Shown piece by piece: positions 1-64,000 of a DNA stretch of 64,000 nt. The translations under genes were made by a program, and so were the position numbers. The stretch comes from Candidatus Omnitrophota bacterium (GTDB lineage Bacteria > Omnitrophota > Gorgyraeia > Zapsychrales > Fredricksoniimonadaceae). The first letter of the stretch is position 1. Every line of letters begins with the position of its first letter. Where the stretch lies: NCBI GenBank assembly GCA_015233675.1, contig JADFXH010000002.1, forward strand, positions 14,794 through 78,793, written 5' to 3'. Below the pieces are notes generated by a model. It was not told the DNA's origin. It made no database searches and saw nothing but the letters and a program-made list of their open reading frames with translations.

Positions 1-381
1 GCTCGGGATGAATTTGAAAAAACGATGAATGATTACCCAGCCAGCGAATGGGCCCAAGCTGCTAAATTTCAGATTGCCATGGCAGACACCAGCAGAGCTT
101 CGGATGCGCAGCATGAGCAAAAGGTGACCAGTGTTGCCATGGAAGAGTTTAATGAATTTGTAAAAAATCATCCGGATAGCCAACTGGCCCCTGAAGCCCA
201 AGCACAGATGGCTCGCCTTAAGGCCAAGGAAGCGGAAAATAGTTTTGTCATCGCCCAGTTTTATGAAAAACAGAAAAATTTAAAAGCCGCGCGGATTTAT
301 TATAAAGAGGTTACTAATAATTACGCTGACACCTCCTGGGGAGCTAAAGCATCGGCCCATTTAAAAGTCATTGGTGAATAA
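1..381 (+). CDS. bamD: BamD/YfiO-like TPR outer-membrane assembly lipoprotein, C-terminal part (5' end outside window)
   Basis: Frame 1 is open from base 1 (ARDEFEKT precedes the first Met). The TPR-like tail IAQFYEKQKNLKAARIYYKEVTNNYADTSW resembles the BamD C-terminus. The stop overlaps the lptE start (TAATG). Confidence 0.5.
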   Translation, partial: ARDEFEKTMNDYPASEWAQAAKFQIAMADTSRASDAQHEQKVTSVAMEEFNEFVKNHPDSQLAPEAQAQMARLKAKEAENSFVIAQFYEKQKNLKAARIYYKEVTNNYADTSWGAKASAHLKVIGE

Positions 382-902
382 TGTCACGTTTGTTCCTGTC
401 TATATTGTTGGTTTTGACAATTGCCGGCTGCGGGTATACGACAGGATCGTTGCTGCCTAAAAATTATAAGAAAATTGCCATTGAACCTTTCCAGAATAAA
501 GTAAACAATTCCCAAGAAAATAGTAATGTGATTTATGTGCCGCTTTTGGAAAGCAATGTCCGCACCGCTATTATAGACAAGTTTTTATTTGACGGGAATT
601 TGCGGATTGCTGACCCTGACAAGGCGGACCTGGTTCTCAACGGGGATTTAATAGGCGTTGAACAGGACACCTTGCGCCAGGATGTGAATCAAAATGTCCA
701 GGAATACCGTGTCCGGATCATTGTTTCTTTGTCCTTGACGGATACCGCCACCGGCAAGGTCCTTTGGAAGGAACCTTCTTTTTCCGGTGAAACAACGTAT
801 TTTCTGACAGGCTCCCAGGGCCAATCGCAGAGCTCCGCGATAGACGCCGCGTTGGCTGATCTGGCTTCCCGTATCGTTGAGCGTACCGTCGAGAATTGGT
901 AA
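381..902 (+). CDS. lptE: LPS-assembly lipoprotein LptE-like
   Basis: Signal peptide with lipobox (LVLTIAG-C). About 170 aa. Sits immediately upstream of holA, as in the conserved lptE-holA arrangement. Confidence 0.55.
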   Translation: MSRLFLSILLVLTIAGCGYTTGSLLPKNYKKIAIEPFQNKVNNSQENSNVIYVPLLESNVRTAIIDKFLFDGNLRIADPDKADLVLNGDLIGVEQDTLRQDVNQNVQEYRVRIIVSLSLTDTATGKVLWKEPSFSGETTYFLTGSQGQSQSSAIDAALADLASRIVERTVENW

Positions 903-905
903 GAT

Positions 906-1559
906 ATGATCTATCTTTTCCTTGGTGATGACCTGCCAGCAAAAGATGCCAGAATTACCGAAATAAAAAATAAGTTTTTCAAAAACTCTCAGGAAGCTTT
1001 AGCTTTTGACTTGGATAATCTCGATGGCAGAGCTCTGGGAGAAGACGCGTTAAAACAAGCGTTTTTGACCCTGCCGGTCATCGCTCCAAATCGTTTGATC
1101 ATTTTGCGTCAGATCCATAAATTAAAATCCGCTGACATCCAGGTGTTGATCAATTTTTGCCAAAAACCGGCAAAGCATTGTGATGTTATTTTAGAATCCA
1201 GTGAAAATACACTCAAAGGGGATTTAAAAGATATTCCCTTGTACGCCAAGTCACTCGTGTGCTCCAAGCCCGAAGGTCCAAATGTTTTTGATATGACCAG
1301 ATTGATAACAGCCCATCGAAGCGGCGACGCGCTAAAAATGTTAGATGGATTTTATCGGGACAATGTGCATCCATTACAGATCATGCGGGCCTTGGTGTGG
1401 TATTGGGGCAAGCAAGGTAAGCTTCTGGGCAAAGAAGGATTTGAGCGGGGGCTTAAGGCCCTAGAAGAGGCGGATCTAAACATAAAACGAAGCCGCCTTA
1501 ACCCTCAGCATGCGGTGGAAAAAGTGGTGGTAGAATTGAGTTTACTTTTGCGCCGCTAA
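906..1559 (+). CDS. holA: DNA polymerase III delta subunit (short form, 217 aa)
   Basis: N-terminal MIYLFLGDD pattern and C-terminal LEEADLNIK...VEKVVVEL helix typical of HolA. Position after lptE. The 3' end overlaps convergent rpsT by 18 nt. Confidence 0.55.
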   Translation: MIYLFLGDDLPAKDARITEIKNKFFKNSQEALAFDLDNLDGRALGEDALKQAFLTLPVIAPNRLIILRQIHKLKSADIQVLINFCQKPAKHCDVILESSENTLKGDLKDIPLYAKSLVCSKPEGPNVFDMTRLITAHRSGDALKMLDGFYRDNVHPLQIMRALVWYWGKQGKLLGKEGFERGLKALEEADLNIKRSRLNPQHAVEKVVVELSLLLRR

Positions 1560-1802
1560 AGAACGTGCGAACCGGGATTTTCGACGGGCCGCTGTCTTTT
1601 TGTGCATGACGTTGCGTTTGGCCGCTTTATCGAACTTTTTATAGATTTCTTTAAGTAACTCTTTGGTGTCAGCCTTTTTGTCAGCAGCCGCGGTCGTGAA
1701 TTTTTTGACCGTCTTTTTCAGGTCCGTCTTAATCTGCAGATTATGCAGGTGCTTGGTATGGGCTTTACGTAAATCTTTAATGGCAGTGCGGCGTTGTGGC
1801 AT
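1542..1802 (-). CDS. rpsT: 30S ribosomal protein S20
   Basis: 86-aa basic protein. MPQRRTAIKDLRK...KNVMHKKTAARRKSR matches the bS20 family pattern. Confidence 0.9.
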   Translation of the reverse strand: MPQRRTAIKDLRKAHTKHLHNLQIKTDLKKTVKKFTTAAADKKADTKELLKEIYKKFDKAAKRNVMHKKTAARRKSRFARSLAAQK

Positions 1803-1858
1803 GAATAAATTCTCCTTTTAATTGTTTAGAGCGTGAATAATAGCAAACCACTCAATAT

Positions 1859-3238
1859 ATGTCAACTGATAAATCTAAGCCGCTTCATAAACATCACGCC
1901 CTTTTAAAATCCAGCGGCATTGTCGCTTGCGGGGTATTGGCTTCGCGCATGCTGGGATTTGTGCGGGATGTGGTCATAGCCCGCTTTTTAGGGACAGGGT
2001 TTTTAGCCGAGGCGTTTTTTGTGGCCCAGCGCATCCCTAATCTTTTAAGAGATATGGTTGGCGAAGGAGCATCTAACGCGGCCATTGTGCCGGTCTTATC
2101 GGAGTATGAGCAGAAAAAATCTAAAGAAGAATGGCAGGAATGCATTAACGCGGCTTTGGCTTGGGGTGTTATTATTTTAGGAATCATCACCCTTTTGGGC
2201 ATCTTCGCAGCACCCTGGATTGTGCGGCTGATGGCGCCCGGATTTGCCAGAGAGCCGGGGGAATTACAGATAACAGTCGATTTGACGCGGATCATGTTTC
2301 CCTATTTGATTTTGATTGCATTAACTGCTTTTCAAACGGGTATTTTATATTCTTTAAATGCGTTTTTCGCCCCGGCTTTCGGCCCATGTCTTTTGAATTT
2401 AGCCATGATCTTAAGCGTGTTGGTATCGACTTTATTGTCATGGCAAACATATCAACTGGCGTATGCTCTATCAGTCGGCGTGTTAATTGGTGGCGTATGG
2501 CAGTTGGGGGCCCAATGGGAGGCTTTGCGCCGAAGGGGAGTTTATTGGAAAATGCCGTTGAGATTCAACCATGAAGGGGCACGGCAAATCGGCAGGCTTT
2601 TGCTTCCGCGTTTATGGGGGAGCGCTGTTTATCAGATCAATGTGTTCGTGGATACTTTTTGCGCTTCGCTGGCGGTGATTGTTGGCGCTGGCGGTATCGC
2701 CGCGATTTATTATGCCAATCGGATGATTCAATTTCCTTTGGGAGTTTTTGGTTATGCACTTTCATCCGTAGCCCTGCCGTCTTTGTCCAAAATCGCACAG
2801 GAGGGGAACATGATCCTTTTTAGGTCAACCCTCCTGTTTGCTCTGCGAAATTTGATGTTAGTTTTAATACCTACGGCCGTATGCATGGGTATTTTTTCAA
2901 AATGGATTATTCATACTGTTTTCCAGAGAGGCGCTTTTGATGCGTATTCGACGATGGTCACCTCGCAGGTGATGTTTTTTGCCGCGCTGGGATTGCCCTT
3001 TTTTGGAGCTTCAAGGATACTGGTATCCGCTTTTTACGCTTTGCAGGACACTAAGACACCGGTTAAAATAGCTACGGTGTGCCTGTTGATCAACGTGGCG
3101 TTAAATGCGATTTTGATGTTTCCTTTGAAGGTTGGAGGCATTGCCCTGGCCAGCAGCATCGCCGGAGCGGTCAATTGCTTCCTGTTGTGGAAGCATCTTA
3201 ATACGAAATTATGGAGGCCTCTGGGGCCAAAAGGATAA
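1859..3238 (+). CDS. murJ: Lipid II flippase MurJ/MviN (C-terminally short, 459 aa)
   Basis: Polytopic membrane protein. N-terminal SRMLGFVRDVVIARFLGTG...AFFVAQRIPNLLR and EGASNAAIVPV motifs are typical of MurJ. It ends about 9 codons after FLLWKHLNTKL, where orthologs continue for 50-70 aa. Confidence 0.85.
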   Translation: MSTDKSKPLHKHHALLKSSGIVACGVLASRMLGFVRDVVIARFLGTGFLAEAFFVAQRIPNLLRDMVGEGASNAAIVPVLSEYEQKKSKEEWQECINAALAWGVIILGIITLLGIFAAPWIVRLMAPGFAREPGELQITVDLTRIMFPYLILIALTAFQTGILYSLNAFFAPAFGPCLLNLAMILSVLVSTLLSWQTYQLAYALSVGVLIGGVWQLGAQWEALRRRGVYWKMPLRFNHEGARQIGRLLLPRLWGSAVYQINVFVDTFCASLAVIVGAGGIAAIYYANRMIQFPLGVFGYALSSVALPSLSKIAQEGNMILFRSTLLFALRNLMLVLIPTAVCMGIFSKWIIHTVFQRGAFDAYSTMVTSQVMFFAALGLPFFGASRILVSAFYALQDTKTPVKIATVCLLINVALNAILMFPLKVGGIALASSIAGAVNCFLLWKHLNTKLWRPLGPKG

Positions 3239-3249
3239 ATTTATTCTTA

Positions 3250-3443
3250 CGCGCGTGCATTGAGATGAACAGCTATTATGTATTCGGCACGGGAATATTT
3301 TCGCCGTCTGCTACGGTTTACAGCTTGGATGCTATCGCGATAAGGCATACGCGGCATCCAAGCTGTAAAACCTTGCAGACTTTTGGCGAAAAATTCCCAA
3401 ATGTGCCTCACACATAATAGCTGTTCATCTCAAACGCGTGCAT
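3250..3443. repeat. Long imperfect palindrome (about 85-90 nt arms), MITE-like or structured-RNA element
   Basis: The left arm (3250-3332) is near-complementary to the right arm (3354-3443). Perfect blocks are TTGAGATGAACAGCTATTATGT / ACATAATAGCTGTTCATCTCAA and GGTTTACAGCTTGGATGC / GCATCCAAGCTGTAAAACC. The apical loop contains the palindrome TATCGCGATA. Confidence 0.75.
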
Positions 3444-3590
3444 CATTATAAGTCTAAACTTGTTCTTTGAAGTGACTATGATTCAGTATATTGGCTTGGA
3501 TGAATACCTAACCCTATTCATCCATCACGCAACAAATTGAGCACGAGCACGAAGAATAAATTTAACCCTTACAATGTATGCTTGAGTACT

Positions 3591-4835
3591 ATGGACATCA
3601 AGACAAAAATAAAAGGGTTGCCGGCAACTAGCGGGGTTTATTTGTTCAAGGACGCCGCGGGAACTGTTATTTATGCCGGTAAGGCAATCAATATTCGTAA
3701 GCGTGTGGAGTCTTATTTCCGTGCGAATACACGAAGCCTTAAGACGGACGTTTTAGTCAGCCATATTGCCCAGATCGACACCCTTCAAACAGCTTCCGAG
3801 GCTGAAGCCCTTTTATTGGAGGCCAGCCTTATCAAGAAATACCAGCCGAAATACAATGTTGAACTCAAGGACGGTAAAACATATCCTTTTATTCAAATTT
3901 CCAAAGATGAGTTCCCTTTGGTTTCGGTGGTGAGGATAAATACGCGCAAATATAAAGATGTGGACGCAGAGCTTTACGGGCCGTATGTCAATCCGGCGCT
4001 TATCCGCGAGGCATTGCAAATCATTCGTAAGATATTTCCGTTTCGCACTTGCGATCCTTTCGCAGATAAATTGTGTCTTTATTATGACTTGGGACTTTGT
4101 CAGGGCCCTTGTGAGGCAAAGATCAGCAAGAAAGACTATCAACGCAATATCCGGAGCATAAAATTTATTCTCGATGGTAAAAAGGAGGGGATTTATCGTA
4201 ATTTGCGCCTGGACATGGAAAAGCTATCCCGTCGCCATGATTTTGAAGGCGCGGTTCGTCTGCGCGATCAGATCCGTGCGATTGGAGCCTTGTATTCAGG
4301 GACAGGGGACATTAATTATTTTAAAGAAGCAGAGCAGCTGCAAAGGGCCATAGGGCTTAAACGCGCTCCGGTGCGGATTGAGTGTTTTGACATTTCTAAT
4401 ACTATGGGCAATCAGCCGGTGGGGTCCATGGTTTCTTTTTTAAACGGGAAGCCCGATAAAAACAATTACCGCAGGTTTCGTATCAAAACTGTCGAAGGCA
4501 TCGATGATTTTAAGATGATCGCCGAAATCGTACGCCGTCGTTACTCCCGTCTTCAAAAAGAGAAAACGGGTTTTCCGGATTTGATCGTTATTGACGGCGG
4601 TAAGGGTCAGTTGGGTGCGGCGGTGGAGGAATTAAAAAAATTAAATTTGTCTCTGGATGTCATTGGTTTAGCCAAGCAGGAAGAAGAGATTTTTACGCCG
4701 GGCAAACGCATGTCCGTCAAGCTGGCCCATGACTCGTTGGGCTTGAAGCTTCTGATGCGCGTACGCGATGAAGCGCACCGTTTCGGCCTGAAATACCACA
4801 CTCTCTTAAGAGCGAAGAAATTTTTAGAAAAATAG
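3591..4835 (+). CDS. uvrC: Excinuclease ABC subunit C (no C-terminal HhH2 domain)
   Basis: GIY-YIG module (GVYLFKDAAGTVIYAGKAINIRKRV), UVR motif (FEGAVRLRDQIRAI) and RNase H-like nuclease region (FDISN...DGGKGQL...RDEAHRF). I prefer ATG 3591 to the TTG at 3537. Confidence 0.85.
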   Translation: MDIKTKIKGLPATSGVYLFKDAAGTVIYAGKAINIRKRVESYFRANTRSLKTDVLVSHIAQIDTLQTASEAEALLLEASLIKKYQPKYNVELKDGKTYPFIQISKDEFPLVSVVRINTRKYKDVDAELYGPYVNPALIREALQIIRKIFPFRTCDPFADKLCLYYDLGLCQGPCEAKISKKDYQRNIRSIKFILDGKKEGIYRNLRLDMEKLSRRHDFEGAVRLRDQIRAIGALYSGTGDINYFKEAEQLQRAIGLKRAPVRIECFDISNTMGNQPVGSMVSFLNGKPDKNNYRRFRIKTVEGIDDFKMIAEIVRRRYSRLQKEKTGFPDLIVIDGGKGQLGAAVEELKKLNLSLDVIGLAKQEEEIFTPGKRMSVKLAHDSLGLKLLMRVRDEAHRFGLKYHTLLRAKKFLEK

Positions 4836-4840
4836 GATTC

Positions 4841-4859
4841 CCTCCCCCTCGAGGGGAGG
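4841..4859 (+). terminator. GC-rich hairpin after uvrC, followed by a G-rich tail (no U-tract)
   Basis: CCTCCCCC-TCGA-GGGGAGG stem with one bulge, 6 nt after the uvrC stop, then CAAGGGAGGGGGAAG. A similar hairpin plus TTAGGGGGAG lies at 40252-40288. Confidence 0.3.
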
Positions 4860-4895
4860 TCAAGGGAGGGGGAAGTTTATCGTCCTTTTTAAAAT

Positions 4896-5210
4896 ATGAA
4901 GACTAAAAAACAATTAACCGATTTCGAATGGCAGGTTTTACGGGCAGCCTTGACAATACCTTTAGGTGAAACCCGTTCGTATCAGTGGGTCGCCGATAAG
5001 ATAGGACGGCCCAAGGCTGTGCGTGCGGTTGGTCAGGCCTTGCGCCAAAATCCTTATCCTCTGATCATTCCCTGTCACCGAGTGGTTAAATCAGATGGAA
5101 CGCTTGGAGGCTATGCCGGCAAGATGGATGATCAAAAGGCAAAACTTCTGGCTATTGAGCAGGTCATTGCCCGCCGGATCGGCCTTAAAAAACACCTCGA
5201 CAAGCCCTGA
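4896..5210 (+). CDS. ogt: Methylated-DNA--protein-cysteine methyltransferase (MGMT/Ogt, DNA-binding/active-site domain only)
   Basis: Active-site motif IIPCHRVV and downstream GGY motif. 104 aa. Confidence 0.8.
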   Translation: MKTKKQLTDFEWQVLRAALTIPLGETRSYQWVADKIGRPKAVRAVGQALRQNPYPLIIPCHRVVKSDGTLGGYAGKMDDQKAKLLAIEQVIARRIGLKKHLDKP

Positions 5211-5271
5211 TTTTAAGACTATCATGTACGAGTTTTTAAAGATCACCTAGGCTGTTTAGATGTTTTGCGAG

Positions 5272-5376
5272 TAGAGAGAATGGCGTCATTCTGAGGAGCG
5301 ATAACGACAAAGAATATTAAGACGACTTAAGATCCTTTGGCAACGCCTCAGGATGACATCGCCGACGCTCTCTATC
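5272..5376. repeat. Palindromic intergenic repeat of the GTCATTCTGAGG...CCTCAGGATGAC family (copy 1)
   Basis: TAGAGAGAATGGCGTCATTCTGAGG pairs with CCTCAGGATGACATCGCC...CTCTCTA. A related copy lies at 6516-6587 and a single arm at 13195-13254. Confidence 0.7.
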
Positions 5377-5436
5377 TGTTAAACAAAAAAGTTTTTATAA
5401 CATGAATCTGAGTGATTCCCTTTGAAAGGTTTTTGA

Positions 5437-6513
5437 ATGGAAATTGGTATTGTAGGGCTGCCTAATGTCGGCAAATCCTCATTGTTTAATGCTTTGACCG
5501 GCGCCGCCGCGGCAGCTGAAAATTTTCCTTTTACCACCATTGAGCCTAATATCGGCATCGTCCCTTTACCTGATGTCCGGTTGGATGTTTTGGCGCAGGA
5601 ATGGAATTCCGCCAAGGTCACTCCATCAGGCATCCGTTTTGTGGATATCGCCGGAATTGTTGAAGGGGCTTCCCAGGGAGAAGGGTTAGGCAATAAATTC
5701 CTTTCACATATCCGTTCGGTTGATGCCATTGCCCATGTAGTGCGTTGTTTTAAAGACGAGAATGTTGTCAATGTAATGACAGAACTTAATCCTCAGTCTG
5801 CCGCAGATATCATCACTACGGAACTTTTATTGGCAGATATACAGCAATGCCAAACCGCCCTGGACCGTTGGTCTAAAAAAGCTAAGTCGGGCGATAAAGA
5901 TTCTATAATAAAATGCAATGCCTTAAATGATTGCGTAAAAGCGTTTAATGAGGGGATCCCTGCCCGCCGGTTGAAAGACATCCCTCAGGAAATTTTAACT
6001 GAATTTCAGTTTTTGACAGCTAAGCCGTTAATGTATGTTGCCAATACTGACGAGGGGACACCGGATGAAGCTCTGCTTAAGCCCTTACGCGACCGTGCAC
6101 AATCAGAAGGCGCGGCATTGGTTAGTTTGTGTACGAAATTAGAAGCGGAAATTGTGCAGCTGCCTCCTGAGGAGCGCGATGCTTATTATGAGTCTGTGGG
6201 CATTGCCTCTCCGGGTTTGGCTCGTCTGGCCCAGGCGGGCAAAGAATTGCTTAAGCTTATATGTTTTTTTACGGCAGGCCCGCAGGAGACGCGCGCTTGG
6301 CTTATCCCCCAAGGGACGGTTGCGGTCAAGGCCGCAGGGAAGATCCATACGGACATTGAGCGGGGGTTTATCCGTGCTGAGATTTATCGGTATGATGATT
6401 TAAAAAGGCTTGGTTCCTATAAAGCGGTGCAGGAAAAGAATCTGGTGACCCTTGAAGGGAAAGAATATATTATGCAGGATGGCGATTGCGCATATTTTCG
6501 TTTTAGTGTTTAA
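5437..6513 (+). CDS. ychF: Ribosome-binding ATPase YchF
   Basis: Obg-family G1 motif GLPNVGKSSLFNALT, an inserted coiled-coil region, and a C-terminal TGS-like domain (GKEYIMQDGDCAYFRF). Confidence 0.9.
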   Translation: MEIGIVGLPNVGKSSLFNALTGAAAAAENFPFTTIEPNIGIVPLPDVRLDVLAQEWNSAKVTPSGIRFVDIAGIVEGASQGEGLGNKFLSHIRSVDAIAHVVRCFKDENVVNVMTELNPQSAADIITTELLLADIQQCQTALDRWSKKAKSGDKDSIIKCNALNDCVKAFNEGIPARRLKDIPQEILTEFQFLTAKPLMYVANTDEGTPDEALLKPLRDRAQSEGAALVSLCTKLEAEIVQLPPEERDAYYESVGIASPGLARLAQAGKELLKLICFFTAGPQETRAWLIPQGTVAVKAAGKIHTDIERGFIRAEIYRYDDLKRLGSYKAVQEKNLVTLEGKEYIMQDGDCAYFRFSV

Positions 6514-6515
6514 GG

Positions 6516-6587
6516 AGTAGTCTTCCTGAGCTTAGCGAAGGATCTTAAGACGCCTTTAGATTCTTCGGCCTTGCCTCAGAATGACAG
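6516..6587. repeat. Palindromic intergenic repeat, same family (copy 2)
   Basis: GTCTTCCTGAGCTTAGCGAAGGATCTTAAG pairs with TAGATTCTTCGGCCTTGCCTCAGAATGAC. Together with copy 1 it brackets ychF. Confidence 0.65.
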
Positions 6588-6595
6588 ATAAAATT

Positions 6596-7727
6596 ATGAA
6601 TGACCAGTTAGCAAAACAATTTGATGAACTTGCCAACAGGCTGGCCGGCCTAAGGGGGTATCTTTGACTTGCCCCATAAAGAAAAATCCATAGCAGAGAT
6701 ACAGGCACGGATGTCCCAGGAAGGATTTTGGGAGAATCAGGAACATGCTAACAAAGTTATGCGTGAGCTTAAGCTGTTAAAGAACATTGTAGAACCTTTT
6801 GCTTTGGGCACTAAGCGTGTTGATGAAGCCAAAGAATTTTTAGAACTGGCGGAAGATGATGAAGATCTCAATAAGCAATTAGCCGATGAAGCCGCCCTTT
6901 TAAAGATTCAAATTGATGCGTTGGAATTGCAAGCGCAGTTAAGCGGCCCCTTTGATAATGCCAATGCTATTTTAAGCATCAATGCTGGTGCCGGCGGTAC
7001 AGAGTCCTGTGATTGGGCATCTATGCTCATGCGTATGTATGTGCGCCATGCGGATTTGAAACAATACAAGTGCGAAACCATTGATATTTTACACGGAGAT
7101 GAAGCCGGCATTAAGAACGTGACTTTGCGTATCGATGGAGATAATGCTTACGGGTTATTAAAATCCGAAAAAGGAGTGCACCGGCTGGTTCGTATTTCTC
7201 CTTTTGATGCCAATAAGCGCAGGCATACTTCTTTTGCTTCCGTCGAAATTATTCCGGAGGTGGAAGATGATACGGATGTTGAGATCAATCCTGCGGAATT
7301 GCGCATTGATGTTTACCGCGCTTCAGGCCCCGGAGGCCAGGGAGTCAATACCACCGATTCTGCGGTACGCATCACACATTTACCGACGGGACTTGTGGCC
7401 CAATCCCAAAAAGAGCGTTCGCAATTACAGAATAAAGCCCAGGCCATGAAAGTTCTTCGGGCAAGGCTTTCCGCGTTAAAAAGCCAGCAGCAGGAAGAAG
7501 TGATGAGCAAAGAAGCCGGGGACAAACAAAAGATCGAATGGGGCTCGCAGATCCGTTCTTATGTTTTGCATCCGTACCTCATGGTCAAAGACCACCGTAC
7601 AGGGGTAGAGACGGGCAGTGCCCAGAAAGTTCTTGACGGAGAGATTGATCCTTTTATTGAAGGGTTTTTAAAAACAAAACCTGAAGACAGGGACAAGCGT
7701 CTTAAAGAACGCCAGCAGGAAATATAA
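6596..7727 (+). CDS. prfB: Peptide chain release factor 2, requires programmed +1 frameshift at 6662-6668
   Basis: Frame 0 reads MNDQLAKQFDELANRLAGLRGYL then TGA (6665-6667). The +1 frame continues DLPHKEKS... through the SPF and GGQ motifs (SGPGGQGVNTTDSAVRITH). An in-frame ATG at 6581 is an alternative start. Confidence 0.9.
6653..6668 (+). promoter_or_regulatory. RF2 autoregulatory frameshift site (internal SD + CUU UGA C)
   Basis: AGGGGGTATCTTTGAC is identical to the canonical prfB frameshift cassette. Confidence 0.9.
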
Positions 7728-7758
7728 TAATTCACCGAAAAATGACATTGGAGACTAT

Positions 7759-10719
7759 ATGTTCGACTTTCTTATACGTAAGGGGATAGTGCAAAATGCC
7801 CAGAAGTTTATCGACCGGTTAAATCCGCCGGTACAGATCCACATCCATCCGGAAGCCCCTCTGCCGTCCATTGGTTTAGTTAAAAAATTATCTGTCAGGG
7901 CCTCCGAGATTTGTGCCTTGGAAGAAAAGATAAAATCATTATCCGATGAGGAGCTTCGCTCCAAGACCTCGGAATTTAAAGGGCGTATTGATAAGGCGGT
8001 AAGCGCTAAAAAGAATGAATATGAGCAAATTCAGGCTAATTACCGTAAAGCCTCTTCGGGACAGGAGCGCGAGGACCTGGTTGTTGAGACCAAGCGCCTT
8101 GAAAAAGAATTGTCCGAATCTAAACAAGGCGTCCTTGATGAAATCCTCAATGAGGCCTTCGCGGTCATTCGCGAGACAGGGCGCAGAGTTTTAGGCTTGC
8201 GCCATTTTGATGTGCAACTAGTCGGGGGTATGGTGCTCAATAGCGGGGGTATTGCGGAGATGACTACCGGTGAAGGTAAAACTTTGGTGGCAACTTTACC
8301 GGTTTATTTGAATGCGTTGACGGGTGACGGTGTACACGTGGTCACGGTCAATGATTACCTGGCTCACCGTGACCGCAACTGGATGGGGCCCATTTATGAA
8401 TTTTTGGGGCTTACCGTTGGAGTTATCCAGCATGATATGAACCCGCGTGAGCGTCAAGCCGCGTATGGCTGCGATATTACCTACGGGACGAACAATGAAT
8501 TCGGCTTTGATTATTTGCGCGATAACATGGTTTCTTTTAAGGAAGAAATGGTCCAGCGCGGCCATGCTTTTGCTGTGGTCGATGAGGTTGACAGTATTCT
8601 GGTGGATGAAGCGCGAACCCCGTTGATTATTTCAGGCCCAGCGGAAGAAAGCACGGACAAGTATTACAGGGCTTTTCAGATTGCCCGTCAGCTTAGAGGC
8701 CGCCGTGTTACCGAGGCCCAGGAGATCGATGCCAAGCATAAGGGAGAAGATTTATATAAGGGATATGATTATCTGGCAGATGAAAAGGCTAAGTCCATTT
8801 CCCTTTCTGAAGAAGGAGAATCCAAAGCCGCAGAACTTTTTGGTGTTAAAAATTTGCATGAGATCGATACCAATGAATACCGTCATCATGTGATCTGCGC
8901 TTTGCGTGCCCAGGAGTTTTTTACCCGGGATGTGGATTATGTGGTTAAAGAGGGCAAGGTCATAATTGTTGATGAATTTACCGGACGCATGATGCCCGGC
9001 CGCCGCTGGTCTGATGGGCTGCATCAAGCGGTGGAGGCAAGGGAAGGCATCAAGATTGAGAGGGAAAATCAGACGCTGGCAACCATCACCTTTCAGAACT
9101 ATTTTCGTATGTACCGTAAATTATCCGGCATGACAGGTACTGCTTATACCGAGGCCAATGAATTTAAACAGATTTATAACCTAGATACAGTGGTCATTCC
9201 AACCAATCGACCGCTGATACGTATTAGTTATCCTGACTGCATTTATAAGACCACTCAGGAAAAATACAATGCCGTCGTCGATGAAATTAGTGCCTGCCAT
9301 GAAAAAGGCCAGCCGGTCTTAGTGGGTACGATTTCAATTGAAAAGTCTGAGCTCATCGCTGCCCTCTTAAAGAAAAAAGGCATCCCTCATCAGGTCCTGA
9401 ACGCTAAATACCATGAGTTAGAAGCGCATATCATCGCCCAGGCAGGCCGTTATAACGGGGTGACCATTGCGACTAACATGGCAGGCCGCGGTACGGATAT
9501 TGTCCTGGGGGGTAATGCCGAGTATTTGGCCCGCGCCCTTGCCGCTGAAAAAAGCACAGACCTTGATGATCAGGGCAGGGAAGAGATGATCAAAAAGTTC
9601 ATCACCCAATTTAAAGAACAAGTTTCTAAAGAAAAAGAACAGGTGCTTTCCGCCGGAGGGTTGCATGTCATTGGTACCGAACGCCATGAATCACGGCGTA
9701 TCGACAATCAGTTAAGAGGACGGTGCGGCCGTCAGGGAGACCCTGGTTCATCGAGATTTTATGTGTCCTTGCAGGACGATTTGATGCGATTATTCGCCTC
9801 TGAGAGCATTATGGCAGTTATGGATAAGTTAGGAATGAAAGAAGGCGAAGTTATTGAATCCCGCATGGTGTCAGGAGCTCTGGAAGTTGCACAAAAGAGG
9901 GTTGAGAATTACAATTTTGAGATCCGCAAGCAATTGCTGGACTATGATAATGTGATGAACAAACAGCGAGAGGTTATTTACAGCCTGCGCCGGTCCATCC
10001 TTGAAGGTGAAAATTTAAGAGACGTAATCATAGATGCTGTTTTGATGGCCTCTGACGATGTGGTGGATAGCCACTATGCGATAGAACAGAAAGAAGAAGC
10101 ATTTAATCATTTGGCCGCAGATGTGCAATCCAAATTTGGGGCGAATATTGATGCCCTTAAAGAGCAATGGAGCCCTTTAAACAGCCAACAGATCAAAGAG
10201 GAATTAGAAAAGGTCCTGATTCAGGCTTATGAGGTCAAGGAGGCCCAGGTGACCTCGGATATGATGCGCCGTATGGAGCGCATGATCCTTTTGCATGTCA
10301 TCGATACAAAATGGAAAGAGCATTTGTACAGTATGGACCAGGTCAAGGACGGTATCAGCCTGCGGGCTTTAGGCCAGCGAGATCCTTTGGTGGAATACAA
10401 GAAGGAAGGATTTTCCATGTTTAAGGCCATGTATGCGTCGATCAATCATGATGTGTCAGGGATGATCTTTAGGCTGGAAGCCATGCCGCAGGACCTTCGG
10501 CCTCGCTCGGTATTTAGCGCCATTCCCCAGAAAGCGGTGCATCAGGAATATCAGGGCGGAATTCCTAAACCTGTGGCACCACAGCAGGCGGCGTTAGAGG
10601 AAACCCAAACTTCTCAACGTCCCTCTGCCGCAGCCGCGCGCACCGGTGATAAGGTCGGACGTAATGAGCCCTGTCCCTGCGGGTCGGGTAAAAAATACAA
10701 AAAATGTTGCGGAGTTTAA
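7759..10719 (+). CDS. secA: Preprotein translocase ATPase SecA
   Basis: Motor motifs MTTGEGKTLVATLP and DEVDSILVDEARTPLIISG. C-terminal zinc finger CPCGSGKKYKKCCG. The N-terminus carries about 20 extra residues relative to E. coli SecA. Confidence 0.95.
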   Translation: MFDFLIRKGIVQNAQKFIDRLNPPVQIHIHPEAPLPSIGLVKKLSVRASEICALEEKIKSLSDEELRSKTSEFKGRIDKAVSAKKNEYEQIQANYRKASSGQEREDLVVETKRLEKELSESKQGVLDEILNEAFAVIRETGRRVLGLRHFDVQLVGGMVLNSGGIAEMTTGEGKTLVATLPVYLNALTGDGVHVVTVNDYLAHRDRNWMGPIYEFLGLTVGVIQHDMNPRERQAAYGCDITYGTNNEFGFDYLRDNMVSFKEEMVQRGHAFAVVDEVDSILVDEARTPLIISGPAEESTDKYYRAFQIARQLRGRRVTEAQEIDAKHKGEDLYKGYDYLADEKAKSISLSEEGESKAAELFGVKNLHEIDTNEYRHHVICALRAQEFFTRDVDYVVKEGKVIIVDEFTGRMMPGRRWSDGLHQAVEAREGIKIERENQTLATITFQNYFRMYRKLSGMTGTAYTEANEFKQIYNLDTVVIPTNRPLIRISYPDCIYKTTQEKYNAVVDEISACHEKGQPVLVGTISIEKSELIAALLKKKGIPHQVLNAKYHELEAHIIAQAGRYNGVTIATNMAGRGTDIVLGGNAEYLARALAAEKSTDLDDQGREEMIKKFITQFKEQVSKEKEQVLSAGGLHVIGTERHESRRIDNQLRGRCGRQGDPGSSRFYVSLQDDLMRLFASESIMAVMDKLGMKEGEVIESRMVSGALEVAQKRVENYNFEIRKQLLDYDNVMNKQREVIYSLRRSILEGENLRDVIIDAVLMASDDVVDSHYAIEQKEEAFNHLAADVQSKFGANIDALKEQWSPLNSQQIKEELEKVLIQAYEVKEAQVTSDMMRRMERMILLHVIDTKWKEHLYSMDQVKDGISLRALGQRDPLVEYKKEGFSMFKAMYASINHDVSGMIFRLEAMPQDLRPRSVFSAIPQKAVHQEYQGGIPKPVAPQQAALEETQTSQRPSAAAARTGDKVGRNEPCPCGSGKKYKKCCGV

Positions 10720-10848
10720 TTCTTAAAGAATTTTATTTAAATCCATAGTAAAATTAACCTCTTTCGAGGGTAATTTCTAAAGAAAGCGTTTCCCTGAAAT
10801 AGCCTTCCAGCCCTTGTTTTCCTTGTATAAATATTCCATATTTAAAGT

Positions 10849-13185
10849 ATGGGGACAAGGGCTCTTTTTATCCATATTTTTATCCTGACGGCATTCCTGT
10901 TTAATATGCTTGGGCCCCTACCTTGTGCCCAAGCCCAAGATTTTCGCCTGCCTGCTCCCGGGGTCATGGTTCGCTTAAGTCCGCTATTTGATCCCCTGAT
11001 ACTTAAAGGGGTCAAAATCCATCCGGACAATCCATTTCGTTTTGATTTCATTTTGGATAAAGGAGACAGTCAATTAAACAATGATCAACTCAAAGAGCAG
11101 TCTGCCAAGCTGATTAAGTATTTTTTGGCCAGCCTGACTATTCCGGAAAAAGACCTGTGGGTCAATCTATCGCCGTATGAAAAAGACCGTATCATACCGA
11201 ACAGTTTTGGTTTAACAGAAATGGGCCGGGATATGTTAAGTGAAGACTATATGCTAAAACAGATCACCGCAAGCCTGATTTATCCGGAAGATGGAGTAGG
11301 TAAAAGATTCTGGAAGCGGGTGTATGAAGAGGCCGTCCAAAAATATGGAATGACGGATATACCAGTGAATACGTTTAATAAGGTGTGGATCGTCCCTGAG
11401 AAGGCGGTTGTATATGAGAATGCCAAAGCAGGCACAGCTTATGTAGTTGAAAGTAAATTAAAGGTCATGCTGGAAGAAGATTATTTGGCATTGTCCAAAG
11501 ATCAAGGCCAGGTAAAAAACCTATTGCCTAATAACTCAACGCATTCTTTAGGCTCCCAAATCGTCCGTGAAATTGTTATTCCCGAACTGGTCAAGGAAGT
11601 CAACGAAGGGAAGAATTTTTCCCAACTTCGTCAAGTCTTCAATTCGCTTATTTTAGCCACTTGGTATAAGAAGAAAATCAAAGACAGCATCTTGACGCAG
11701 GTATATGCGGATAAAAACAAGACTGCCGGTGTTGAATATACTTCCACGATCGTTCCCGTAAAAGAGGGACTCCAATTTAAGAATGATGTTGAAGGTCTCT
11801 ATCAGGCATATTTAAAAGCTTTTAAAAAAGGTGTTTATAACTATATTAAAGAAGAATCCGATCCTGTGACTCAAGAAAGGATCCCCAGGAGGTATTTTTC
11901 GGGCGGTATTATATGGGATGCGGCGATGAGCATTTACATAAATCATGTTCCTGAAAGTGATTTACTAAAAGGGCACGGTTTGTTCTTGGAAGGGGTAGAT
12001 GTTGAACCATTGATGGCCCCAACAGGCAATCTGTTTAAAGAAGAGAAGGGTGAAATTAATTATTATAGTGAACTACATCGCCTTTCTGTAATCCTTAGGC
12101 AAATGCAGACAGATAAGGAAAAAGATTGGCATGGACACACAATACAATCTGATTTCCTTGTTCCAATGTTAATATCATTAATTCGTGAAGCCATGGCTCA
12201 AAATAAAGTGGTTATATCGGGTGAGATGGTAAGGGAAATGTCGAGGGCGTTTCATGTAATAGGTTCAAATCCAAACAAGAAATGGCCAGATGGGATTCCC
12301 TATTATGGGCAATATTATGAAGTTATAAAAGCCATTGTGATGAACGCTTCAAATATGAGATATGTAGAAGATATTTTAACAGAAAAAGTATCGCAAAGAA
12401 ATGATGGGCAGCTCGTGAGTTCTCAGTTTAAAGAGTTCATAGAGAAGAATTCCCCCCAAATGCCTAAATTGAATGCCAAAGAAATGAAGGGAGGGCCAAT
12501 TATTCAGGTTGTTGATTTGGGGGCTCCAGAAGTTCAGGATATGATAGTCACGCGCTTTACAGGGCACATTATTATTCCTAACGGGGATAGTCTAACTTTA
12601 TATACTGATGGGCAATTATTAGAAAAAGCCCGGGAGTGGTCAAATAGTTATTCGGGGCACCGCCTTGTTATGACTCAGGAAGGGACAATATATTTTAGTA
12701 AACTTTTAAGTGATGGACAATATGAAATCTTATATCCTTTCCTTTTAGATTATGAAGATTCTGGCATATTAGCAGAAATGTTGAGTAGAAAGACAGAGCT
12801 TCGCCGGGAAGTCATGGAAAAAGTAAATAAAGAATATCAAAAAATGGAAAGGAATGGACACCCTGATGCCCGTTTAGGCAATCTTTTAGTAAAAGTTGAA
12901 ATTGATCAGTCTGGTAATCCTATAATAGATGTTAAGGCAATTGATTGGGGGACTAAACCTGGCCATGCAATGGATGTTTCCACCCCAACCGGCGGTATCG
13001 ACCTGACCCCCGCGAATATGAATTTGCAGACACAAAACAATGGCGGCCCAATTAAATTCCGTATTGACCAAGCCATGCTGCGGCGACTGCAATCTGCCCC
13101 GGGTTTTACACCGGTGATTATTAATATACGGCCAATTCTTGACTTATCAGCGTTTTTAGGCATTAATAATATACCGGATAAATAA
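10849..13185 (+). CDS. Secreted protein of unknown function (778 aa) with a possible kinase-like catalytic-loop motif
   Basis: N-terminal signal peptide (LTAFLFNMLGPLPCAQAQ). Long uninterrupted ORF. I recognise no family. GHPDARLGNLLV...AIDWG near residue 660 resembles the HxDxxxxN plus D(F/W)G signature. Confidence 0.7.
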   Translation: MGTRALFIHIFILTAFLFNMLGPLPCAQAQDFRLPAPGVMVRLSPLFDPLILKGVKIHPDNPFRFDFILDKGDSQLNNDQLKEQSAKLIKYFLASLTIPEKDLWVNLSPYEKDRIIPNSFGLTEMGRDMLSEDYMLKQITASLIYPEDGVGKRFWKRVYEEAVQKYGMTDIPVNTFNKVWIVPEKAVVYENAKAGTAYVVESKLKVMLEEDYLALSKDQGQVKNLLPNNSTHSLGSQIVREIVIPELVKEVNEGKNFSQLRQVFNSLILATWYKKKIKDSILTQVYADKNKTAGVEYTSTIVPVKEGLQFKNDVEGLYQAYLKAFKKGVYNYIKEESDPVTQERIPRRYFSGGIIWDAAMSIYINHVPESDLLKGHGLFLEGVDVEPLMAPTGNLFKEEKGEINYYSELHRLSVILRQMQTDKEKDWHGHTIQSDFLVPMLISLIREAMAQNKVVISGEMVREMSRAFHVIGSNPNKKWPDGIPYYGQYYEVIKAIVMNASNMRYVEDILTEKVSQRNDGQLVSSQFKEFIEKNSPQMPKLNAKEMKGGPIIQVVDLGAPEVQDMIVTRFTGHIIIPNGDSLTLYTDGQLLEKAREWSNSYSGHRLVMTQEGTIYFSKLLSDGQYEILYPFLLDYEDSGILAEMLSRKTELRREVMEKVNKEYQKMERNGHPDARLGNLLVKVEIDQSGNPIIDVKAIDWGTKPGHAMDVSTPTGGIDLTPANMNLQTQNNGGPIKFRIDQAMLRRLQSAPGFTPVIINIRPILDLSAFLGINNIPDK

Positions 13186-13194
13186 CCTTGATAA

Positions 13195-13254
13195 GGGATT
13201 GCTTCGGCTTTTCACTCATCGAAAAGACTGCCTGCAGGGCAGCTCGTAATGACA
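13195..13254. repeat. Single arm of the GTCATT(C/A)(T/C)GAG repeat family (reverse orientation) with an internal CTGCC-TGCAG-GGCAG hairpin
   Basis: The reverse complement reads GTCATTACGAGCTGCCCTGCAGGCAG...CCGAAGCAATCCC, resembling the arms at 5285 and 6587. Confidence 0.45.
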
Positions 13255-13257
13255 ATA

Positions 13258-13285
13258 TTGACTTTCTCTTCTCACCCGCTAAAAT
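13258..13285 (+). promoter_or_regulatory. Candidate sigma70-type promoter for lnt (near-leaderless)
   Basis: TTGACT-N16-TAAAAT. The -10 element ends 6 nt before the lnt ATG, and there is no SD. Confidence 0.4.
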
Positions 13286-13291
13286 AGCCCA

Positions 13292-14740
13292 ATGATATTT
13301 TTTTCCTGTTTCTTATCCGCATTATTATTAATACTGTGCTTCCCTCAAATTGAATGGGCCCCTTTGGCATGGATTTCTCTGGTGCCGTTTTTCTGCATTC
13401 TTGACGGACAAGGGACATGGCGGGCCTTCAGGCGTGCTTATCTCTACGGTTTTGTGTTTTTTTTAGGCACTTTAGGATGGTTTGTTTATGTTACGTATCC
13501 CGGCGCATTTCTTTTGGTGGCCTTTCTGTCTTTATATTTTGCCTTCTTCGGGGTGATCTTTGTTTATTTTCAGCGTCTGGCGCTTATGCCGCGCATTTTC
13601 GTTCTAGCTTCGTGCTGGACTGGTTTAGAATTTATCCGCGCCCATCTTTTTAGCGGGTTCGGCTGGGTAATGCTCGGAGATTCTCAATATAAAAATCTCT
13701 GGCTTATCCAAATAGCAGACAAGACGGGCGTCTATGGGATTTCTTTTCTCGTGACTTTAGTCAATCTTTTAATTTTTGAAACGTGGCGGGCGCGTTCTTT
13801 GTTTTTCAAAGCGAATGTTGTTGTGACAGCAATATTGGCGTTTGCTCTTATTTATGGATTTTGTCTCACAAATCAAAATAAACATTATAAAATGGTCCGG
13901 GTTGGTGTTGTGCAGCCTAACATCCCTCTGGAAGTCGATTGGGACGAGAATCGTAAACCTTGGATTATTGACAAGACCATTCAATTGACTCAAAAACTTC
14001 AAGATCAAAAATTGGATTTGATCGTCTGGCCGGAAACATCGCTGCCGGGTAATATTAATGACGCTCCCTTTTTGACCAATAAAATTCAAGCCTTAGCTGA
14101 AAGTTTGAATACACCTATACTGATCGGCTCCATTGCCCAGGAAGAAGAGCGGTATTATAATTCCGCATTTTTGATCGGTGCGGATGGACTTATAAAGGGC
14201 CGTTATGATAAAATTCATTTGGTTCCTTTTGGTGAATATTTGCCAATAAGGCCTCTTATGGGATGGATCAATAAATTTGTCCCTTTGGATGATTTTACAT
14301 CGGGCAAAGTTTATAAGATTTTTTCGATTTCTTCTTTGCAAAAGAAGTTTGGCGTCTTGATTTGTTTTGAGGATACCATAGGTTATTTACGCCGTAATTT
14401 TGCCTTGGCAGGGGCGGATTTCTTTGTGAACATGACCAATGACGCATGGTTTAAGGATACCAAAGCGCCTTTTTTACATTTACAGACTGCGGTTTTTGGA
14501 TGTGTAGAAAATCATCGTTCACTTGCCCGAGCGGCTAATACCGGTGTAAGTGCTCTGATAGACCCATGGGGCCGCATAGTCGCCACAGTTAGCAATGAGC
14601 ATGGTAAAAAAGCTTTTGTTGAAGGGGCGAGCTGGGGATCGTTGCCATTAAATCATGAAAAGACCTTTTATACAAAATACGGAGATATTTTTACTTACTT
14701 GTGTTTTTTGTGTATATTAGTGGCAGCGCTAACCGCATAA
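13292..14740 (+). CDS. lnt: Apolipoprotein N-acyltransferase
   Basis: Multi-TM N-terminus followed by a CN-hydrolase domain (LIVWPETSLP, VLICFEDT, NDAWF). Confidence 0.85.
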   Translation: MIFFSCFLSALLLILCFPQIEWAPLAWISLVPFFCILDGQGTWRAFRRAYLYGFVFFLGTLGWFVYVTYPGAFLLVAFLSLYFAFFGVIFVYFQRLALMPRIFVLASCWTGLEFIRAHLFSGFGWVMLGDSQYKNLWLIQIADKTGVYGISFLVTLVNLLIFETWRARSLFFKANVVVTAILAFALIYGFCLTNQNKHYKMVRVGVVQPNIPLEVDWDENRKPWIIDKTIQLTQKLQDQKLDLIVWPETSLPGNINDAPFLTNKIQALAESLNTPILIGSIAQEEERYYNSAFLIGADGLIKGRYDKIHLVPFGEYLPIRPLMGWINKFVPLDDFTSGKVYKIFSISSLQKKFGVLICFEDTIGYLRRNFALAGADFFVNMTNDAWFKDTKAPFLHLQTAVFGCVENHRSLARAANTGVSALIDPWGRIVATVSNEHGKKAFVEGASWGSLPLNHEKTFYTKYGDIFTYLCFLCILVAALTA

Positions 14741-14799
14741 GGGCGTTGGCCCAACCTAATCAATGGAAAAGCTCACGGAATTTTAAGGAAGGGGCGTGT

Positions 14800-15168
14800 A
14801 TGGGCAAAAAAATCTTATTAGTTGACGATGATCCAGGGATCCATTTGGTCATCGTTCCGATTTTAAGTAAAGCGGGGTATTTGGTGGTTTCTGCAAAGCA
14901 TGGAGAGCAAGCTTTACACCTGGCGCTTGATGAACGTCCGGATTTGATCATTCTGGATGTTATTATGCCGGGAATCAAAGGACGTGACTTTTGTAAAAAA
15001 ATTAAATCGTATGATGTCCTTAAAGACATTGCGGTCATTTTTTTGACGGCTAAAAATTCCGAAGACGATATTAAGGCCGAGTTGGATGCCGGTGCCGTCA
15101 CCCACCTGACCAAGCCGGTAAATCCGGCGGATCTGCTCAAGACCATTGAGGGGATCATCGGGAAATAA
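14800..15168 (+). CDS. Single-domain CheY-like response regulator
   Basis: KILLVDDDPG...LIILDVIMPG...LTAK...KP receiver signature. ATG 14800 has the SD AAGGAAGGGG. The ORF-track start at 14701 overlaps lnt. Confidence 0.8.
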   Translation: MGKKILLVDDDPGIHLVIVPILSKAGYLVVSAKHGEQALHLALDERPDLIILDVIMPGIKGRDFCKKIKSYDVLKDIAVIFLTAKNSEDDIKAELDAGAVTHLTKPVNPADLLKTIEGIIGK

Positions 15169-15170
15169 CC

Positions 15171-16130
15171 ATGTTTAAAGATCTGAAGAAAAAGATTGAG
15201 AGAACCCTTGCGCGCTGGGCTTTTTATTTTTTTTCCTGGTTGTTCAGGGTTTTGCCTTATTCAGTCATTAAGTCGATATCAAGCGGATTGCTGACGGTTA
15301 TTTATTTTGTTTTGAGGCGTATGCGCAGGGCAGCCATGAGTACCTTAAGCATTGCATTTGGTAAGGAAAAATCTGAGGCGGAGTTAAAAATAATTTGTAA
15401 GGATTGTTTTTATAATGCCGGGCGAGGGGCTATTGAACTCGGGGTTTTTATGACCCGTCCTTTTTTGATCAAGGAAACATTCTCTTTTGAAGGCAATTCA
15501 CGTGAAAATTTGGAGGCGGCTTTTAAAGAGGGACACGGCGTCATAGGTATTTCTGCGCATTTCGGTAATTTCCCTTTGATGTTGCTTTATTTAGCTCAAA
15601 TTGGATATCCCACTAATGCAATCATCCGTCCTAGCCGTGATGAGGTCATTGAAAAGGATTTTCAAGCCGCGCGCACTCGTTTGGGGCTCAAGACAGTTCA
15701 TAGTTATCCCCGCGAGGCCTGTGTGGCGCAGTCGCTGAAAGCCTTACGTGACAAGGAATTGCTGGTGATTTTGCTGGACCAAAATACCGGCAGTAAGTCG
15801 GGTGTTTACGTTGATTTTTTTGGCCAGAAAGCGGGAACAGCAACGGGTCCTATAATTTTTGCCATGCGCACGGGGGCCCCGTTATTGCCAATCTTTACCT
15901 TACGTAAAGGCGATAGCGATATGCATACACTTGTGATCGAAAAGCATTTTTACCTGGAACAAAAAGCGACCGACGAAGAAACCATCCAGTACAATGTCCA
16001 GAAACTGACGAATATCATTGAAGGGTATATCCGCAAGTATCCAGCTGAATGGGGATGGATGCATCGTCGTTGGAAAAGCCGCCCGCAATCAGCAGGAGTG
16101 CAAGAACAAGTGAGGCAAAATGTGGCGTAA
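15171..16130 (+). CDS. Lipid A biosynthesis (Kdo)2-lipid IVA acyltransferase family protein (LpxL/HtrB-like)
   Basis: N-terminal TM segment. Acyltransferase H-box SAHFGNFPL. LVILLDQN and YPAEWGWMHRRWK tail are typical of the family. Confidence 0.7.
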   Translation: MFKDLKKKIERTLARWAFYFFSWLFRVLPYSVIKSISSGLLTVIYFVLRRMRRAAMSTLSIAFGKEKSEAELKIICKDCFYNAGRGAIELGVFMTRPFLIKETFSFEGNSRENLEAAFKEGHGVIGISAHFGNFPLMLLYLAQIGYPTNAIIRPSRDEVIEKDFQAARTRLGLKTVHSYPREACVAQSLKALRDKELLVILLDQNTGSKSGVYVDFFGQKAGTATGPIIFAMRTGAPLLPIFTLRKGDSDMHTLVIEKHFYLEQKATDEETIQYNVQKLTNIIEGYIRKYPAEWGWMHRRWKSRPQSAGVQEQVRQNVA

Positions 16131-16296
16131 AGTGATTTTTTTTATAGCAGGATTTATGTTAACAACTTTAGGGATCACCATTGTTTTACAGCAATGGCAA
16201 GCGGTGGTCCTGGTTTTTAAAGCATTTATCGGGGCATTTTTGGCGGTGACCGGTCTGGTCATTTTGTTTGCCTCTACACTTAAAAGTCATGATTAA
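16120..16296 (+). CDS. Small two-TM membrane protein (58 aa), unannotated in ORF track
   Basis: MWRKVIFFIAGFMLTTLGITIVLQQWQAVVLVFKAFIGAFLAVTGLVILFASTLKSHD. Its start overlaps the stop of the acyltransferase gene, and its stop overlaps ATG 16289 of the HAD gene. Confidence 0.4.
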   Translation: MWRKVIFFIAGFMLTTLGITIVLQQWQAVVLVFKAFIGAFLAVTGLVILFASTLKSHD

Positions 16297-16969
16297 AGCA
16301 GTTATATTTGACCTGGATGGCACGCTGGTCAATGCATATTCGGCGGTGAGCCAAAGCGTTAATTACACCTTGAATGCTTTGGGCTTTTTCCCTCGTTCTC
16401 ACGATGAGATCAAGCGCAGTGTCGGCGGCGGGGATCGCAAATTGATGGTCCATTTCGTCGGAGAGAAATTAGCGGACCGGGCGATGAAGATTTACAGGCC
16501 GCATCATACCAAAGCTTTAGGGCTTGAGGGTGCGGTAAAATTATTGCCCGGAGCTTGGAGGATTTTAAAGTTTTTAAAAGGCAGGGGATATAAGCTGGCC
16601 ATTGCCAGCAACCGGCCGACTAAATTCACGCGTATTATTTTAAAAGTGCTTGGTATTTTGGAGTTTTTTGATGTAGTGCTTTGTGCGGACCGTGCCGACC
16701 GGCCTAAGCCTTATCCGGATATGTTATGGGCGATTGCCAAACGCCTTAATTTTAATAAATCAGAAGTTCTGTATGTCGGAGATATGACGATTGATGTAAA
16801 ATGCGCTCACAAGGCAGGCGTGCGCATGGTAGCGGTGGCCACGGGCTCAAGTTTCAAGAAAGAATTAAAAGAATTGAAACCGTGGCATATTATCAGTAGA
16901 ATAGATCAACTTAAAAAAATTATAAGTTCCTCTGCAAGAGAGGGGACTACAGGGAGGGGTAATGAGTAA
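16289..16969 (+). CDS. HAD-superfamily hydrolase (phosphoglycolate phosphatase-like)
   Basis: Motif I VIFDLDGTL, motif II ASNR, motif IV VGDMTIDV. I prefer ATG 16289 to the TTG at 16268. Confidence 0.75.
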   Translation: MIKAVIFDLDGTLVNAYSAVSQSVNYTLNALGFFPRSHDEIKRSVGGGDRKLMVHFVGEKLADRAMKIYRPHHTKALGLEGAVKLLPGAWRILKFLKGRGYKLAIASNRPTKFTRIILKVLGILEFFDVVLCADRADRPKPYPDMLWAIAKRLNFNKSEVLYVGDMTIDVKCAHKAGVRMVAVATGSSFKKELKELKPWHIISRIDQLKKIISSSAREGTTGRGNE

Positions 16970-17042
16970 AAGATTACGTAAGGGGAAATTAAATTGGCGT
17001 TCTAAAAAAGCTAATCATGGGGCCAAACCCGGCAAGGGTTGA
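16962..17042 (+). CDS. Candidate 26-aa highly basic peptide
   Basis: MSKRLRKGKLNWRSKKANHGAKPGKG. Strong SD AGGGAGGGG lies 2-10 nt upstream. The ATG overlaps the HAD stop codon. Confidence 0.3.
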   Translation: MSKRLRKGKLNWRSKKANHGAKPGKG

Positions 17043-17100
17043 TTTAAAATTTTTTCAAATCAAAAAGCAACGGTTGCAATATAAATGTTAGGATAAAGAA

Positions 17101-17493
17101 ATGAAATATCCAGTCAAAATTTTTCACATTTTACTTGCGGCTATTTTCTGTACCTGCCTAAACGGTTGTGTGTTTTTAGTAGTCGGAGGTGTCGCTGCAG
17201 TCGGCGGTTATGCTGTAAGCCCGGATACCTTTGAGGGGGTCAGCAGCAAAGGCCAGGAAGAGTTGCTGGCATCTGCCCATAAAGTCATCTCGATCATGGG
17301 TACAATTACGGATGAGCGACCAAAAGACGGGGAAATTGTGGGCAAGATTAACGGTGTCCATGTGACCGTCGAAGTTATTCAATTAAATTTAACGACCAGC
17401 AAGCTTCGTGTAAAAGCCCGAGAGGCGATTTTTCCGCGGGTTGCTGTTGCGCAGCAGGTTTATACTAAGATCATGAATCAGCTGGAACAATAA
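17101..17493 (+). CDS. Small lipoprotein of unknown function
   Basis: Signal peptide with lipobox (CLNG-C), followed by a Gly/Ala-rich linker. Confidence 0.6.
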   Translation: MKYPVKIFHILLAAIFCTCLNGCVFLVVGGVAAVGGYAVSPDTFEGVSSKGQEELLASAHKVISIMGTITDERPKDGEIVGKINGVHVTVEVIQLNLTTSKLRVKAREAIFPRVAVAQQVYTKIMNQLEQ

Positions 17494-18570
<1,077 letters not shown>

Positions 18571-18590
18571 GAAGGGATTTCTATTCTTTC

Positions 18591-18627
18591 AAAAAGCCAG
18601 TTATCGAAAGGTAGCTGGCTTTTTTTA
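18591..18627 (+). terminator. Rho-independent terminator of gap
   Basis: AGCCAGTTA / TAGCTGGCT stem, 8-nt loop, followed by T7. An A-run lies upstream. Confidence 0.75.
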
Positions 18628-18660
18628 CAGGTGTCAGGCTTAAATTAATAGGTTTTTTTA

Positions 18661-20115
18661 ATGCGAAAAATCCTTCCGGCGGCCCCGTTTATTTTATTTT
18701 CATTAATAGTAGTCGTGAGCTTCTTATTTTATGCTCCTGGTTGGGGATTTATGGATGACTTATCGTGTCGCCAACTGGCGGGATTTTTTTGGTCGGGCAA
18801 GGCTTCGTTTGCTTCGTTAATTAGAGAGGACATCCATGTTTATGGAAGATTCCGACCGGTTTATTATGTGTGGATTATTTCAGTATATTGGTGTAAATAT
18901 CCTTTGTTGATTTATTTGGCTGTTTTTTTAATTGGATTTTATATGCTTTCCTTGTGGGGGGAATTGATTAACCGGATTATTTTTAAGGACCCTGCCCATG
19001 ACTACGTTAAATGGGTGTTGCCTCTGGGGTTCTTCTTGTTTCCTGCTTTTTGGAATATCTTTATGTATATTTCTGTCCAGGAAAAGTTTATCTTTGCTTT
19101 TGGTTCTCTTTCTTTGTTTTCATTATTTAAGAGTTATGAAAAAGAATCGTTGAGGCATCTTGTTACAGCTTTGGTGCTGGCGATGTTTGCTGCTTTAGGC
19201 AAAGAGACCGGTATAGTTTTCTTTATTTTATATGCAATGTATGCTTTATTAGACCTTATTTTATTTAAGCGCAATAATTATTTATCACGGATCCTTATCG
19301 TCGTATCTTTAATTATAGTCGTGGCGTATGGTGTTTTTATTAAGAGAATTATAGGAATGTATACAGCCTCTTATAAGGCGAATATGTCCATTGGTGTTTT
19401 GTTGGGGCGGTTTTTTATGCTTTCGGGTGTTATCAAATTGATTTTGGCAATATCGGTTATTTCTTTTTTAATTTTTATTTGGGATACATTACGGGGGCGC
19501 AAGTTATATGATTCCCTTTTCGTTGTTTTTCCTTTATTTATCTTTGTTTATACATTTTTGTTGTTACCTTGGAGATTCCCGGCGTATCTTTTAGCCCCGA
19601 TGGGACCTTTTATTATAATTTGTGTTTATTTCTTAGTTGCCCGGTTGGCAAGGCAACAATTTTGGCCTGTTCAGTCACTGGGCATTGTTATCATTGCGGG
19701 TGCTATGTTGACTTTAGCATTGGACATTATTCCTAAAATTTCCAAGATGGCAGACAAAAGGAAAGTGGTACAAGAGTTAAGGTATTTAGACCAAGAGGCG
19801 AGAGGGCAATTTTTTTATCCAAAGCCATTTGAAGAGACAGCGGATAGCCTGCGAGGATTTTCTTTGGCACGGGTGATATATGTAGATACGATTAATGCTT
19901 CTTCGCTCGGGAAAGGGAATAATAACTATTTGGTAATCAACGATGAAGCAGGTGCAGTTCTCTTAAATGGTGTTGATGTTGGCCAGCAACTTTATCATAG
20001 CGGGACTTGGGGGATATGGTTGCTGCATAAAGCTGCGGATGTCCATAAAGAATTCAGGCTTGTATTGCCGCAAAATATATTACAAAAGATAAAGAATATG
20101 ATTAGGCGGGGATAA
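18661..20115 (+). CDS. Polytopic membrane protein, possibly GT-C/ArnT-like glycosyltransferase
   Basis: More than 10 predicted TM segments followed by a soluble C-terminal domain. The architecture resembles the GT39/GT83 families, but I recognise no diagnostic motif. Confidence 0.45.
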   Translation: MRKILPAAPFILFSLIVVVSFLFYAPGWGFMDDLSCRQLAGFFWSGKASFASLIREDIHVYGRFRPVYYVWIISVYWCKYPLLIYLAVFLIGFYMLSLWGELINRIIFKDPAHDYVKWVLPLGFFLFPAFWNIFMYISVQEKFIFAFGSLSLFSLFKSYEKESLRHLVTALVLAMFAALGKETGIVFFILYAMYALLDLILFKRNNYLSRILIVVSLIIVVAYGVFIKRIIGMYTASYKANMSIGVLLGRFFMLSGVIKLILAISVISFLIFIWDTLRGRKLYDSLFVVFPLFIFVYTFLLLPWRFPAYLLAPMGPFIIICVYFLVARLARQQFWPVQSLGIVIIAGAMLTLALDIIPKISKMADKRKVVQELRYLDQEARGQFFYPKPFEETADSLRGFSLARVIYVDTINASSLGKGNNNYLVINDEAGAVLLNGVDVGQQLYHSGTWGIWLLHKAADVHKEFRLVLPQNILQKIKNMIRRG

Positions 20116-20209
20116 AATTTTTAATGGAATTTTTTGTTTAACTCGAGGAGTTTTATCAATAAGACAAGTATTGGGAAATTAAATAATAAATACACGTTAA
20201 CGGATGGTG

Positions 20210-21106
20210 TTAAGAATTGCCTCGCAGTCCTTTAATGATTACATCAACCGGGTGAACTTTATTGAGCGTGTAAAAATGCAAGCCGGGTGCTCCTCCTTGC
20301 AGGAGGCTCCGGCTTTGTTTTAGGCAAAAATCAATTCCTGCGGCCAGGGTTTTTTCACGGTCCTCTGCGATTGGCTTGAAAATATCATGCACCTCTTGAG
20401 TAATGGATGCTTTACACATCGAACAGAAACGAACTAATGCCTGATAATCAGTGATCGGAAGGATGCCCGGTATGATGCGGGAGCTGACTCCTAATTTTCT
20501 AAGACGGCTCACATAATCGAAATAATCCTGATTATTGAAAAAAAGCTGGGTGATGACATAATCAGCGCCTTCGGTAATTTTATTTTTTAAATGTTGGGAG
20601 TCCAAATTACGGTCAGGGCAAAGAATATGCCCTTCGGGAAAACCTGCTACCCCGATGCTGAAATGATCTTTGAAGTGCTCACGGATATAAGCAACTAATT
20701 CCCAGCTGTATTTGAAGTTATTTTTTCCCGGTGTCCAATCCGGGTTATCCTTGGGAGCATCTCCCCGTAAGGCCAGCACATTGCAAATCCCACGCTGTTT
20801 CATTTCGGTTAAGATGTTTTTGACCTGGTCCTTAGTATGCAAAACGCAGGTTAAGTGGGCCACCGATGGGACATGGTGATGGATTTGAATGTGCTCGACA
20901 ATGTCCAAGGTTTTTTCACGGCTTCCGCCCCCGGCTCCGTAGGTACAGGAAATAAAATCCGGGTTTAGGGCGCAGAGTATAGGTGTCATGTTAAGAAGTT
21001 TTAAATAGCCTTCTTCTGTTTTAGGGGGAAAAAATTCGAATGAAAAGGTCTTATTTTTATGGCTGAAAATATCGGTGATTCGTTGCATGGGCGCAGTATA
21101 TCTCAA
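20210..21106 (-). CDS. metF: Methylenetetrahydrofolate reductase
   Basis: FSFEFFPPKT, TYGAGGGSR and LRGD motifs of the MTHFR family. Confidence 0.9.
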   Translation of the reverse strand: MRYTAPMQRITDIFSHKNKTFSFEFFPPKTEEGYLKLLNMTPILCALNPDFISCTYGAGGGSREKTLDIVEHIQIHHHVPSVAHLTCVLHTKDQVKNILTEMKQRGICNVLALRGDAPKDNPDWTPGKNNFKYSWELVAYIREHFKDHFSIGVAGFPEGHILCPDRNLDSQHLKNKITEGADYVITQLFFNNQDYFDYVSRLRKLGVSSRIIPGILPITDYQALVRFCSMCKASITQEVHDIFKPIAEDREKTLAAGIDFCLKQSRSLLQGGAPGLHFYTLNKVHPVDVIIKGLRGNS

Positions 21107-21265
21107 TTTATTTTTATGGCTGGTTTAATTTTTTAGATTACAATAACATAAGAAGTTGATTAATATTGTCTATCTTATCAATTGGAGAAGCTTCGTGCAA
21201 GCATAAGGATTTCATTTCTTCTGCCTTGACGGGTAAGCTCAGTCGGGGTGAAAAATAAATAAATT

Positions 21266-22666
21266 ATGGCACAAGAATTGTCTCGTCATTATGATTTTTT
21301 AGCTTCAAATCGTGATAATTTTCGTCGCAAAAACCGGTATTATTATTCTCTATTGGAAAAACAATACCGGTATTTTGTGCCTGAAGGTAAAAGGATCCTT
21401 GAGATTGGATGCGGAACCGGAGATTTGCTGACTGCCTTGAAGCCATCCTACGGTGTAGGAGTGGATATAAGTTCCAAGATGGTTGAGCTGGCACAAGCAA
21501 AATACCCGTCGCTGCATTTTTATACCGGGACCATCCAGAATATCCCCGTCGATGAAAAATTTGACTATATTATTCTTTCCGGACTTTTAGGGGAGCTTGA
21601 GGATATACAAGTTTTTTTAGAAATTTTAAAAAGGTTCTGCGCTTCCGATACGCGAATCGTGATTGAATATTACAGCTATCTTTGGCGTTCCTTATTAAAG
21701 GCCGCTGAATTTACAGGCCGTAAAATACCCCAGCAGGAGCAGAATTGGCTTACTTTTAATGATATTAGCAATTTTTTAAAATTGGCAGGTTACGATGTTA
21801 TCAAAAGTGAGCGCACCACCCTATTGCCTTTTAATATCTGGGGCATAAGTTTTCTCTTGAATAAATACCTGGCCAAACTGCCTCTTTTTAATGCGTTGAC
21901 TCTCAATCATTTCATTATTGCCCGCCCCTTATTTGATCAAGCCAGGGAATATTCTGTGACTATTCTTGTGCCCTGCCGCAATGAAAAGGGAAATATTGAG
22001 CAGGCCCTCCTTCGCACTCCAATTTTTGGGGCCCATCAGGAATTTGTTTTTGTCGAAGGGCATTCTAAAGATGGCACGTATGAAGAGGTTCAACGGGTCA
22101 TCAACGCTTATCCGCATAAAGACATTAAATTATTTAAGCAGCAAGGAACAGGTAAGGCAGATGCGGTGCGTTTTGGATTTTCTCGGGCTCAGGGTGAGGT
22201 GCTGATGATCCTTGATGCAGATTTGACCGTAGCTCCTCAAGAGTTGCCAAAGTTTTATAAAGCCATCCAAAGCTCTAAAGGTGAGTTTATCAACGGTTGC
22301 CGTCTGATTTATCCCATGGAAGATGAGGCCATGCGATTCTTGAATTTGGCGGCCAATAAAATTTTTGGTTTATTTTTTTCATGGCTTCTGGGGCAGCGGT
22401 TTAAGGATACCTTGTGCGGGACTAAGGTCATGTTTAAGCATCATTATAATGAGCTTGTGGCCAACAGAGATTATTTTGGTGATTTTGATCCTTTTGGCGA
22501 TTTTGATCTGATCTTCGGCGCGGTGAAACTCAATTTGAAAGTAATAGAGCTTCCCGTTCGTTATAAAAGCCGCGCCTATGGCGCGACCCAGATACAGCGC
22601 TTCCGTCATGGTTTTTTACTGCTTAAGATGTGCGGCTTTGCCATGAAGAAGATAAAGTTCATATAA
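21266..22666 (+). CDS. Fusion protein: class I SAM methyltransferase + family 2 glycosyltransferase
   Basis: N-terminal ILEIGCGTGDLL motif. C-terminal GT2 signature (VTILVPCRNEKGNI, ILDADL). Confidence 0.75.
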   Translation: MAQELSRHYDFLASNRDNFRRKNRYYYSLLEKQYRYFVPEGKRILEIGCGTGDLLTALKPSYGVGVDISSKMVELAQAKYPSLHFYTGTIQNIPVDEKFDYIILSGLLGELEDIQVFLEILKRFCASDTRIVIEYYSYLWRSLLKAAEFTGRKIPQQEQNWLTFNDISNFLKLAGYDVIKSERTTLLPFNIWGISFLLNKYLAKLPLFNALTLNHFIIARPLFDQAREYSVTILVPCRNEKGNIEQALLRTPIFGAHQEFVFVEGHSKDGTYEEVQRVINAYPHKDIKLFKQQGTGKADAVRFGFSRAQGEVLMILDADLTVAPQELPKFYKAIQSSKGEFINGCRLIYPMEDEAMRFLNLAANKIFGLFFSWLLGQRFKDTLCGTKVMFKHHYNELVANRDYFGDFDPFGDFDLIFGAVKLNLKVIELPVRYKSRAYGATQIQRFRHGFLLLKMCGFAMKKIKFI

Positions 22667-22684
22667 ATATAGGGCTGAGAAACA

Positions 22685-24859
22685 ATGAATTCGATGAATT
22701 ATTTGACCATTTCAGGTTTATTGATCTTCGGTACTGGAATTTTTTGTTCATTGGCTGTTTTGATGAGCAGGCCAGTCTCGTTTCTAAAATCGACATGGGG
22801 ATTGTTTGGTCTTGCAGTAGGACTGTGGGGGGAAGGCCTCTATTTGGCTTATTCGGCAAATGAGTATTATAGGGCCTTATTTTGGTTAAGATTTCTTAAT
22901 CTTTTTTCTATTATAATACCGGTCTTTTTTGTTCATTTTGTAATTTTATTTACCGGTAAGTCCCAAACTAAAGCTAAAGAAATGACAGCTTATTATGTGA
23001 CATCTTTAATTATTATCATTTCTTCTCTTATTATGCCAAGTTTTTTTATCCCAAGCCTGTCCCCCCAGGCAGGGTTTTACGCATATCCCAATTTAGGGCC
23101 GCTATATTATGTTTTGTTTCTTTTTTCCGTTTATTTAGCAGTATACGCAGCCTATTTATTAATTAGATTTATAAAGTCTGCGCCATCAGTTTTAGCCGGT
23201 CAGGGAAGGTACATATTGCTTGGGACAGCGGTTTGTTTCCTAGGAGAAAGCACGGTATTCTTGCCTGCCTTTAATATACCTGTGTTGCTTTTGAGCACGA
23301 CGCTGGTTATTTTATACCTATCGTCCATCACTTATGCGATTGTGCGTTACCGCCTTATGGACATACGCCTTGCTGTATCCAATACGGCAATATTTATTGG
23401 GGTGTATGCGCTGGTTTTAGGCATACCATTTTATCTTTATTCAATCGGTTATAAACTTATTGCGTTTATCCAGGTAATTCTTTTAGCTACTACAGCCCCG
23501 TTTATTTATTTGTATTTTCAAAGAAAGGCGGCAGATCTTTTACTGGATGAACAGCGTCGCTATCAAGAGACCCTCCGCCAGGCTTCGGCAGGGATGGGAA
23601 GAATAAAAGATTTAAAAAAATTATTAAACATGGTGGTCTATGTGCTGACGCATGTCATTCAAATTGAACATGCAATAGTTTATATTTATGACCAAAGTCA
23701 AAAACGATATGTTATCGGCGCCTCTAAGAAAAGAGCGGGCAAGAGGCGCTTCATTGATAGTATTGAGGAACACTCTCCTTTAGTGCAATTCTTGTCAAAT
23801 AATAAGGACCTGATTGTTTATGAGGAGATCAAACAAAAATCTCAGGATGATAAGAATCATGGATTGGAACAAATCGTCAAGATAGTCTCATCTCTTGAAG
23901 GGGAGCTTCTCGTCCCTGTTTTTAATGACCAAATTCTTATCGCCATAATTGTAATGGGGAAAAAAGGTTTAGGGAAAATATATACCGAGGATGATTTGGG
24001 CGCTTTTAGCATTCTGGCCAACCAAATAGCTTTGGCTATTGAAAATTGTTTATTTATGCAAGCAGAAAAAGATCGTATTAAGAAGGAAGGCGCCCAAGCA
24101 AGGCGGGAATCCTTGGATATGCTGGTGGGAACCATGGCCCATGAAATCGATAACCCTATAACAATTGTCGTGGGAGAAGCGGAAGAGCTGCAGGAAGACA
24201 TCAAATCCAAACAGGGAGAGATTATTACTGCGGATTTTATAAAAGGAATAATTGCTGCCTGCAATAAGATTAAAGACAACGCCTGGCGGGTGTCAAAAAT
24301 CATCAAAGCGGTTGAAGATTATGCCAAAGCGGAGAGCGGCCAATACAAAGCAGTGCTTATAAATAATGTAATGATCCCTTTCCGGTCATTTTTACTTTTA
24401 TTAAGTAAAAAATATCCCGGCATTCAATTTACACAGGACATTCAACTTGATTTGCCCCCTGTCTGGGCAGAAGAGGTCACCATCGAAGAAATTCTTTTTA
24501 ATTATGTTGAAAACGCGTTTCACGCCGCGCACCGGCATAATGCCAGAGGTGAAGGCAAGGTTAGTTTGCATATTTTTAAGAGAGACGATTTTATTATCAT
24601 TGAAGTGTCGGACAACGGCTATGGCGTTGAGGCCAAGGTCTTGAAACAACTATTCCAAGTGCCGACGACAACCAAGGGAAGCGCCGAAGGGACAGGGATT
24701 GGGCTATACCGGGTCAGGCAGGTTGTAGACAGGCTTAAGGGGCAGGCATGGGCAGAGTCGCAAGGAAAGGCTAAAGGGGCGAAATTTATTGCACAGTTGC
24801 CTGTTTATAAGGGAGATGCTTCAGATACGACCAAGACGTCATCACAAAGAATTTTTTAA
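22685..24859 (+). CDS. Sensor histidine kinase (multi-TM input domain, GAF-like region, HisKA, HATPase)
   Basis: About 8 TM helices. H-box MAHEIDNPITIV. ATP-lid GTGIGLYRV. Confidence 0.85.
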   Translation: MNSMNYLTISGLLIFGTGIFCSLAVLMSRPVSFLKSTWGLFGLAVGLWGEGLYLAYSANEYYRALFWLRFLNLFSIIIPVFFVHFVILFTGKSQTKAKEMTAYYVTSLIIIISSLIMPSFFIPSLSPQAGFYAYPNLGPLYYVLFLFSVYLAVYAAYLLIRFIKSAPSVLAGQGRYILLGTAVCFLGESTVFLPAFNIPVLLLSTTLVILYLSSITYAIVRYRLMDIRLAVSNTAIFIGVYALVLGIPFYLYSIGYKLIAFIQVILLATTAPFIYLYFQRKAADLLLDEQRRYQETLRQASAGMGRIKDLKKLLNMVVYVLTHVIQIEHAIVYIYDQSQKRYVIGASKKRAGKRRFIDSIEEHSPLVQFLSNNKDLIVYEEIKQKSQDDKNHGLEQIVKIVSSLEGELLVPVFNDQILIAIIVMGKKGLGKIYTEDDLGAFSILANQIALAIENCLFMQAEKDRIKKEGAQARRESLDMLVGTMAHEIDNPITIVVGEAEELQEDIKSKQGEIITADFIKGIIAACNKIKDNAWRVSKIIKAVEDYAKAESGQYKAVLINNVMIPFRSFLLLLSKKYPGIQFTQDIQLDLPPVWAEEVTIEEILFNYVENAFHAAHRHNARGEGKVSLHIFKRDDFIIIEVSDNGYGVEAKVLKQLFQVPTTTKGSAEGTGIGLYRVRQVVDRLKGQAWAESQGKAKGAKFIAQLPVYKGDASDTTKTSSQRIF

Positions 24860-24902
24860 GAGTTAGCAGTTAGCTTATCAGCAGAGGGGAGAAGAATTAA
24901 TT

Positions 24903-25301
24903 ATGCATGAAAATACGCTTAAAGTCCTTGTTGTTGATGATGAAGAAGGGATCCTTGATTTAACCCAAAGGATCCTTCGTCACAAATGCGGGTATGATAC
25001 CGTTGGCACGACGGATGGAGAAGAGGCGGTAAAGCTGTTTGTTGAACATAGTCCAGATATTTGTATACTTGATGTGCACCTTGATGACTCTGTGCTGAGC
25101 GGGATTGATGTTTTGCGTGAAGTAAGAAAGATAGCTCCAAATGCCCAATGCATCATGATCACCCGTATTACCGAGGAGCATACCATCAAACAATCCAAGG
25201 AATTAGGTGCTGCGGCGTATTTATTAAAACCATTGGATACGAAAGAATGGCTGGATGTGGTCAAAGAGCTGGCAGACGGTATTCTGAAAGGTAGGCCATA
25301 A
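24903..25301 (+). CDS. Single-domain response regulator
   Basis: VLVVDDEEG...ILDVHL...KP receiver pattern. Confidence 0.85.
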   Translation: MHENTLKVLVVDDEEGILDLTQRILRHKCGYDTVGTTDGEEAVKLFVEHSPDICILDVHLDDSVLSGIDVLREVRKIAPNAQCIMITRITEEHTIKQSKELGAAAYLLKPLDTKEWLDVVKELADGILKGRP

Positions 25302-25302
25302 A

Positions 25303-25806
25303 ATGGCCAAACCCCTGCCTAATGAAGATGCTCTTTATGAAAGAATCAGAGACGAAAAAATTACCATCCCGCCGTTCATTTGGGATGCCATGTATAACCT
25401 TCTAGGCGATTCAGTGTCATTTATTAATTTTCAAGTCAGCTATTATTTAGATCAGAATAAGCCGATCCCTGTTGAAGATTCCAGGAAAATTCTGGATTAT
25501 GTTATGCGCAGCGTGGAAATTGTACGCAAGATCATCTGTCCTGAAAGAATAACAGACAAAGATGCTTCTTTGCAAAAGGTCAAGAGGGAAGGGACTATCT
25601 TAAACCCTTTGATCAGGGAATTTTATACTCATTATTTAGGTAATGATTTACATATTATGGGTTTGTGTGTTCAATATTATTTGGACCCAGCGGGAGAGAG
25701 GCCAATACCGGTGGCAGATGCCCGTAAAATCCTTGATGCCACATTATCAATGCGTAAATTTTTAAACCGGCTCAGGCAAGCAACTTCGCCTTCCATTGCC
25801 TCATAG
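25303..25806 (+). CDS. Unknown protein with an internal tandem duplication (2 x about 75 aa)
   Basis: The two halves share the signature YYLD-x(3-5)-PIPVxDxRKILD. The gene is tightly packed between two receiver genes, 1 nt after the previous stop. Confidence 0.65.
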   Translation: MAKPLPNEDALYERIRDEKITIPPFIWDAMYNLLGDSVSFINFQVSYYLDQNKPIPVEDSRKILDYVMRSVEIVRKIICPERITDKDASLQKVKREGTILNPLIREFYTHYLGNDLHIMGLCVQYYLDPAGERPIPVADARKILDATLSMRKFLNRLRQATSPSIAS

Positions 25807-25817
25807 AAAGGCCTTAA

Positions 25818-26591
25818 ATGATAAAACTTTTGGCTGTAGATGATGAGCAGGGCATTTGCGAGATCATTGAAAAAACATTTTCATATATTGGTTTTTCTGT
25901 GTCCATAGCAACGAATGCAAAAAAAGCCATGCAGCTGTTTCAAAAAGAAAAACCTAAAATTGTTTTTCTGGATTTGATCATGCCGGACAAAGACGGCGAA
26001 GATTTACTTAAGGAGATGAAGGCAATTGACCCGGGTGTTATTGTTATTGTTGTCACTGCCAAGAAAGACGAAAAGGCCCGCGAGCAAGTCTTAAAACTTG
26101 GCGTCGATGAGTATATTACAAAACCTTTTAGCCGTAACTATCTTCGGGATGTGGTGGTTCAAAAGATACACGATGTCTTAGACAAGGGCGGTCACATGAA
26201 GCCTCCCAGGGTTCTTGTTGTTGATGATGAGGTTGAACTGAGAAAAAATATCAAAGAATATATTGTTCCCCGTTTTGAATGCTTAATAGATGAGGCACAA
26301 AATGCAATTGAAGCCCTGGGCAAAGTCCAGCAATTAAAACCTGATGTTATTTTGCTCGATGTAAAAATGCCGGGTTTAAGCGGTCTGGATGTGATTGAGC
26401 AAATGAGACAGGCTTCGCCTGCTTCAAGGATTATTGTTGTCAGCGCTTGGAGGAGTGCGGAGGTTGTCAATAAAGCGATCAGCTTGGGAGCTGTTGATTA
26501 TATTGATAAATCTGCCTCATTGGCAGTCATGGGTGAGAAGTTAAGGGCGGTTTTACTAAGCATAGGCAAGTTGATTATTAAAAATGTTTAG
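25818..26591 (+). CDS. Tandem-receiver (REC-REC) response regulator without output domain
   Basis: Two receiver modules: LLAVDDEQG...LDLIMPD, and VLVVDDEVE...LDVKMPG. Confidence 0.85.
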   Translation: MIKLLAVDDEQGICEIIEKTFSYIGFSVSIATNAKKAMQLFQKEKPKIVFLDLIMPDKDGEDLLKEMKAIDPGVIVIVVTAKKDEKAREQVLKLGVDEYITKPFSRNYLRDVVVQKIHDVLDKGGHMKPPRVLVVDDEVELRKNIKEYIVPRFECLIDEAQNAIEALGKVQQLKPDVILLDVKMPGLSGLDVIEQMRQASPASRIIVVSAWRSAEVVNKAISLGAVDYIDKSASLAVMGEKLRAVLLSIGKLIIKNV

Positions 26592-27141
26592 GGTTAGCGA
26601 TGACAATGCAAAGGCATGGCTTGCCGGAGGAGTTTTCAAAACAATGAGGTATAGAGCTTTCAAAAGAAATGCTATCGCGTTTATCCAATACAAATTTTTC
26701 ATTACCTAGATAGCAGGTCAGACGTCCGTTAATGACATAGATCCATTTTTCGTAATTTCCTATCAGGGGTGAATGTTCCCATACTGTTTTACCACCGACT
26801 TCCAGGAGCATTTCTAAGGCCAAAAAAGACCGGCTGGGTGAGCTGATCACATTGGCTTGTACCTTATCATTATAGGTATATTCATCTAACCGTTCATCCT
26901 TTCTAATTATCAGCCTGCCTTCTAATTCAGTGTCCTTGATCAGTTTTTCCAAAGGAATACCAATGGCGCAGCAAATTTTTAATATAGAAGAAAACTTGGC
27001 AATATCTCCTTCTTCAATCCTTTGGAGGGTCCTGTAGCTAAGAGCTTTCTTGCCAAACACGGCAACGCCACGGTCAAACACATTTTGCAAGCTTAATCCC
27101 AAATCCTGGCGTATAAATTTAATCTTTTCGTGTATTTTCAT
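26578..27141 (-). CDS. XRE-family HTH regulator with C-terminal cupin domain
   Basis: N-terminal HTH_3-like region (IRQDLGLSLQNV...SYRTLQRIEEG). C-terminal cupin barrel (WIYVINGRLTCYLG...PHCFEN). The 3' end overlaps the REC-REC gene by 14 nt. Confidence 0.8.
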   Translation of the reverse strand: MKIHEKIKFIRQDLGLSLQNVFDRGVAVFGKKALSYRTLQRIEEGDIAKFSSILKICCAIGIPLEKLIKDTELEGRLIIRKDERLDEYTYNDKVQANVISSPSRSFLALEMLLEVGGKTVWEHSPLIGNYEKWIYVINGRLTCYLGNEKFVLDKRDSISFESSIPHCFENSSGKPCLCIVIANPKHF

Positions 27142-27148
27142 CTCTTAA

Positions 27149-27177
27149 AGAATAGCGTAAATTAAGGTATTCGTCAA
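27149..27177 (-). promoter_or_regulatory. Candidate promoter of the XRE-cupin gene (leaderless-type)
   Basis: The minus strand reads TTGACG-N17-TATTCT, with the -10 element ending 7 nt before the ATG. No SD. Confidence 0.4.
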
Positions 27178-27210
27178 GACAAAATTTAACTATTTTAAGA
27201 TAGTTTTGTC
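27178..27210. promoter_or_regulatory. Inverted repeat GACAAAA...TTTTGTC abutting the XRE -35 (candidate operator); a third half-site lies at 27274-27280
   Basis: GACAAAATTTAACTATTTTAAGATAGTTTTGTC. TGACAAAA recurs at 27273-27280. Confidence 0.35.
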
Positions 27211-27294
27211 ATAATTATTTTAATATTTTATGGTAAATATCGTAATATTAATTATTGCAATATGTTACATTATGACAAAATATGATATGTTTGC

Positions 27295-27323
27295 TTGATT
27301 ATTGTCGTATTAGATGGTATATT
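27295..27323 (+). promoter_or_regulatory. Candidate promoter for the small-ORF pair
   Basis: TTGATT-N17-TATATT, preceded by TGG. It lies about 60 nt upstream of the SD AAAGGAGG. Confidence 0.4.
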
Positions 27324-27380
27324 TTCTAATATAGGGATATCAATGCATCTTTACATTACTAGAAAGGAGGAATAAGGCCT

Positions 27381-27554
27381 ATGTTAATAGAAATTATCCA
27401 AAGATTTGCTGAAACTAAGACAATTCTGGCTTTGCCTTTATTCTTAATGACCGCTTTTGGAATTACAGGGCATAAAATAAAGGAGAATGATCAAAATTTA
27501 TACAATATAGCACCAGGAGATAATTTTCCTTATGGAATAATGTCTAAAAACTAA
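27381..27554 (+). CDS. Small protein (57 aa) with one hydrophobic segment, unannotated in ORF track
   Basis: MLIEIIQRFAETKTILALPLFLMTAFGITGHKIKENDQNLYNIAPGDNFPYGIMSKN. The SD AAAGGAGG lies 9 nt upstream. Confidence 0.4.
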   Translation: MLIEIIQRFAETKTILALPLFLMTAFGITGHKIKENDQNLYNIAPGDNFPYGIMSKN

Positions 27555-27595
27555 AAAAGTCATTTGAACTGTTAAATATAAGGGAGGATTAACAA

Positions 27596-27823
27596 ATGAA
27601 AGTTCTATTGATACTTCACAGTGAGCAGGATCCGGGTGCTGGGCTAATTGTCGCCGTAAAAGAAAGGTCAACAAAGGACAGGGTGCTTGCTTTATTAGAA
27701 GAAAACAGAGAACGCGAGGCTTTTGATCTTTTGAAAAAGAAAGCAGTGCCGCAGATGTATCTTGCTCCGGGCCAAAAGCCAAGAGAAGCTATTGTAACTC
27801 TCATAGAGGACGACTTGCGTTAA
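27596..27823 (+). CDS. Small hypothetical protein (75 aa)
   Basis: The SD GGGAGG lies 8 nt upstream. I recognise no family. Confidence 0.5.
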   Translation: MKVLLILHSEQDPGAGLIVAVKERSTKDRVLALLEENREREAFDLLKKKAVPQMYLAPGQKPREAIVTLIEDDLR

Positions 27824-27902
27824 TTAAAGATTTTTTAAAGCAAGAATTTACAAATTTATCATTTCAAAAGGCTTTATTTTGTTGGTATACTAAAAAATTA
27901 TT

Positions 27903-28523
27903 ATGCCGCAATGTGAGAAATTAAAACTGCTCCTTGTAGAAGATGAGCCTGATACCTGTGAGACTTTTCAGTCTTATTTTGAAAAGAGAGGCTTTGTTGT
28001 TTTGACTACAGACAGCGGGCGAGAAGCCCTTTGTGTCATCAAATCATCCAAGCCGGACGTTGTCATGCTGGATATTACCTTGAGAGACGAAAATGGCGTC
28101 GATGTTTTAAAAAAATTGCGCGGTTATGACAAAGATACCAAGGTCATCATGGTTACCGGACAACAGTATTCGGATGAGGAAATTGAAAAGATTAAAAGTA
28201 TGGGATTAAGCGGCTATTATGAAAAGCCGGTCCTGCTTGGGGATGTTGCAAAAAGGATTTTTGAGGTTACCGGTTTAGAAGAACCACAGCCCTTGTTGTT
28301 TGAGAAAAAGGCAAAACGTAGAACATATTCATTTGAGGATGATTGCACCCATGATTTAAAAAATTTAGTGGGGATTATCAGTCAGAAATGTGAAAATTTT
28401 ACTTTGGGGATCAAAGATGGTATATACAAATCCCCAAAAGAGAGGGCGCAAAGATTTGCCGTGCTTATGGACGATATCCAGGAAACAGTCAAAAGAGGCA
28501 AGAAGTTTCTAAAGGAGATATGA
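27903..28523 (+). CDS. Response-regulator receiver fused to a DHp/H-box-like C-terminal segment (no ATPase domain)
   Basis: REC module (LLLVEDEPD...MLDITL...KP). C-terminal CTHDLKNLVGII resembles a HisKA H-box. Confidence 0.7.
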   Translation: MPQCEKLKLLLVEDEPDTCETFQSYFEKRGFVVLTTDSGREALCVIKSSKPDVVMLDITLRDENGVDVLKKLRGYDKDTKVIMVTGQQYSDEEIEKIKSMGLSGYYEKPVLLGDVAKRIFEVTGLEEPQPLLFEKKAKRRTYSFEDDCTHDLKNLVGIISQKCENFTLGIKDGIYKSPKERAQRFAVLMDDIQETVKRGKKFLKEI

Positions 28524-28553
28524 ATCCCCAAAACTTTTTTTCTACAAGTTAAA

Positions 28554-28580
28554 CAGGTTCTAACATCCTCTCGCCAGTGA
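28554..28580 (+). repeat. 27-nt direct repeat, left copy (partner at 35900-35926)
   Basis: CAGGTTCTAACATCCTCTCGCCAGTGA versus CAGATTCTAATATCCTCCCGCCAGTGG, 23/27 identical. Confidence 0.7.
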
Positions 28581-28589
28581 CACATAACA

Positions 28590-28801
28590 CTTGACATCCA
28601 CCTCCTTCATTTTATAATTAGATGCTTTATAAGGCGTTGTATATGAGCATAATACTTTGTAACTTTTAACAACGACGAGAAGAGCCTATTTTTAACAATG
28701 GCATGGCCAATCTTTTTGATTCGTCGTCTGGTGCCCCAAGGCCATGTTGCTGATGGTAAACTTAAGTGTTAGATCTCCTGTGGAAAAAATGTCTAAAGTG
28801 G
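28590..28801 (+). promoter_or_regulatory. Promoter-bearing conserved leader element, copy 1 (partner at 32099-32310)
   Basis: TTGACA(28591)-N16-TATAAT(28613), followed by about 185 nt that are highly similar to 32128-32310. The similarity ends in ATGTCTAAAGTGGC. Confidence 0.65.
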
Positions 28802-28865
28802 CTGGCGTGTTATCCACTATGAGATCGGTGACCCTATTTCGCTTCGCCCTCGGTGGCCAAGCAGG

Positions 28866-29331
28866 CAGGCTGTGATGCCATCTGTATCGTCAACGCTTCG
28901 ATATTGAGTTCTTTGCGTTCAAAAACACTGGATGCTGGTGCTGGTCGCATATAATGCCGTCACCCTTGTGTCCTGTACGCATTCTCAGAGCTTCCGACGT
29001 AATATTGATTACTTCCGTCGCAAGGTGCCATTAAAAAATTTACAGTTGCTGACTCGGGTTAGCGTTTAATTTTGCCAAACTCAAATTGGTTATTTAGAGC
29101 AACATGATATTCAGACGCGCAATCTTTTTGCCGGTAATCTATTGCGGCAGCCTTGCTTTGATGGCATGAAAGACGGTATTGATTATCGTGTTATAGGAAA
29201 CCTGAAGAATACGGAAAATATTATGCGTGATACATTCTGGATCGGGGGTTTATCCCGGCTTGTCTCAGAGAGCTTTGGAGTATATAGTTGATACTATACA
29301 TGTTTTCCTTAAAGAGGCTAACGCAAGTTAG
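28866..29331 (+). pseudogene. 5'-truncated, frameshifted remnant of an rfbH/ddhC-type 3-dehydrase
   Basis: 29083-29331 reads QIGYLEQHDIQTRNLFAGNLLRQPCFD...IMRDTFWIG(frameshift: extra G)VYPGLSQRALEYIV, paralogous to the C-terminus of the intact gene at 52573-53952. Upstream fragments (SFRRNIDYFRRKV) are interrupted by stops and deletions. Confidence 0.7.
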
Positions 29332-29345
29332 CAGGGGCGTCTGAA

Positions 29346-30227
29346 ATGAAAAAAGTAAAAGTTGGCATTATTGGAACAGGGAATATTGGCACGGATCTGT
29401 TGATCAAGGTGCAAAGGTCGGAGATCTTAGAATGCGGTCTTTTTGCCGGTAAGAATCCTGATTCAGTTGGGATCAGAAGAGCGGAGAAAATGGGCGTCCG
29501 CACTTCTTTTAATTCAATTAAGGAAATCCAGGATGACCCGGATTGCTGCGCGATCGTGTTTGACGCCACTTCCGCTCAAGTACATTCTTTTAATGCCCCT
29601 ATTCTGACAAAGCTGGGCAAATTTGTGGTTGATCTTACACCATCTTCCATTGGAAAAATGTGCGTTCCGGTCGTTAACCTTAAGGAATGTCTAAATTCCG
29701 TTAATGTTAATCTTATTACCTGCGGCGGGCAAGCCACAATTCCTATAGCCTATGCCTTGATAAAAGCGCATCCTGAAATTGGATATATAGAAGTTGTAGC
29801 CAGTATCGCTTCAAAATCAGCTGGTTCCGGGACCAGGGCGAACATTGATGAATATGTTCTGGCGACCAAGGAGGCTGTCAGGATTTTTACCGGAGTGGAT
29901 CAAGCCAAAGCAATTATTATATTAAATTCCGCGGAGCCACCTGTTTTTATGCGCAATACGGTTTACGCGAAGATCGAAAAGCCAAATCTGGAAAAAATTA
30001 CCGAACAAGTCTTGATCATGGCGCAAAAGATACAAAAATATGTTCCAGGGTACAAGATTGTTCTCGGGCCTGTTGTGGAAAATAACCGCGTTACGACCAT
30101 GGTTGAGGTGGCGGGGAGGGGGGATTTTCTTCCAAAATACTCCGGCAATCTGGACATTATTACCTGCGCGGCAGTAAATGTTGCCGAAGAGTTTGCCAAG
30201 AAGAAAATTCTTAGACTAAAGGATTAA
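29346..30227 (+). CDS. Acetaldehyde dehydrogenase (acetylating), DmpF/MhpF family
   Basis: GIIGTGNIGTDL Rossmann motif. Catalytic-Cys context ITCGGQATIP. About 290 aa. Confidence 0.85.
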   Translation: MKKVKVGIIGTGNIGTDLLIKVQRSEILECGLFAGKNPDSVGIRRAEKMGVRTSFNSIKEIQDDPDCCAIVFDATSAQVHSFNAPILTKLGKFVVDLTPSSIGKMCVPVVNLKECLNSVNVNLITCGGQATIPIAYALIKAHPEIGYIEVVASIASKSAGSGTRANIDEYVLATKEAVRIFTGVDQAKAIIILNSAEPPVFMRNTVYAKIEKPNLEKITEQVLIMAQKIQKYVPGYKIVLGPVVENNRVTTMVEVAGRGDFLPKYSGNLDIITCAAVNVAEEFAKKKILRLKD

Positions 30228-30232
30228 AATTT

Positions 30233-31264
30233 ATGACTAAAGATATCATTTTTTTTGATTCCACCTTACGGGACGGGTCTCACGCCATCGGCCATAAATT
30301 GACGGTGGACAATATCAGGAACTATTGCACAGGGATCGATGGTTCCGGATTGCACGTGGTCATAGTAGGACATGGCAATGGTTTGGGAGCATCTTCTTTG
30401 CAGATCGGGCTGTCAGCTTTACCAGATCAGGAGATGCTAACAACTGCCAGAAAAGCATTAAAGAAAACAAAGCTGGGCGCATTTTTGATCCCGGGTCTGG
30501 GAACCATAAAAGACAATCTTGCCCCAGCTATCGACCTGGGGGTCGATCTTGTGTGCGTGGCTTGCCACTGTACGGAGGCAGATGTTACCGGTCAGCATAT
30601 TGACTATGTTAGGAAAAGAGGGAAAGATGTTTATGGCGTATTAATGATGTGCCACATGGCAGCGAAAGAGAAATTATTAATGGAAGCCAAGAAAATGCAA
30701 AGCTATGGCGCGTTAGGGGTGATTTTGATGGATTCCGCAGGGGCTTTTGATCCGAACATGCTGGAAGAGACTGTAAGTTTTTTATCCAAAAAGCTGGATA
30801 TCCCGGTGGGATTTCACGGGCATAACAATTTGGGGTTAGCCGTTAGTAATTCCTTAACTGCCATAAGGTCTGGAGCCAAAATTATTGATGGAACGATCCG
30901 GGGCTTTGGGGCTGGGGCCGGCAATTGCCAACTCGAGGTCTTTATCGGGTTATTATCAAGAATGAAGATAGAAACAGGCGTTGATCTTTATAAGCTGATG
31001 GATGTAAGTGATGGGGTCGTGGCTAAAATTATGCACAAGGCCCAGGAAATAGATTCAGTATCTTTGACCAGCGGGATGGCAGGGGTTTTTTCCGGCTTTG
31101 CTCCCTATGTAAAAAAAGCTGCAGAACGTTTTTCTGTTGATCCGCGGGATATTTTCATTGCCTTAGGCAAAAGGAAGATAGTCGGGGGACAAGAAGATTT
31201 TATTATCGATGTGGCTTTAGAAATAGCTAATAAAAAAGCCAAAGACCAGAATTTGTCCTTTTAA
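30233..31264 (+). CDS. 4-hydroxy-2-oxovalerate aldolase, DmpG/MhpE family
   Basis: DSTLRDGSHA and FHGHNNLGLAVSN metal-binding motifs. Adjacent to its usual DmpF-type partner. Confidence 0.85.
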   Translation: MTKDIIFFDSTLRDGSHAIGHKLTVDNIRNYCTGIDGSGLHVVIVGHGNGLGASSLQIGLSALPDQEMLTTARKALKKTKLGAFLIPGLGTIKDNLAPAIDLGVDLVCVACHCTEADVTGQHIDYVRKRGKDVYGVLMMCHMAAKEKLLMEAKKMQSYGALGVILMDSAGAFDPNMLEETVSFLSKKLDIPVGFHGHNNLGLAVSNSLTAIRSGAKIIDGTIRGFGAGAGNCQLEVFIGLLSRMKIETGVDLYKLMDVSDGVVAKIMHKAQEIDSVSLTSGMAGVFSGFAPYVKKAAERFSVDPRDIFIALGKRKIVGGQEDFIIDVALEIANKKAKDQNLSF

Positions 31265-31282
31265 AATAGAGGGAGATCTTGA

Positions 31283-32035
31283 ATGTTAAAGGAATCATTA
31301 AAAAATGGGGGGGTTGCCTTAGGAACATGGTGTGATTTGCCCAGCCCCGCCGTTGTGAATGTATTGGCTAAGGCTAAACTGGATTTTGTCATTATTGATA
31401 TGGAACATGGCCCCATGGACTTCAAAATAGCCCAGGACATGCTCATGGCGGCTGAATGCGAAGGAACAGAGGCTCTGGTGCGCGTACCACGCTTGGATGA
31501 ATCAGATATATTGCGGTCTTTGGACCTGGGGGCGGCAGGCATCATTGTGCCACATATTGAAAGCGTAGAGGATAGAAAGAAGGTGGTCGCTTACAGTAAA
31601 TTCCCTCCGGTTGGCCAAAGAGGGTTTAATCCTTATGTGCGTGGCGGTGGATATCGCAAAGCAGACCGGGAATATTGTGTCATTCAGAATGAAAGAATAA
31701 TTGTAGGGTTGATCATAGAAGGAGTAGATGCTTTAGCCAATTTAGAACGTATCATTGATGATCCCAACGTTGATCTAATTTATATTGGAACGTATGATCT
31801 GTCATTAGCCTTAGGGATGCCTGGGGATGTAGGCCATCCTAAGGTCTTAAAAGCACTGGAAAAAGCGGCGGCTAATGTGATCAAAGCTAAAAAAAGTGTC
31901 GGCTGCATGATCCATCAAGCTTCGGATCTGGCAAGGTTCAAAGAGTTGGGTATTCAGTTCATAACGTATAAGATAGATAGCGCGATTATCTATGACTCGG
32001 TGGCAAGCATTAAAAGGGAGTTTGATCGGCTATGA
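31283..32035 (+). CDS. HpcH/HpaI-family class II (pyruvate-dependent) aldolase
   Basis: The 250-aa TIM-barrel pattern LDFVIIDMEHGP...VRVP...IIVPHIES...IGTYDLS is typical of HpaI/YfaU aldolases. Confidence 0.8.
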   Translation: MLKESLKNGGVALGTWCDLPSPAVVNVLAKAKLDFVIIDMEHGPMDFKIAQDMLMAAECEGTEALVRVPRLDESDILRSLDLGAAGIIVPHIESVEDRKKVVAYSKFPPVGQRGFNPYVRGGGYRKADREYCVIQNERIIVGLIIEGVDALANLERIIDDPNVDLIYIGTYDLSLALGMPGDVGHPKVLKALEKAAANVIKAKKSVGCMIHQASDLARFKELGIQFITYKIDSAIIYDSVASIKREFDRL

Positions 32036-32103
32036 AACTGTCCGATTACATGGTTAAATTCTTAGAGGACAGGGGCGTTAAAGATGTTTTTATGCTTTCT
32101 TGA
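32032..32103 (+). pseudogene. 23-codon stub of a ThDP-enzyme N-terminus (recombination scar)
   Basis: MKLSDYMVKFLEDRGVKDVFMLS-stop parallels MRLCDYIAQFLVKQGVKDIFMLTGYG of the intact gene at 32379. Its ATG overlaps the aldolase stop (ATGA). The stub is cut off exactly where leader copy 2 begins. Confidence 0.7.
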
Positions 32104-32310
32104 CATCTACCGCGTTTATTTTATAATCAAATGCATAATAAATTTTTGCATATAAATGTAATACTTTATAAATTTTAACAATGACGAGAAGCGTCTATTT
32201 TTAAGCATGGCATGACTAATCTTTTTGATTCGTCGTCTGGTGACCAAAGGCCTGTTGCCGATGGTAAACTTCAGTGGTAGATCTCCTGTGAAAAGAATGT
32301 CTAAAATGGC
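32099..32310 (+). promoter_or_regulatory. Promoter-bearing conserved leader element, copy 2
   Basis: TTGACA(32100)-N16-TATAAT(32122), followed by the conserved core ...TTTTAACAATGACGAGAAG...AATCTTTTTGATTCGTCGTCTGGTG...GATGGTAAACTT...TAGATCTCCTGTG...ATGTCTAAAATGGC. Confidence 0.65.
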
Positions 32311-32392
32311 CCAACATTTGTTGGGCCAGCTCATGTTTAAGCTCCTGGTGCATGCCCGTCATATAGAAAGAGGGGCGGATGAGACTGTGTGA
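32297..32392 (+). CDS. Candidate 31-codon upstream ORF overlapping the ThDP-enzyme start
   Basis: MSKMAQHLLGQLMFKLLVHARHIERGADETV. Its first codons are conserved in copy 1 (28788). Its stop (32390-32392) lies 11 nt inside the downstream gene. A GGCCCAAC/GTTGGGCC hairpin at 32308-32327 lies within it. Confidence 0.25.
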   Translation: MSKMAQHLLGQLMFKLLVHARHIERGADETV

Positions 32393-34070
32393 TTACATTG
32401 CTCAATTTTTGGTCAAGCAAGGTGTAAAAGACATTTTTATGCTTACTGGCTACGGCGCTATGTATATGAACGATGCCATCCAGCAGTCAGGTATTAAGTA
32501 TTATGCCACTCGTAATGAAGCAACTGCGCCGATGATGGCCGAAGCCTATGCCCGCGTGCGCCAGTCCTTAGGTGCTGTGTGTGTTACTGCTGGACCGGGC
32601 GCAACCAATGCCATACCAGGGTTAGCGGAAGCTTTCGTAGACTCTGCCCCCATTTTAGTGCTCTCTGGTCAAGTTGAATCCAGGTATACCACTCACAAAA
32701 TAGGAATCCCTGGCTTGAGAACCTTTGGTTCCCCGGAAATCAATATTGTCCCTATTGTACAAAGCCTAACTAAATTTGCTGCAGTGGTTGAAGAGCCTTC
32801 GCAGATCCGTTATTTGTTGGAAAAGGCCGTCTATTATGCACTTTCCGGCCGTCCAGGGCCGGTGTGGCTGGATGTGCCTTTAGACATGCAACAGATGGAA
32901 ATTGATCCTTCCAGCCTTAAAGGATTTGTTCCGACCGCTGAATCCAATATTGGGGACATAGATAAATCTGTTAAGCAAGCATTTGAAATGCTATCCAGTG
33001 CAAAAAAGCCGTTGATCATCGCTGGTCATGGCATTCGGCAAGCCTGTTTGGCCAGCCAACTGCGTAGTTTGGTAGAGACCTTGAAGGTTCCGGTTATTTT
33101 TTCGCGGTTTGGTCAGGACCTGATGCCGCATTCGCACCCCTTTGTATTTGGACACGGAGGGGGCAAAGGTTCGCGTTACTGCAAAGCTATCATGAACCAG
33201 GCTGATGTAGTAGTATCTTTAGGTTGCCGGCTCGCCCCGCAATTTACTGGCCATGATTTTGAGGCCTTTGCCAAGGATGTCAAGATCATCATGGTCGATA
33301 TTGATCCAGCGGAACTGGAGAAACCGGGGATTCCACTGGCCCTAAAAATCCGCGCGCACCTGCGTCCATTCATGGATGCTTTGTTGAACGAGGTAAAATT
33401 ACAGCCTTCCGGAAATTGGGAAAGCTGGGTCAATACTTGCAGGGAATTTAAACAAAAAAATCCAATGGTCACGGTGGCATCTAAGCGTAATCCTATTGAC
33501 CTGTATTACTTCATGTACCGGTTAGGAGAACTTTCCGGGAAAAACCATGTCCTTGTTACAGATGCAGGTTCTAATTATTATGTTGGCGGACAGGTATGGA
33601 ATTTCGAAAGCGGCCAGCGCGAGATCATGTCAGGGACCAATGCAGCCATGGGGACTTCAATTCCTTTGGCCATTGGGGCGGCTGTGGCTGCGCCGGATTC
33701 CCAAATACTGGCTGTCACCGGGGATGGCTCCCTAGAACTTAACATCCAGGAACTTAAGACCATATCGCATTATAAATTAAATTTGAAGCTTTTCGTCATC
33801 AATAACGGCGGCTATGCGTCCATGCGTAAATGGCAGGACACTTATTTTGACGGACGGCGTATTGATACTGAGGAATCAACTGGTGCGGGGACGCTCAATC
33901 TCAAGCAGGTGGCCAAAGCATTTGATCTAGAGCATGTTTGCATTGAGCGCTATGAAGACATTGATGTCCAACTAAAAAAGATCATGTCGGATGATCGTCC
34001 ACTGTTCGTGGAAGTCATGACTGACAATAACCAAAAAATATTTGAAGCCTTTAAGGACAAAGATGGTTAA
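32379..34070 (+). CDS. Thiamine-diphosphate enzyme of the acetolactate synthase / YerE-like family
   Basis: Three-domain ALS-type layout. ThDP motif VTGDGSLELNIQEL...FVINNGGYASM. Confidence 0.85.
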   Translation: MRLCDYIAQFLVKQGVKDIFMLTGYGAMYMNDAIQQSGIKYYATRNEATAPMMAEAYARVRQSLGAVCVTAGPGATNAIPGLAEAFVDSAPILVLSGQVESRYTTHKIGIPGLRTFGSPEINIVPIVQSLTKFAAVVEEPSQIRYLLEKAVYYALSGRPGPVWLDVPLDMQQMEIDPSSLKGFVPTAESNIGDIDKSVKQAFEMLSSAKKPLIIAGHGIRQACLASQLRSLVETLKVPVIFSRFGQDLMPHSHPFVFGHGGGKGSRYCKAIMNQADVVVSLGCRLAPQFTGHDFEAFAKDVKIIMVDIDPAELEKPGIPLALKIRAHLRPFMDALLNEVKLQPSGNWESWVNTCREFKQKNPMVTVASKRNPIDLYYFMYRLGELSGKNHVLVTDAGSNYYVGGQVWNFESGQREIMSGTNAAMGTSIPLAIGAAVAAPDSQILAVTGDGSLELNIQELKTISHYKLNLKLFVINNGGYASMRKWQDTYFDGRRIDTEESTGAGTLNLKQVAKAFDLEHVCIERYEDIDVQLKKIMSDDRPLFVEVMTDNNQKIFEAFKDKDG

Positions 34071-34097
34071 ACGAGCAGGAAAGGAAATTGTTGATCA

Positions 34098-34919
34098 ATG
34101 AAGAATGAAATGATTATGGATGAGAGATCACGTTATCTTCGCAAACTTATTTTACAGGGATGGGAAGGGGCAAGGAAAGGACATATTGGCTCGGTGTTGT
34201 CCCTGGTAGAGATTCTTAGGGTCCTTTATGACGATATTATGAATTATCGCCCTCAAGAACCCTTATGGCCGGATAGGGATAGGTTTATTCTAAGCAAAGC
34301 CCACGGCTGCTTGGCATTATATGCTATCTTGGCGGACAAGGGTTTTATTGGAATAGATGAATTGAAAACATATTCTTTGGATGGCTCAAGATTGGTAGCA
34401 GCTTGTGAGTATAATACCGTGCCTGGCGTAGAGGTAACAACAGGCGCATTAGGGCATGGGCTTCCTATAGGGGTAGGGATGGCGCTTGCCGCCCGCATAC
34501 AAAAAAGGCCAAGCCGCGTTTATGTAGTAATGGGCGATGGGGAATTAAATGAAGGGTCGGTATGGGAAGCGGCATTGTATTCAGCACACCATAAATTATC
34601 GAATCTTACAGCCATCATTGATTATAATAAATTGCAGATTGCCGGGCCCAATGAAGAAATTATAGGCCTTGAACCATTAAAAGAAAAATGGGCCAGTTTC
34701 GGTTTTGCTGTTGAGGAAATCGACGGCCATGACGTTGATACCTTAAAGAAAACTTTAAAAAGATTGCCATTCTCCAAAGGGAAACCGTCGGTTGTTATAT
34801 GTCATACCATCAAAGGAAAAGGGATTGACTTTGTAGAAAATGATTATAAATGGCATTGGAAAAATAGTTTAGACGACGAAACGGTTTCAAGAATGAAGTC
34901 TTTATTGGAGGAAGAATAA
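34098..34919 (+). CDS. Transketolase, N-terminal (ThDP-binding) subunit
   Basis: GHIGSVLSLVEIL, DRFILSKAHG, and GDGELNEGSVWEA...IIDYN motif. Confidence 0.85.
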   Translation: MKNEMIMDERSRYLRKLILQGWEGARKGHIGSVLSLVEILRVLYDDIMNYRPQEPLWPDRDRFILSKAHGCLALYAILADKGFIGIDELKTYSLDGSRLVAACEYNTVPGVEVTTGALGHGLPIGVGMALAARIQKRPSRVYVVMGDGELNEGSVWEAALYSAHHKLSNLTAIIDYNKLQIAGPNEEIIGLEPLKEKWASFGFAVEEIDGHDVDTLKKTLKRLPFSKGKPSVVICHTIKGKGIDFVENDYKWHWKNSLDDETVSRMKSLLEEE

Positions 34920-35851
34920 TGCTTAACGCATTTAAAGATGCCATCTATGAAGCTGCAAAAAACGATAAGCGGATCATCCTCATGGTTACTGATAACGATA
35001 TCGGATTAAGCCATATGCAAGCTGAGATGCCCGATCAATATTTTGTCGAAGGTATTTCAGAGGCAAACACTATGGGGGTCGCCTCAGGCCTCGCTGCCGA
35101 TGGATTCATGCCTTTTATTATCAATATCGCCAGCTTTTTGGTCAGACGGAGCTATGAACAAATAGTCCTGGATGTTTGTTTGCAAAACAGGCCTGTAAGA
35201 TTGATAGGTATAGGGGGAGGATTCTCAATGGCACATTTGGGGACTACACATACCACCATTGAAGATATTGCTATCATGCGGGCTGTTCCTGAAATGACCG
35301 TTATTGCCCCCTGTGATGCCCTCGAAATGAAGAAACTAGTGCCTTCCATATTAAAATGGCCGAAACCTATTTATATAAGGCTTGCCAGGTACGGTAAACC
35401 CGTCGTCACTAAGGAAGAAAGCGATATTGATATTGGCAAAGCAGTAGTGCTCCGTCAGGCCTCTGCAGGCCATAAAAGCGTGCTTTTGATTTCCACAGGT
35501 GCCATGACTTCCCGTACAATTAAGACAGCTGAGGAGCTTCAAAATCTTGGAATTGAATCAACGGTCCTGCATCTTCATACGATAAAACCTTTGGATGAAA
35601 AGGCCATTATTGAACAGGCACGCCGAGTTCCCCTAGTCGTTACCATAGAGGATCATTCGATTATAGGCGGGTTAGGCAGCGCCTGTATGGGAGTCCTTAT
35701 GAATAATATGCATCCGGATCTTCCCCGGCTGCATTGCATAGGAGTGCCGGATAAATTTATTCATGTATATGGGACCCAAGAGTCTTTATTAAAAAGCGTA
35801 GGACTTGAGCCGTCACAAATGGCAAAGACAATCTACCAGCTCACTAAGTAA
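34919..35851 (+). CDS. Transketolase, C-terminal (pyrimidine-binding) subunit
   Basis: FVEGISEANTMGVASGLA and HTIKPLDEKAI motifs. Its start overlaps the N-subunit stop (TAATG). Confidence 0.85.
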   Translation: MLNAFKDAIYEAAKNDKRIILMVTDNDIGLSHMQAEMPDQYFVEGISEANTMGVASGLAADGFMPFIINIASFLVRRSYEQIVLDVCLQNRPVRLIGIGGGFSMAHLGTTHTTIEDIAIMRAVPEMTVIAPCDALEMKKLVPSILKWPKPIYIRLARYGKPVVTKEESDIDIGKAVVLRQASAGHKSVLLISTGAMTSRTIKTAEELQNLGIESTVLHLHTIKPLDEKAIIEQARRVPLVVTIEDHSIIGGLGSACMGVLMNNMHPDLPRLHCIGVPDKFIHVYGTQESLLKSVGLEPSQMAKTIYQLTK

Positions 35852-35899
35852 CTTCATGCCATTAATAAGAAGAATTTGAAAATTAATATTTCTTTTAGG

Positions 35900-35926
35900 C
35901 AGATTCTAATATCCTCCCGCCAGTGG
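35900..35926 (+). repeat. 27-nt direct repeat, right copy, followed by a degenerate copy of the leader promoter
   Basis: See 28554-28580. The downstream GTTACAT...TTTATACT (35940-35968) parallels TTGACAT...TTTATAAT of copy 1. Confidence 0.6.
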
Positions 35927-36026
35927 CCCCATATGTAACAGTTACATTAAGTAATCTTAGTTTATACTGGAGATTTTTGGGAAGATCTATTAAATTGCAG
36001 TATACGCGTTTGCTTCAGTATTTGTA

Positions 36027-36054
36027 TTGACATTGTTTTTGTATTTTATATAAT
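36027..36054 (+). promoter_or_regulatory. Candidate promoter of the winged-helix regulator / downstream glycan operon
   Basis: TTGACA-N16-TATAAT, the same 16-nt spacer as the leader promoters. Confidence 0.5.
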
Positions 36055-36072
36055 GTTCATTAATTGAACATT
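36052..36072. promoter_or_regulatory. Inverted repeat AATGTTCA-N5-TGAACATT overlapping the -10/+1 region (candidate operator)
   Basis: Perfect 8-bp arms between the -10 hexamer and ATG 36076 of the regulator gene. Confidence 0.45.
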
Positions 36073-36075
36073 CCT

Positions 36076-36648
36076 ATGAATGCCTCTAAAGACCCCCTTA
36101 ATGAACGCGATTTTGAATTGATCAATATTGTCGGTGGTCAATTAGCCTCTAACCAGCGCGACCTTTCCCGTTATATGAACCTTTCTTTAGGAATGACCAA
36201 TATGCTTTTAAAGCGTTTGGTTACTAAAGGTTATATCCGTATTAAACAGCTTGACCGTCGAAAAGTTGAATATTTCCTGACTCCAAAAGGATTTGCTGAA
36301 AAGATGCGCAAGTCTGTCAAATACACGCTAAAAACCATTAGTTCCATAGGTTTAATTAAAAAACAACTTTTAGATATTCTTGGAAATCTTTATGCAAAAG
36401 GCCATAGGAAATTTTATGTTTTGGGAGATTCGGATTTCGCTCAATTGGTGGAGAGCGCTTTAATACAGTCTCAATGGGGAGGGGTTGAAGTTGGCCGGGT
36501 TAAATCTTTATCGGAAAATCCTGATGGTTTGGTGCTTATTTGCAGGGAAGATGAAAACAGCCCGGAATTAAGCGGGGAGCGTTATGTGGATTTGATTAAA
36601 GAGTTAGCTAGCCGGGAGAATAACGAATTTGAAGCGGTAGAAAGGTAA
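36076..36648 (+). CDS. Winged-helix (MarR-like) transcriptional regulator with an uncharacterised C-terminal domain
   Basis: QRDLSRYMNLSLGMTNMLLKRLVTKGYIRIKQLDRRKVEYFLTPKG is a wHTH pattern. I prefer ATG 36076 to the TTG at 36064. Confidence 0.65.
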   Translation: MNASKDPLNERDFELINIVGGQLASNQRDLSRYMNLSLGMTNMLLKRLVTKGYIRIKQLDRRKVEYFLTPKGFAEKMRKSVKYTLKTISSIGLIKKQLLDILGNLYAKGHRKFYVLGDSDFAQLVESALIQSQWGGVEVGRVKSLSENPDGLVLICREDENSPELSGERYVDLIKELASRENNEFEAVER

Positions 36649-36653
36649 GGAAG

Positions 36654-37655
36654 ATGGGGAAAAATGTTTTAGTAACCGGAGGAGCGGGTTTTATCGCAAG
36701 TCATCTGGTAGACCGCCTTTTAAATGACGGGCACAATGTCACCGTTATTGATAATTTATCTACCGGACGTATGGCTAATGTTGAACACCATAAAGATAAT
36801 TCGCGGTTTAAATTTATCAAAGCGGATATTGCTGATTTTGAGGAAATTCGAAAGTATTTTCAAGATCAGGCAATTGTATTTCATTTGGCGGCATTGGCAG
36901 ACATAGTGCCTTCGATCGTCAATCCCAGGGGATATTATATTTCGAATGTTTTAGGGACAATGAATGTATTGGAAGCCTCGAGATTAAACGGGGTTGGGAA
37001 GTTTATTTATACAGCATCCTCTTCTTGTTACGGCATTCCTCCAAAGGAGTATTATCCCACATCTGAAACAGCTCCCATCAGCACGGAATATCCTTATGCA
37101 TTGACTAAATTTTTAGGTGAAACCACAGCGTTTCATTGGGCTCGTGTCTATCAGCTTCCTGTTGTGTCTTTACGATTATTCAATGTGTACGGCCCGCGCG
37201 CACGTACTTCAGGGACCTATGGCGCAGTGTTCGGTGTTTTTCTAACCCAGAAACTCAATGGAAAGCCGTATACCATAGTCGGTGACGGCGAGCAGACGCG
37301 TGATTTTATTTACGTCAGCGATGTGGCTGAGGCATTTGTCGCCGCCGGATTTTCTGCCGCAGATGGCGAGATTTTTAATGTGGGGACAGGCAAACCTCAG
37401 AGCATTAATAAACTGGTGTCTCTTTTAGAAGGGGAAAAAGTTTATATCCCTAAAAGGCCCGGAGAGCCGGAATGTACTTGGGCAGACATTCGTAAAATTC
37501 AATCCCAGTTGGGCTGGCAGCCGAAGGTTTCATTTGAAGAAGGTGTCAGTAAGATCCTGAAACACATCGATTATTGGCGCGAGGCTCCGGTGTGGACACC
37601 CGAAAGTATAAAAGAAGCGACACAGGATTGGTTTAAATATTTAATAAGGAGTTAA
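36654..37655 (+). CDS. NAD-dependent sugar-nucleotide epimerase/dehydratase (extended SDR)
   Basis: VTGGAGFIASHL Rossmann motif and YALTK (YxxxK) catalytic motif. Confidence 0.8.
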   Translation: MGKNVLVTGGAGFIASHLVDRLLNDGHNVTVIDNLSTGRMANVEHHKDNSRFKFIKADIADFEEIRKYFQDQAIVFHLAALADIVPSIVNPRGYYISNVLGTMNVLEASRLNGVGKFIYTASSSCYGIPPKEYYPTSETAPISTEYPYALTKFLGETTAFHWARVYQLPVVSLRLFNVYGPRARTSGTYGAVFGVFLTQKLNGKPYTIVGDGEQTRDFIYVSDVAEAFVAAGFSAADGEIFNVGTGKPQSINKLVSLLEGEKVYIPKRPGEPECTWADIRKIQSQLGWQPKVSFEEGVSKILKHIDYWREAPVWTPESIKEATQDWFKYLIRS

Positions 37656-37658
37656 AAA

Positions 37659-38684
37659 ATGAATCAGATTAAGACTGTTTTAGTGACCGGCGGCGCTGGT
37701 TATGTGGGGGCTGTGTTAGTTTCCAAACTTTTAAACAAAGGTTACCGTGTGAAAGTGTTGGATCTGTACACTTATGGTGAGGATATTTTTGACGATATCA
37801 AGGACAAGTCTGATTTGGTTGAAATCAAAGGCGATATCTGTGACCAGGCATTGCTGCGTTCTTCGCTGAAAGGATGTGACGCTGTTATTCACTTGGCTTG
37901 TATTTCCAATGATCCGTCTTTTGAATTAAATCCTGCGCTAAGTTTGAAAGTCAATTATGAAGCTTTTGAACCGCTGGTACGCATTAGTAAAGATAGCGGG
38001 GTCAGACGTTTTATATATGCATCAACCTGCAGTGTGTATGGGGTCAGTGATGCTCCCGAAGTTACTGAAGATCACCCTCTGCTGCCCATCACGGATTACA
38101 ACAAATATAAGGGAATGTGTGAACCGGTTTTATCAAAATATCAATCACCGGAATTTACAACGGTCACCATACGCCCGGCTACGGTTTGCGGATACTCTCC
38201 CCGTCAGCGTTTTGATCTGACAGTCAATATCTTGACCAATCATGCCTATCATAACAACCGTATCAAGGTTTTTGGAGGTAAACAAGAGCGTCCCAACATC
38301 CATATCGGGGATATTACTGATTTGTATGTACAGTTATTAGAACTGCCTGATGCCAAAATTGCCGGTAAAATTTATAATGCCGGCTATCAGAATCGGTCAG
38401 TTGCGGATATTGCCTTGATAGTACAGAAAATAATGGCCCGGGAATTTCCGCAACGGCCTCAACCTACTATTGAAACTTTGCCATCAGATGATATACGTTC
38501 TTACAGGATCTCTTCCGAGAAAATTAAAAAAGAGTTGGGCTTTGTTCCCCGCTTTACCATTGAAGATGCGGTACGCGATTTGATCAAGGCATTCCGTGCT
38601 GACAAGTATCAGGATTCACTTAATAATCCCCGTTATTTTAACATCAAAATGCTTAAATCTTTGGAGGCTGGGGTTCATGGATGA
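37659..38684 (+). CDS. NAD-dependent sugar-nucleotide epimerase/dehydratase (extended SDR)
   Basis: VTGGAGYVGAVL and YNKYK motifs. Confidence 0.8.
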   Translation: MNQIKTVLVTGGAGYVGAVLVSKLLNKGYRVKVLDLYTYGEDIFDDIKDKSDLVEIKGDICDQALLRSSLKGCDAVIHLACISNDPSFELNPALSLKVNYEAFEPLVRISKDSGVRRFIYASTCSVYGVSDAPEVTEDHPLLPITDYNKYKGMCEPVLSKYQSPEFTTVTIRPATVCGYSPRQRFDLTVNILTNHAYHNNRIKVFGGKQERPNIHIGDITDLYVQLLELPDAKIAGKIYNAGYQNRSVADIALIVQKIMAREFPQRPQPTIETLPSDDIRSYRISSEKIKKELGFVPRFTIEDAVRDLIKAFRADKYQDSLNNPRYFNIKMLKSLEAGVHG

Positions 38685-40212
38685 TAAGACAATTAAAAAA
38701 ATTTTACCGCTTAAAGAAATAGCCAAACGCATTGAGGATATTAAAAACAAGGGTAAGAAAGTGGTGCAATGCCACGGCGTGTTTGATATTGTCCATTTGG
38801 GGCATATCCGTCATTTTAATATGGCCAAAAAAGAAGGGGATGTTTTGCTCGTGACGCTGACCGCCGACCGTTATGTTAAACGGGGTCCCGGCCGGCCGAT
38901 TTTCAATGAACAATTACGGGCCGAGTATTTGGCTTCTCTTTCAATAGTAGATTATGTTGGGATCGTCAATGCAGAAACTGCCACGGAAAGCCTCAAGATT
39001 TTAAAACCGAATCTTTATGCCAAGGGGTTAGAGTACAAGAATCATAAGCAGGATGTCACCGGGAAGATTTCCGAAGAAGAAGAGGCTATCAAATCGGTGG
39101 GCGGTAAAATTGTTTACACGGATGATATTACTTTCAGTTCTTCAAAAATCATTAATAGTTATCTGGACGTTTTTCCCCAGCGTACGGTGAGGTATCTTCA
39201 GGCCATTGAGAAACGCTATCCGGTTGAAAGCATCGTTGAATCAATTGAAAAGTTAAAGAAGCTTAAAGTGCTCGTGATCGGGGACGCCATTATCGACGAG
39301 TATCATTATTGCGTGCCCATGGGAAAATCTTCCAAGGAACATTTAGTTGTCAACCGCTACACTTCAGAGGAAATGTTTGCCGGAGGGGGTTTAGCTACGG
39401 CCAATAATGTGGCCAGCCTCTGCGGCCAGGTGGACCTGGTGACTGTTTTGGGGCGCCAGGATTCAAAGGAAGATTTTATTCGCAGCCGTTTAGCCCCCAA
39501 TATCAGGCCGCGTTTTTTTTACCGTCCTGATACTAATACGATTATCAAACGCCGCTTTGTTTCCGAGGGCAATAATCGTAAGCTTTTTGAAGTTTGTTTT
39601 ATGCATGATAATGATATTCCCAAAAGGGAAGAATCCCATATTGCCCGTCATTTAGAAAAAGTCCTGGGTAATTATGATTTAGTGGTTGTTTCCGATTTTG
39701 GCCATGGCTTATTGACAAAAAAGCTAATCGATATTATTTGCTCAAAGGCCAAGTACCTGGCTGTCAATGCCCAAACAAACAGCGCTAATATCGGTTTTAA
39801 TATGGTGACCAAATACCCTCGCGCTAACTGTGTTTGTATCGATGAGCTTGAGCTGCGTTTCGCGGCGCATGATAAATTCAGCGATCCCCGCCACCTGGCT
39901 AAAAATGTTTATGAGCAGATCGGATGCGAACATATTATTACTACTAGAGGGGCTCTTGGTTCATTATGTTATTCACGTCAAGATGGATTTCATGAAACAC
40001 CGGCTTTCGCTTATCGCGTGGTGGACGCCATAGGTGCAGGGGACGCATTTTTTGCTTTTGTGGCGCCGTGTTTTGCCGGGGGCATGCCCCAGGAACTGGT
40101 ATCTTTTATAGGTAATGCAGTTGGTTCTTTGGCCGTACAGATTGTTTGTAACCGGGAGCCGGTTAAGAATGTGGATTTAATGAAATTTATAACGAGATTA
40201 TTGAAATATTAG
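38677..40212 (+). CDS. Bifunctional nucleotidyltransferase (RfaE-II/TagD-like, N-terminal) + PfkB sugar kinase (C-terminal); domain order reversed relative to HldE
   Basis: N-terminal HGVFDIVHLGHIRHF (HxGH) cytidylyl/adenylyltransferase motif. C-terminal PfkB signature DAIGAGDAF. ATG 38677 overlaps the upstream stop by 8 nt. Confidence 0.75.
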   Translation: MDDKTIKKILPLKEIAKRIEDIKNKGKKVVQCHGVFDIVHLGHIRHFNMAKKEGDVLLVTLTADRYVKRGPGRPIFNEQLRAEYLASLSIVDYVGIVNAETATESLKILKPNLYAKGLEYKNHKQDVTGKISEEEEAIKSVGGKIVYTDDITFSSSKIINSYLDVFPQRTVRYLQAIEKRYPVESIVESIEKLKKLKVLVIGDAIIDEYHYCVPMGKSSKEHLVVNRYTSEEMFAGGGLATANNVASLCGQVDLVTVLGRQDSKEDFIRSRLAPNIRPRFFYRPDTNTIIKRRFVSEGNNRKLFEVCFMHDNDIPKREESHIARHLEKVLGNYDLVVVSDFGHGLLTKKLIDIICSKAKYLAVNAQTNSANIGFNMVTKYPRANCVCIDELELRFAAHDKFSDPRHLAKNVYEQIGCEHIITTRGALGSLCYSRQDGFHETPAFAYRVVDAIGAGDAFFAFVAPCFAGGMPQELVSFIGNAVGSLAVQIVCNREPVKNVDLMKFITRLLKY

Positions 40213-40251
40213 GGTGTTTGAAGATTCGGACATGTTAAAGCAATAATGGCT

Positions 40252-40276
40252 CCCCCTCTTTCTTATAAAGAGGGGG
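40252..40276 (+). terminator. 10-bp GC-rich hairpin followed by a G-rich tail (no U-tract)
   Basis: CCCCCTCTTT-CTTAT-AAAGAGGGGG, then TTAGGGGGAG. Same style as 4841-4875. Confidence 0.3.
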
Positions 40277-40288
40277 TTAGGGGGAGTT

Positions 40289-40906
40289 GTGGGTATAGTC
40301 GTAGGTGTTGATTTTGACAATACACTGCTTAATTACGATGATGTGTTTTTTCACAGAGCTTTGGATTTAGGCTTGATTAATGATAGTGCGGTTTTACATA
40401 AGAGGCAGTTGAGGGAACGGATAAGACTTTTGCCTGATGGGGAATTATTATGGCAGCAAATACAGGCGTATGTTTATACAAAAGGTATTGTTCAAGCGCA
40501 TTTGATCAACGGGGTTAAAGAATTTTTTATTTCTTGTTGCCGGGAGGATGTTCGAACATTTATTGTAAGCCATAAAACCATGTATGCTCCAGTTGCACCT
40601 AACCAGATTAATTTACGGGAAAGGGCATTGGATTGGATGAAAGCCAATGGCTTCTTTGATCGGATGGGGATGGGGTTAAACATAACCCAAGTTTATTTTG
40701 AATCAACCAGAAAAGAGAAAATTGAAAGGATTAAAGTTCTGGGCTGTACGCATTTTATCGATGACTTACAGGAAGTTTTCCTGGAAGATGAATTTCCATC
40801 GGGAGTGAAGAAAGTGCTTTACTCGCCTGATTTGGAGAAGCCAGTCAGGGGAGATATCGTCGTAGCAGATAGCTGGAGAAAAATTCATGAGTGCGTTTTT
40901 AACTGA
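40289..40906 (+). CDS. HAD-superfamily phosphatase-like protein
   Basis: GTG start. Motif I VGVDFDNTL, plus a downstream FIDD motif. Confidence 0.6.
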   Translation: MGIVVGVDFDNTLLNYDDVFFHRALDLGLINDSAVLHKRQLRERIRLLPDGELLWQQIQAYVYTKGIVQAHLINGVKEFFISCCREDVRTFIVSHKTMYAPVAPNQINLRERALDWMKANGFFDRMGMGLNITQVYFESTRKEKIERIKVLGCTHFIDDLQEVFLEDEFPSGVKKVLYSPDLEKPVRGDIVVADSWRKIHECVFN

Positions 40907-41954
40907 CCTTCAATATACACCGGCAGAGATAGCCAAGATGGCAGGGGAATTAATGGGCCAACCTGTGACATCTGCAGAACCTGTCAGTAAGGGGGCTAAC
41001 AGCAGGGTTTATCGATTAAGGTCTTCTTTAGGGAATTATGTTATGAAATTTTATTTTCAACACCCTAAAGATACCCGGGACCGGCTGGGGACAGAATTTA
41101 GAAGTATGTCTTTTTTATGGGCCCAGGGCATTCGTCAGGTTCCTCAGCCGCTGAATGCCTGGGACAAGCATGCCTGTGCGGTGTACACGCTGGTAGAAGG
41201 TGTTTCTCCTCTAGGGCAAATATTAGACGCCGATTTTGATCAGGCCATTGATTTTTTAAAAATTCTTAAAGGCTTGACTAAATCTATCGCCAGCAAAGAA
41301 TTTGCTCCGGCCTCGGAAGCCTTTTTTTGTGCTAAGGACATCGTCAACAGCTTAAAGGCGCGTTTAAAGCGGTTTAATTTTGATGATACTGCCGATGAAT
41401 ATTTAGCCTTACGGAAATATTTACAGAATGAATTTATCCCTTTATTAGAGGATGTTGAGTTGTGGTCAAAAGAATATTTAGCCGGGCAGGGAGTGTTATG
41501 GGAACAGGAGCTTTTAGATCAATACCGGACACTAAGTCCCGCGGATTTCGGATTTCATAATGCTTTACGCACCCCGGCAGGGAGGATGGTTTTTTTAGAT
41601 TTTGAATATTTTGGTTGGGATGACCCCGTTAAATTGGTTGCGGATTTTGTGTGGCATCCAGCCATGAGCTTAACACAAGCACAGAAAGAAAAATTCATGC
41701 ATCAGATGCAGAGTTTTTTTGATGATGACCCGCAATTCCGGACTAGACTAAAAGCATTCTTCCCGTTGTTTGGTTTGAAATGGTGTTTAATTTTTTTAAA
41801 TGAGTTTGTTGCTGTTGATATGCAGCGCCGGGGTTTCGCCGGAATGGTCGCTCAAGATAAAACGGCAGTTCGTCTAAAGCAGCTAGCCAAGGCCAAGGCC
41901 ATGAGTGATCAGGTTAGATGTTGTTATAAGGAATTCCCATATGGAAAAAAATAA
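40887..41954 (+). CDS. Kinase-like (aminoglycoside/choline kinase, APH-fold) phosphotransferase
   Basis: N-lobe GANSRVYRL...YVMKF. C-lobe PADFGFHNAL...VFLDFEYFGWDDP. Confidence 0.65.
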   Translation: MSAFLTDLQYTPAEIAKMAGELMGQPVTSAEPVSKGANSRVYRLRSSLGNYVMKFYFQHPKDTRDRLGTEFRSMSFLWAQGIRQVPQPLNAWDKHACAVYTLVEGVSPLGQILDADFDQAIDFLKILKGLTKSIASKEFAPASEAFFCAKDIVNSLKARLKRFNFDDTADEYLALRKYLQNEFIPLLEDVELWSKEYLAGQGVLWEQELLDQYRTLSPADFGFHNALRTPAGRMVFLDFEYFGWDDPVKLVADFVWHPAMSLTQAQKEKFMHQMQSFFDDDPQFRTRLKAFFPLFGLKWCLIFLNEFVAVDMQRRGFAGMVAQDKTAVRLKQLAKAKAMSDQVRCCYKEFPYGKK

Positions 41955-42795
41955 GGGCCGACGTATTCTTATTACAGGGGCGGGGGGATTTATTGGCAGT
42001 GCCCTGTTAAAAGAGTTATCCGATTTATCGCCCGTGGCGGTTTATCATAATACCAAGCCTTCAATGGGGTACCATTCATTGAAGTCTGTTGACTTGCGCG
42101 ATGAACAGGCCCTTCGGGTTCTTATGATGGAGCTAAAGCCGGAAATTGTTTATCATTTCGCGGCATTGGCATCTCCTAAACGTAATGAAGAAGACCCTCA
42201 GCTTGCCAGGGAGACACATTTGAAGGTCACAGAGAACTTGGTAAATAATTTGCCGGAAGGCTCGCATATTGTCTTTACTTCGACGGATAAAGTTTTTGAC
42301 GGCTCAGACCCCAATCCGGATGAAAATTCCAAGCCTCATCCAAAGTGGCTTTACGGGCGGCTTAAAGTTGAGTGCGAAAATCTTATACGCAGCCGTGTCC
42401 CAAGGCATCATATCGTGCGATTGCCGATAGTTCATGCGCTTGGTGAAGAATGGGTTTTCAAGACAGGGTCAGCAGGGGGATCATTTATTGATAAGGGCAT
42501 GGCCGATCTGAGACTAGGCAAAAAGGTTGAGGCTTTCAATAATGTCGAGCGCGGGTATGTTCGCATATCACGTTTAGTTGACCTGTTCAAAGTCATGCTT
42601 GAAGATGAACATTATGGCTTGTATCATGTTAGTTCTCCAATGATGAGTTATTACGAACGTATGAAGCAGCTTTGCACACATTGCGGTATTGCCTGGCAGG
42701 ATCTTTTGGTTCCCTCTTTAGGGACAGCGATCCCTATGACACAGAATTTGAATACTGTTAAATTATCATCGACATTTAAGATTGTTTTTGATTAA
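41941..42795 (+). CDS. NAD(P)-dependent sugar reductase/epimerase (RmlD-like SDR)
   Basis: ILITGAGGFIGSAL and YGRLK motifs. I prefer ATG 41941 to the start at 41905. Confidence 0.7.
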   Translation: MEKNKGRRILITGAGGFIGSALLKELSDLSPVAVYHNTKPSMGYHSLKSVDLRDEQALRVLMMELKPEIVYHFAALASPKRNEEDPQLARETHLKVTENLVNNLPEGSHIVFTSTDKVFDGSDPNPDENSKPHPKWLYGRLKVECENLIRSRVPRHHIVRLPIVHALGEEWVFKTGSAGGSFIDKGMADLRLGKKVEAFNNVERGYVRISRLVDLFKVMLEDEHYGLYHVSSPMMSYYERMKQLCTHCGIAWQDLLVPSLGTAIPMTQNLNTVKLSSTFKIVFD

Positions 42796-42816
42796 AAATA
42801 TTTTAAAAGGAGCGTT

Positions 42817-43869
42817 ATGTCCATCCAATATCCTTTTCAATTTCGTGCGGCGATCCTTGAGGAAAACAAAAAGCCTCTTGTTATCAGGAAAATTGAATTC
42901 CCGGGGCCACTTCAGGCAGGGCAAATTCTGGTGAAACTTTTTTACAGCGGTATCTGCGGCAAACAGATCGAGGAGATTGATGCTTCGGCCGGGCCGGACG
43001 CATTTCTTCCTCATTTACTGGGACATGAGGCGTCTGCTGAGGTTTTGGATGCCGGTCCGGGGGTTACGAAGGTAAAGCCCGGTGATCTGGTAGTGCTTCA
43101 TTGGATGAAAGGCAGCGGTATTCATTCTGCTACGCCCTTGTATTATTTTGAAGGTAAACGAATTAACGCAGGATGGGTGACAACATTTAATGAATGTGCG
43201 GTTGTGTCGGAAAATCGTGTGACGCCCATTGACCGTAACGCTGATCTTAAGGTCGCGGCTCTCTTGGGTTGTGTTGCCACAACAGGGGTAGGAGTGGTGG
43301 TTAATGAGGCAAATGTACAGCCTTATGACACTGTTGTGATTTATGGTTGCGGGGGGATTGGCCTTTGCGCGGTCCAAGCGGCGCATATGCGGTATCCGCG
43401 ACGATTGATTGCGGTTGATCTTAATGACCATGCCCTTGAAGTGGCAAAGCAATTTGGGGCAACGGACATTATCAATCCTTCCAGGATTGATCCGGTCAAA
43501 ACTGTGCGTGAACTGACGAAAGGCCAAGGCGCATCCAAGGTGCTTATTACCACGGGGCACCCAAAGGCTGTTGAGCTTGCGATCAATACAACTGCTGTTC
43601 CCGGCGATTGCATCATTGTGGGTGTCCCTCAAAAAGATACGATGATTCCTATAGATGCTTATTCGATTATGCATAAACGGACTCTCCGCGGCACTCTTGG
43701 CGGGAGTATGTGGCCGGATCGGGATATTCCGACGTATTATTCGCTTTATAAAGAGGGAGTCTTGAAGCTGGATAAACTGGTATCATCGGTATTAGAATTT
43801 GACAAAATCAATGAATCCATCAGTAAAATGCGAAGTGGGATGCCGGGACGATGTGTAATTAAATTTTGA
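42817..43869 (+). CDS. Zinc-dependent alcohol dehydrogenase (MDR family)
   Basis: GICGKQ...LGHEASAEV zinc motif and GCGGIG Rossmann motif. Confidence 0.85.
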   Translation: MSIQYPFQFRAAILEENKKPLVIRKIEFPGPLQAGQILVKLFYSGICGKQIEEIDASAGPDAFLPHLLGHEASAEVLDAGPGVTKVKPGDLVVLHWMKGSGIHSATPLYYFEGKRINAGWVTTFNECAVVSENRVTPIDRNADLKVAALLGCVATTGVGVVVNEANVQPYDTVVIYGCGGIGLCAVQAAHMRYPRRLIAVDLNDHALEVAKQFGATDIINPSRIDPVKTVRELTKGQGASKVLITTGHPKAVELAINTTAVPGDCIIVGVPQKDTMIPIDAYSIMHKRTLRGTLGGSMWPDRDIPTYYSLYKEGVLKLDKLVSSVLEFDKINESISKMRSGMPGRCVIKF

Positions 43870-43878
43870 AAGGTAATT

Positions 43879-44655
43879 ATGGATTTGGGATTAAAAGGAA
43901 AGAAAGTATTGATTGTGGGAGCCAGCAAAAATATCGGGGCTGCCATAACCCGATTTTTGGTCAAGGAAGGGGCGGCGGCTTTTTTGGTTTCTCGTGATGA
44001 GGATAAGCTTAAAGCGCTTTGCTCAGAGATTGGAGGCCGAGAGGCGGGGCATAACTATTTGGCAACAGATTTGCGTATGGAAGGTAAGCCCACAGAAGTT
44101 GCCCAAGCTGCCCTTCGCTGGGCGGATGGTGTTGATGTGATTATTCATAATGTCGGCGGGGCTTTAGGTTATAAAGATATACTGGGAGCTCGCAGCGAAT
44201 GGGAAGATGTTTGGCGATTTAATGTTGGCATTGCCATTGAGATAAATCGTATTTTGATTCCCTCCATGCGGCAGAGAAAATGGGGAAGGCTTGTCCATAT
44301 TTCTTCCATGGCGGGTCAACTCGGAGAGCCGCTTAGGCCTTTCGGCGGGGCATTGCCTTATGTGGCTGCCAAGGCGTATTTAAATTCTTATGTCAAAGGG
44401 CTTGGGGCTGCCTTAGCCGTTGACAATGTTGTGGTTTCCGGTGTAATGCCGGGTGTTGTGCTTTCTCAGGGGAAGTTTTGGGAGAAGATGCAACAAAATG
44501 AGCCCCAGCTGGTTAAAGATTTTCTTGATCATTATTGTCCGGCGGGACGTTTTGGAAAACCGGAAGAGATCGCGCCGTTTGTCGTTTTATTGGCATCGGA
44601 ATATGCATCTTTTGCCTCTGGGGCATTGATCCCTTTGAGCGGCGGGCAAGTTTAA
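43879..44655 (+). CDS. Short-chain dehydrogenase/reductase
   Basis: VGASKNIGAAI and YVAAK (YxxxK) motifs. Confidence 0.8.
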   Translation: MDLGLKGKKVLIVGASKNIGAAITRFLVKEGAAAFLVSRDEDKLKALCSEIGGREAGHNYLATDLRMEGKPTEVAQAALRWADGVDVIIHNVGGALGYKDILGARSEWEDVWRFNVGIAIEINRILIPSMRQRKWGRLVHISSMAGQLGEPLRPFGGALPYVAAKAYLNSYVKGLGAALAVDNVVVSGVMPGVVLSQGKFWEKMQQNEPQLVKDFLDHYCPAGRFGKPEEIAPFVVLLASEYASFASGALIPLSGGQV

Positions 44656-44681
44656 TAAATGATTGAAACAATGATGAAAAA

Positions 44682-45893
44682 GTGCGGTTAATACTTATGG
44701 GGAATGCTCCTGGGAAAGTAGTGAAGAAGTTCATGAAGGCGTTATTTTTTCTGCCTGCTTTTTTGTTCGTTATTGTCATGCGTGTCCTTCGTCCGTTTGT
44801 TTTGATCAGGCTTAATTGTTTGCACAGTTATCGCATCGGGCATTTTTGCGGTAATACCGAGGTCTATTTATGTGAGAGGGATGCGGGGATGCATGGGAAC
44901 CGCGTCTTTGATATTTTTTTTTATGATTACAAAGTCTGCAATCATCAAGTTCTTAAAATGTGGAAACGCATTATTCCTGTGGTCGGGCCTTTATTTGCCT
45001 ACGGGATCATGTGGGTCAATCGTAAATTTCCGGGGTGGGAGGCTCATGAGTATATTTCCAAACCCAGCCAATATTGTGATACTAATGGACTGCTTGATAA
45101 ATCCAAAGCACATTTATATTTTACACAGCAAGAAGAACGGAAAGGGCAAAAGGCTTTACGGGATTTAGGGATCCCTGAAGGGAGCCCATTCGTTTGCTTT
45201 ATCGCTCGTGACGGCGCTTATTTAGATAAAGATTTTTCAGGTGAAGATTGGTCATATCATAATTATCGCAATTCTGATATCAAGAATTTTGATCCGGCAA
45301 TGAAATGGCTAATTGATCGCGGCTACTATGGCGTCAGAATGGGAAGTGTGGTTAAAAACAAACTTCCGTTTTCTTATCCGGGCATCATCGATTATGCGGC
45401 TAACGGGATGAGAAGTGACTTTATGGATGTGTATTTAACGATGAAATGTTCCTTCTTTTTATTTTCAGAATCGGGCATTTCCATGCTTGCGATGATTTTG
45501 CGCAAGCCGGTTGTCGGCGCCAATTTGATTCCCATAGGGTTTTTTCCTGCGTGGGGGAAAGACTATGTGTGTCTCCCTAAAAAGTTATGGTTGACAGGTG
45601 AAAAAAGGTTTTTGACGTTTCGGGAAATCGTTAAGTCTGAGATAGCTTTTTATTTTGAAGCACAACAGTATCAAAAAAGAGGCTTGGAGGTTGTTGAAAA
45701 TACTTCAGAAGAAATCCGTGATGCTGTTGAAGAAATGACGGCGAGATTAGAAAATCGATGGGAAACCAATGAGGAATATGAAGATTTACAGCGTCGGTTT
45801 TGGAGCTTATACGAACCTAATGAGATCCTGCGTGTTTTCAGGGCACGGATAGGGGCGAAATTTTTGATGCAAAACCAGGATCTTTTGAAATGA
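44682..45893 (+). CDS. Hypothetical protein, possibly a TIGR04372-type putative glycosyltransferase (start uncertain: GTG 44682, ATG 44697 or ATG 44733)
   Basis: N-terminal TM segment and a ...IRLNCLHSYRIGHFCGNTEVYLCE pattern that I recall from that family. I cannot verify this without a search. Confidence 0.4.
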   Translation: MRLILMGNAPGKVVKKFMKALFFLPAFLFVIVMRVLRPFVLIRLNCLHSYRIGHFCGNTEVYLCERDAGMHGNRVFDIFFYDYKVCNHQVLKMWKRIIPVVGPLFAYGIMWVNRKFPGWEAHEYISKPSQYCDTNGLLDKSKAHLYFTQQEERKGQKALRDLGIPEGSPFVCFIARDGAYLDKDFSGEDWSYHNYRNSDIKNFDPAMKWLIDRGYYGVRMGSVVKNKLPFSYPGIIDYAANGMRSDFMDVYLTMKCSFFLFSESGISMLAMILRKPVVGANLIPIGFFPAWGKDYVCLPKKLWLTGEKRFLTFREIVKSEIAFYFEAQQYQKRGLEVVENTSEEIRDAVEEMTARLENRWETNEEYEDLQRRFWSLYEPNEILRVFRARIGAKFLMQNQDLLK

Positions 45894-46624
45894 GCTTTGA
45901 GCAGGCAGTAATTTTTGCGGGGGGGCGCGGTGAACGGCTGAGGCCGTTGACGGATATGATCCCCAAACCAATGGCACCGGTAAATGGACGGCCGTTTGTG
46001 GACTATCTATTAAGGATGCTTCGAGATGCAGGTATTAGGCGTGTTGTTTTTTTGCTGGGATACAAGGCCGAAAGCGTGATTGATCATTACAGGAAACAGA
46101 GCATACCTGGTCTTGAGATTGACTATTCAATTGGCAAGGAAGAAGATCAGACAGGGCGCCGGTTGATCAATGCATATGAAAAATTGGAAGATAAATTTTT
46201 GCTTTTGTACGGAGATAATTATTGGCCGGCGCCGCTGGAGAAGATGAAAAAGAATTTTGAGCATTTACAGGTTCCTTTGATGACGACAGTCTTTAGTAAT
46301 AAAAAAGGGACCGGAGAGTATGGTTTTGGGAACAATGTGATGGTTGATCCAAGCGGCAGGGTGAAGGCCTATGATAAAAGCCGCCGGCTGTCAGGGCTCA
46401 ATGGAGTGGACATTGGTTTTTTTTTGATCGATAAGAACATTATTGATCCCAATGAAAACGGGAACATCTCTTTTGAGGAAGTTATTTTAGCAAAGATCGC
46501 ATCTGAAGGAAAATTGGGGGCTTTTCTAACAGATGAGCAGTATTATTATATTACCTCGTTTGACAATCTGCAGAGGTTCGAACAGATTATCAGGCAGAAA
46601 GTGATCCCGGGAAGGATTGAATGA
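45890..46624 (+). CDS. Sugar-1-phosphate nucleotidyltransferase (HddC/GmhD-like)
   Basis: AVIFAGGRGERLRPLTDMIPKPMAPV signature. Overlaps the upstream stop by 4 nt. Confidence 0.75.
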   Translation: MSFEQAVIFAGGRGERLRPLTDMIPKPMAPVNGRPFVDYLLRMLRDAGIRRVVFLLGYKAESVIDHYRKQSIPGLEIDYSIGKEEDQTGRRLINAYEKLEDKFLLLYGDNYWPAPLEKMKKNFEHLQVPLMTTVFSNKKGTGEYGFGNNVMVDPSGRVKAYDKSRRLSGLNGVDIGFFLIDKNIIDPNENGNISFEEVILAKIASEGKLGAFLTDEQYYYITSFDNLQRFEQIIRQKVIPGRIE

Positions 46625-47550
46625 TGGAACATCAGGATAAGATTAAGATTGCACAAGAAGTGTTAAGGCTCAGGCTTAGCCAGATATTGGTCAATGACAG
46701 GTATAAAAAGGGTGATTTCAAGGTGCCTATTCATCTGGCCCTGGGACATGAAGCGATCGCCGTGGCGGTGAGTGCTATTATGGAGGGGAAAGACCAGCTG
46801 GTTTTGACCCACCGGAATATTCATTACAATTTGGCTAGGGCAGGCTCGTTAAAAGGCGAGTTAGATGAATATTATCTAAAGCCGCAAGGGCTGGCTCGCG
46901 GGCTGCTGGGTTCGATGAATTTGGATAATGATAACCGCGGGGTGGTTTATTCTTCCAGCATTTTAGGTAATAATTTACCGGTGGCGGCCGGCCTGAGTTT
47001 GGGTAATAAGGTCAAATCCCAGGAAAGCATCGTCATAGTAGTCACCGGTGACGGGGCCATTGAAGAAGGAAGTTTTTATGAAAGTTTGGTTTTTCTAAAG
47101 AGCAATGGATTATCAGAGCTCATCATTATCGAAAACAATCAATGGTCATTGGCTACGCGCATTGAGGAGAGACGATGCCCCATTGATCTTGCCAAATTCG
47201 CAGATTCTTTAGGGGTCCGTTATGAAATTTTTAGTTCTAATAATCCTTTTGAATATATTTCAAAATTAGCGGATTACCGTCAATGGTCTTTGAGCAATAA
47301 AGCTCCTGTTTGTGTTGAAGTGCAGCTGACCACCTTAGGCCATTGGAGAATGAAGACCGATGGATATCCTGAGGGAAAGTTTATTAATTATCACGCCGGC
47401 CCGGCACCAGACGTGGATAGCCAAAAGGATTATATCTTTACGTCGACAAAAGAGGACGTTGTCTTCGTGCTCCGGGAGCATTTCAAAAAGGAAGAGATCG
47501 AGGCCATGGCGGATCGTATATTATCCCAGTTACAAAAGGAAATAGCATGA
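46621..47550 (+). CDS. ThDP-dependent 2-oxoacid dehydrogenase E1 alpha-like subunit
   Basis: HLALGHEAIAV and ThDP motif TGDGAIEEGSFYES...IIENNQWS. Confidence 0.8.
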   Translation: MMEHQDKIKIAQEVLRLRLSQILVNDRYKKGDFKVPIHLALGHEAIAVAVSAIMEGKDQLVLTHRNIHYNLARAGSLKGELDEYYLKPQGLARGLLGSMNLDNDNRGVVYSSSILGNNLPVAAGLSLGNKVKSQESIVIVVTGDGAIEEGSFYESLVFLKSNGLSELIIIENNQWSLATRIEERRCPIDLAKFADSLGVRYEIFSSNNPFEYISKLADYRQWSLSNKAPVCVEVQLTTLGHWRMKTDGYPEGKFINYHAGPAPDVDSQKDYIFTSTKEDVVFVLREHFKKEEIEAMADRILSQLQKEIA

Positions 47551-48515
47551 AATACGTAGAATACATTAATAAGCTCATTAAAGACGAGGTTCTCAGGGCC
47601 GATCGTATGGTCATATTCGGACAAAATATCAATGCCGGTTCATGCCTCTCGGGATTGACCAAGAACCTTAAAGTTAAAAAAGGCAATTTGATCATCAATA
47701 CCCCTAATTGCGAGAATTCCCTGGTAGGTATCGGCTTCGGGGCTATGATGAACGGGGTATCCGCTGCCTTTATGATGAAGCAGCAAGATTTCCTTTTGCT
47801 AGGCATCGACCAATTGGTCAATACGTATAATATCATCCGTCAAAGATCCGCGGGAGAAGGGTCATTTACCATCATGACCATTATCGTAGACAATGGTTAT
47901 GAGGGCCCCCAGTCACGATTAAATCATTTTGGTGATTTTTGTTCGATCGCGGGTATTCAGGGCTTTACCATCACCAATACGGCGGATGCGAAAGAGATCA
48001 TCTCCTCACAGTTCAATGCGCCGGGATTTCGTATCATCGGCATCAGCCAGCGTTTGTTTAAACAAGAGATCATGGAGATGAATGTCCTGAGCGTGAGCCC
48101 TGACCGTTCGGTATTTCAATATGCCCAGGGCAAACAGGCGACCATTATATGTTTCAATCTATCCTTACCTTATGGGGTGGTAATGGCCGGCCGTCTTAAA
48201 GAAAAAGGATTATCAGCATCGTTATTCTCGGTGAATAGTCCGGTCCCTGTTAACTGGGATGAGCTGGTCCATGATATAAACAAAACAGGGACATTGATTC
48301 TGATCGATGACCTTAAAAGCAGGAATTTGGCCAGCGATAATCTTTTAGTCAAGGTCCTGGGACATTGTACGTTGAAGCAAAAGTTCATTATCCGTAGAAG
48401 GCCTGAGGAAAATGTGTTTAGTCCTCACCATGATCAGATGGTCATTGACTATGACCATATCGTTGGGCAATTGGCAACGGAATGGCAGGGGGGCTTAAAG
48501 TCCGCTGAGATCTAA
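47547..48515 (+). CDS. E1 beta-like (transketolase pyrimidine-binding) subunit
   Basis: VIFGQNI...NTPNCENSLVGIGFGAMMNG pattern. Translationally coupled to the alpha subunit (ATGA overlap). Confidence 0.75.
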   Translation: MKYVEYINKLIKDEVLRADRMVIFGQNINAGSCLSGLTKNLKVKKGNLIINTPNCENSLVGIGFGAMMNGVSAAFMMKQQDFLLLGIDQLVNTYNIIRQRSAGEGSFTIMTIIVDNGYEGPQSRLNHFGDFCSIAGIQGFTITNTADAKEIISSQFNAPGFRIIGISQRLFKQEIMEMNVLSVSPDRSVFQYAQGKQATIICFNLSLPYGVVMAGRLKEKGLSASLFSVNSPVPVNWDELVHDINKTGTLILIDDLKSRNLASDNLLVKVLGHCTLKQKFIIRRRPEENVFSPHHDQMVIDYDHIVGQLATEWQGGLKSAEI

Positions 48516-48549
48516 TGGATTTAATCCATAGAAAGGGTCGGGGTCGGGT

Positions 48550-49083
48550 ATGGATTTTGGTATTCATTTGAAAACAGTCGCTGAGCATATTCTTTTGGTA
48601 GACTTGAAAGTGCTTGAGAAAACAAAGGGCCTGATCAAGGGGACGTCAGCCGTCGGTGGAAAGATCATTATCGCGGGCAATGGCGCGAGCGCGGTCATCG
48701 CCAGCCATGTGGCAGTAGACTTGACCAAAGCTTCCGGAGTCCGGGCAGTTAACTTTAATGAAGCAGACCTTATTACATGCTTTGCAAACGATTACGGGTA
48801 TGAACATTGGATTGAGAAGGCGCTTGATTTTTATGCTGATGGCAAGGATGTGGTCATTTTGATCAGCAGCAGCGGTCAGTCAGCCAATATTGTGAATGCC
48901 GCCTTGAAGGCAAAGGCAATGGGACTAAAGGTCATTACGTTATCAGGTTTCCGAGAGGATAATAATTTAAGGAAGTTAGGGGATATAAATCTTTGGGTTA
49001 ACAGTTCTGAATATAACATTGTTGAAACAGTTCATCAGGCATGGCTTTTAGCTGTGGTTGATCAGATCGCGTCAGAAAGGTGA
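48550..49083 (+). CDS. gmhA: SIS-domain sedoheptulose-7-phosphate isomerase (GmhA-like)
   Basis: IIAGNGASAVIASHVAVDL and LISSSGQSANIV motifs. 177 aa. Confidence 0.7.
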   Translation: MDFGIHLKTVAEHILLVDLKVLEKTKGLIKGTSAVGGKIIIAGNGASAVIASHVAVDLTKASGVRAVNFNEADLITCFANDYGYEHWIEKALDFYADGKDVVILISSSGQSANIVNAALKAKAMGLKVITLSGFREDNNLRKLGDINLWVNSSEYNIVETVHQAWLLAVVDQIASER

Positions 49084-49087
49084 TATT

Positions 49088-50137
49088 ATGAAGGTTCTGG
49101 TTACGGGAAATCAGGGCTATATCGGAAGCGTCTTGGTAGACATGCTGTTGGAAAAGAAATACGAAGTCGTTGGTTATGATATTGGTTATTACGCGGATTG
49201 TTTGTTATATCCCTATAATCCCAAGATCAAACAGATCATTAAAGATATTCGTGACATTAACCCAGAAGATATGAAAGGCATCGATGCGGTCATACATCTG
49301 GCTGCCCTTTCCAATGACCCGCTTGGCGAACTGGCACCAGGGTTGACTGAAGAAATCAATTTCAGTGGTACGATCGCTGCGGCAAAAGCGGCAAAGAAGG
49401 CGGGGGTAAAGAGGTTTATTTATTCTTCTTCTCAGAGCATGTATGGTATTTCAAAATTGGATGAAGAGCTCCAGGAGGATAATAGCGAGAAATATCCCCT
49501 GACTGCCTACGCGCGTACCAAATGGGAGGCGGAGTGTGAGTTAGCCAGGATTGCGGACCAGAATTTCCATGTGATTTCTTTTAGGCCCTCAACGGTCTTT
49601 GGCGCGAGTCCTAGGCTGCGCTGTGATATTGTTTATAATAATTTAGTTGCCTGCGCCTATACTACAGGCAAAATTGAGATCAAGAGTGACGGAACGCCTT
49701 GGCGCCCGGTGGTGCATATAAGGGATGTTTCCAATGCCTATATCGCGGGTCTTGAAGCGCCGCTGGATATTGTTTCCGGGCAGGCTTTTAATGTAGGTAT
49801 CCCCAATGGTAATTTTACCGTTCGAGAGCTTGCGCAAGCGGCCCAGCGGGCGGTGGTAGGCAGTACTCTTATATTTACCGGAGAACATGGGAATGATTCG
49901 CGGACGTATAGAGTCAGTTTTAATAAAATATTGACCAGGCTGAAGGACTATTTCAAACCGGAATGGGACCTTGACCGCGGTGGGAAAGAATTGGTCGAAT
50001 TTTTTAAAAAGACCAATTTTAAAGAAGATCATTTCCGCGATCGTGCTTGTATCCGGTTAAAGCAAATCAATTATTTGCGTTCGCATGAAAATATCGATGA
50101 AAAACTTAGATGGACGGTTAAAAGGGAGATTTCATGA
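49088..50137 (+). CDS. NAD-dependent sugar-nucleotide dehydratase/epimerase (extended SDR)
   Basis: VTGNQGYIGSVL and YARTK motifs. I prefer ATG 49088 to the start at 49058. Confidence 0.8.
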   Translation: MKVLVTGNQGYIGSVLVDMLLEKKYEVVGYDIGYYADCLLYPYNPKIKQIIKDIRDINPEDMKGIDAVIHLAALSNDPLGELAPGLTEEINFSGTIAAAKAAKKAGVKRFIYSSSQSMYGISKLDEELQEDNSEKYPLTAYARTKWEAECELARIADQNFHVISFRPSTVFGASPRLRCDIVYNNLVACAYTTGKIEIKSDGTPWRPVVHIRDVSNAYIAGLEAPLDIVSGQAFNVGIPNGNFTVRELAQAAQRAVVGSTLIFTGEHGNDSRTYRVSFNKILTRLKDYFKPEWDLDRGGKELVEFFKKTNFKEDHFRDRACIRLKQINYLRSHENIDEKLRWTVKREIS

Positions 50138-50670
50138 AGTTCTTTGAACAGAAACTTCCAGGGGTTTTTATTATCGAGCCGGAACCTTTTGCTGACGAGC
50201 GAGGTATGTTCCGCAGGCATTTCTGCCAGCGTGAATTTGAAGCTCATGGCATCAGCAGTCGTGTGGCCCAAAGCAATATTTCAGAGAACAAGTTTAAACA
50301 TACCTTGCGGGGTTTTCATTATTTGCTTGCTCCCCATGCAGAAGCAAAAACCATTTCCTGTTTAGCGGGAGGGATTTACGATATTATCGTTGATCTGCGC
50401 CCTCACTCGCCGACTTATCTGCAATGGCAGTCTTTTGAACTGGATGGGAAAAACCGCAGGAGTCTCCATATCCCGCCGGGATGTGCCAATGCGTTCTTAA
50501 CCATGGAGGATAATTCCATAATTCATTATTATTTTTCGGAATTTTATTTTGCTCAAGCTGAACGCGGGCTGCGTTATAACGATCCTTTGTTTAAATTTAT
50601 ATGGCCCGTGGAGCCTAAGGCTATATCTGGAAAAGATAAGAATTTTCCAGACTATACGCCTGTAAAATGA
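50134..50670 (+). CDS. RmlC-like cupin sugar-nucleotide 3,5-epimerase
   Basis: PGVFIIEPEPFADERGMFRRHF and RGFHY motifs of the dTDP-4-dehydrorhamnose 3,5-epimerase family. Confidence 0.8.
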   Translation: MKFFEQKLPGVFIIEPEPFADERGMFRRHFCQREFEAHGISSRVAQSNISENKFKHTLRGFHYLLAPHAEAKTISCLAGGIYDIIVDLRPHSPTYLQWQSFELDGKNRRSLHIPPGCANAFLTMEDNSIIHYYFSEFYFAQAERGLRYNDPLFKFIWPVEPKAISGKDKNFPDYTPVK

Positions 50671-50677
50671 TAGTCAT

Positions 50678-51571
50678 ATGAAAATATTTGTCACTGGCAT
50701 AACCGGTTTTGTCGGATCTCATCTTTGGGATTTCTTTAATTCATCCGATAAGGTTTATGTCCTTGCCCGCTCTCCTTTAGAGCTCAATGGACGTAAGGCG
50801 AAGGTTGTTAAAGGCGATCTGAATACGCCGGCAGAATTTTTTAATGAACTTAAAGAAATTAAACCGGATGTCTGTATACATTTAGCTTGGGAAGGCATTC
50901 CTGACTTTAGTTATGAAAAATCTTTTAAGAATTTACAGCAGGGCGCCGCATTGTTACGCTGTCTGGTTGAAGAATGTGGATGTCGCAAAATCATTGTTGG
51001 AGGGACCTGTTTTGAGTATGGCAAGCCATTTGGAGCCTGCCGTGAAGATGAAGAAGCGGCGGTGAATTCATATTTTGTTTGGGCAAAGCACTCTCTTTAT
51101 AATTTTGGCAAACTATTGGCATCAAAAGACAATGTCTCGTTTATCTGGTTTAGGTTCTTTTATGTTTATGGCCCCGGGCAACGCGGGGGATCTCTTATCC
51201 CAACCTTGGCCGATACGCTGATTAAGAATGAATTTCCGGCGGTCAAGACACCATTGAATGCTAATGATTTTATTTATGTCAAGGATGTTGCCGAAGCCCT
51301 GGTTTTGGCAGCCCGTAAGGAAATCCCGACGGGTATTTATAATCTTGGCACAGGGGTATCGGTGCCGGTATGGAAGGTCTGCGAACATCTTGAGAAATCT
51401 ATGGGAAGAGACCCCCTGTACGCCAAGCGATTGCGTGAAGCACATGTTCAACCGACAGCAAACTATTGGGCGGATATGTCCAAGTCTGCCGGTACTCTTT
51501 CCTGGAGCCCAAGGATTAAAATTGAGGAAGGTATACGTCAATACGTTAAGAGCATGGAGATAAAGGTATGA
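50678..51571 (+). CDS. NAD(P)-dependent sugar-nucleotide reductase/epimerase (SDR)
   Basis: VTGITGFVGSHL Rossmann motif. Confidence 0.75.
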   Translation: MKIFVTGITGFVGSHLWDFFNSSDKVYVLARSPLELNGRKAKVVKGDLNTPAEFFNELKEIKPDVCIHLAWEGIPDFSYEKSFKNLQQGAALLRCLVEECGCRKIIVGGTCFEYGKPFGACREDEEAAVNSYFVWAKHSLYNFGKLLASKDNVSFIWFRFFYVYGPGQRGGSLIPTLADTLIKNEFPAVKTPLNANDFIYVKDVAEALVLAARKEIPTGIYNLGTGVSVPVWKVCEHLEKSMGRDPLYAKRLREAHVQPTANYWADMSKSAGTLSWSPRIKIEEGIRQYVKSMEIKV

Positions 51572-52554
51572 TTATTTCAAGGACACCGCTTCGGATGAGT
51601 TTTTCAGGGGGAGGATCGGATATTCCGGATTATTACAGGCATCGTCAAGGAGCTGTCGTGTCCACGGCCATCGATAAATATATTTATATCACCGTCAATC
51701 AGAAATTTGATGATTTGATACGCGTTAGTTATTCAAAAACGGAGATGGTTAAGTCGATAAAAGAGGTTGAGCATAATATTATCCGTGAAGCTTTGAAGAT
51801 GGTGGGTATTACCAAAGGGATTGAAGTTGTTTATATGGGGGATATTCCTTTGGGATCTGCAGGTATAGGGTTGGGCTCATCAAGCAGTCTGGCGGTTGGT
51901 GTTCTTAACGCCCTTTATGCCTATCAGGGACGGCATGTATCGGCAGATCAACTGGCACGCGAAGCATGTGAGATCGAATTGAATATTTTAAAGAATCCTA
52001 TTGGAAAACAGGACCAGTACATTGCGGCGTATGGAGGATTTCAGCATATTCAGTTTAATTCAGATGAAAGCGTATTTGTTGACCCTGTAATTTTTCCGGC
52101 GGAAACAAAGCAGGCTTTGAACAAGAAACTTCTTTTGTTTTATACAGGGATCACTCGGATTTCTTCTTCGATTCTCAAAGAGCAGGGTCAAAATACGCCG
52201 AAGAATATAGAGCATGTTAATGGCCTGGTAGAACTTTCACGTCAGCTTTTAAAAAAACTTCAGGCAAACGATCTCCATGGGTTCGGAGAGATTTTGCATG
52301 AAGGATGGAGGCTCAAGAAAAAGCTTGCCAGCGGAATAACAAACGTTGAAATTGATGATTATTATGAAAAAGCATTGAAGGCCGGAGCAGTTGGCGGAAA
52401 GATTTTGGGGGCAGGCGGAGGAGGATTTTTGCTTTTTTATTGTGAAGAATATAACCAGAACAGTGTGCGCAAAGCCCTTGCCGGCCTCAAAGAGACGCCA
52501 TTTAATTTTGAACCGCAAGGAAGCAAGATCATTTACGTTCATGACCAGCAGTGA
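51568..52554 (+). CDS. GHMP-family sugar kinase (D-glycero-D-manno-heptose-7-phosphate kinase HddA-like)
   Basis: SRTPLRMSFSGGGSD N-terminus and GHMP motif PLGSAGIGLGSSSSLAVG. Confidence 0.7.
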   Translation: MIISRTPLRMSFSGGGSDIPDYYRHRQGAVVSTAIDKYIYITVNQKFDDLIRVSYSKTEMVKSIKEVEHNIIREALKMVGITKGIEVVYMGDIPLGSAGIGLGSSSSLAVGVLNALYAYQGRHVSADQLAREACEIELNILKNPIGKQDQYIAAYGGFQHIQFNSDESVFVDPVIFPAETKQALNKKLLLFYTGITRISSSILKEQGQNTPKNIEHVNGLVELSRQLLKKLQANDLHGFGEILHEGWRLKKKLASGITNVEIDDYYEKALKAGAVGGKILGAGGGGFLLFYCEEYNQNSVRKALAGLKETPFNFEPQGSKIIYVHDQQ

Positions 52555-52572
52555 TTAGGAAAGGGAGCAAGT

Positions 52573-53952
52573 ATGAAGAGTGATTTGGATATTTTTGATT
52601 TGGAGCTAAAAGGTGTCGTTGACGCGAAGGAAGCTGACGGGATTCTTAGAAAACTGATCGGGAAGGCAATTGAAAAACATTATCAATACGTTCACAAACC
52701 CCGTTTAGATTTTGTGCCCGGCAAATCGCCTGTTCCTTTGGCTGGCCGTGTTTATGATGCCGAGGAAATGAAGATGCTGGGAGAAACAGTGCTTGATTTC
52801 TGGTTGACGGGGGGAAGATTTGAGAAGCAATTTGAAAAAGAATTTACTCGTTTTTTAGGGGAACGGTTTTGTGTGCTGACCAATTCAGGCTCTTCGGCCA
52901 ATCTTTTAGCGGTATCAGCATTAACATCGCATTTATTGAAAGACCGTCAGCTTAAGCCCGGTGATGAAGTGCTGACGGTTGCCGCTGGTTTTCCAACGAC
53001 AATAGCCCCCATTGTGCAAAACGGACTGGTCCCGGTGCTGGTTGATATTGATACGGGAACATATAATGTAAACGTCGACCAACTTGAGGGGGCCGTTTCT
53101 ACTAAGACCAAAGCCATCATCCTGGCGCACACCTTGGCTAATCCATTTAATCTCCAACGCGTACAGGCTCTAGCAGAGAAACATCATTTGTGGTTGATTG
53201 AGGATAGCTGCGATGCCTTGGGGTCGCTGTATCAAGGGCGTCCGGTCGGAACTTTTGGACATATGGCCACATTTAGCTTTTATCCCGCCCACCATATTAC
53301 TATGGGGGAAGGCGGAGCTGTTGTAACGAATGACCCCATCTTAAAGAAGGCGATCGCTTCTTTTCGTGATTGGGGCAGGGACTGTGATTGCGACACGGGC
53401 AAGGACAACACTTGCGGTAAAAGATTCTCCTGGCAGCTGGGGGATTTGCCCCAAGGCTATGACCATAAGTATATTTATTCTCATCTTGGGTACAATCTGA
53501 AATTAACGGATATGCAAGCGGCCATTGGCGTTGCTCAGATGAAGAAGTTAGGCTCTTTTATACAAACCAGGCGTAGTAATTGGCAACACCTTTTAGACAA
53601 GTTAAAAGATTTGGAGGAGTATTTTATTTTACCGCGCGCGGAAGAATTTTCAGAGCCAAGTTGGTTTGGTTTTCTTTTGACCATTCGTCCGGCATCTCCT
53701 TTTAAAAGAATTGATCTGGTGAGGTTTCTGGAAGAACACAAGATTGCAACACGGATGCTGTTTGCCGGCAATATTACCAAACAGCCGGGATTTAAGAATA
53801 TTCCCTGCCGGGTGCCGTTTGATCTTAGTAATACAAATTTTACTATGAGCAATACATTTTGGGTAGGGGTATATCCGGGAATATCACATGTTATGTTGGA
53901 CTATACTGCCGGACAGATCAGGGATTTTGTCAACCGTTTAAGGAAGGTGTAG
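52573..53952 (+). CDS. rfbH: NDP-4-keto-6-deoxy-sugar 3-dehydrase, E1 type (RfbH/DdhC; PMP- and [2Fe-2S]-dependent)
   Basis: DegT/DnrJ/EryC1 fold. YPAHHIT has His in place of the PLP lysine. The cysteine spacing is exactly C-X57-C-X1-C-X7-C (SCDALG...[17 protein letters not shown]). Confidence 0.8.
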
Positions 53953-53954
53953 CC

Positions 53955-54824
53955 ATGCGGATATTTATTACAGGTTTATATAGTTTTGTCGGGCAGGAAT
54001 TGGTCAGGCAGTGTAAGGCCAAAGGCATTGAATGCCTGGGTGTTGATTTGATTGACGTTGAGGCCAAAAACTATTTTAAAGCGGATATCCGCGAGCCTAA
54101 GATAGCGGATTTGATCCCTGAAGGCATTGATGCGATAGTCCATTTAGCGGCAATGTCAAGGGACGGGGATTGCAAGAATAAAGGCTATGAATGTTTTGAT
54201 TCGAATGTCATGGGGACTCTTAATCTGATCAACGCCGCTCAAAGAAGGAACGTGAAGCAATTTGTATTTGCCTCTACCGAGTGGGTCTATGATTCGTTCA
54301 AAGAAAATGAAATTAAGGATGAAAATTCCGTTATTGATATAAGTAAATTAACATCGGAATATGCGCTTTCAAAGCTTGTGAGCGAGGCCAATTTCCGGCA
54401 AAAATTCGCTCACGGGTTTTGTCCGGTGACGATCCTGCGTTTTGGGATCATCTACGGACCGAGGGAAAAGAACTGGTCCGCAGTGGAATCTCTTTTTAAT
54501 ACTGTTAAGACCAAGGATGAGGTGGCGGTTGGTTCATTTAATAGCGGGCGATGTTTTATACATGTTGCGGATATCGTAGCAGGGATCATTGCTTCGCTGG
54601 GATTGCAGGGCTTAAACATTATTAATCTTCAGGGAGACAGGCTGATAACTTTGGGCGAAGTCATAGAGGCTTCAAAGGAAATTTTAAAATGCAATCCGCG
54701 TTTAATTGAAAAAGACCCGGCTAATGTCAGTGTCCGGTTGGTCTCCAACGCGCGGGCCAAAGCAGTATTGAATTGGCGCCCTATGTTTGACCTGAAAAAG
54801 GGCTTGGAGTCATTACAGGGATAA
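53955..54824 (+). CDS. NAD-dependent epimerase/dehydratase (SDR)
   Basis: ITGLYSFVGQEL and YALSK motifs. ATG 53955 lies 3 nt after the rfbH stop. Confidence 0.75.
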   Translation: MRIFITGLYSFVGQELVRQCKAKGIECLGVDLIDVEAKNYFKADIREPKIADLIPEGIDAIVHLAAMSRDGDCKNKGYECFDSNVMGTLNLINAAQRRNVKQFVFASTEWVYDSFKENEIKDENSVIDISKLTSEYALSKLVSEANFRQKFAHGFCPVTILRFGIIYGPREKNWSAVESLFNTVKTKDEVAVGSFNSGRCFIHVADIVAGIIASLGLQGLNIINLQGDRLITLGEVIEASKEILKCNPRLIEKDPANVSVRLVSNARAKAVLNWRPMFDLKKGLESLQG

Positions 54825-54866
54825 ACATAAAATATTCAAGAATTCTTAATTAGGCAAAGGAGTGAT

Positions 54867-55508
54867 ATGTGTTCAACATTACAGAAATTATCTTCCTATT
54901 CCAAATCAACCAGAAAGAAAATCCTGGATATCATCAATAAATCTAATGCCGGTCATATTGGAGCTTCTTTTTCAGTGGTGGAAATACTCAGGTCGGTTTA
55001 CAGCTCGGTTGATGTAAAAAGATCAAGGATCTTGCCGCAGACCGTGACAGGCTCATCCTCAGTAAAGGCCATGCGGCCGCGGCGCTGTATACCACACTAT
55101 TTAAGTTTGGTTTAATGAGTGAAAAAGATTTGGACACCTATAATTTAAATGATTCTCTATTGAGCGCTTATGTTAATCATCTTGTCTCTTGTGTCGAACA
55201 TTCCACCGATGCCTTGGGGCATCGGATTGCCGGTAGCTTTAGGAATAGCCAACGGGGAAGCCATCATGCTCGCGGGAAAGGATTTATTCGGTAAATATAA
55301 AAAGATTGTAATAGTTGAAGATAATTTTAATTCAGGACTATTCAATTCAGTGTGCCAATGGACGGTTGAAAATAGAATGAGCGCCACGCAACTTTATTCC
55401 ATAAGTCCAAAAGAATATTATGAAGAAAGGATAGGAGATTCGCAATACCTTGAAGATAAATATGGGTTAACCCCGCAGAAGATAGCTGCGCGGATGGGGA
55501 TCTTGTAA
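54867..55508 (+). pseudogene. Collapsed split-transketolase remnant (N-subunit head fused to C-subunit tail, at least 2 frameshifts)
   Basis: AGHIGASFSVVEIL then, after a frameshift in an A-run near 55016, DRDRLILSKGHAAAALY. After a second shift near 55216 it reads GLPVALGIANGEA, joined directly to KKIVIVEDNFNSGLF...YGLTPQKIA, which matches the C-terminus of the 34919-35851 paralog. Confidence 0.75.
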
Positions 55509-55517
55509 GACACCGAA

Positions 55518-56618
55518 ATGAAATGGAGACTGGATATGGCTCGGGAACCTTTATTTACGTTTATTTTTTGTGTTTATAACCGGCCTAATTTTACCCGGCT
55601 GGCTTTAGAAGCAATAATGGGGCAAACATACAAGAATTTAGAAATCATTATCGTTAATAACGGAGGAACGCCTGAAGTCGTTGAGTATGTGTTAAAGGCA
55701 CAAGCTTCGGACAACCGTATCAAAATCCTTCATCATAAAGAGAATCAGTTCTCGTTGGATGATCATGCGTTGATATATAGAGTATGTATTTCCCCTGCCC
55801 TTATGACAGCTACGGGGGAATATGTGTATTTGCATTTTGATGATGACCTGCTTTCCAATGACTACGCAGAAAAGATGGTGGCTCTTTTTTTGGGAAACCC
55901 GGATTGTACAAGCGCCGCCGGCCTTCCTAAGAGAATTAATGCAACAGGGGAAATTATTAGTCCGGAGGCTCGAACGAATAACTATCGTCCGCGCTATATG
56001 CCCGGCCATTTGCTGGTATTAAGTACTTTTTGTACGAATAGTCGATTTCTGTACGGTATAATGTTTAGCGCTCCTGGGGTCATTTTTTCGTTTCACAGGG
56101 AAACTTTGATTAAAGCAGGCGGGTATAATGTTTGCATTGAGCAAAGTCAGTTATATGGAATAGTTCCTTTTGGTGTGACGGGATATGATGAAACCGCTAT
56201 TGCGTATTGCAGGATACATGCGGGCCGGACGAGTGCTTATCTAAATCGATTAGGATGGACTTCGTCGAGATACATAGTTAATTTCGTCAAAGATTGGCAG
56301 ATTGAAGAACGCTGGAAGGTTTTCGGTGAAGATGTTGCCAAATATGTTGTAGAAAACATTGTCAATAATACCTTTGAGGACGACACGCTGTGGTTCGTTG
56401 TCAATTTTTATTTCTTCCGATTTAAAGCCTGTGTGTATGCATTTAGAATGATGTGGTTCAGGTCGTATTTCTGGAAAAGGCTTCCCGTTCTTTTGTGGAT
56501 AGAAAAAAGGCAGTTTAAATATTTCATGAAGCCGCATATTCGACGCATTTTCGAATCTCAGGTTTGGCTGCAAAAAGTTCCTGCGTTGTCCTGGCTTAAA
56601 GAAAAGGCTTTTAAATAA
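55518..56618 (+). CDS. Family 2 glycosyltransferase
   Basis: FTFIFCVYNRPNFT...NLEIIIVNNGG and HFDDD (DxD) motifs. An alternative start lies at 55545. Confidence 0.75.
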   Translation: MKWRLDMAREPLFTFIFCVYNRPNFTRLALEAIMGQTYKNLEIIIVNNGGTPEVVEYVLKAQASDNRIKILHHKENQFSLDDHALIYRVCISPALMTATGEYVYLHFDDDLLSNDYAEKMVALFLGNPDCTSAAGLPKRINATGEIISPEARTNNYRPRYMPGHLLVLSTFCTNSRFLYGIMFSAPGVIFSFHRETLIKAGGYNVCIEQSQLYGIVPFGVTGYDETAIAYCRIHAGRTSAYLNRLGWTSSRYIVNFVKDWQIEERWKVFGEDVAKYVVENIVNNTFEDDTLWFVVNFYFFRFKACVYAFRMMWFRSYFWKRLPVLLWIEKRQFKYFMKPHIRRIFESQVWLQKVPALSWLKEKAFK

Positions 56619-56639
56619 ATATTAAATATTAGGAGAAAA

Positions 56640-57614
56640 ATGAAAAAAGTCTTGATCACTGGCGCGGGGGGGTTTATAGGGTCTCATCTGGCTGAATATT
56701 GTGTGAGCCGGAAAATCCAGGTGCGGACTTTTGTCCGGTACAATTCTCGTAATTATTGGGGGTGGCTGGAACAAAGTCCCTGCCGTGGGGATATTGAAGT
56801 ATTGACGGGAGACATCCGCGATTATGACTCGGTTTTTAGTGCCATGAAAGGCTGTGACAGCGTTTTTCATTTGGCCGCCCTGATCGGTATTCCCTATTCG
56901 TATGTTTCGCCGTTGGCGTATATAAAAACAAATGTTGAAGGCACCTATAACGTTCTTCAATCATCTAAAGAATTAGGCCTAAAGAATGTGATCGTGACAT
57001 CAACCAGTGAGACATATGGGACCGCCCAGTATGTCCCGATTGACGAAAAACATCCTTTGGTGGGTCAGTCTCCTTATTCGGCCAGTAAGATCGCCGCAGA
57101 CCAGCTGGCGCAAAGTTATTGTCGTTCTTTTGGGCTGCCTGTAAGAATTGTACGTCCTTTTAATACGTATGGCCCGCGGCAATCCGCGCGCGCTGTCATC
57201 CCGACAATTATTTCTCAGATATTAGCCGGTTGCAGGGAATTGAAACTTGGTAATGTTACTCCCACACGGGATTTTAATTATGTCAAAGATACGGTCCGGG
57301 GGTTTTGGGAAATTTCCCAAGCGAAAGAATTTTTGGGGGAGACGGTAAATATTGGGACGGGGACAGAGGTCTCTATTAAAGATTTGGTGGGGAGCATTTC
57401 CAGGCTATTAGGGCAGAAGGTAAAAATTATTCAGGAGCGTCAGCGGATCCGTGGGGCTGAGACAGAAGTTGACAGGCTTTGCTGTGACAACACTAAATTG
57501 ATCCGAGCCACAGGGTGGAGGCCTCAGTATGATTTAGAAAAAGGTCTTCAAGAAACAATACCGTGGATAAAGAAGAATTTAGCGGCATATAAGCCGGATT
57601 TTTATAATGTTTGA
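56640..57614 (+). CDS. legB: NAD-dependent NDP-HexNAc 4,6-dehydratase, LegB-like
   Basis: YNSRNYWGWLEQSP, SETYGTAQYVPIDEKHPL, SPYSASKIAADQL and RPFNTYGPRQSARAVIPT closely parallel my recollection of Campylobacter LegB. Confidence 0.65.
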   Translation: MKKVLITGAGGFIGSHLAEYCVSRKIQVRTFVRYNSRNYWGWLEQSPCRGDIEVLTGDIRDYDSVFSAMKGCDSVFHLAALIGIPYSYVSPLAYIKTNVEGTYNVLQSSKELGLKNVIVTSTSETYGTAQYVPIDEKHPLVGQSPYSASKIAADQLAQSYCRSFGLPVRIVRPFNTYGPRQSARAVIPTIISQILAGCRELKLGNVTPTRDFNYVKDTVRGFWEISQAKEFLGETVNIGTGTEVSIKDLVGSISRLLGQKVKIIQERQRIRGAETEVDRLCCDNTKLIRATGWRPQYDLEKGLQETIPWIKKNLAAYKPDFYNV

Positions 57615-57626
57615 TAAGAGGTCTCC

Positions 57627-58691
57627 ATGAGAAAAGCAGGAAAAGATTTCTTTATTACGAAAAAATTGACAGTAAAAGAAGCTATGCTGCGCATGAGCCA
57701 GATTGCCGAGAAACAGCTTTTTGTCATTGATGAGAAAAAGAAACTCTTCGGAGCTCTTTCCGACGGAGATATCCGTAAATGGATTTTAAAAGGAGGGCAT
57801 TTAAGAGAAAAGGTTGAGCATGTATGCAATCACCAGCCGCGGTTTGTAAAAAAGAATTATGATATAGATTTGGTTCGTAAGTTAATGCTCAAGCTTAAGA
57901 TTACGGCTATTCCGGTTCTTGCAGAAGATAGCTCTGTAGATGAGGTATTGACCTGGGAGCGTGTTTTTGCGGGAGAAGTAAAAAGACATATTAATAAGAT
58001 CAATGTCCCGGTTGTCATTATGGCCGGCGGTAAAGGGACGCGCCTGGATCCTTTTACGCGCATTCTTCCCAAGCCTCTTATTCCTATCGGAGAGAAGCCA
58101 ATCTTGCAAATCATTATGGATAAGTTTGTCGAACAAGGGGGGCGTAAATTCTTTCTCTCGATTAATCATAAGGCCAGGATGGTCAAGTCCTACTTTGAGG
58201 AGTATGGTGCAGGGTATCGCATTTGTTATATTGAAGAAAATAGGCCTTTGGGGACGGTCGGAAGTTTGCGGCTTCTTAAGGGCAGGATCAAGGGAGTATT
58301 TTTAGTTACGAATTGCGATACCATCATTAATATTGATTACAACGAGATCGTCAAATTTCACAAGGACAACGGATATGACATGACCCTTGTTGTTTCATGC
58401 AAACGCTATGTCATTCCCTATGGCGTTTGCGAGGTACATAGCGGAGGGCTTTTGAAGTCTATTAATGAAAAACCAGAGCATGACTATTTGGTCAATACGG
58501 GGATGTATGTGATGAGCTCAAGAATTTTTGATTTTATACCTGTGGGGAAGGTCATGCATATCAACGAGCTGATCGCTAAAATTAAGAATAAGGGTATGAG
58601 TGTCGGGCTTTTTCCCATTGATGAGAAAGCCTGGATCGATATCGGGCAGTGGGATGAGTATCATCGTGCTGTCAGGCAATTGGGTGGATAA
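57627..58691 (+). CDS. CBS-pair + sugar-phosphate nucleotidyltransferase (PtmE-like)
   Basis: N-terminal CBS repeats, then VVIMAGGKGTRLDPFTRILPKPLIPI. Confidence 0.75.
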   Translation: MRKAGKDFFITKKLTVKEAMLRMSQIAEKQLFVIDEKKKLFGALSDGDIRKWILKGGHLREKVEHVCNHQPRFVKKNYDIDLVRKLMLKLKITAIPVLAEDSSVDEVLTWERVFAGEVKRHINKINVPVVIMAGGKGTRLDPFTRILPKPLIPIGEKPILQIIMDKFVEQGGRKFFLSINHKARMVKSYFEEYGAGYRICYIEENRPLGTVGSLRLLKGRIKGVFLVTNCDTIINIDYNEIVKFHKDNGYDMTLVVSCKRYVIPYGVCEVHSGGLLKSINEKPEHDYLVNTGMYVMSSRIFDFIPVGKVMHINELIAKIKNKGMSVGLFPIDEKAWIDIGQWDEYHRAVRQLGG

Positions 58692-59459
58692 ATGAACGAA
58701 TATGGATCTTACATTAAATCTGAAGGCCTAGACCAGCTGATTGATTTTAGAGAAAGCGCTAAATATCTAAAAGGGGGCATTGATACTGTAAGCGGAAAAT
58801 TTAGGACGCCTTTTCCTCCCGAGCCGGAAGATTTGGCGTATTTGCATAAAATCATCAGGCAGAGAAAATGTTTTACGGTTTTAGAATTCGGGATCGGTTA
58901 TTCAACAATCATCATAGCAGATGCCTTAAGAAAGAATAAAAAAGAGTGGGAGGCTCTTGCCCATAAACCAGCGATCAGAAATCGTTTCATGTTTCAAGTT
59001 TTTTCCGTTGACGCTTCTAAGAAATGGATCAAAAGCGTAAAAAAGATAATCCCGAATGATTTTTGTTCTATGGTTCACTTGCAATACAGTCTGGTTGAAA
59101 TAGGGACGTTTAACGGACAACTTTGCCATTTTTATAAGGACCTTCCGGATATTGTCCCGGATTTCATTTATCTTGACGGGCCTTCGCCTAAGGATGTCAA
59201 AGGCAATATTAACGGTCTCAGTTTTCAATGTGATGAACGCACTGTGATGTCGGGAGATCTATTGTTAATGGAACCAACCTTTTTGCCCGGCACTTTTATT
59301 TTAGTTGATGGGCGAACAAATAATACCCGTTTTTTAAAGAATAATTTTAAAAGAAAATATGAAATTAATTGGGACAAGAAGAGAGATGTAACGACTATCG
59401 AATTAACTGAAGATAGGCTTGGGAAATACAACCTCCTCGGGGCTGATTTCTTAAAATGA
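58692..59459 (+). CDS. Hypothetical protein, possible class I methyltransferase fold
   Basis: VLEFGIGYST and DFIYLDG resemble SAM-MTase motifs I and post-II. This is weak evidence. Confidence 0.4.
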   Translation: MNEYGSYIKSEGLDQLIDFRESAKYLKGGIDTVSGKFRTPFPPEPEDLAYLHKIIRQRKCFTVLEFGIGYSTIIIADALRKNKKEWEALAHKPAIRNRFMFQVFSVDASKKWIKSVKKIIPNDFCSMVHLQYSLVEIGTFNGQLCHFYKDLPDIVPDFIYLDGPSPKDVKGNINGLSFQCDERTVMSGDLLLMEPTFLPGTFILVDGRTNNTRFLKNNFKRKYEINWDKKRDVTTIELTEDRLGKYNLLGADFLK

Positions 59460-60451
59460 GCCAGAAATTTGAAAAAAAGAAAAAGCTTAAGGTCCTTGTC
59501 TGCGGATTTGGATCAGTAGGCAGCCGGTATGCCCGTATCCTGCGCAAAGGCTTTGATCTTGATATTGTTTTGTTTCGCCGGAAGCATCGGGGTAACTCCT
59601 TTGGGATACCGGAATTATACCGGTGGGAAGATATTCGACGCTATGCCCCGGACATTGCTTTTATTACTAACCCTACGTATCAGCATATTTCCACTGCCTT
59701 AGCCGCAGTTTCAACGGGCGCTCATATTTTTTTGGAAAAACCGATTTCCCATTCATTAGCTGGAATTCGGCAGCTGGAACAGGAGTGTAAACGGCGCAGG
59801 AAAGTTTGTTATGTCGCCTACACACTGCGGTTTGTACCGATTGTCCAAAAAGCAAAACAAATTTTAGTTGGGCGAAAAATTTTGCACGGCCGGGCGGTTT
59901 GTTCTTCATCCCTTTTAGACTGGCGGCCCGGAAGGCAGGTTAAGGACTGTTACTCTTCTTATCGTGGTCAAGGAGGAGGGGTCATCCTGGAGGTCTCACA
60001 TGAGTTTGACCTTATGGAATATTTAATTGGTAAAGCTGACCAGATCAGTGGTTGGCATGGCAGGCTGGCTGATATCACTGTTGATGCTGAAGATACTGCG
60101 GATGCCATCATGTGGTTTGCCAACGGGGTATGTGCGAATATTCATCTGAATTTTATGAGCCGTAAGCCGGAGAGATTCTTTCATATTGATTTCGAAGGTG
60201 GGTTTTTGCGTGGGGATTTATTGAAGCATACGTTGGTTTTCCATAATAAGGGAATCGAAAAAGTCTATCATATGCCTTGTGAAAAGGACGATTATTTCGG
60301 TAAGCAAGTTAAGTTTTTTTTAAAGCATTTGGATGATCCGGGAATGATGAACAACCTTTCTCAAGCTAAGGGGTTATTTGAGAAAATTATTAATTTCAGG
60401 AGAAAGAAATATGGCAGTATTGCTGACCATCGCCGCTCGGGGCGGATCTAA
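59456..60451 (+). CDS. Gfo/Idh/MocA-family oxidoreductase
   Basis: VLVCGFGSVGSRY Rossmann motif and FLEKP motif. Confidence 0.75.
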   Translation: MSQKFEKKKKLKVLVCGFGSVGSRYARILRKGFDLDIVLFRRKHRGNSFGIPELYRWEDIRRYAPDIAFITNPTYQHISTALAAVSTGAHIFLEKPISHSLAGIRQLEQECKRRRKVCYVAYTLRFVPIVQKAKQILVGRKILHGRAVCSSSLLDWRPGRQVKDCYSSYRGQGGGVILEVSHEFDLMEYLIGKADQISGWHGRLADITVDAEDTADAIMWFANGVCANIHLNFMSRKPERFFHIDFEGGFLRGDLLKHTLVFHNKGIEKVYHMPCEKDDYFGKQVKFFLKHLDDPGMMNNLSQAKGLFEKIINFRRKKYGSIADHRRSGRI

Positions 60452-61121
60452 AGGTGTAAAAAATAAGAATATTCGAGAGCTGTGCGGGAAACCTTTAATT
60501 GCCCATAGTATTGACCAGGCGAAACGGTGGGCAGGGGCAAAGAGGATTGTCTGTTCGACAGATTCCCCCGCTATAGCGGAAGTTGCCAAGGCTTATGGGG
60601 CCCAAGTGCCATTTATGCGTCCGGCAGAATTTGCCACGGATACGGCGGGCAAGATCGATGTTTTGCGTCACGCTTGGCTAGAAAGCGAGCGGGTCTTTGG
60701 GGAGCGCTATGATATGCTGCTTGATTTGGATGCAACCGCGCCAATTCGTAAGATCGAAGATATCGAGGGGGTTTATCAGTTATTCTTAAAGAGTCAGGCG
60801 GACGTGGTGACCACAGGGACCTTGGCCCGCAAAAGCCCGTATTTCAATATGTTAGAGGAAGCTACTGATGGTTATTGCTATCTTAGCAAGAAGCCTCAAC
60901 AACCGATCCTTCGCCGGCAGGATGCTCCCAAGGTTTATGATCTTAACGCTTCAATTTATGTTTATAGGCGTGAATATCTTTTAGATAAGAAAATACGGTC
61001 TTCAACCCAGGGACGTACACTGATCTGGACAATGGATGATACCTCCGCTTTTGATATTGACAGAGAGGTGGATTTTTTATTTGTGGAGTATCTTGTGTCC
61101 AAAGGAGTAATTATTCTATGA
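60411..61121 (+). CDS. Acylneuraminate (nonulosonate) cytidylyltransferase, NeuA/LegF family
   Basis: AARGGSKGVKNKN signature. ATG 60411 has the SD AGGAG, and I prefer it to the TTG at 60378. Confidence 0.8.
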   Translation: MAVLLTIAARGGSKGVKNKNIRELCGKPLIAHSIDQAKRWAGAKRIVCSTDSPAIAEVAKAYGAQVPFMRPAEFATDTAGKIDVLRHAWLESERVFGERYDMLLDLDATAPIRKIEDIEGVYQLFLKSQADVVTTGTLARKSPYFNMLEEATDGYCYLSKKPQQPILRRQDAPKVYDLNASIYVYRREYLLDKKIRSSTQGRTLIWTMDDTSAFDIDREVDFLFVEYLVSKGVIIL

Positions 61122-61909
61122 CAGATTACCTCAGTTTATTCTTGTTGAAGAAAAAAAGAATAGTAGTGACCGGAGGGTGCGGCCTTATTGGCAGGGAAAT
61201 CGTTGCCGCATTGGGGCAGGCCGGAGCCAGTGTGGTAGCCGCAGATGTGGATGAAGTCAAGGGGCGTCTGCTCCAACGGGAATATCCTGCAACAGGCGGG
61301 AGTGTTGTGTTTCGTTGTTTTGATATGACTAGTTTAGAGAAGATGGAACAGAATATTACTGCTCTTGTAAAAGAAGCCGGCGGGTTGGATGTTTGGGTTA
61401 ATGCCGCCTTTCCCAGGACAAAAGATTGGTCAACAAAAGTTGAAGATATAACGGTTGAGTCCTGGAATACAAATGTTGAATGGCAGCTTAATAGTTACGG
61501 TTTAAGTGCAAAATATGCCGCTGAACATATGAAAGAAAAGGGCGGGAGCATTATTCTTTTTGGTTCCATCTATGGTGTCGTCGGAGGGCAATTTGAGATT
61601 TATAACGGTACAGGGATCAACCCCTGTTCGCCGATCTATGCCGCGGTCAAAGGCGGAGTAATTAATTTGGCACGATATTACGGAGCTTATTTTGGCAAAT
61701 ATGGGATTCGCGTTAACGCTCTTTGTCCCGGAGGAGTGTTTGACGGACATCCCCAGGCATTCGCTGAAAGTTACGGCAGACGGACGCCTCTTGGCCGGAT
61801 GGCCAAACCGCAGGAAATGGCAGCCGCAACTTTATTCCTAGCTTCGGATGCTTCATCTTATATGACCGGAGCCGTCATGATGGTGGATGGGGGGTGGACA
61901 GCCATATGA
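61118..61909 (+). CDS. Short-chain dehydrogenase/reductase
   Basis: VTGGCGLIGREI and YAAVK motifs. Confidence 0.8.
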   Translation: MTDYLSLFLLKKKRIVVTGGCGLIGREIVAALGQAGASVVAADVDEVKGRLLQREYPATGGSVVFRCFDMTSLEKMEQNITALVKEAGGLDVWVNAAFPRTKDWSTKVEDITVESWNTNVEWQLNSYGLSAKYAAEHMKEKGGSIILFGSIYGVVGGQFEIYNGTGINPCSPIYAAVKGGVINLARYYGAYFGKYGIRVNALCPGGVFDGHPQAFAESYGRRTPLGRMAKPQEMAAATLFLASDASSYMTGAVMMVDGGWTAI

Positions 61910-62946
61910 ACCAAGAAATTATTATCAATGGACGGCAAATAGGAGATCAACATGAGCCATTTGTCATGGCAGAGGTAGGCATAAACCATGAAGGAAGTTT
62001 TAAGAAAGCTAAACAATTGGTTGATGCGGCTGTTAAAGCAAAAGCGGACTGTGTTAAATTTCAATGCCACATCGTTGAAGAAGAGATGATCCCCACAAAT
62101 ATGAGGCCCGGCAAGATTTCTACAGAACGTTTATGGGATATTATCAAGCGCTGTGAGTTGTCTGAAAAAGAGGAAATTGCGATTAAGGAGTATTGTGAAC
62201 AAAAAGGTATTATTTATTTATCGACTCCTTTTTCTCGTAAAGCGGCGGATCGTCTTAATGGTATGGGTGTTGCTGCTTTTAAGATCGGCTCCGGTGAATG
62301 CAATAATGTTCCTTTGCTCGAACACGTTGCAAGGATGGGCAAGCCGATTATTTTATCGACAGGGATGAATGATATTGCCTCTATCCGTCGATCCATTGCG
62401 GTAATTAAGAAATATAAATGTCCTTTGATGCTCATGCATTGTACCTCCATGTATCCGACCCCTTATGAAAAAGTACGATTAGGAGCGATTGCTCATCTTA
62501 AAAAGACCTTTGAGCTGCCGGTGGGCTTAAGTGATCATTCATTAGGGATCTATACTTGTCTTGGAGCGGTCGCATTGGGGGCTTGTGTTTTGGAAAAACA
62601 TTTTACGATTACCCGTCAATGGCCCGGTCCCGATGTCCCGATTTCCATTGAGCCGGATGAATTGGAAGAAATGGTCAAGGGTGCCCGTGCTATTTTTGCC
62701 GCTCGGGGAGTAGTTAAGGCCATATTACCTGAAGAGCAACCGGTGATCGATTTTGCTTATGCATCGGTTGTATCCATTCGCGCTATCAAGGCCGGAGAAA
62801 TTTTGGATCATGGGAATATTTGGGTTAAACGTCCCGGAACAGGCCCTTTGTTAGCCAAAGATTTTAAGAATATTTTGGGCAAAAAGGCGGCGAGAAAGAT
62901 TGCCGCGGACAAGCAAATAAAGCCCGAGGATATTTTAGGTTTTTAA
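61906..62946 (+). CDS. Nonulosonic acid synthase, NeuB/LegI family
   Basis: FVMAEVGINHEGS...CVKFQ N-terminus and a C-terminal SAF/antifreeze-like domain. ATG 61906 overlaps the upstream stop (ATGA). Confidence 0.85.
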   Translation: MNQEIIINGRQIGDQHEPFVMAEVGINHEGSFKKAKQLVDAAVKAKADCVKFQCHIVEEEMIPTNMRPGKISTERLWDIIKRCELSEKEEIAIKEYCEQKGIIYLSTPFSRKAADRLNGMGVAAFKIGSGECNNVPLLEHVARMGKPIILSTGMNDIASIRRSIAVIKKYKCPLMLMHCTSMYPTPYEKVRLGAIAHLKKTFELPVGLSDHSLGIYTCLGAVALGACVLEKHFTITRQWPGPDVPISIEPDELEEMVKGARAIFAARGVVKAILPEEQPVIDFAYASVVSIRAIKAGEILDHGNIWVKRPGTGPLLAKDFKNILGKKAARKIAADKQIKPEDILGF

Positions 62947-62950
62947 ATAA

Positions 62951-63925
62951 ATGACACCTCACCTTAAAGAGCATAGAGTCATTATTACAGGAGCCTGTGG
63001 GGCCATTGGTTTTGCCTTATCAAAGCGTTTGGCAGAAGCTGGGGCCATGGTCATAGGTTTAGACCGGGCAGGTTCACAAGAGACGTTTGCTGCGGATGTT
63101 AAGGGGTCAAGATTATACATAGGAGATCTTTTAAACATAGCTTTCTTAACGAATGCTTTTCAGGAAGCCAGCAAGTTTGGATCTGTGACGGCGGTATTGC
63201 ATCTGGCCGGACAAAGCGATGCGAATCAGTGTGAAGTTGACCCGCCATTGGCGTATCGGCAGAATGTCATACTCACGGCCAATGTCCTTGAGGCAAGCAT
63301 TAAGCATCGTATCTCCAGATTTATTTTCCCTTCCACAGCGTATGTTTACGGGACGGAATACCAGGAAAAGATCAAAGAAGATTTCCCTGTTCTTCCTTGG
63401 GGAGTGTATTCTCTTACGAAACTATCCTCGGAAACGATCATTAAGAGTTACGTTAATCTTGGGTCTATTAATGCGGATATCCTGAGGATCAGTAATACTT
63501 ATGGCCCTTCATGGAAACGCAACACAATTTTGGGAGACATGATATCCCAGGCAGAGGGCAACAGTAAGATTATTTTACGTAATTTGCGGGTAGTGAGGGA
63601 TTTTATATATATGGACGATGTGATTGAAGCATTTATGCGTTTGATCGTCGCTGAGCGTCCGGGATGCCATACCCTCAATCTTTCGACAGGACAGGGGACT
63701 TCAGCAGGGGAGTTGGCGAGTTTGTTTTGTGATATTTGGGGACTTCCCCAAGAAGCCGTTGAAAGCCCGGCGGATCCTAAAGCAACGGCATCGTGGCTGG
63801 TTTTAGATAATCAAGCTCTTTATGGCCGGCTGGGATGGCGTCCGTCAATCAGCACCCGGGAAGGGTTAAAAAAAATCTTGGCAATATTAAAAGAACAACG
63901 GAAAATATGTCAAAACGAAAAATAG
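62951..63925 (+). CDS. NAD-dependent epimerase/dehydratase (SDR)
   Basis: ITGACGAIGFAL and YSLTK motifs. Confidence 0.75.
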   Translation: MTPHLKEHRVIITGACGAIGFALSKRLAEAGAMVIGLDRAGSQETFAADVKGSRLYIGDLLNIAFLTNAFQEASKFGSVTAVLHLAGQSDANQCEVDPPLAYRQNVILTANVLEASIKHRISRFIFPSTAYVYGTEYQEKIKEDFPVLPWGVYSLTKLSSETIIKSYVNLGSINADILRISNTYGPSWKRNTILGDMISQAEGNSKIILRNLRVVRDFIYMDDVIEAFMRLIVAERPGCHTLNLSTGQGTSAGELASLFCDIWGLPQEAVESPADPKATASWLVLDNQALYGRLGWRPSISTREGLKKILAILKEQRKICQNEK

Positions 63926-64000
63926 CTATCTTTACCGGGAATCGGGCAGAATACGGGTTGCAATATCCGATCATTAAGGCCATCCATAGTCATCCACAGC
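63907..64000 (+). CDS. UDP/GDP-N-acetylhexosamine 2-epimerase (hydrolysing), NeuC/LegG-like, 5' part only
   Basis: MSKRKIAIFTGNRAEYGLQYPIIKAI matches the NeuC-family N-terminus. The gene runs off the window. Confidence 0.65.
   Translation, partial: MSKRKIAIFTGNRAEYGLQYPIIKAIHSHPQ

Follow-up and report, generated by a model that had tools for sequence, protein, structure and literature searches.

Does the glycan gene cluster of this uncultured Candidatus Omnitrophota bacterium, which begins at position 36076 of the 64-kb stretch analysed (64,000 nucleotides, hereafter the window), combine several known sugar pathways, or do its modules cooperate in a single unusual one? Proteins of the window matched those of a Candidatus Omnitrophica MAG at NCBI, encoded on a 274-kb contig, with 100% identity. 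A preliminary description had recognised a multi-pathway glycan biosynthesis locus with a winged-helix regulator at its head, which our analyses support, and every module that it named stayed in its family in HMM searches. Its overall interpretation stood for the nonulosonate and heptose modules and for the Fe-S E1 dehydrase, but not for a separate 3,6-dideoxyhexose pathway nor for a 6-deoxyheptose dehydratase. It had also overlooked the probable start at 29346, the hint of the ThDP enzymes at branched sugars and two pseudogene relics (Table 1). The cluster most likely serves the cell surface, supplying a sialic-acid-like sugar and at least one unusual branched deoxy-heptose. This kind of locus is already known and ordinary; what is uncharacterised is the heptose branching predicted here.

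Table 1. Annotated features, all on the + strand (positions in the window; x < y or x > y, model score against cut-off).
Position	Feature	Evidence or detail
28590-28802	Direct repeat copy 1, 213 nt	Precedes aldolase operon
29085-29316	E1/RfbH-type 3-dehydrase relic, C-terminal ~75 residues, frameshifted	tblastn
29346-30227	Acetylating acetaldehyde dehydrogenase, DmpF/BphJ/ErwJ-like	TIGR03215 386 bits, cut-off 282
30233-31264	4-hydroxy-2-oxovalerate (pyruvate) aldolase, DmpG/BphI/ErwI-like	TIGR03217 392 bits, cut-off 286
31283-32035	HpcH/HpaI-family class II pyruvate aldolase	HMM family
32099-32328	Promoter and leader repeat copy 2	Promoter 32100-32127, upstream of ThDP gene
32379-34070	YerE/JanthE-like ThDP-dependent carboligase, 563 aa	Acetolactate-synthase (ALS) fold
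34098-35851	Split transketolase (TK)	N-terminal subunit 34098-34919, C-terminal subunit 34919-35851
36027-36071	Promoter and palindrome of main unit	Perfect sigma-70 promoter 36027-36054
36076-36648	MarR-like winged-helix regulator, first gene of unit 3	HTH_27 24.6 > 22.2; TIGR04176 45.9 < 88
36654-38684	Two extended SDRs, epimerase/reductase type	36654-37655 and 37659-38684
38677-40212	HldE-like bifunctional enzyme, reversed domain order	HldE model 168 < 521
40289-40906	HAD-like protein, 205 aa	DFDNT motif only; no HMM match
40887-41954	APH-family (sugar/small-molecule) kinase-like protein	HMM
41941-42795	RmlD-like reductase	HMM
42817-43869	Zn-dependent alcohol dehydrogenase	HMM
43879-44655	Classical SDR	HMM
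44697-45893	TIGR04372-family glycosyltransferase	236 bits, cut-off 45
45890-46624	Sugar-1-phosphate nucleotidyltransferase, best model HddC (heptose-1-P guanylyltransferase)	96 < 300
46621-48515	PDH-E1 alpha-like and beta-like ThDP pair	Alpha 46621-47550, beta 47547-48515
48550-49083	GmhA-like sedoheptulose-7-P isomerase (SIS protein)	TIGR00441 81 < 209
49088-50137	Extended SDR, non-dehydratase motif	84% identity to L005
50134-50670	RmlC-type 3,5-epimerase	TIGR01221 145 < 156
50678-51571	Extended SDR, candidate 4-keto or side-chain reductase	HMM
51568-52554	HddA-like GHMP heptose kinase	149 < 600; 88% identity to L005
52573-53952	E1-type (RfbH/DdhC) PMP/[2Fe-2S] sugar 3-dehydrase	NF011936 690 bits, cut-off 423
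53955-54824	Extended SDR	In L005-L008, orthologue lies before E1 alpha
54867-55508	Decayed split transketolase	N-subunit residues ~7-120 with frameshift, fused to last ~60 C-subunit residues
55518-56618	GT2-family glycosyltransferase	HMM
56640-57614	LegB-like NAD-dependent 4,6-dehydratase, TSE motif	TIGR04180 470.2, cut-off 475
57627-58691	PtmE-like CBS-domain sugar-1-P nucleotidyltransferase	HMM, cluster comparison
58692-59459	255-aa protein, faint class I methyltransferase likeness	Methyltransf_24 E 0.02
59456-60451	PtmF-like Gfo/Idh/MocA oxidoreductase	HMM, cluster comparison
60411-61121	LegF/NeuA-like CMP-nonulosonate synthetase	HMM
61118-61909	PtmA-like classical SDR	NF050062 PtmA 128 < 350
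61906-62946	LegI/NeuB-family nonulosonate synthase	TIGR03569 386.8, cut-off 399.65
62951-63925	Rare GalE-like SDR	Between NeuB and NeuC here, in L012 and L013
63907-64000	LegG/NeuC-type hydrolysing 2-epimerase, first 31 codons	Cut by window end

Extent, spacing and promoters

The ORF listing with start refinement gave 29 intact head-to-tail genes from 36076 to 63925 and a thirtieth truncated by the window end, as against the roughly 30 announced. The median gap in this cluster was 2 nt, with overlaps at 13 of the 29 junctions (8 of the 4-nt ATGA type), in line with the many overlapping starts and stops noted before, versus 98 nt at the 16 junctions of the housekeeping genes at 25-20115. Since 58 of the ~60 genes of the whole window lie on the + strand, co-orientation alone was not significant, and it is the tight spacing that argues for an operon. 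Terminator-like hairpins were not in excess (20 against an expected 20.3, and 13 against 18.2), and the + strand intergenic gaps of the cluster had none, which agrees with the reported lack of a convincing terminator. HMM searches recovered 10 SDR enzymes (8 extended and 2 classical), where at least 9 had been counted, and exactly the two expected glycosyltransferase candidates within the cluster coordinates; they found no Wzx, Wzy or ABC exporter anywhere in the 64-kb window, again as previously described. The MurJ gene at 1859-3238 encodes the lipid II flippase.

Only three perfect sigma-70 promoters were present in the window (0.01 expected). All three head units of an extended locus, none lies within 36100-64000, and promoter-like matches inside the cluster stayed at shuffle level. 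These promoters define at least three units, and the locus probably starts upstream of 36076, at 29346. The first promoter (TTGACA-N16-TATAAT, 28591-28618) is followed by ~180 nt of conserved non-coding leader; this arrangement is repeated at the second with 83.6% identity, and at the end of copy 2 lies a GC-rich 9-bp hairpin with a T-rich tail (32307-32328). The leader fold had a z-score of -3.2, and the repeat had no match in Rfam. The third promoter is overlapped by the palindrome ATGTTCA-N5-TGAACAT (36053-36071); in the related loci L009, L010 and L012 the promoter and the palindrome arms are invariant and the spacer variable. Orthologues of the MarR-like regulator (58% identity) stand at the head of L009 and L010. 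The palindrome is a candidate operator of this regulator, which would probably bind it over its own promoter.

The heptose cassette and the Fe-S dehydrase

After the regulator, unit 3 would comprise a core block, a mobile heptose cassette and a nonulosonate module. The core block (SDRs, HldE-like, HAD-like and APH-like proteins, and reductases) is conserved in related Omnitrophota, as is its chromosomal site, and may yield an ADP-heptose-type precursor. Its two extended SDRs reach 81-91% identity in related Omnitrophota loci, and the HldE-like enzyme, with an N-terminal nucleotidyltransferase and a C-terminal PfkB kinase, is 70-90% conserved across the phylum. The APH-like kinase gene follows the HldE-like and HAD-like genes in L009, L010 and L013, and the alcohol dehydrogenase and SDR pair is also present in L010 and L011 (the dehydrogenase also in L013). 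From its DFDNT motif, the 205-aa protein is possibly a phosphatase.

The set formed by the nucleotidyltransferase, SIS protein, SDR, RmlC, SDR, GHMP kinase, SDR and E1 alpha and beta recurs in four unrelated metagenome loci, L005, L007, L014 (labelled "archaeon") and L015 (Chloroflexi), with identities to L005 of up to 79-88% (79% for the HddC-like protein). The TIGR04372 glycosyltransferase adjoins the heptose nucleotidyltransferase both here and in L005 (43% identity to the L005 neighbour). The heptose assignment of the isomerase, kinase and nucleotidyltransferase held at family level: the 13 best solved relatives of the GmhA-like protein are all phosphoheptose isomerases, and the four best of the HddA-like protein are heptose kinases. 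Their substrates are not secured, since most proteins of the module, GmhA, HddA and HddC among them, fall below the NCBIfam equivalog cut-offs. The cassettes of L007, L014 and L015 encode all four steps of heptose activation, since their nucleotidyltransferase carries a fused HAD phosphatase; there is no GmhB in the present cassette.

In 4,6-dehydratases an acidic residue comes directly after the catalytic Ser/Thr, as in the TSTSETYG of the LegB-like protein. The SDR at 49088-50137, formerly regarded as the dehydratase of a 6-deoxyheptose trio, has SSSQSMYG instead, and the missing acid/base motif leaves that assignment unsupported. This SDR had no gmd model match, is unlike GMD-type heptose dehydratases, and has 6VO6/6VO8 as best solved relative (122 bits). 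We take PDB 6VO6 to be Cj1427, a non-dehydrating C4 dehydrogenase, and regard the SDR as a candidate Cj1427-like NDP-heptose C4 dehydrogenase.

The assignment of an Fe-S E1-type 3-dehydrase was supported, with His220 and Cys193, Cys251, Cys253 and Cys261 retained and other cysteines not; it scored 536 bits to the Yersinia E1 versus 203 to ColD. Within the recurrent cassette its gene is flanked by the heptose kinase and an SDR, at the place held by a C-methyltransferase in the other cassette loci. RfbF (glucose-1-P cytidylyltransferase), RfbG (CDP-glucose 4,6-dehydratase) and an E3 reductase were not found at threshold in the 64-kb window. Because of this position and these absences, the heptose and "3,6-dideoxy" parts are probably one pathway, and the separate 3,6-dideoxyhexose pathway proposed earlier was not retained.

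ThDP enzymes and a possible branched heptose

The ThDP enzymes suggest that branched-chain sugars are made. The E1 alpha/beta-like pair (GDG-X26-NN at alpha residue 143) adjoins heptose genes in all five loci examined, including L005, L007, L014 and L015. The 563-aa carboligase (GDG-X26-NN at residue 448) is closer to JanthE (8RPH, 283 bits) than to the best ALS (231), falls under every ALS cut-off and has homologues in NDP-sugar loci; its triad with TK-N and TK-C is kept in L017 and L019. Two relics accompany these genes. One, directly upstream of the ErwJ-like gene, matches residues 383-455 of the intact RfbH by tblastn (46% and 42% identity in two frames, E 7e-12); the other is the frameshifted, internally deleted split transketolase in the 693 non-coding bp at 54825-55517. 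The dehydrogenase, two aldolases, YerE-like carboligase and E1 relic together follow the logic of erwiniose and caryophyllose branched-sugar clusters. YerE, ErwE and MMAR_2332, with ErwI/ErwJ or HpcH-type aldolases, use the E1 product (PMC9306805); the HpcH/HpaI family includes the caryophyllose-cluster aldolase MMAR_2331 (PMC9306805).

We favour, with a probability of roughly 0.6, a variable surface-glycan locus with three promoters that probably spans at least 29346-64000, continues past the window and follows a branched-heptose and nonulosonate scheme, its glycan being perhaps an LPS O-antigen, a capsule or a glycoprotein glycan. Unit 1 (29346-32035) would form hydroxylated 2-keto acids from acetyl-CoA/acetaldehyde and pyruvate through the ErwJ/ErwI-like dehydrogenase-aldolase pair and the HpaI-type aldolase, and unit 2 (32379-35851) would supply the YerE/JanthE-like carboligase and the split transketolase. 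In the predicted order of steps, sedoheptulose-7-P would be isomerised by the GmhA-like protein, phosphorylated by the HddA-like kinase and activated with a nucleotide by the HddC-like protein. The non-dehydratase-type SDR would oxidise C4, the E1 dehydrase would remove the oxygen at C3, and the RmlC-like protein would epimerise the product. The ThDP enzymes would then branch the sugar at the C4 ketone, the putative pairing being a two-carbon unit from pyruvate for the E1 alpha/beta-like pair and a longer hydroxyacyl unit for the YerE-like enzyme, before reduction by SDRs and transfer by the TIGR04372 glycosyltransferase. As precedents, the E1 alpha/beta-like Plm8/Plm9 and AviB1/B2 transfer a C2 unit of pyruvate onto 4-keto sugars (PMC4802897), a C4 dehydrogenase and a C3 dehydratase yield GDP-3-deoxy-4-keto-heptose in vitro (PMC10680097), and 3,6-dideoxyheptoses are natural in C. 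jejuni (PMC10440746).

Several observations count against a branched heptose: the E1 is closest to a CDP-hexose enzyme and has no E3 partner in the window, the described acyl-branched sugars are all built on 3,6-dideoxyhexose, units 1 and 2 lie 18 kb from the E1 under separate promoters, and DmpFG-like genes do not adjoin the YerE-like homologues of L017-L019. The E1 and the carboligases could instead make an erwiniose/yersiniose-like 3,6-dideoxyhexose with CDP-glucose genes elsewhere, and the cassette a modified heptose of its own that carries no branch. All characterised acyl-branched sugars are built from CDP-4-keto-3,6-dideoxyglucose, and the E1 relic adjoins the ErwJ/ErwI-like genes, far from the heptose genes; but we consider this unlikely given the heptose linkage of the E1 alpha/beta-like pair, the position of the intact E1, and 64 kb devoid of a cytidylyltransferase or CDP-glucose dehydratase. 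Three known pathways side by side in one operon (legionaminic-type nonulosonate, Campylobacter/Yersinia-type 6-deoxyheptose and classical 3,6-dideoxyhexose) would account for every named family and for the kinship of the E1 with the Yersinia enzyme. This is quite improbable, as it meets the same missing genes and the same placement of the E1, would need a dehydratase where the SDR has no such motif, and leaves three ThDP systems without a role.

Instead of a single transcript, the 28 kb may yield several from a series of operons in the same orientation, with internal promoters located, for instance, just past the 76-nt gap (40213-40288) or in the pseudogene stretch, the one-strand appearance reflecting genome-wide strand bias. 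This is a serious contender at a little under even odds: the module histories differ (core closest to L009/L010, cassette to L005), and L012 carries the same promoter and palindrome directly ahead of its nonulosonate cassette, but the spacing, the undetected terminator and the confinement of perfect promoters to the unit heads speak against it. A metagenome assembly or binning chimera of different organisms, which the much greater closeness of the cassette to the unrelated contig L005 than of the adjoining modules to anything might suggest, is hardly credible: neither the GC content (0.41-0.46) nor the positive GC skew shifts from one side of a join to the other, the joins are gene overlaps (such as the ATGA at 45890 between glycosyltransferase and nucleotidyltransferase, an adjacency shared with L005), and the left flank of the cluster is syntenic with L009.

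The nonulosonate module

The last block of unit 3 is predicted to be a legionaminic-acid-type CMP-nonulosonate module. As the preliminary description had proposed for its LegB-like, CBS-nucleotidyltransferase, NeuA-like and NeuB-like genes, the HMMs and the match to Campylobacter and Plesiomonas legionaminic-acid clusters support this type; LegB, PtmE, PtmF, LegF, PtmA, LegI and the LegG start are in common, and the content equals that of the Plesiomonas cluster table. LegC and LegH were not seen in the window. The "NeuC-like" gene kept its LegG/NeuC-type likeness, but only its 31-residue N-terminus lies within the window; this start has LegG as only solved relatives (E 6e-4) and is 87% identical to the beginning of the L012 Epimerase_2 gene. 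The NeuB-SDR-NeuC triad recurs in L012 and L013.

Organisation and control of the gene chain

The genes running from the wHTH regulator to the end of the window formed an ordinary hypervariable surface-glycan locus of an uncultured phylum, whose substrates and products we infer. Three things in it are new at the pathway level: an uncharacterised heptose cassette that recurs elsewhere and includes a PDH-E1-like ThDP pair, the combination in this window of that cassette with an Fe-S E1 dehydrase and an erwiniose/caryophyllose-type carboligase system, and a conserved promoter-palindrome-MarR module. Here E1 denotes the Fe-S RfbH/DdhC-type sugar 3-dehydrase, and E1 alpha/beta-like the separate ThDP pair.

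Positions of the features discussed, in nucleotides of the window unless a comparison locus is named
Feature	Position	Remark
Housekeeping genes	25-20115	
778-aa protein	10849-13185	between SecA and Lnt
HAD_2 protein	16268	
484-aa protein	18661-20115	between GAPDH and MTHFR
Minus-strand segments	20210-21106; 26578-27141	the only ones in the window
Methyltransferase-GT2 fusion	21266-22666	AglJ-like, 82 bits
Signalling and cupin genes	22685-28523	
Leader repeat, copies 1 and 2	28590-28802; 32099-32310	213-nt direct repeat
E1-type relic	29085-29316	immediately 5' of the acetaldehyde dehydrogenase gene
Promoters 1, 2 and 3	before 29346, 32379 and 36076	plus strand
Terminator-like hairpin	32307-32328	end of leader copy 2, T-rich tail
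563-aa ThDP enzyme	32379-34070	
Palindrome	36053-36071	overlaps promoter 3
Palindrome copies	L009 5377-5395; L010 3719-3737; L012 1244-1262	
Intact chain genes	36076 through 63925	29 genes, first ATG at 36076
30th chain gene	from 63907	
HldE-like protein	38677-40212	511 aa
205-aa protein	40289-40906	
E1 alpha/beta-like pair	46621-48515	
349-aa SDR	49088-50137	
E1	52573-53952	
Non-coding stretch	54825-55517	
Transketolase relic	54867-55508	within the non-coding stretch
255-aa protein	58692-59459	
Rare SDR	62951	between NeuB and NeuC

The ORF list and the inspection of starts gave a chain of 29 intact plus-strand genes followed by the beginning of a 30th. The median distance at their junctions was 2 nt and 13 of the 29 junctions were overlaps, eight of them 4-nt ATGA overlaps; the housekeeping genes of the same window were separated by a median gap of 98 nt. 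The tightly packed head-to-tail run reported in the preliminary description was thus recovered, as was its lack of a convincing terminator: terminator-like hairpins were at or below shuffle expectation and none lay in a plus-strand intergenic gap of the chain. Since nearly the whole window lies on the plus strand, co-orientation is a property of the region and not of the cluster. Family searches of the ORFs (Pfam and NCBIfam) yielded ten SDRs in the chain, at least nine having been announced, and two candidate glycosyltransferases (TIGR04372 and GT2), with no exporter throughout the 64-kb window, as described before. The genes named earlier kept their families under HMM search, none being reassigned to an unrelated one. 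The interpretation was supported in part: the multi-module glycan locus with legionaminic-type and heptose-type genes and an E1 enzyme stood, and the separate 3,6-dideoxyhexose pathway that it included did not. An assembly chimera was discarded on the grounds of uniform composition and of the joins being gene overlaps. An exact 53-mer from the window end had no match in JGI metagenomes, and a tRNA scan and Rfam searches (gathering thresholds for the full 64 kb; E <= 1 for 27100-36200) returned nothing.

The 5' part of the chain comprised, in this order, the MarR-like wHTH regulator, two extended SDRs, the HldE-like protein, the 205-aa DFDNT protein, an APH-type kinase, an RmlD-like reductase, a Zn-ADH and a classical SDR. 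The HldE-like protein has an N-terminal cytidylyl/adenylyltransferase and a C-terminal PfkB kinase, the reverse of the E. coli HldE domain order. Its degree of conservation is unusual: its relatives, more than 100 proteins at 70-90% identity, were Omnitrophota MAG proteins wherever a source was named, which suggests a phylum-wide core function. Among the comparison loci, which are metagenome or MAG loci carrying homologues of window genes, L009 and L010 (88% identity) exhibited the order MarR-like, SDR, SDR, (E1 alpha/beta-like), HldE-like, followed in both by the APH-kinase and the split transketolase subunits TK-N and TK-C; the HAD-like protein was detected in L009 only. The gene next to the HldE-like one on its 3' side in L010 and L011 belongs to GT9, the heptosyltransferase family. 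The 205-aa protein carries the DFDNT HAD-like motif alone, and its single-sequence AlphaFold model was unusable (pLDDT 37). The left flank, with MTHFR on the minus strand and the methyltransferase-GT2 fusion at 79% identity, was also common to L009. The conserved 5' core and this shared flank thus point to a locus at a conserved chromosomal site with exchangeable modules, an arrangement typical of O-antigen or capsule loci.

Large unidirectional O-antigen or capsule loci led by a dedicated regulator are known from Leptospira (rfb) and Bacteroides. As in those loci, the sugar genes of the window number in the tens, share one orientation with little space between them and occupy a conserved chromosomal site, the 5' part being conserved and the rest variable and horizontally exchanged. 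Unlike them, the window has a MarR-like leader gene with a conserved promoter-overlapping palindrome, and it shows no flippase, polymerase or exporter genes of the locus. The presence of LptE, a lipid A acyltransferase and Lnt upstream in the window is consistent with a diderm LPS-bearing host.

The perfect sigma-70 promoter sequence TTGACA-N16-TATAAT was found exactly three times in the window (0.01 expected), always on the plus strand and in the three large intergenic regions. Promoters 1 and 2 lie within a direct repeat (83.6% identity) in which each promoter is joined to roughly 180 nt of non-coding leader; copy 1 stands before the aldolase operon, copy 2 before that of the ThDP carboligase and transketolase. 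The leader fold was more stable than shuffles (z = -3.2), 2 of its 39 pairs were compensatory, which is weak evidence with two copies only, copy 2 terminates in a terminator-like hairpin, and there was no Rfam match to the leader. It is possible that the repeat acts as a shared attenuator or riboswitch-like element. A 24-codon ORF in the leader was rejected because in copy 2 its third codon is a stop and an indel is present, and a TPP riboswitch before the ThDP genes because there was no Rfam hit.

Promoter 3 is overlapped, at its -10 box and predicted start, by the palindrome ATGTTCA-N5-TGAACAT. In the four loci carrying it, the arms were invariant and the spacer variable, and the promoter was identical too. 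The palindrome lies 5' of the MarR-like genes in L009 and L010, and in L012 it lies 5' of a nonulosonate cassette, no MarR-like gene being called between the two. We consider it the predicted operator of the MarR-like protein, and its position at the head of the L012 cassette without such a gene in between would suggest a small regulon. A role as an RNA hairpin was discarded, as the predicted start is inside the palindrome and one arm only would be transcribed. The regulator itself scored 45.9 with TIGR04176 (EPS-associated; cut-off 88) and 24.6 with Pfam HTH_27 (cut-off 22.2); it would behave like a locus-leading wHTH regulator, with the TIGR04176 cut-off missed. The module offers a simple handle on surface-glycan control in Omnitrophota.

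Heptose cassette and Fe-S 3-dehydrase

The heptose cassette consists, in order, of a TIGR04372 glycosyltransferase, an HddC-like protein, the E1 alpha-like and E1 beta-like proteins, a GmhA-like SIS protein, an SDR, RmlC, an SDR, an HddA-like GHMP kinase, RfbH/E1 and an SDR. The transketolase relic and the GT2 gene come next, ahead of the nonulosonate module. All 13 best solved relatives of the GmhA-like protein (TIGR00441, 81 bits against a cut-off of 209) were phosphoheptose isomerases. The four best of the HddA-like kinase (NF049969, 149 against 600) were heptose kinases at 118-151 bits, followed by fucokinases at 68, and HddC was the best model for the 244-aa nucleotidyltransferase (96 against 300). 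The three genes are candidates for the heptose-type activation proposed earlier, with scores below the equivalog cut-offs. No GmhB phosphatase was found within the cassette, and the only candidates in the window were the 205-aa DFDNT protein and the unrelated HAD_2 protein. The dehydratase of the supposed heptose trio was not supported: the 349-aa SDR reads SSSQSMYG where dehydratases carry T-D/S-E (TSTSETYG in the LegB-like protein). Its closest solved structure was 6VO6/6VO8, and we take 6VO6 to be Cj1427, the C4 dehydrogenase of GDP-heptose.

The E1 protein scored 690 bits with NF011936 (cut-off 423). It retains His220 and exactly four cysteines (E1 positions 193, 251, 253 and 261), which are presumably the Fe-S cluster ligands, and the E1 cysteines 192, 257 and 298 are replaced. 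Its identification as an Fe-S E1-type 3-dehydrase thus holds. It aligned at 536 bits with the Yersinia E1 (3BCX) versus 203 with ColD, and a ColD-type dehydratase as in C. jejuni was rejected on these scores. A separate 3,6-dideoxyhexose pathway, as initially proposed, would call on genes that the window lacks: the best scores were 82 for glucose-1-P cytidylyltransferase (RfbF; TIGR02623, cut-off 300) and 102 for CDP-glucose 4,6-dehydratase (RfbG; TIGR02622, cut-off 278), and no E3 ferredoxin-NAD(P) reductase-type partner was present among the window ORFs of at least 100 aa. In C. jejuni, a C4 dehydrogenase and a C3 dehydratase produce GDP-3-deoxy-4-keto-heptose in vitro (PMC10680097), and 3,6-dideoxyheptoses are natural products of this species (PMC10440746). 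On these grounds, the 'heptose' and '3,6-dideoxy' parts of the window are probably one pathway.

The window shares with the C. jejuni GDP-heptose pathways (PMC10440746, PMC10680097) the predicted logic of GmhA, HddA and HddC-type activation of sedoheptulose-7-P, C4 oxidation, C3 deoxygenation, cupin epimerase and C4 reductase. It differs from them by its C3 dehydratase, of Fe-S E1 type instead of ColD type, by an epimerase nearer to dTDP-type RmlC (129 bits versus 62 for the C. jejuni heptose epimerases), by the added ThDP enzymes and by every equivalog cut-off being missed.

We recovered the same gene set around E1 alpha-like homologues (about 60% identity) in four other loci: two metagenome loci (L005 and L007), a locus with a protein labelled 'archaeon' by NCBI (L014) and a Chloroflexi MAG (L015). 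The nucleotidyltransferase, SIS protein, SDRs, RmlC, GHMP kinase, E1 alpha and E1 beta are common to the five. Identities to L005 were 79% for the nucleotidyltransferase, 69% for the SIS protein, 84% for the 349-aa SDR, 88% for the kinase, 59% for E1 alpha, 55% for E1 beta and 43% for the TIGR04372 glycosyltransferase. A HAD phosphatase is fused to the nucleotidyltransferase of the cassette in L007, L014 and L015. A sugar C-methyltransferase belongs to the cassette in L005 (between the 343-aa SDR and RmlC), L007 and L015; the window cassette has none, and E1 in its stead.

ThDP enzymes and the upstream block

The E1 alpha-like protein matched PF00676 (79.7 bits) and carries the ThDP motif GDG-X26-NN, and the E1 beta-like protein, too divergent for Pfam, gave only NF006667 (52, cut-off 321) and Transket_pyr (E 0.0014). 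Their pairing was kept in five loci and linked to heptose genes. AviB1/AviB2 (avilamycin) and Plm8/Plm9 (paulomycin) are PDH-E1 alpha/beta-like proteins that add C2 from pyruvate to C4-keto sugar nucleotides (PMC4802897). The window pair resembles them, by family and context, as a small alpha/beta ThDP pair within a sugar-nucleotide cluster, beside 4-keto-forming and epimerising enzymes. Unlike these enzymes of actinomycete dTDP-deoxyhexoses, it is linked to heptose genes in environmental bacteria and archaea, and we found no characterised member of the PDH-E1-like/heptose cassette or of its ThDP-pair clade.

Six genes precede the chain: acetylating acetaldehyde dehydrogenase (TIGR03215, 386, above the equivalog cut-off of 282), 4-hydroxy-2-oxovalerate aldolase (TIGR03217, 392, above the equivalog cut-off of 286), an HpcH/HpaI aldolase (PF03328, 96.5), the 563-aa ThDP enzyme, TK-N and TK-C. 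The 563-aa enzyme has an acetolactate-synthase fold and fell under every ALS cut-off. Its best solved relative was JanthE (8RPH) at 283 bits, the best ALS reaching 231. JanthE is described as YerE-like and as taking 4-hydroxy-2-oxovalerate (PMC12188165). The 563-aa enzyme would thus be closest to the YerE-like carboligases, a placement made via JanthE rather than YerE or ErwE themselves. Its homologues (48-65% identity) were found among sugar genes in metagenome loci. An E1 alpha/beta-like pair and SDR-like genes lie upstream of the homologue in L017, with TK-N and TK-C directly after it and RmlC further downstream; in L019, SDR and RmlC precede it and TK-N and TK-C come after; in L018, it adjoins a GHMP kinase and a DegT protein.

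The erwiniose cluster contains ErwE (YerE-like carboligase), ErwI (BphI-like aldolase), ErwJ (acetaldehyde dehydrogenase) and reductase and E1-product genes (Steitz et al., PMC9306805), and in the caryophyllose cluster the carboligase MMAR_2332 is accompanied by an aldolase classed as 'aldolase/citrate lyase' (PMC9306805). In common with yersiniose A (YerE/YerF), erwiniose (ErwE, ErwF, ErwI, ErwJ) and caryophyllose (MMAR_2331-2333), the window has an E1-type 3-dehydrase that would give a 3-deoxy-4-keto sugar, a YerE-like carboligase and NAD(P)H reductases (PMC9306805). It shares a BphI/BphJ-like aldolase-dehydrogenase pair with the erwiniose cluster and an HpcH/HpaI-family aldolase with the caryophyllose cluster; in the roles described for those clusters, these enzymes would supply the keto acid (PMC9306805). 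Unlike these acyl-branched clusters, it has neither CDP-glucose genes nor E3, and its linked activation genes are heptose-type. Its carboligase is followed by a split transketolase, it has a second ThDP system (PDH-E1-like), its parts are distributed across 25 kb and three promoters, and its host is an uncultured Omnitrophota bacterium. As for a YerF/ErwF-type side-chain reductase, none of the ten SDRs in the chain adjoins the carboligase.

The E1-type relic is a frameshifted remnant of the last approximately 75 residues of an E1/RfbH-type 3-dehydrase. With only 42-46% identity to the intact E1, it is not a recent duplicate. Together, the carboligase homologues in sugar loci, this relic and the likeness to the erwiniose and caryophyllose clusters link the upstream block both with the glycan locus and with the chemistry of E1.

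A second relic, of a split transketolase, bears a frameshift and a large internal deletion, with residues 7-120 of the N-subunit in two frames joined to the last approximately 60 residues of the C-subunit. The ORFs at 54867 and 55170, both pieces of it, were rejected as genuine genes. Intact split transketolases come after the APH-like kinase in L009, L010 and L013; in the window, L017 and L019, it is the YerE-like enzyme that they come after.

Nonulosonate module, possible products and left flank

The nonulosonate module reads LegB-like, CBS-nucleotidyltransferase, 255-aa protein, Gfo/Idh/MocA oxidoreductase, NeuA/LegF-like, PtmA-like SDR, NeuB/LegI, SDR and the start of NeuC/LegG. The LegB-like protein matched TIGR04180 over its full length at 470.2 bits (cut-off 475) with a dehydratase-type TSE motif, the NeuB-family synthase matched Pfam NeuB (272 bits), SAF and TIGR03569 (386.8, cut-off 399.65), and the CMP-transferase matched CTP_transf_3 (72.5, cut-off 22.6). 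The CBS + NTP_transferase protein, the Gfo/Idh/MocA protein and the SDR are PtmE, PtmF and PtmA candidates at the family level only, the SDR scoring 128 bits with the PtmA model (cut-off 350). The single-sequence AlphaFold model of the 255-aa protein was unusable (pLDDT 35).

The legionaminic region of Plesiomonas shigelloides encodes PtmA (254 aa), LegF, PtmF (326 aa), PtmE (352 aa), LegH, LegI, LegG and LegC (PMC4481668). The window counterparts measure 354 aa for PtmE, 331 for PtmF and 263 for the PtmA SDR. The legionaminic-type module proposed in the preliminary description thus matches this published region in family and size for PtmE, PtmF, LegF, PtmA and LegI. The NeuC-like gene may be of LegG type: only 31 N-terminal residues fall within the window, their sole solved relatives being LegG 5XVS/5ZLR (E 6e-4), and this fragment is 87% identical to the beginning of the Epimerase_2 gene of L012.

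Like the legionaminic acid loci known from C. jejuni, Vibrio fischeri and Plesiomonas shigelloides (PMC4481668), the window has PtmE, PtmF, LegF, PtmA and LegI, with a LegB-like gene and a probable LegG start. Unlike them, it lacks LegC and LegH, its LegB and NeuB fall slightly below the curated cut-offs, and it adds the 255-aa protein and a rare SDR between NeuB and NeuC. The sole DegT-family gene of the window is the E1 dehydrase (165 with the LegC 4-aminotransferase model, cut-off 420), and no hexapeptide/PglD-like ORF that could be the LegH N-acetyltransferase was found among the window ORFs. Both genes may sit beyond 64000. The L012 cassette (LegB-like, NeuB, SDR, NeuC, PtmE-like, LegF-like, PtmF-like) has no DegT-type aminotransferase, LegC and LegH both being absent from it as from the window, so that a variant product is possible. 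The rare SDR had 34 relatives at E <= 1e-30 among 5.8 billion sequences, and SDRs of its type lie between NeuB and NeuC in L012 and L013 too; the GTDB representatives scanned with it gave relatives of only 23-26% identity.

A more far-reaching reading, to which we tentatively give a probability of about 0.3, is that the window and the cassette of Chloroflexi, of a putative archaeon and of other uncultured lineages encode branched sugars of higher carbon number that are as yet undescribed. The predicted products are 3-deoxy (or 3,6-dideoxy) heptoses to which the PDH-E1-like pair would add a C4 acetyl/hydroxyethyl branch and, in this organism, the YerE-like carboligase, fed by dedicated aldolases, also a longer hydroxyacyl branch. 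LegB-NeuB-SDR-NeuC without LegC/LegH might in turn give a 7-hydroxy, 9-deoxy sialic-acid-like sugar instead of legionaminic acid. Omnitrophota are widespread and mostly uncultured; the locus yields testable predictions on their cell surfaces, namely a legionaminic-type acid sugar and a heptose pathway in which ThDP-dependent formation of carbon-carbon bonds is joined to an Fe-S 3-dehydrase. The enzymology of the PDH-E1-like/heptose cassette, which recurs across phyla, would widen the known routes to branched sugars, and the cassette would supply new carboligases taking ketone acceptors, which are wanted in biocatalysis (PMC9306805, PMC12188165).

Other observations concern the region to the left of the chain. 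The 778-aa protein shows a single hydrophobic segment, at its N-terminus, and matched no family. The 484-aa protein, near the methyltransferase-GT2 fusion, has about 10 hydrophobic segments and no Pfam/NCBIfam match, and is a possible polymerase, ligase or lipid-linked glycosyltransferase of the glycan system. The methyltransferase-GT2 gene is separated from the glycan locus by an inserted block with a 7TM-GAF histidine kinase, four response-regulator receiver-domain proteins and a minus-strand cupin gene; in L009, only one 388-aa gene separates the orthologous methyltransferase-GT2 from the MarR-like gene.

Follow-up and report, generated by a model that had tools for sequence, protein, structure and literature searches.

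The E1-alpha/beta-like enzymes of the alpha-KADH2 class, which comprises AviB1/B2, Pau11/12 (= Plm8/9) and the aldgamycin, kosinostatin and kibdelomycin enzymes, transfer a pyruvate-derived C2 branch onto C3 or C4 of a keto-sugar (PMC12247030; PMC4802897; PMC4753412). The kibdelomycin enzyme, KbDH-alpha/beta, accepts pyruvate and ketone acceptors in vitro (PMC12247030). AviB1/AviB2, which a preliminary description of the locus studied here named as a precedent, proved to be a real one and is reviewed within this class. Enzymes of this class (avilamycin AviB1/AviB2, paulomycin Pau11/Pau12 and others) are encoded by separate E1-alpha- and E1-beta-like genes without E2 or E3, amid nucleotide-sugar tailoring genes that form keto-sugars, and beside reductases (or aminotransferases) able to process the branch carbonyl. 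The named examples are from actinomycetes and act on deoxyhexose or pentose substrates; to our knowledge, no structure exists for any enzyme of the class. Both the alpha-KADH2 and the split-transketolase enzymes belong mainly to specialised antibiotic pathways, and the YerE-type enzymes to cell-surface polysaccharides (PMC12247030, PMC4753412).

A like reaction is catalysed by YerE, ErwE and JanthE, which decarboxylate a 2-oxo acid and attach the remainder to the C4 ketone of CDP-3,6-dideoxy-4-keto-glucose, a 3-deoxy-4-keto nucleotide sugar, for O-antigen sugars. In architecture, however, they are unrelated: they belong to the decarboxylase superfamily, each consisting of one polypeptide with ALS-like N/M/C domains, and YerE is in addition a flavoprotein. 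For the making and tailoring of an NDP-4-keto-heptose, the relevant logic is that of the C. jejuni GDP-heptose pathway, which includes GmhA/HddA/GmhB/HddC, the Cj1430 epimerase, the Cj1428 reductase, a PLP 3-dehydratase and Cj1427, whose function is that of a C4-dehydrogenase (PMC10680097); thiamine is nowhere mentioned in the paper on this pathway (PMC10680097).

The locus analysed here lies in a stretch of 64,000 nucleotides from a Candidatus Omnitrophota bacterium (the window), in which an E1-like pair is embedded among nucleotide-sugar genes as follows:

43879-44655, + strand: classical SDR, 258 aa (Pfam adh_short, E 3e-30), a candidate cassette ketoreductase
44682-45893, + strand: TIGR04372-family glycosyltransferase (NCBIfam TIGR04372, 235.6 bits against a cutoff of 45)
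45890-46624, + strand: sugar-1-phosphate nucleotidyltransferase (NTase), HddC-like (Pfam NTP_transferase, E 7e-17)
46621-47550, + strand: E1-alpha-like ThDP-binding subunit, 309 aa (Pfam E1_dh, E 2.4e-22)
47547-48515, + strand: E1-beta-like subunit, 322 aa, with a pyrimidine-binding domain and a C-terminal domain
48550-49083, + strand: GmhA-like SIS-domain ketose/aldose phosphate isomerase (Pfam SIS_2, E 1.6e-13)
49088-50137, + strand: extended SDR, SDR_w1 (best solved relative 6vo6/6vo8, E 3e-34)
50134-50670, + strand: RmlC-like NDP-4-keto-sugar 3,5-epimerase (Pfam dTDP_sugar_isom, E 6e-54)
50678-51571, + strand: extended SDR, SDR_w2, conserved in the cassette (Pfam Epimerase, E 4e-29)
51568-52554, + strand: GHMP-family sugar kinase, HddA-like (Pfam GHMP_kinases_N and _C)
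52573-53952, + strand: RfbH-type PLP-dependent NDP-4-keto-sugar 3-dehydrase (NF011936 RfbH, 690 bits against a cutoff of 423)
53955-54824, + strand: extended SDR, SDR_w3 (Pfam Epimerase, E 3e-31)
54867-55508, + strand: frameshifted split-transketolase remnant (tblastn against the window's own transketolase N-half, E 7e-15)

The two plus-strand ORFs of the pair were found where the preliminary description had placed them (46621-48515), flanked as it had said by the NTase (45890-46624) and the GmhA-like protein (48550-49083). The translational coupling it described agrees with the gene junctions: an ATGA overlap joins the alpha stop to the beta start, with AAGGA ahead of it, and an ATGA overlap also joins the stop of the upstream NTase to the alpha start. 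The ThDP motif it quoted was located at alpha residues 143-175 (GDGAIEEGSFYESLVFLKSNGLSELIIIENNQW). Alpha scored 110.6 bits against TIGR03182 (NCBIfam cutoff 393.85) and had secondary matches to the DXP_synthase_N and transketolase models. Beta matched the PDH E1-beta NCBIfam models at E 6e-14, but it reached only 51.6 bits against NF006667 (cutoff 321) and 18.7 bits against Pfam Transket_pyr, under the cutoff of 27. Its best match among solved E1-beta chains was 1um9_B (E 7e-19), and its AlphaFold model (pLDDT 81, pTM 0.84) superposed best on PDH/BCKDH E1-beta (TM 0.72-0.79), resembling DXS and transketolase less closely.

In 44 family members, alpha GDG143-145, E171, N173 and His258 were invariant, as was beta Glu56, the ThDP-activating Glu, and alpha N172 was kept in 42; the ThDP machinery of the pair is thus intact. 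A MAFFT alignment with six canonical pairs placed the alpha catalytic His of canonical E1 on the invariant His258, which is therefore retained and is preceded by a family-specific insertion of ~17 aa. In beta, the same alignment showed Ser123 in 44 of 44 members at the position where canonical E1-beta has the His of 'QHSQ'. As the catalytic His pair for lipoamide reductive acylation we took His291-alpha and His146-beta' of human BCKDH, the latter being the reductive-acylation residue according to the titles of PDB entries 1olx and 1ols; judging by its motif, the 'QHSQ' His would be the counterpart of His146-beta'. The lipoyl-acylation His of beta appears, then, to have been lost, with Ser in its place. 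This loss argues against lipoyl transfer only, and a role in sugar metabolism does not require it, because the beta His is still present in glycan-linked E1-like pairs of Azospirillum.

Those Azospirillum pairs, carried on plasmids of A. oryzae, A. thermophilum and A. ramasamyi, consist of an E1-alpha and a beta annotated 'transketolase C-terminal domain protein'. Like the window family they have no E2 and lie within polysaccharide loci with an SDR ahead, and the A. oryzae pair is heptose-linked as well, with a SIS isomerase and a PfkB/HldE-like kinase beside it. In contrast to the window family, they branch with the canonical E1s, keep the beta 'HSQ' His and always have DegT aminotransferases after them; their identity to the window pair is 39% for alpha and 22% for beta.

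No E2, E3 or lipoyl protein was found among the scanned ORFs of the 64-kb window, in agreement with the earlier statement that no such partners are nearby; the scan included every listed ORF of 400-560 aa, which is the usual size of E2 and E3. Among the relatives, no E2 was found in loci that could be annotated by family or by record annotation, and neither E2 nor E3 in those with precomputed Pfam lists. The canonical comparator loci, on the other hand, had E2, E3 or lipoate ligase beside E1. The phylogenetic comparison proposed in the preliminary description, against PDH, BCKDH and acetoin E1s, yielded in NJ trees of both subunits a separate long-branch clade, rather than the clustering with housekeeping E1s, accompanied by E2/E3, that it had named as the opposing outcome. 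With these E1s the pair shares the fold, the subunit split, the alpha ThDP/Mg2+ motif, the beta activating Glu and the alpha catalytic His, at ~20-29% identity and under the curated cutoffs; it differs from them in its beta Ser, where they keep His, and in having nearby none of the E2, E3 or lipoate ligase genes that they carry in the operon. Together, these sequence comparisons indicate that the pair is not a housekeeping or complex E1.

The E1-like pair was nearly always found in one type of cassette, usually composed of a GmhA/GHMP-kinase/GmhB/NTase heptose-activation module, SDRs, an RmlC-like or cupin protein, a C-methyltransferase and a CmcI-like protein. Among the family loci with long flanks, an SDR was present in 100%, an RmlC-like protein in 94%, a GHMP kinase in 91%, a C-methyltransferase in 78%, an NTase in 72% and a CmcI-like protein in 62%. 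No RfbH match comparable to that of the window was found in the other family loci; RfbH is specific to the window, whose cassette is devoid of the C-methyltransferase present in most relatives. In most loci, including those of the closest relatives, the pair follows an SDR and/or a cupin and stands at the tailoring end, frequently at a distance from the genes for GmhA, GHMP and NTase or encoded on the other strand. Its location between NTase and GmhA in the window is a derived arrangement. In L006 and L007, the closest relatives, the first gene of the cassette is that of the TIGR04372 glycosyltransferase. The SDR at 43879-44655 belongs to ORF cluster 9, which adjoins the pair in 12 of 45 loci, SDR_w1 has orthologues scoring 470-660 bits in many family loci, and many loci have an SDR_w3 orthologue directly or a short way upstream of E1-alpha.

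The family is rare: of 1.84 billion cluster representatives, 92 matched at E<=1e-30; database matches at 90% clustering numbered 1,096 for beta and 1,685 for alpha. The context was conserved in 43 species-level genomes from CPR bacteria, Thaumarchaeota, Methanosarcinales, Planctomycetes, Proteobacteria, Nitrospirae and others, and a member at only 28% identity had the same surrounding cassette, which is thus conserved across domains of life. No family member was found on a plasmid. The presence of the family in lineages with reduced central metabolism, for example CPR bacteria, in which a PDH complex is not expected, was counted in favour of a carboligase function. The preliminary description called the accumulation of ThDP systems in the locus unusual; the pair itself belongs to a widely distributed, conserved cassette and is not peculiar to this locus.

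By analogy with the alpha-KADH2 enzymes, we propose that the pair is probably a lipoyl-independent carboligase of that type, adding a pyruvate-derived C2 branch to an NDP-4-keto-heptose; its donor, acceptor, branch position and nucleotide are those that we infer. The earlier suggestion that an E1-like pair branches an NDP-keto-sugar is supported by the separate clade, the lack of E2/E3, the published precedent and the keto-sugar gene context. As to the substrate, a nucleotide-heptose is likelier than the 6-deoxy sugar suggested earlier. The likeness to the alpha-KADH2 enzymes is one of architecture and context, and the window family differs from the named examples in its surface-glycan loci, its heptose-type activation module, its beta Ser and its alpha insertion. 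With the YerE-type enzymes it shares the cell-surface polysaccharide setting, and the RfbH-type 3-dehydrase of the window parallels the 3-deoxygenation that precedes YerE.

The heptose-module genes are distant from the C. jejuni set, all of them falling below equivalog cutoffs: the GmhA-like protein scored 81 bits against TIGR00441 gmhA (cutoff 209), the kinase 149 against NF049969 HddA (cutoff 600) and the NTase 96 against its top NCBIfam match, HddC (cutoff 300). For this reason the sugar might not be D-glycero-D-manno-heptose; the four-step logic of heptose activation is conserved, and the exact sugar is uncertain. A GmhB was not found in the window cassette, the sole match being a weak, HAD-like one elsewhere in the window, at 16529-16876; in many relatives GmhB is fused to the NTase, and in one of them (L001) it scored 174 against a cutoff of 178. 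SDR_w1, whose best solved relative we take to be Cj1427, probably supplies the keto acceptor by acting as a C4 dehydrogenase on the NDP-heptose. SDR_w2, which weakly matches the heptose 6-epimerase family, is a probable keto-sugar reductase or epimerase, and SDR_w3 is a candidate branch or C4 ketoreductase. Among solved structures, the RmlC-like protein matched dTDP RmlC (E 2e-36) and, at ~1e-16, the GDP-4-keto-heptose epimerases. Local formation of the keto acceptor is plausible, given the proximity of SDR_w1 to 6vo6/6vo8 and the use of NDP-4-keto sugars by RmlC-, RfbH- and C-methyltransferase-type enzymes (PMC10680097). The Cj1427-like SDR, the RmlC-like protein, RfbH and the three further SDRs would provide for acceptor making and branch-carbonyl processing, with a regiochemistry at the acceptor and the branch carbonyl that we likewise infer.

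In the pathway that we propose, the GmhA-like protein would isomerise a ketose phosphate, most likely sedoheptulose-7-P, the GHMP kinase would phosphorylate the product at C1, a GmhB-type phosphatase would dephosphorylate it and the NTase would activate the sugar. The Cj1427-like SDR would then oxidise C4 to a ketone, after which the RfbH-type dehydrase would remove the 3-OH in the window, a TylC3-like C-methyltransferase acting in its place in most relatives, and RmlC-like or cupin proteins would carry out an epimerisation. The E1 pair is envisaged as a heterotetramer-type scaffold with a diphosphate-binding alpha and, in beta, a pyrimidine-binding and a C-terminal domain, needing neither E2 nor E3. 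It would decarboxylate pyruvate, and the resulting hydroxyethylidene-ThDP would be added to the carbonyl of the sugar at C4, or possibly C3, so that a tertiary alcohol bearing a C-acetyl group is formed. One neighbouring SDR would reduce the branch to 1-hydroxyethyl, and the completed sugar would probably be transferred into a surface glycan by the TIGR04372 glycosyltransferase.

Three other readings were weighed against this one. One is that chance has placed a common E1, of a 2-oxo acid or acetoin dehydrogenase, in a sugar locus, with E2/E3 encoded elsewhere; PDH E1 families are the best Pfam and NCBIfam matches of the pair, and its relatives carry the label 'pyruvate/acetoin dehydrogenase E1' in source databases. 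This is already contradicted, and we regard it as very improbable: the equivalog cutoffs are 3- to 6-fold above the scores, the family branches as its own clade, the beta catalytic His is gone from all 44 members, E2/E3 were found neither among the scanned ORFs of the window nor in the annotatable loci of relatives, and the glycan setting is kept across 40+ genomes of both prokaryotic domains. Moreover, beta matched only 943 of the 1.84 billion cluster representatives, and therefore the bulk of true E1-beta proteins are too distant to register.

A role in precursor supply is also unlikely, although less so. Here the pair would act like transketolase or DXS, joining a 2-oxo acid (hydroxypyruvate or pyruvate) to an aldose phosphate and delivering a heptulose or unusual ketose phosphate to the GmhA-like isomerase. 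The place of the pair directly between NTase and GmhA would fit, as would the secondary matches of alpha, the DXS/transketolase-like fold of beta (less close than that to E1-beta), a beta 'EGPQS' that loosely resembles the transketolase 'DGPTHQ' region, and the fact that several hosts are archaea or CPR bacteria, in which the non-oxidative pentose-phosphate pathway is often incomplete. The gene order of the window is, however, derived, most loci placing the pair at the tailoring end, and the pair co-occurs with NDP-4-keto-sugar enzymes; Proteobacteria and Planctomycetes carriers normally own an ordinary transketolase, the window has an intact split one, and on chemical grounds a GmhA-type enzyme would be unable to isomerise a 1-deoxyketose derived from pyruvate. 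Doubtful, too, is another ThDP chemistry on the nucleotide sugar, either cleavage or decarboxylation of the C6/C7 side chain or extension of a terminal aldehyde to a linear nine-carbon sugar. The regiochemistry of the three to four cassette SDRs leaves room for it, the heptose 6-epimerase family that SDR_w2 weakly matches works through a 6-keto intermediate, and acetoin-type E1 naturally cleaves alpha-hydroxyketones (PMC12247030). Yet the literature searched held no nucleotide-sugar precedent, all E1-like sugar enzymes that are characterised or genetically assigned add a C2 branch at C3/C4, and the C4-dehydrogenase-, RmlC- and RfbH-type enzymes indicate C4-keto chemistry.

For the family as a whole, we tentatively extend the carboligase proposal to a reading that may well fall short: the members would form an unrecognised deep clade of lipoyl-independent E1-type carboligases that make nine-carbon C-branched heptoses from a horizontally mobile cassette for the cell envelopes of CPR bacteria, ammonia-oxidising archaea, Planctomycetes, Proteobacteria and others, the beta His-to-Ser change and the alpha insertion having fitted the E1 scaffold to accept a nucleotide sugar. 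If this reading is correct, it would take alpha-KADH2-type sugar branching beyond specialised antibiotic pathways for the first time on record, blurring the division drawn in the literature between YerE-type enzymes for surface polysaccharides and alpha-KADH2 enzymes mainly for antibiotics, and it would predict a kind of sugar that is not known from glycan structures, namely an undescribed branched heptose in little-studied envelopes such as those of Thaumarchaeota and CPR bacteria. Uncultivated bacteria and archaea would be a new kind of host and setting for a known enzyme type, and these compact, highly conserved proteins could serve as biocatalysts for tertiary-alcohol synthesis. Roughly a thousand database entries per subunit, now unnamed, 'hypothetical' or labelled 'pyruvate/acetoin dehydrogenase E1', could be re-annotated.

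The window holds further ThDP genes, all of which the preliminary description had listed correctly: a YerE/JanthE-like gene at 32379-34070 (reported as ALS/YerE-like), the intact split transketolase at 34098-35851 and the dead transketolase at 54867-55508. This last one, without a Pfam match, aligned with the window's own transketolase in two frames (45% over 67 aa and 39% over 41 aa, tblastn) and occupies the slot after SDR_w3 in which the closest relatives have the E1 pair.

The two open reading frames that the preliminary description had assigned to a translationally coupled E1 alpha/beta pair at 46621-48515 were both recovered at those positions:

46621-47550, forward strand, E1-alpha-like subunit (alpha), ORF of 309 aa
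47547-48515, forward strand, E1-beta-like subunit (beta), ORF of 322 aa

The alpha stop and the beta start overlap in an ATGA, with AAGGA upstream of the overlap, and the HddC-like nucleotidyltransferase gene (NTase) located 5' of alpha overlaps it in the same fashion. This NTP transferase and a GmhA-like SIS protein adjoin the pair, and alpha carries the ThDP motif GDGAIEEGSFYES...ENNQW, both as described previously. The pair matched at 100% HQL12_01905 and HQL12_01910 of a Candidatus Omnitrophica MAG. Alpha matched Pfam E1_dh (E 2.4e-22); beta, because of its strong divergence, fell under the Pfam threshold (Transket_pyr, 18.7 vs 27 bits) and was recognized by NCBIfam models of PDH E1-beta (E 6e-14) and by solved E1-beta chains (1um9_B, E 7e-19). 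The AlphaFold model of beta (pLDDT 81, pTM 0.84) superposed best on PDH/BCKDH E1-beta (TM 0.72-0.79), with lower values for DXS and transketolase.

Judged from its sequence, the pair is not an E1 of a dehydrogenase complex. Equivalog scores were far under the cutoffs (110 vs 394 for alpha; 52 vs 321 for beta), and a scan of essentially every sizeable ORF in the window revealed neither an E2 or E3 nor a lipoyl protein, confirming the absence of nearby partners noted at the outset. The canonical pairs used for comparison (Desulfotalea pdhAB, Burkholderia and Acinetobacter acoAB, and Listeria bkd) adjoin E2, E3 or lipoate ligase genes. When these were aligned with 16 family members, neighbour-joining trees of each subunit placed the family as a monophyletic group on the longest internal branch; thus, the clustering with housekeeping E1s, accompanied by E2/E3 genes, that would have spoken against a sugar-related role was not what we found. 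Residue conservation, read from this alignment and from a 44-sequence family alignment, showed full conservation of Glu E56 in beta and of the residues of the ThDP motif, apart from alpha N172 (42/44). The alpha catalytic His is kept as the invariant His258, which comes after an insertion of some 17 residues specific to the family; an apparent loss of this residue (position 241/242), derived from pairwise HMMER end-offsets, was ruled out by the multiple alignment with canonical E1-alpha. The His of the canonical beta 'QHSQ' motif is replaced by an invariant Ser. We equate this His with His146-beta', listed beside His291-alpha as a reductive-acylation residue in the titles of PDB 1olx/1ols. Strong conservation of the catalytic motifs in a clade of its own led us to reject both the housekeeping E1 and the pseudoenzyme readings, and we consider it very improbable that the pair serves as an ordinary complex E1.

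At 90% clustering, matching families of 1,685 alpha and 1,096 beta hits were retrieved; their entries are mostly unnamed and nearly all betas miss a Pfam annotation. The nearest relatives of the window pair, from Chloroflexi, CPR bacteria and archaea, share only about 55-64% identity. An exhaustive HMMER pass with beta over 1.84 billion 50%-cluster representatives gave 92 matches at E<=1e-30, 217 at 1e-10 and 943 at 1e-3; therefore, the family is small and far from the bulk of ordinary E1-beta. Scanning one genome per species yielded 43 loci, distributed among Proteobacteria (13, including Magnetospirillum sp. SS-4 and a Methylophilaceae chromosome), CPR/Patescibacteria (11), Archaea (5: Nitrosopumilales, Nitrosotalea, Thaumarchaeota, Methanosarcinales and one unclassified), Planctomycetes (3), unclassified bacteria (3), Nitrospirae (2), Bacteroidetes (2), and Omnitrophota, Chloroflexi, Desulfobacteraceae and Acidobacteria (one each). 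The ATGA overlap is kept in 24 of the 43.

The strongest evidence comes from gene context. In precomputed Pfam lists, members from Chloroflexi, Beckwithbacteria and an archaeon have in common a GHMP kinase, a SIS isomerase, an NTP-transferase fused to a GmhB-type HAD phosphatase, several extended SDRs, an RmlC-like protein, a TylC3-type C-methyltransferase and a CmcI-like protein. All loci were then searched with the cassette proteins, and among the 32 with flanks of at least 12 kb an SDR of any kind was present in 100%, RmlC-like in 94%, GHMP kinase in 91%, C-methyltransferase in 78%, NTase in 72% and CmcI-like in 62%; GmhA and SDR_w1, the extended SDR at 49088..50137 in the window, are undercounted, since divergent members escape single-sequence queries. 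Unbiased clustering added a classical SDR (in the window at 43879-44655), a VOC-fold protein, cupins, a SAM methyltransferase and radical-SAM proteins as conserved neighbours. Even a member whose beta is only 28% identical to that of the window lies in the order SIS-SDR-RmlC-SDR-NTase-HAD-GHMP-SDR-cupin-E1alpha-E1beta, followed by EpsG and a glycosyltransferase. The count of SDR genes immediately 5' of E1-alpha (13/40) was unreliable and was left unused, because the simple ORF caller places starts too far 5' and the two genes are often separated by a small cupin gene.

In seven loci (L006, at 10927-11367, L007, L010, L014, L015, L021 and L027) a VOC/glyoxalase-fold protein of 147 aa, which the window lacks, is located beside the E1 pair. 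A VOC-family sugar epimerase has been reported for the biosynthesis of L-heptosamine in septacidin (PMC9978623), and by this precedent the 147-aa protein may be a heptose epimerase.

The window version of the cassette is compared below with that of its closest relatives, the Planctomycetales loci L006/L007 (GT4372, TIGR04372-family glycosyltransferase; CMT, C-methyltransferase; c9SDR, the classical SDR; SDR_w1 to SDR_w3, extended SDRs).

Gene order of the cassette
L006/L007: GT4372-NTase-GmhA-SDR_w1-CMT-RmlC-SDR_w2-GHMP-SDR_w3-E1alpha-E1beta
Window: c9SDR-GT4372-NTase-[E1alpha-E1beta]-GmhA-SDR_w1-RmlC-SDR_w2-GHMP-[RfbH]-SDR_w3-[transketolase remnant]

Three differences therefore emerge: in the window the E1 pair is shifted, the C-methyltransferase is absent from the cassette, and an RfbH-type 3-dehydrase (690 bits vs a cutoff of 423) is present. 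GmhB was not found in the window cassette, and the heptose-module genes of the window all score under their equivalog cutoffs. The closest solved structure to SDR_w1 is PDB 6vo6/6vo8 (E 3e-34), which we take to be Cj1427, a GDP-heptose C4 dehydrogenase. The function of Cj1427 is documented (PMC10680097).

Known systems offer a frame for these genes. Three ThDP superfamilies take ketones and branch sugars: the YerE-like decarboxylases of LPS sugars, the E1-like alpha/beta class alpha-KADH2 (aldgamycin, kosinostatin, paulomycin, avilamycin, trioxacarcin and kibdelomycin), and the split transketolases, for which this role is proposed only (PMC12247030). The same review, of 2025, reports that KbDH-alpha/beta uses pyruvate in vitro, that about 120 alpha-KADH2 gene clusters were located bioinformatically, that no alpha-KADH2 structure exists, and that alpha-KADH2 and transketolase enzymes occur mainly in specialised antimicrobial metabolites. 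A contrast between Gram-positive (AviB1/B2) and Gram-negative (YerE) systems is drawn in agreement elsewhere (PMC4753412). Likened on architecture and gene context alone, the window pair fits the alpha-KADH2 class; it differs in its surface-glycan locus, its coupling to a heptose-type module and its distinct clade, which spans both prokaryotic domains. Literature searches for an association of E1-like genes with heptose or O-antigen clusters turned up nothing relevant.

In yersiniose biosynthesis, YerE puts an acetyl group on CDP-3,6-dideoxy-4-keto-glucose (PMC4753412, PMC12247030), the order being C4 oxidation, 3-deoxygenation, ThDP-dependent addition and reduction, and we propose the same order for the window. 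The pair is probably a lipoyl-independent carboligase, which would add a C2 unit from pyruvate to the carbonyl of an NDP-4-keto-(3-deoxy)heptose; the product would be reduced by an SDR and finally transferred by a glycosyltransferase. The initial idea of an E1-like pair for sugar branching is supported and sharpened. If the pair instead supplied precursors, acting like a transketolase or DXS, this would agree with the gene order of the window, but the ancestral order and the association of the pair with NDP-keto-sugar enzymes argue against such a role, and we regard it as unlikely. A different ThDP-dependent reaction at the side chain of the heptose also seems improbable to us. On the carboligase reading, envelopes that have been little studied should contain a branched heptose not yet described, and E1-type sugar branching would extend past antibiotic pathways.

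A search of annotated plasmids for family members returned only canonical E1s (20-29% identity) and pairs from cultured Azospirillum, whose E2-less genes lie in polysaccharide loci on three plasmids:

L049, 11947-13996, E1-like pair
L050, 11971-14008, E1-like pair
L052, 9911-11924, E1-like pair

That of A. oryzae comes after a PfkB/HldE-like kinase and a SIS isomerase. These pairs independently support the combination of an E1-like pair with heptose genes. In contrast to the window family, they retain the His in beta and group with canonical E1s in the trees, and so appear to represent a separate recruitment. An SDR always precedes and a DegT aminotransferase always follows them, which suggests, by analogy, a transaminated C2 branch like that of kibdelomycin. 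No description of them was found in the literature searched.

The other ThDP genes named in the preliminary description also proved real. The split-gene transketolase (34098-35851) is intact and adjoins the YerE-like gene; such enzymes are proposed, but unproven, to perform hydroxyacetyl branching in miharamycin and amipurimycin. The dead transketolase was recovered by tblastn with the window's own transketolase as a frameshifted, internally deleted remnant of the split type (54867-55508), which had no Pfam match. It lies just after SDR_w3, where L006/L007 carry E1-alpha and E1-beta, suggesting a history of rearrangement or replacement. The ALS/YerE-like protein (32379-34070) is closest to the YerE-like enzyme JanthE (283 bits vs 231 for the best acetolactate synthase), whose structure is PDB 8rph (PMC12188165). 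Counting the E1-like pair, the window locus therefore unites the three ThDP classes for which branching of keto-sugars is known or proposed. Directly 5' of the JanthE-like gene, within 29346-34070, are genes for a DmpF-like acetaldehyde dehydrogenase, a DmpG-like 4-hydroxy-2-oxovalerate aldolase and an HpcH/HpaI aldolase. As the YerE-like ErwE and MMAR_2332 use 4-hydroxy-2-oxo acid donors to form the long branches of erwiniose and caryophyllose (PMC12247030), this sub-locus could provide a donor of this kind and build a sugar with a long branch.

Three upstream genes (36654-40212) are 61%, 58% and 42% identical to the SDR, SDR and PfkB/HldE-like genes of the A. oryzae plasmid cluster (L049 6705-16235), which also encodes two DegT aminotransferases and an E1-like pair of its own; thus, by sequence similarity, the window seems to carry a second heptose-type module. 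In its HldE-like protein the nucleotidyltransferase domain precedes the kinase domain, the reverse of the E. coli HldE order. Four ORFs, two of them inside the sugar locus, had no Pfam match at the thresholds used: 40289-40906 (205 aa), 58692-59459 (255 aa), 10849-13185 (778 aa) and 18661-20115 (484 aa). The downstream block at 56640-63925 looks like a nonulosonic-acid pathway (legionaminic or pseudaminic acid-like), containing a GDP_Man_Dehyd-like SDR, a CBS-domain nucleotidyltransferase, a GFO/IDH/MocA oxidoreductase, a CTP_transf_3 cytidylyltransferase, an SDR, NeuB with a SAF domain, and an epimerase.
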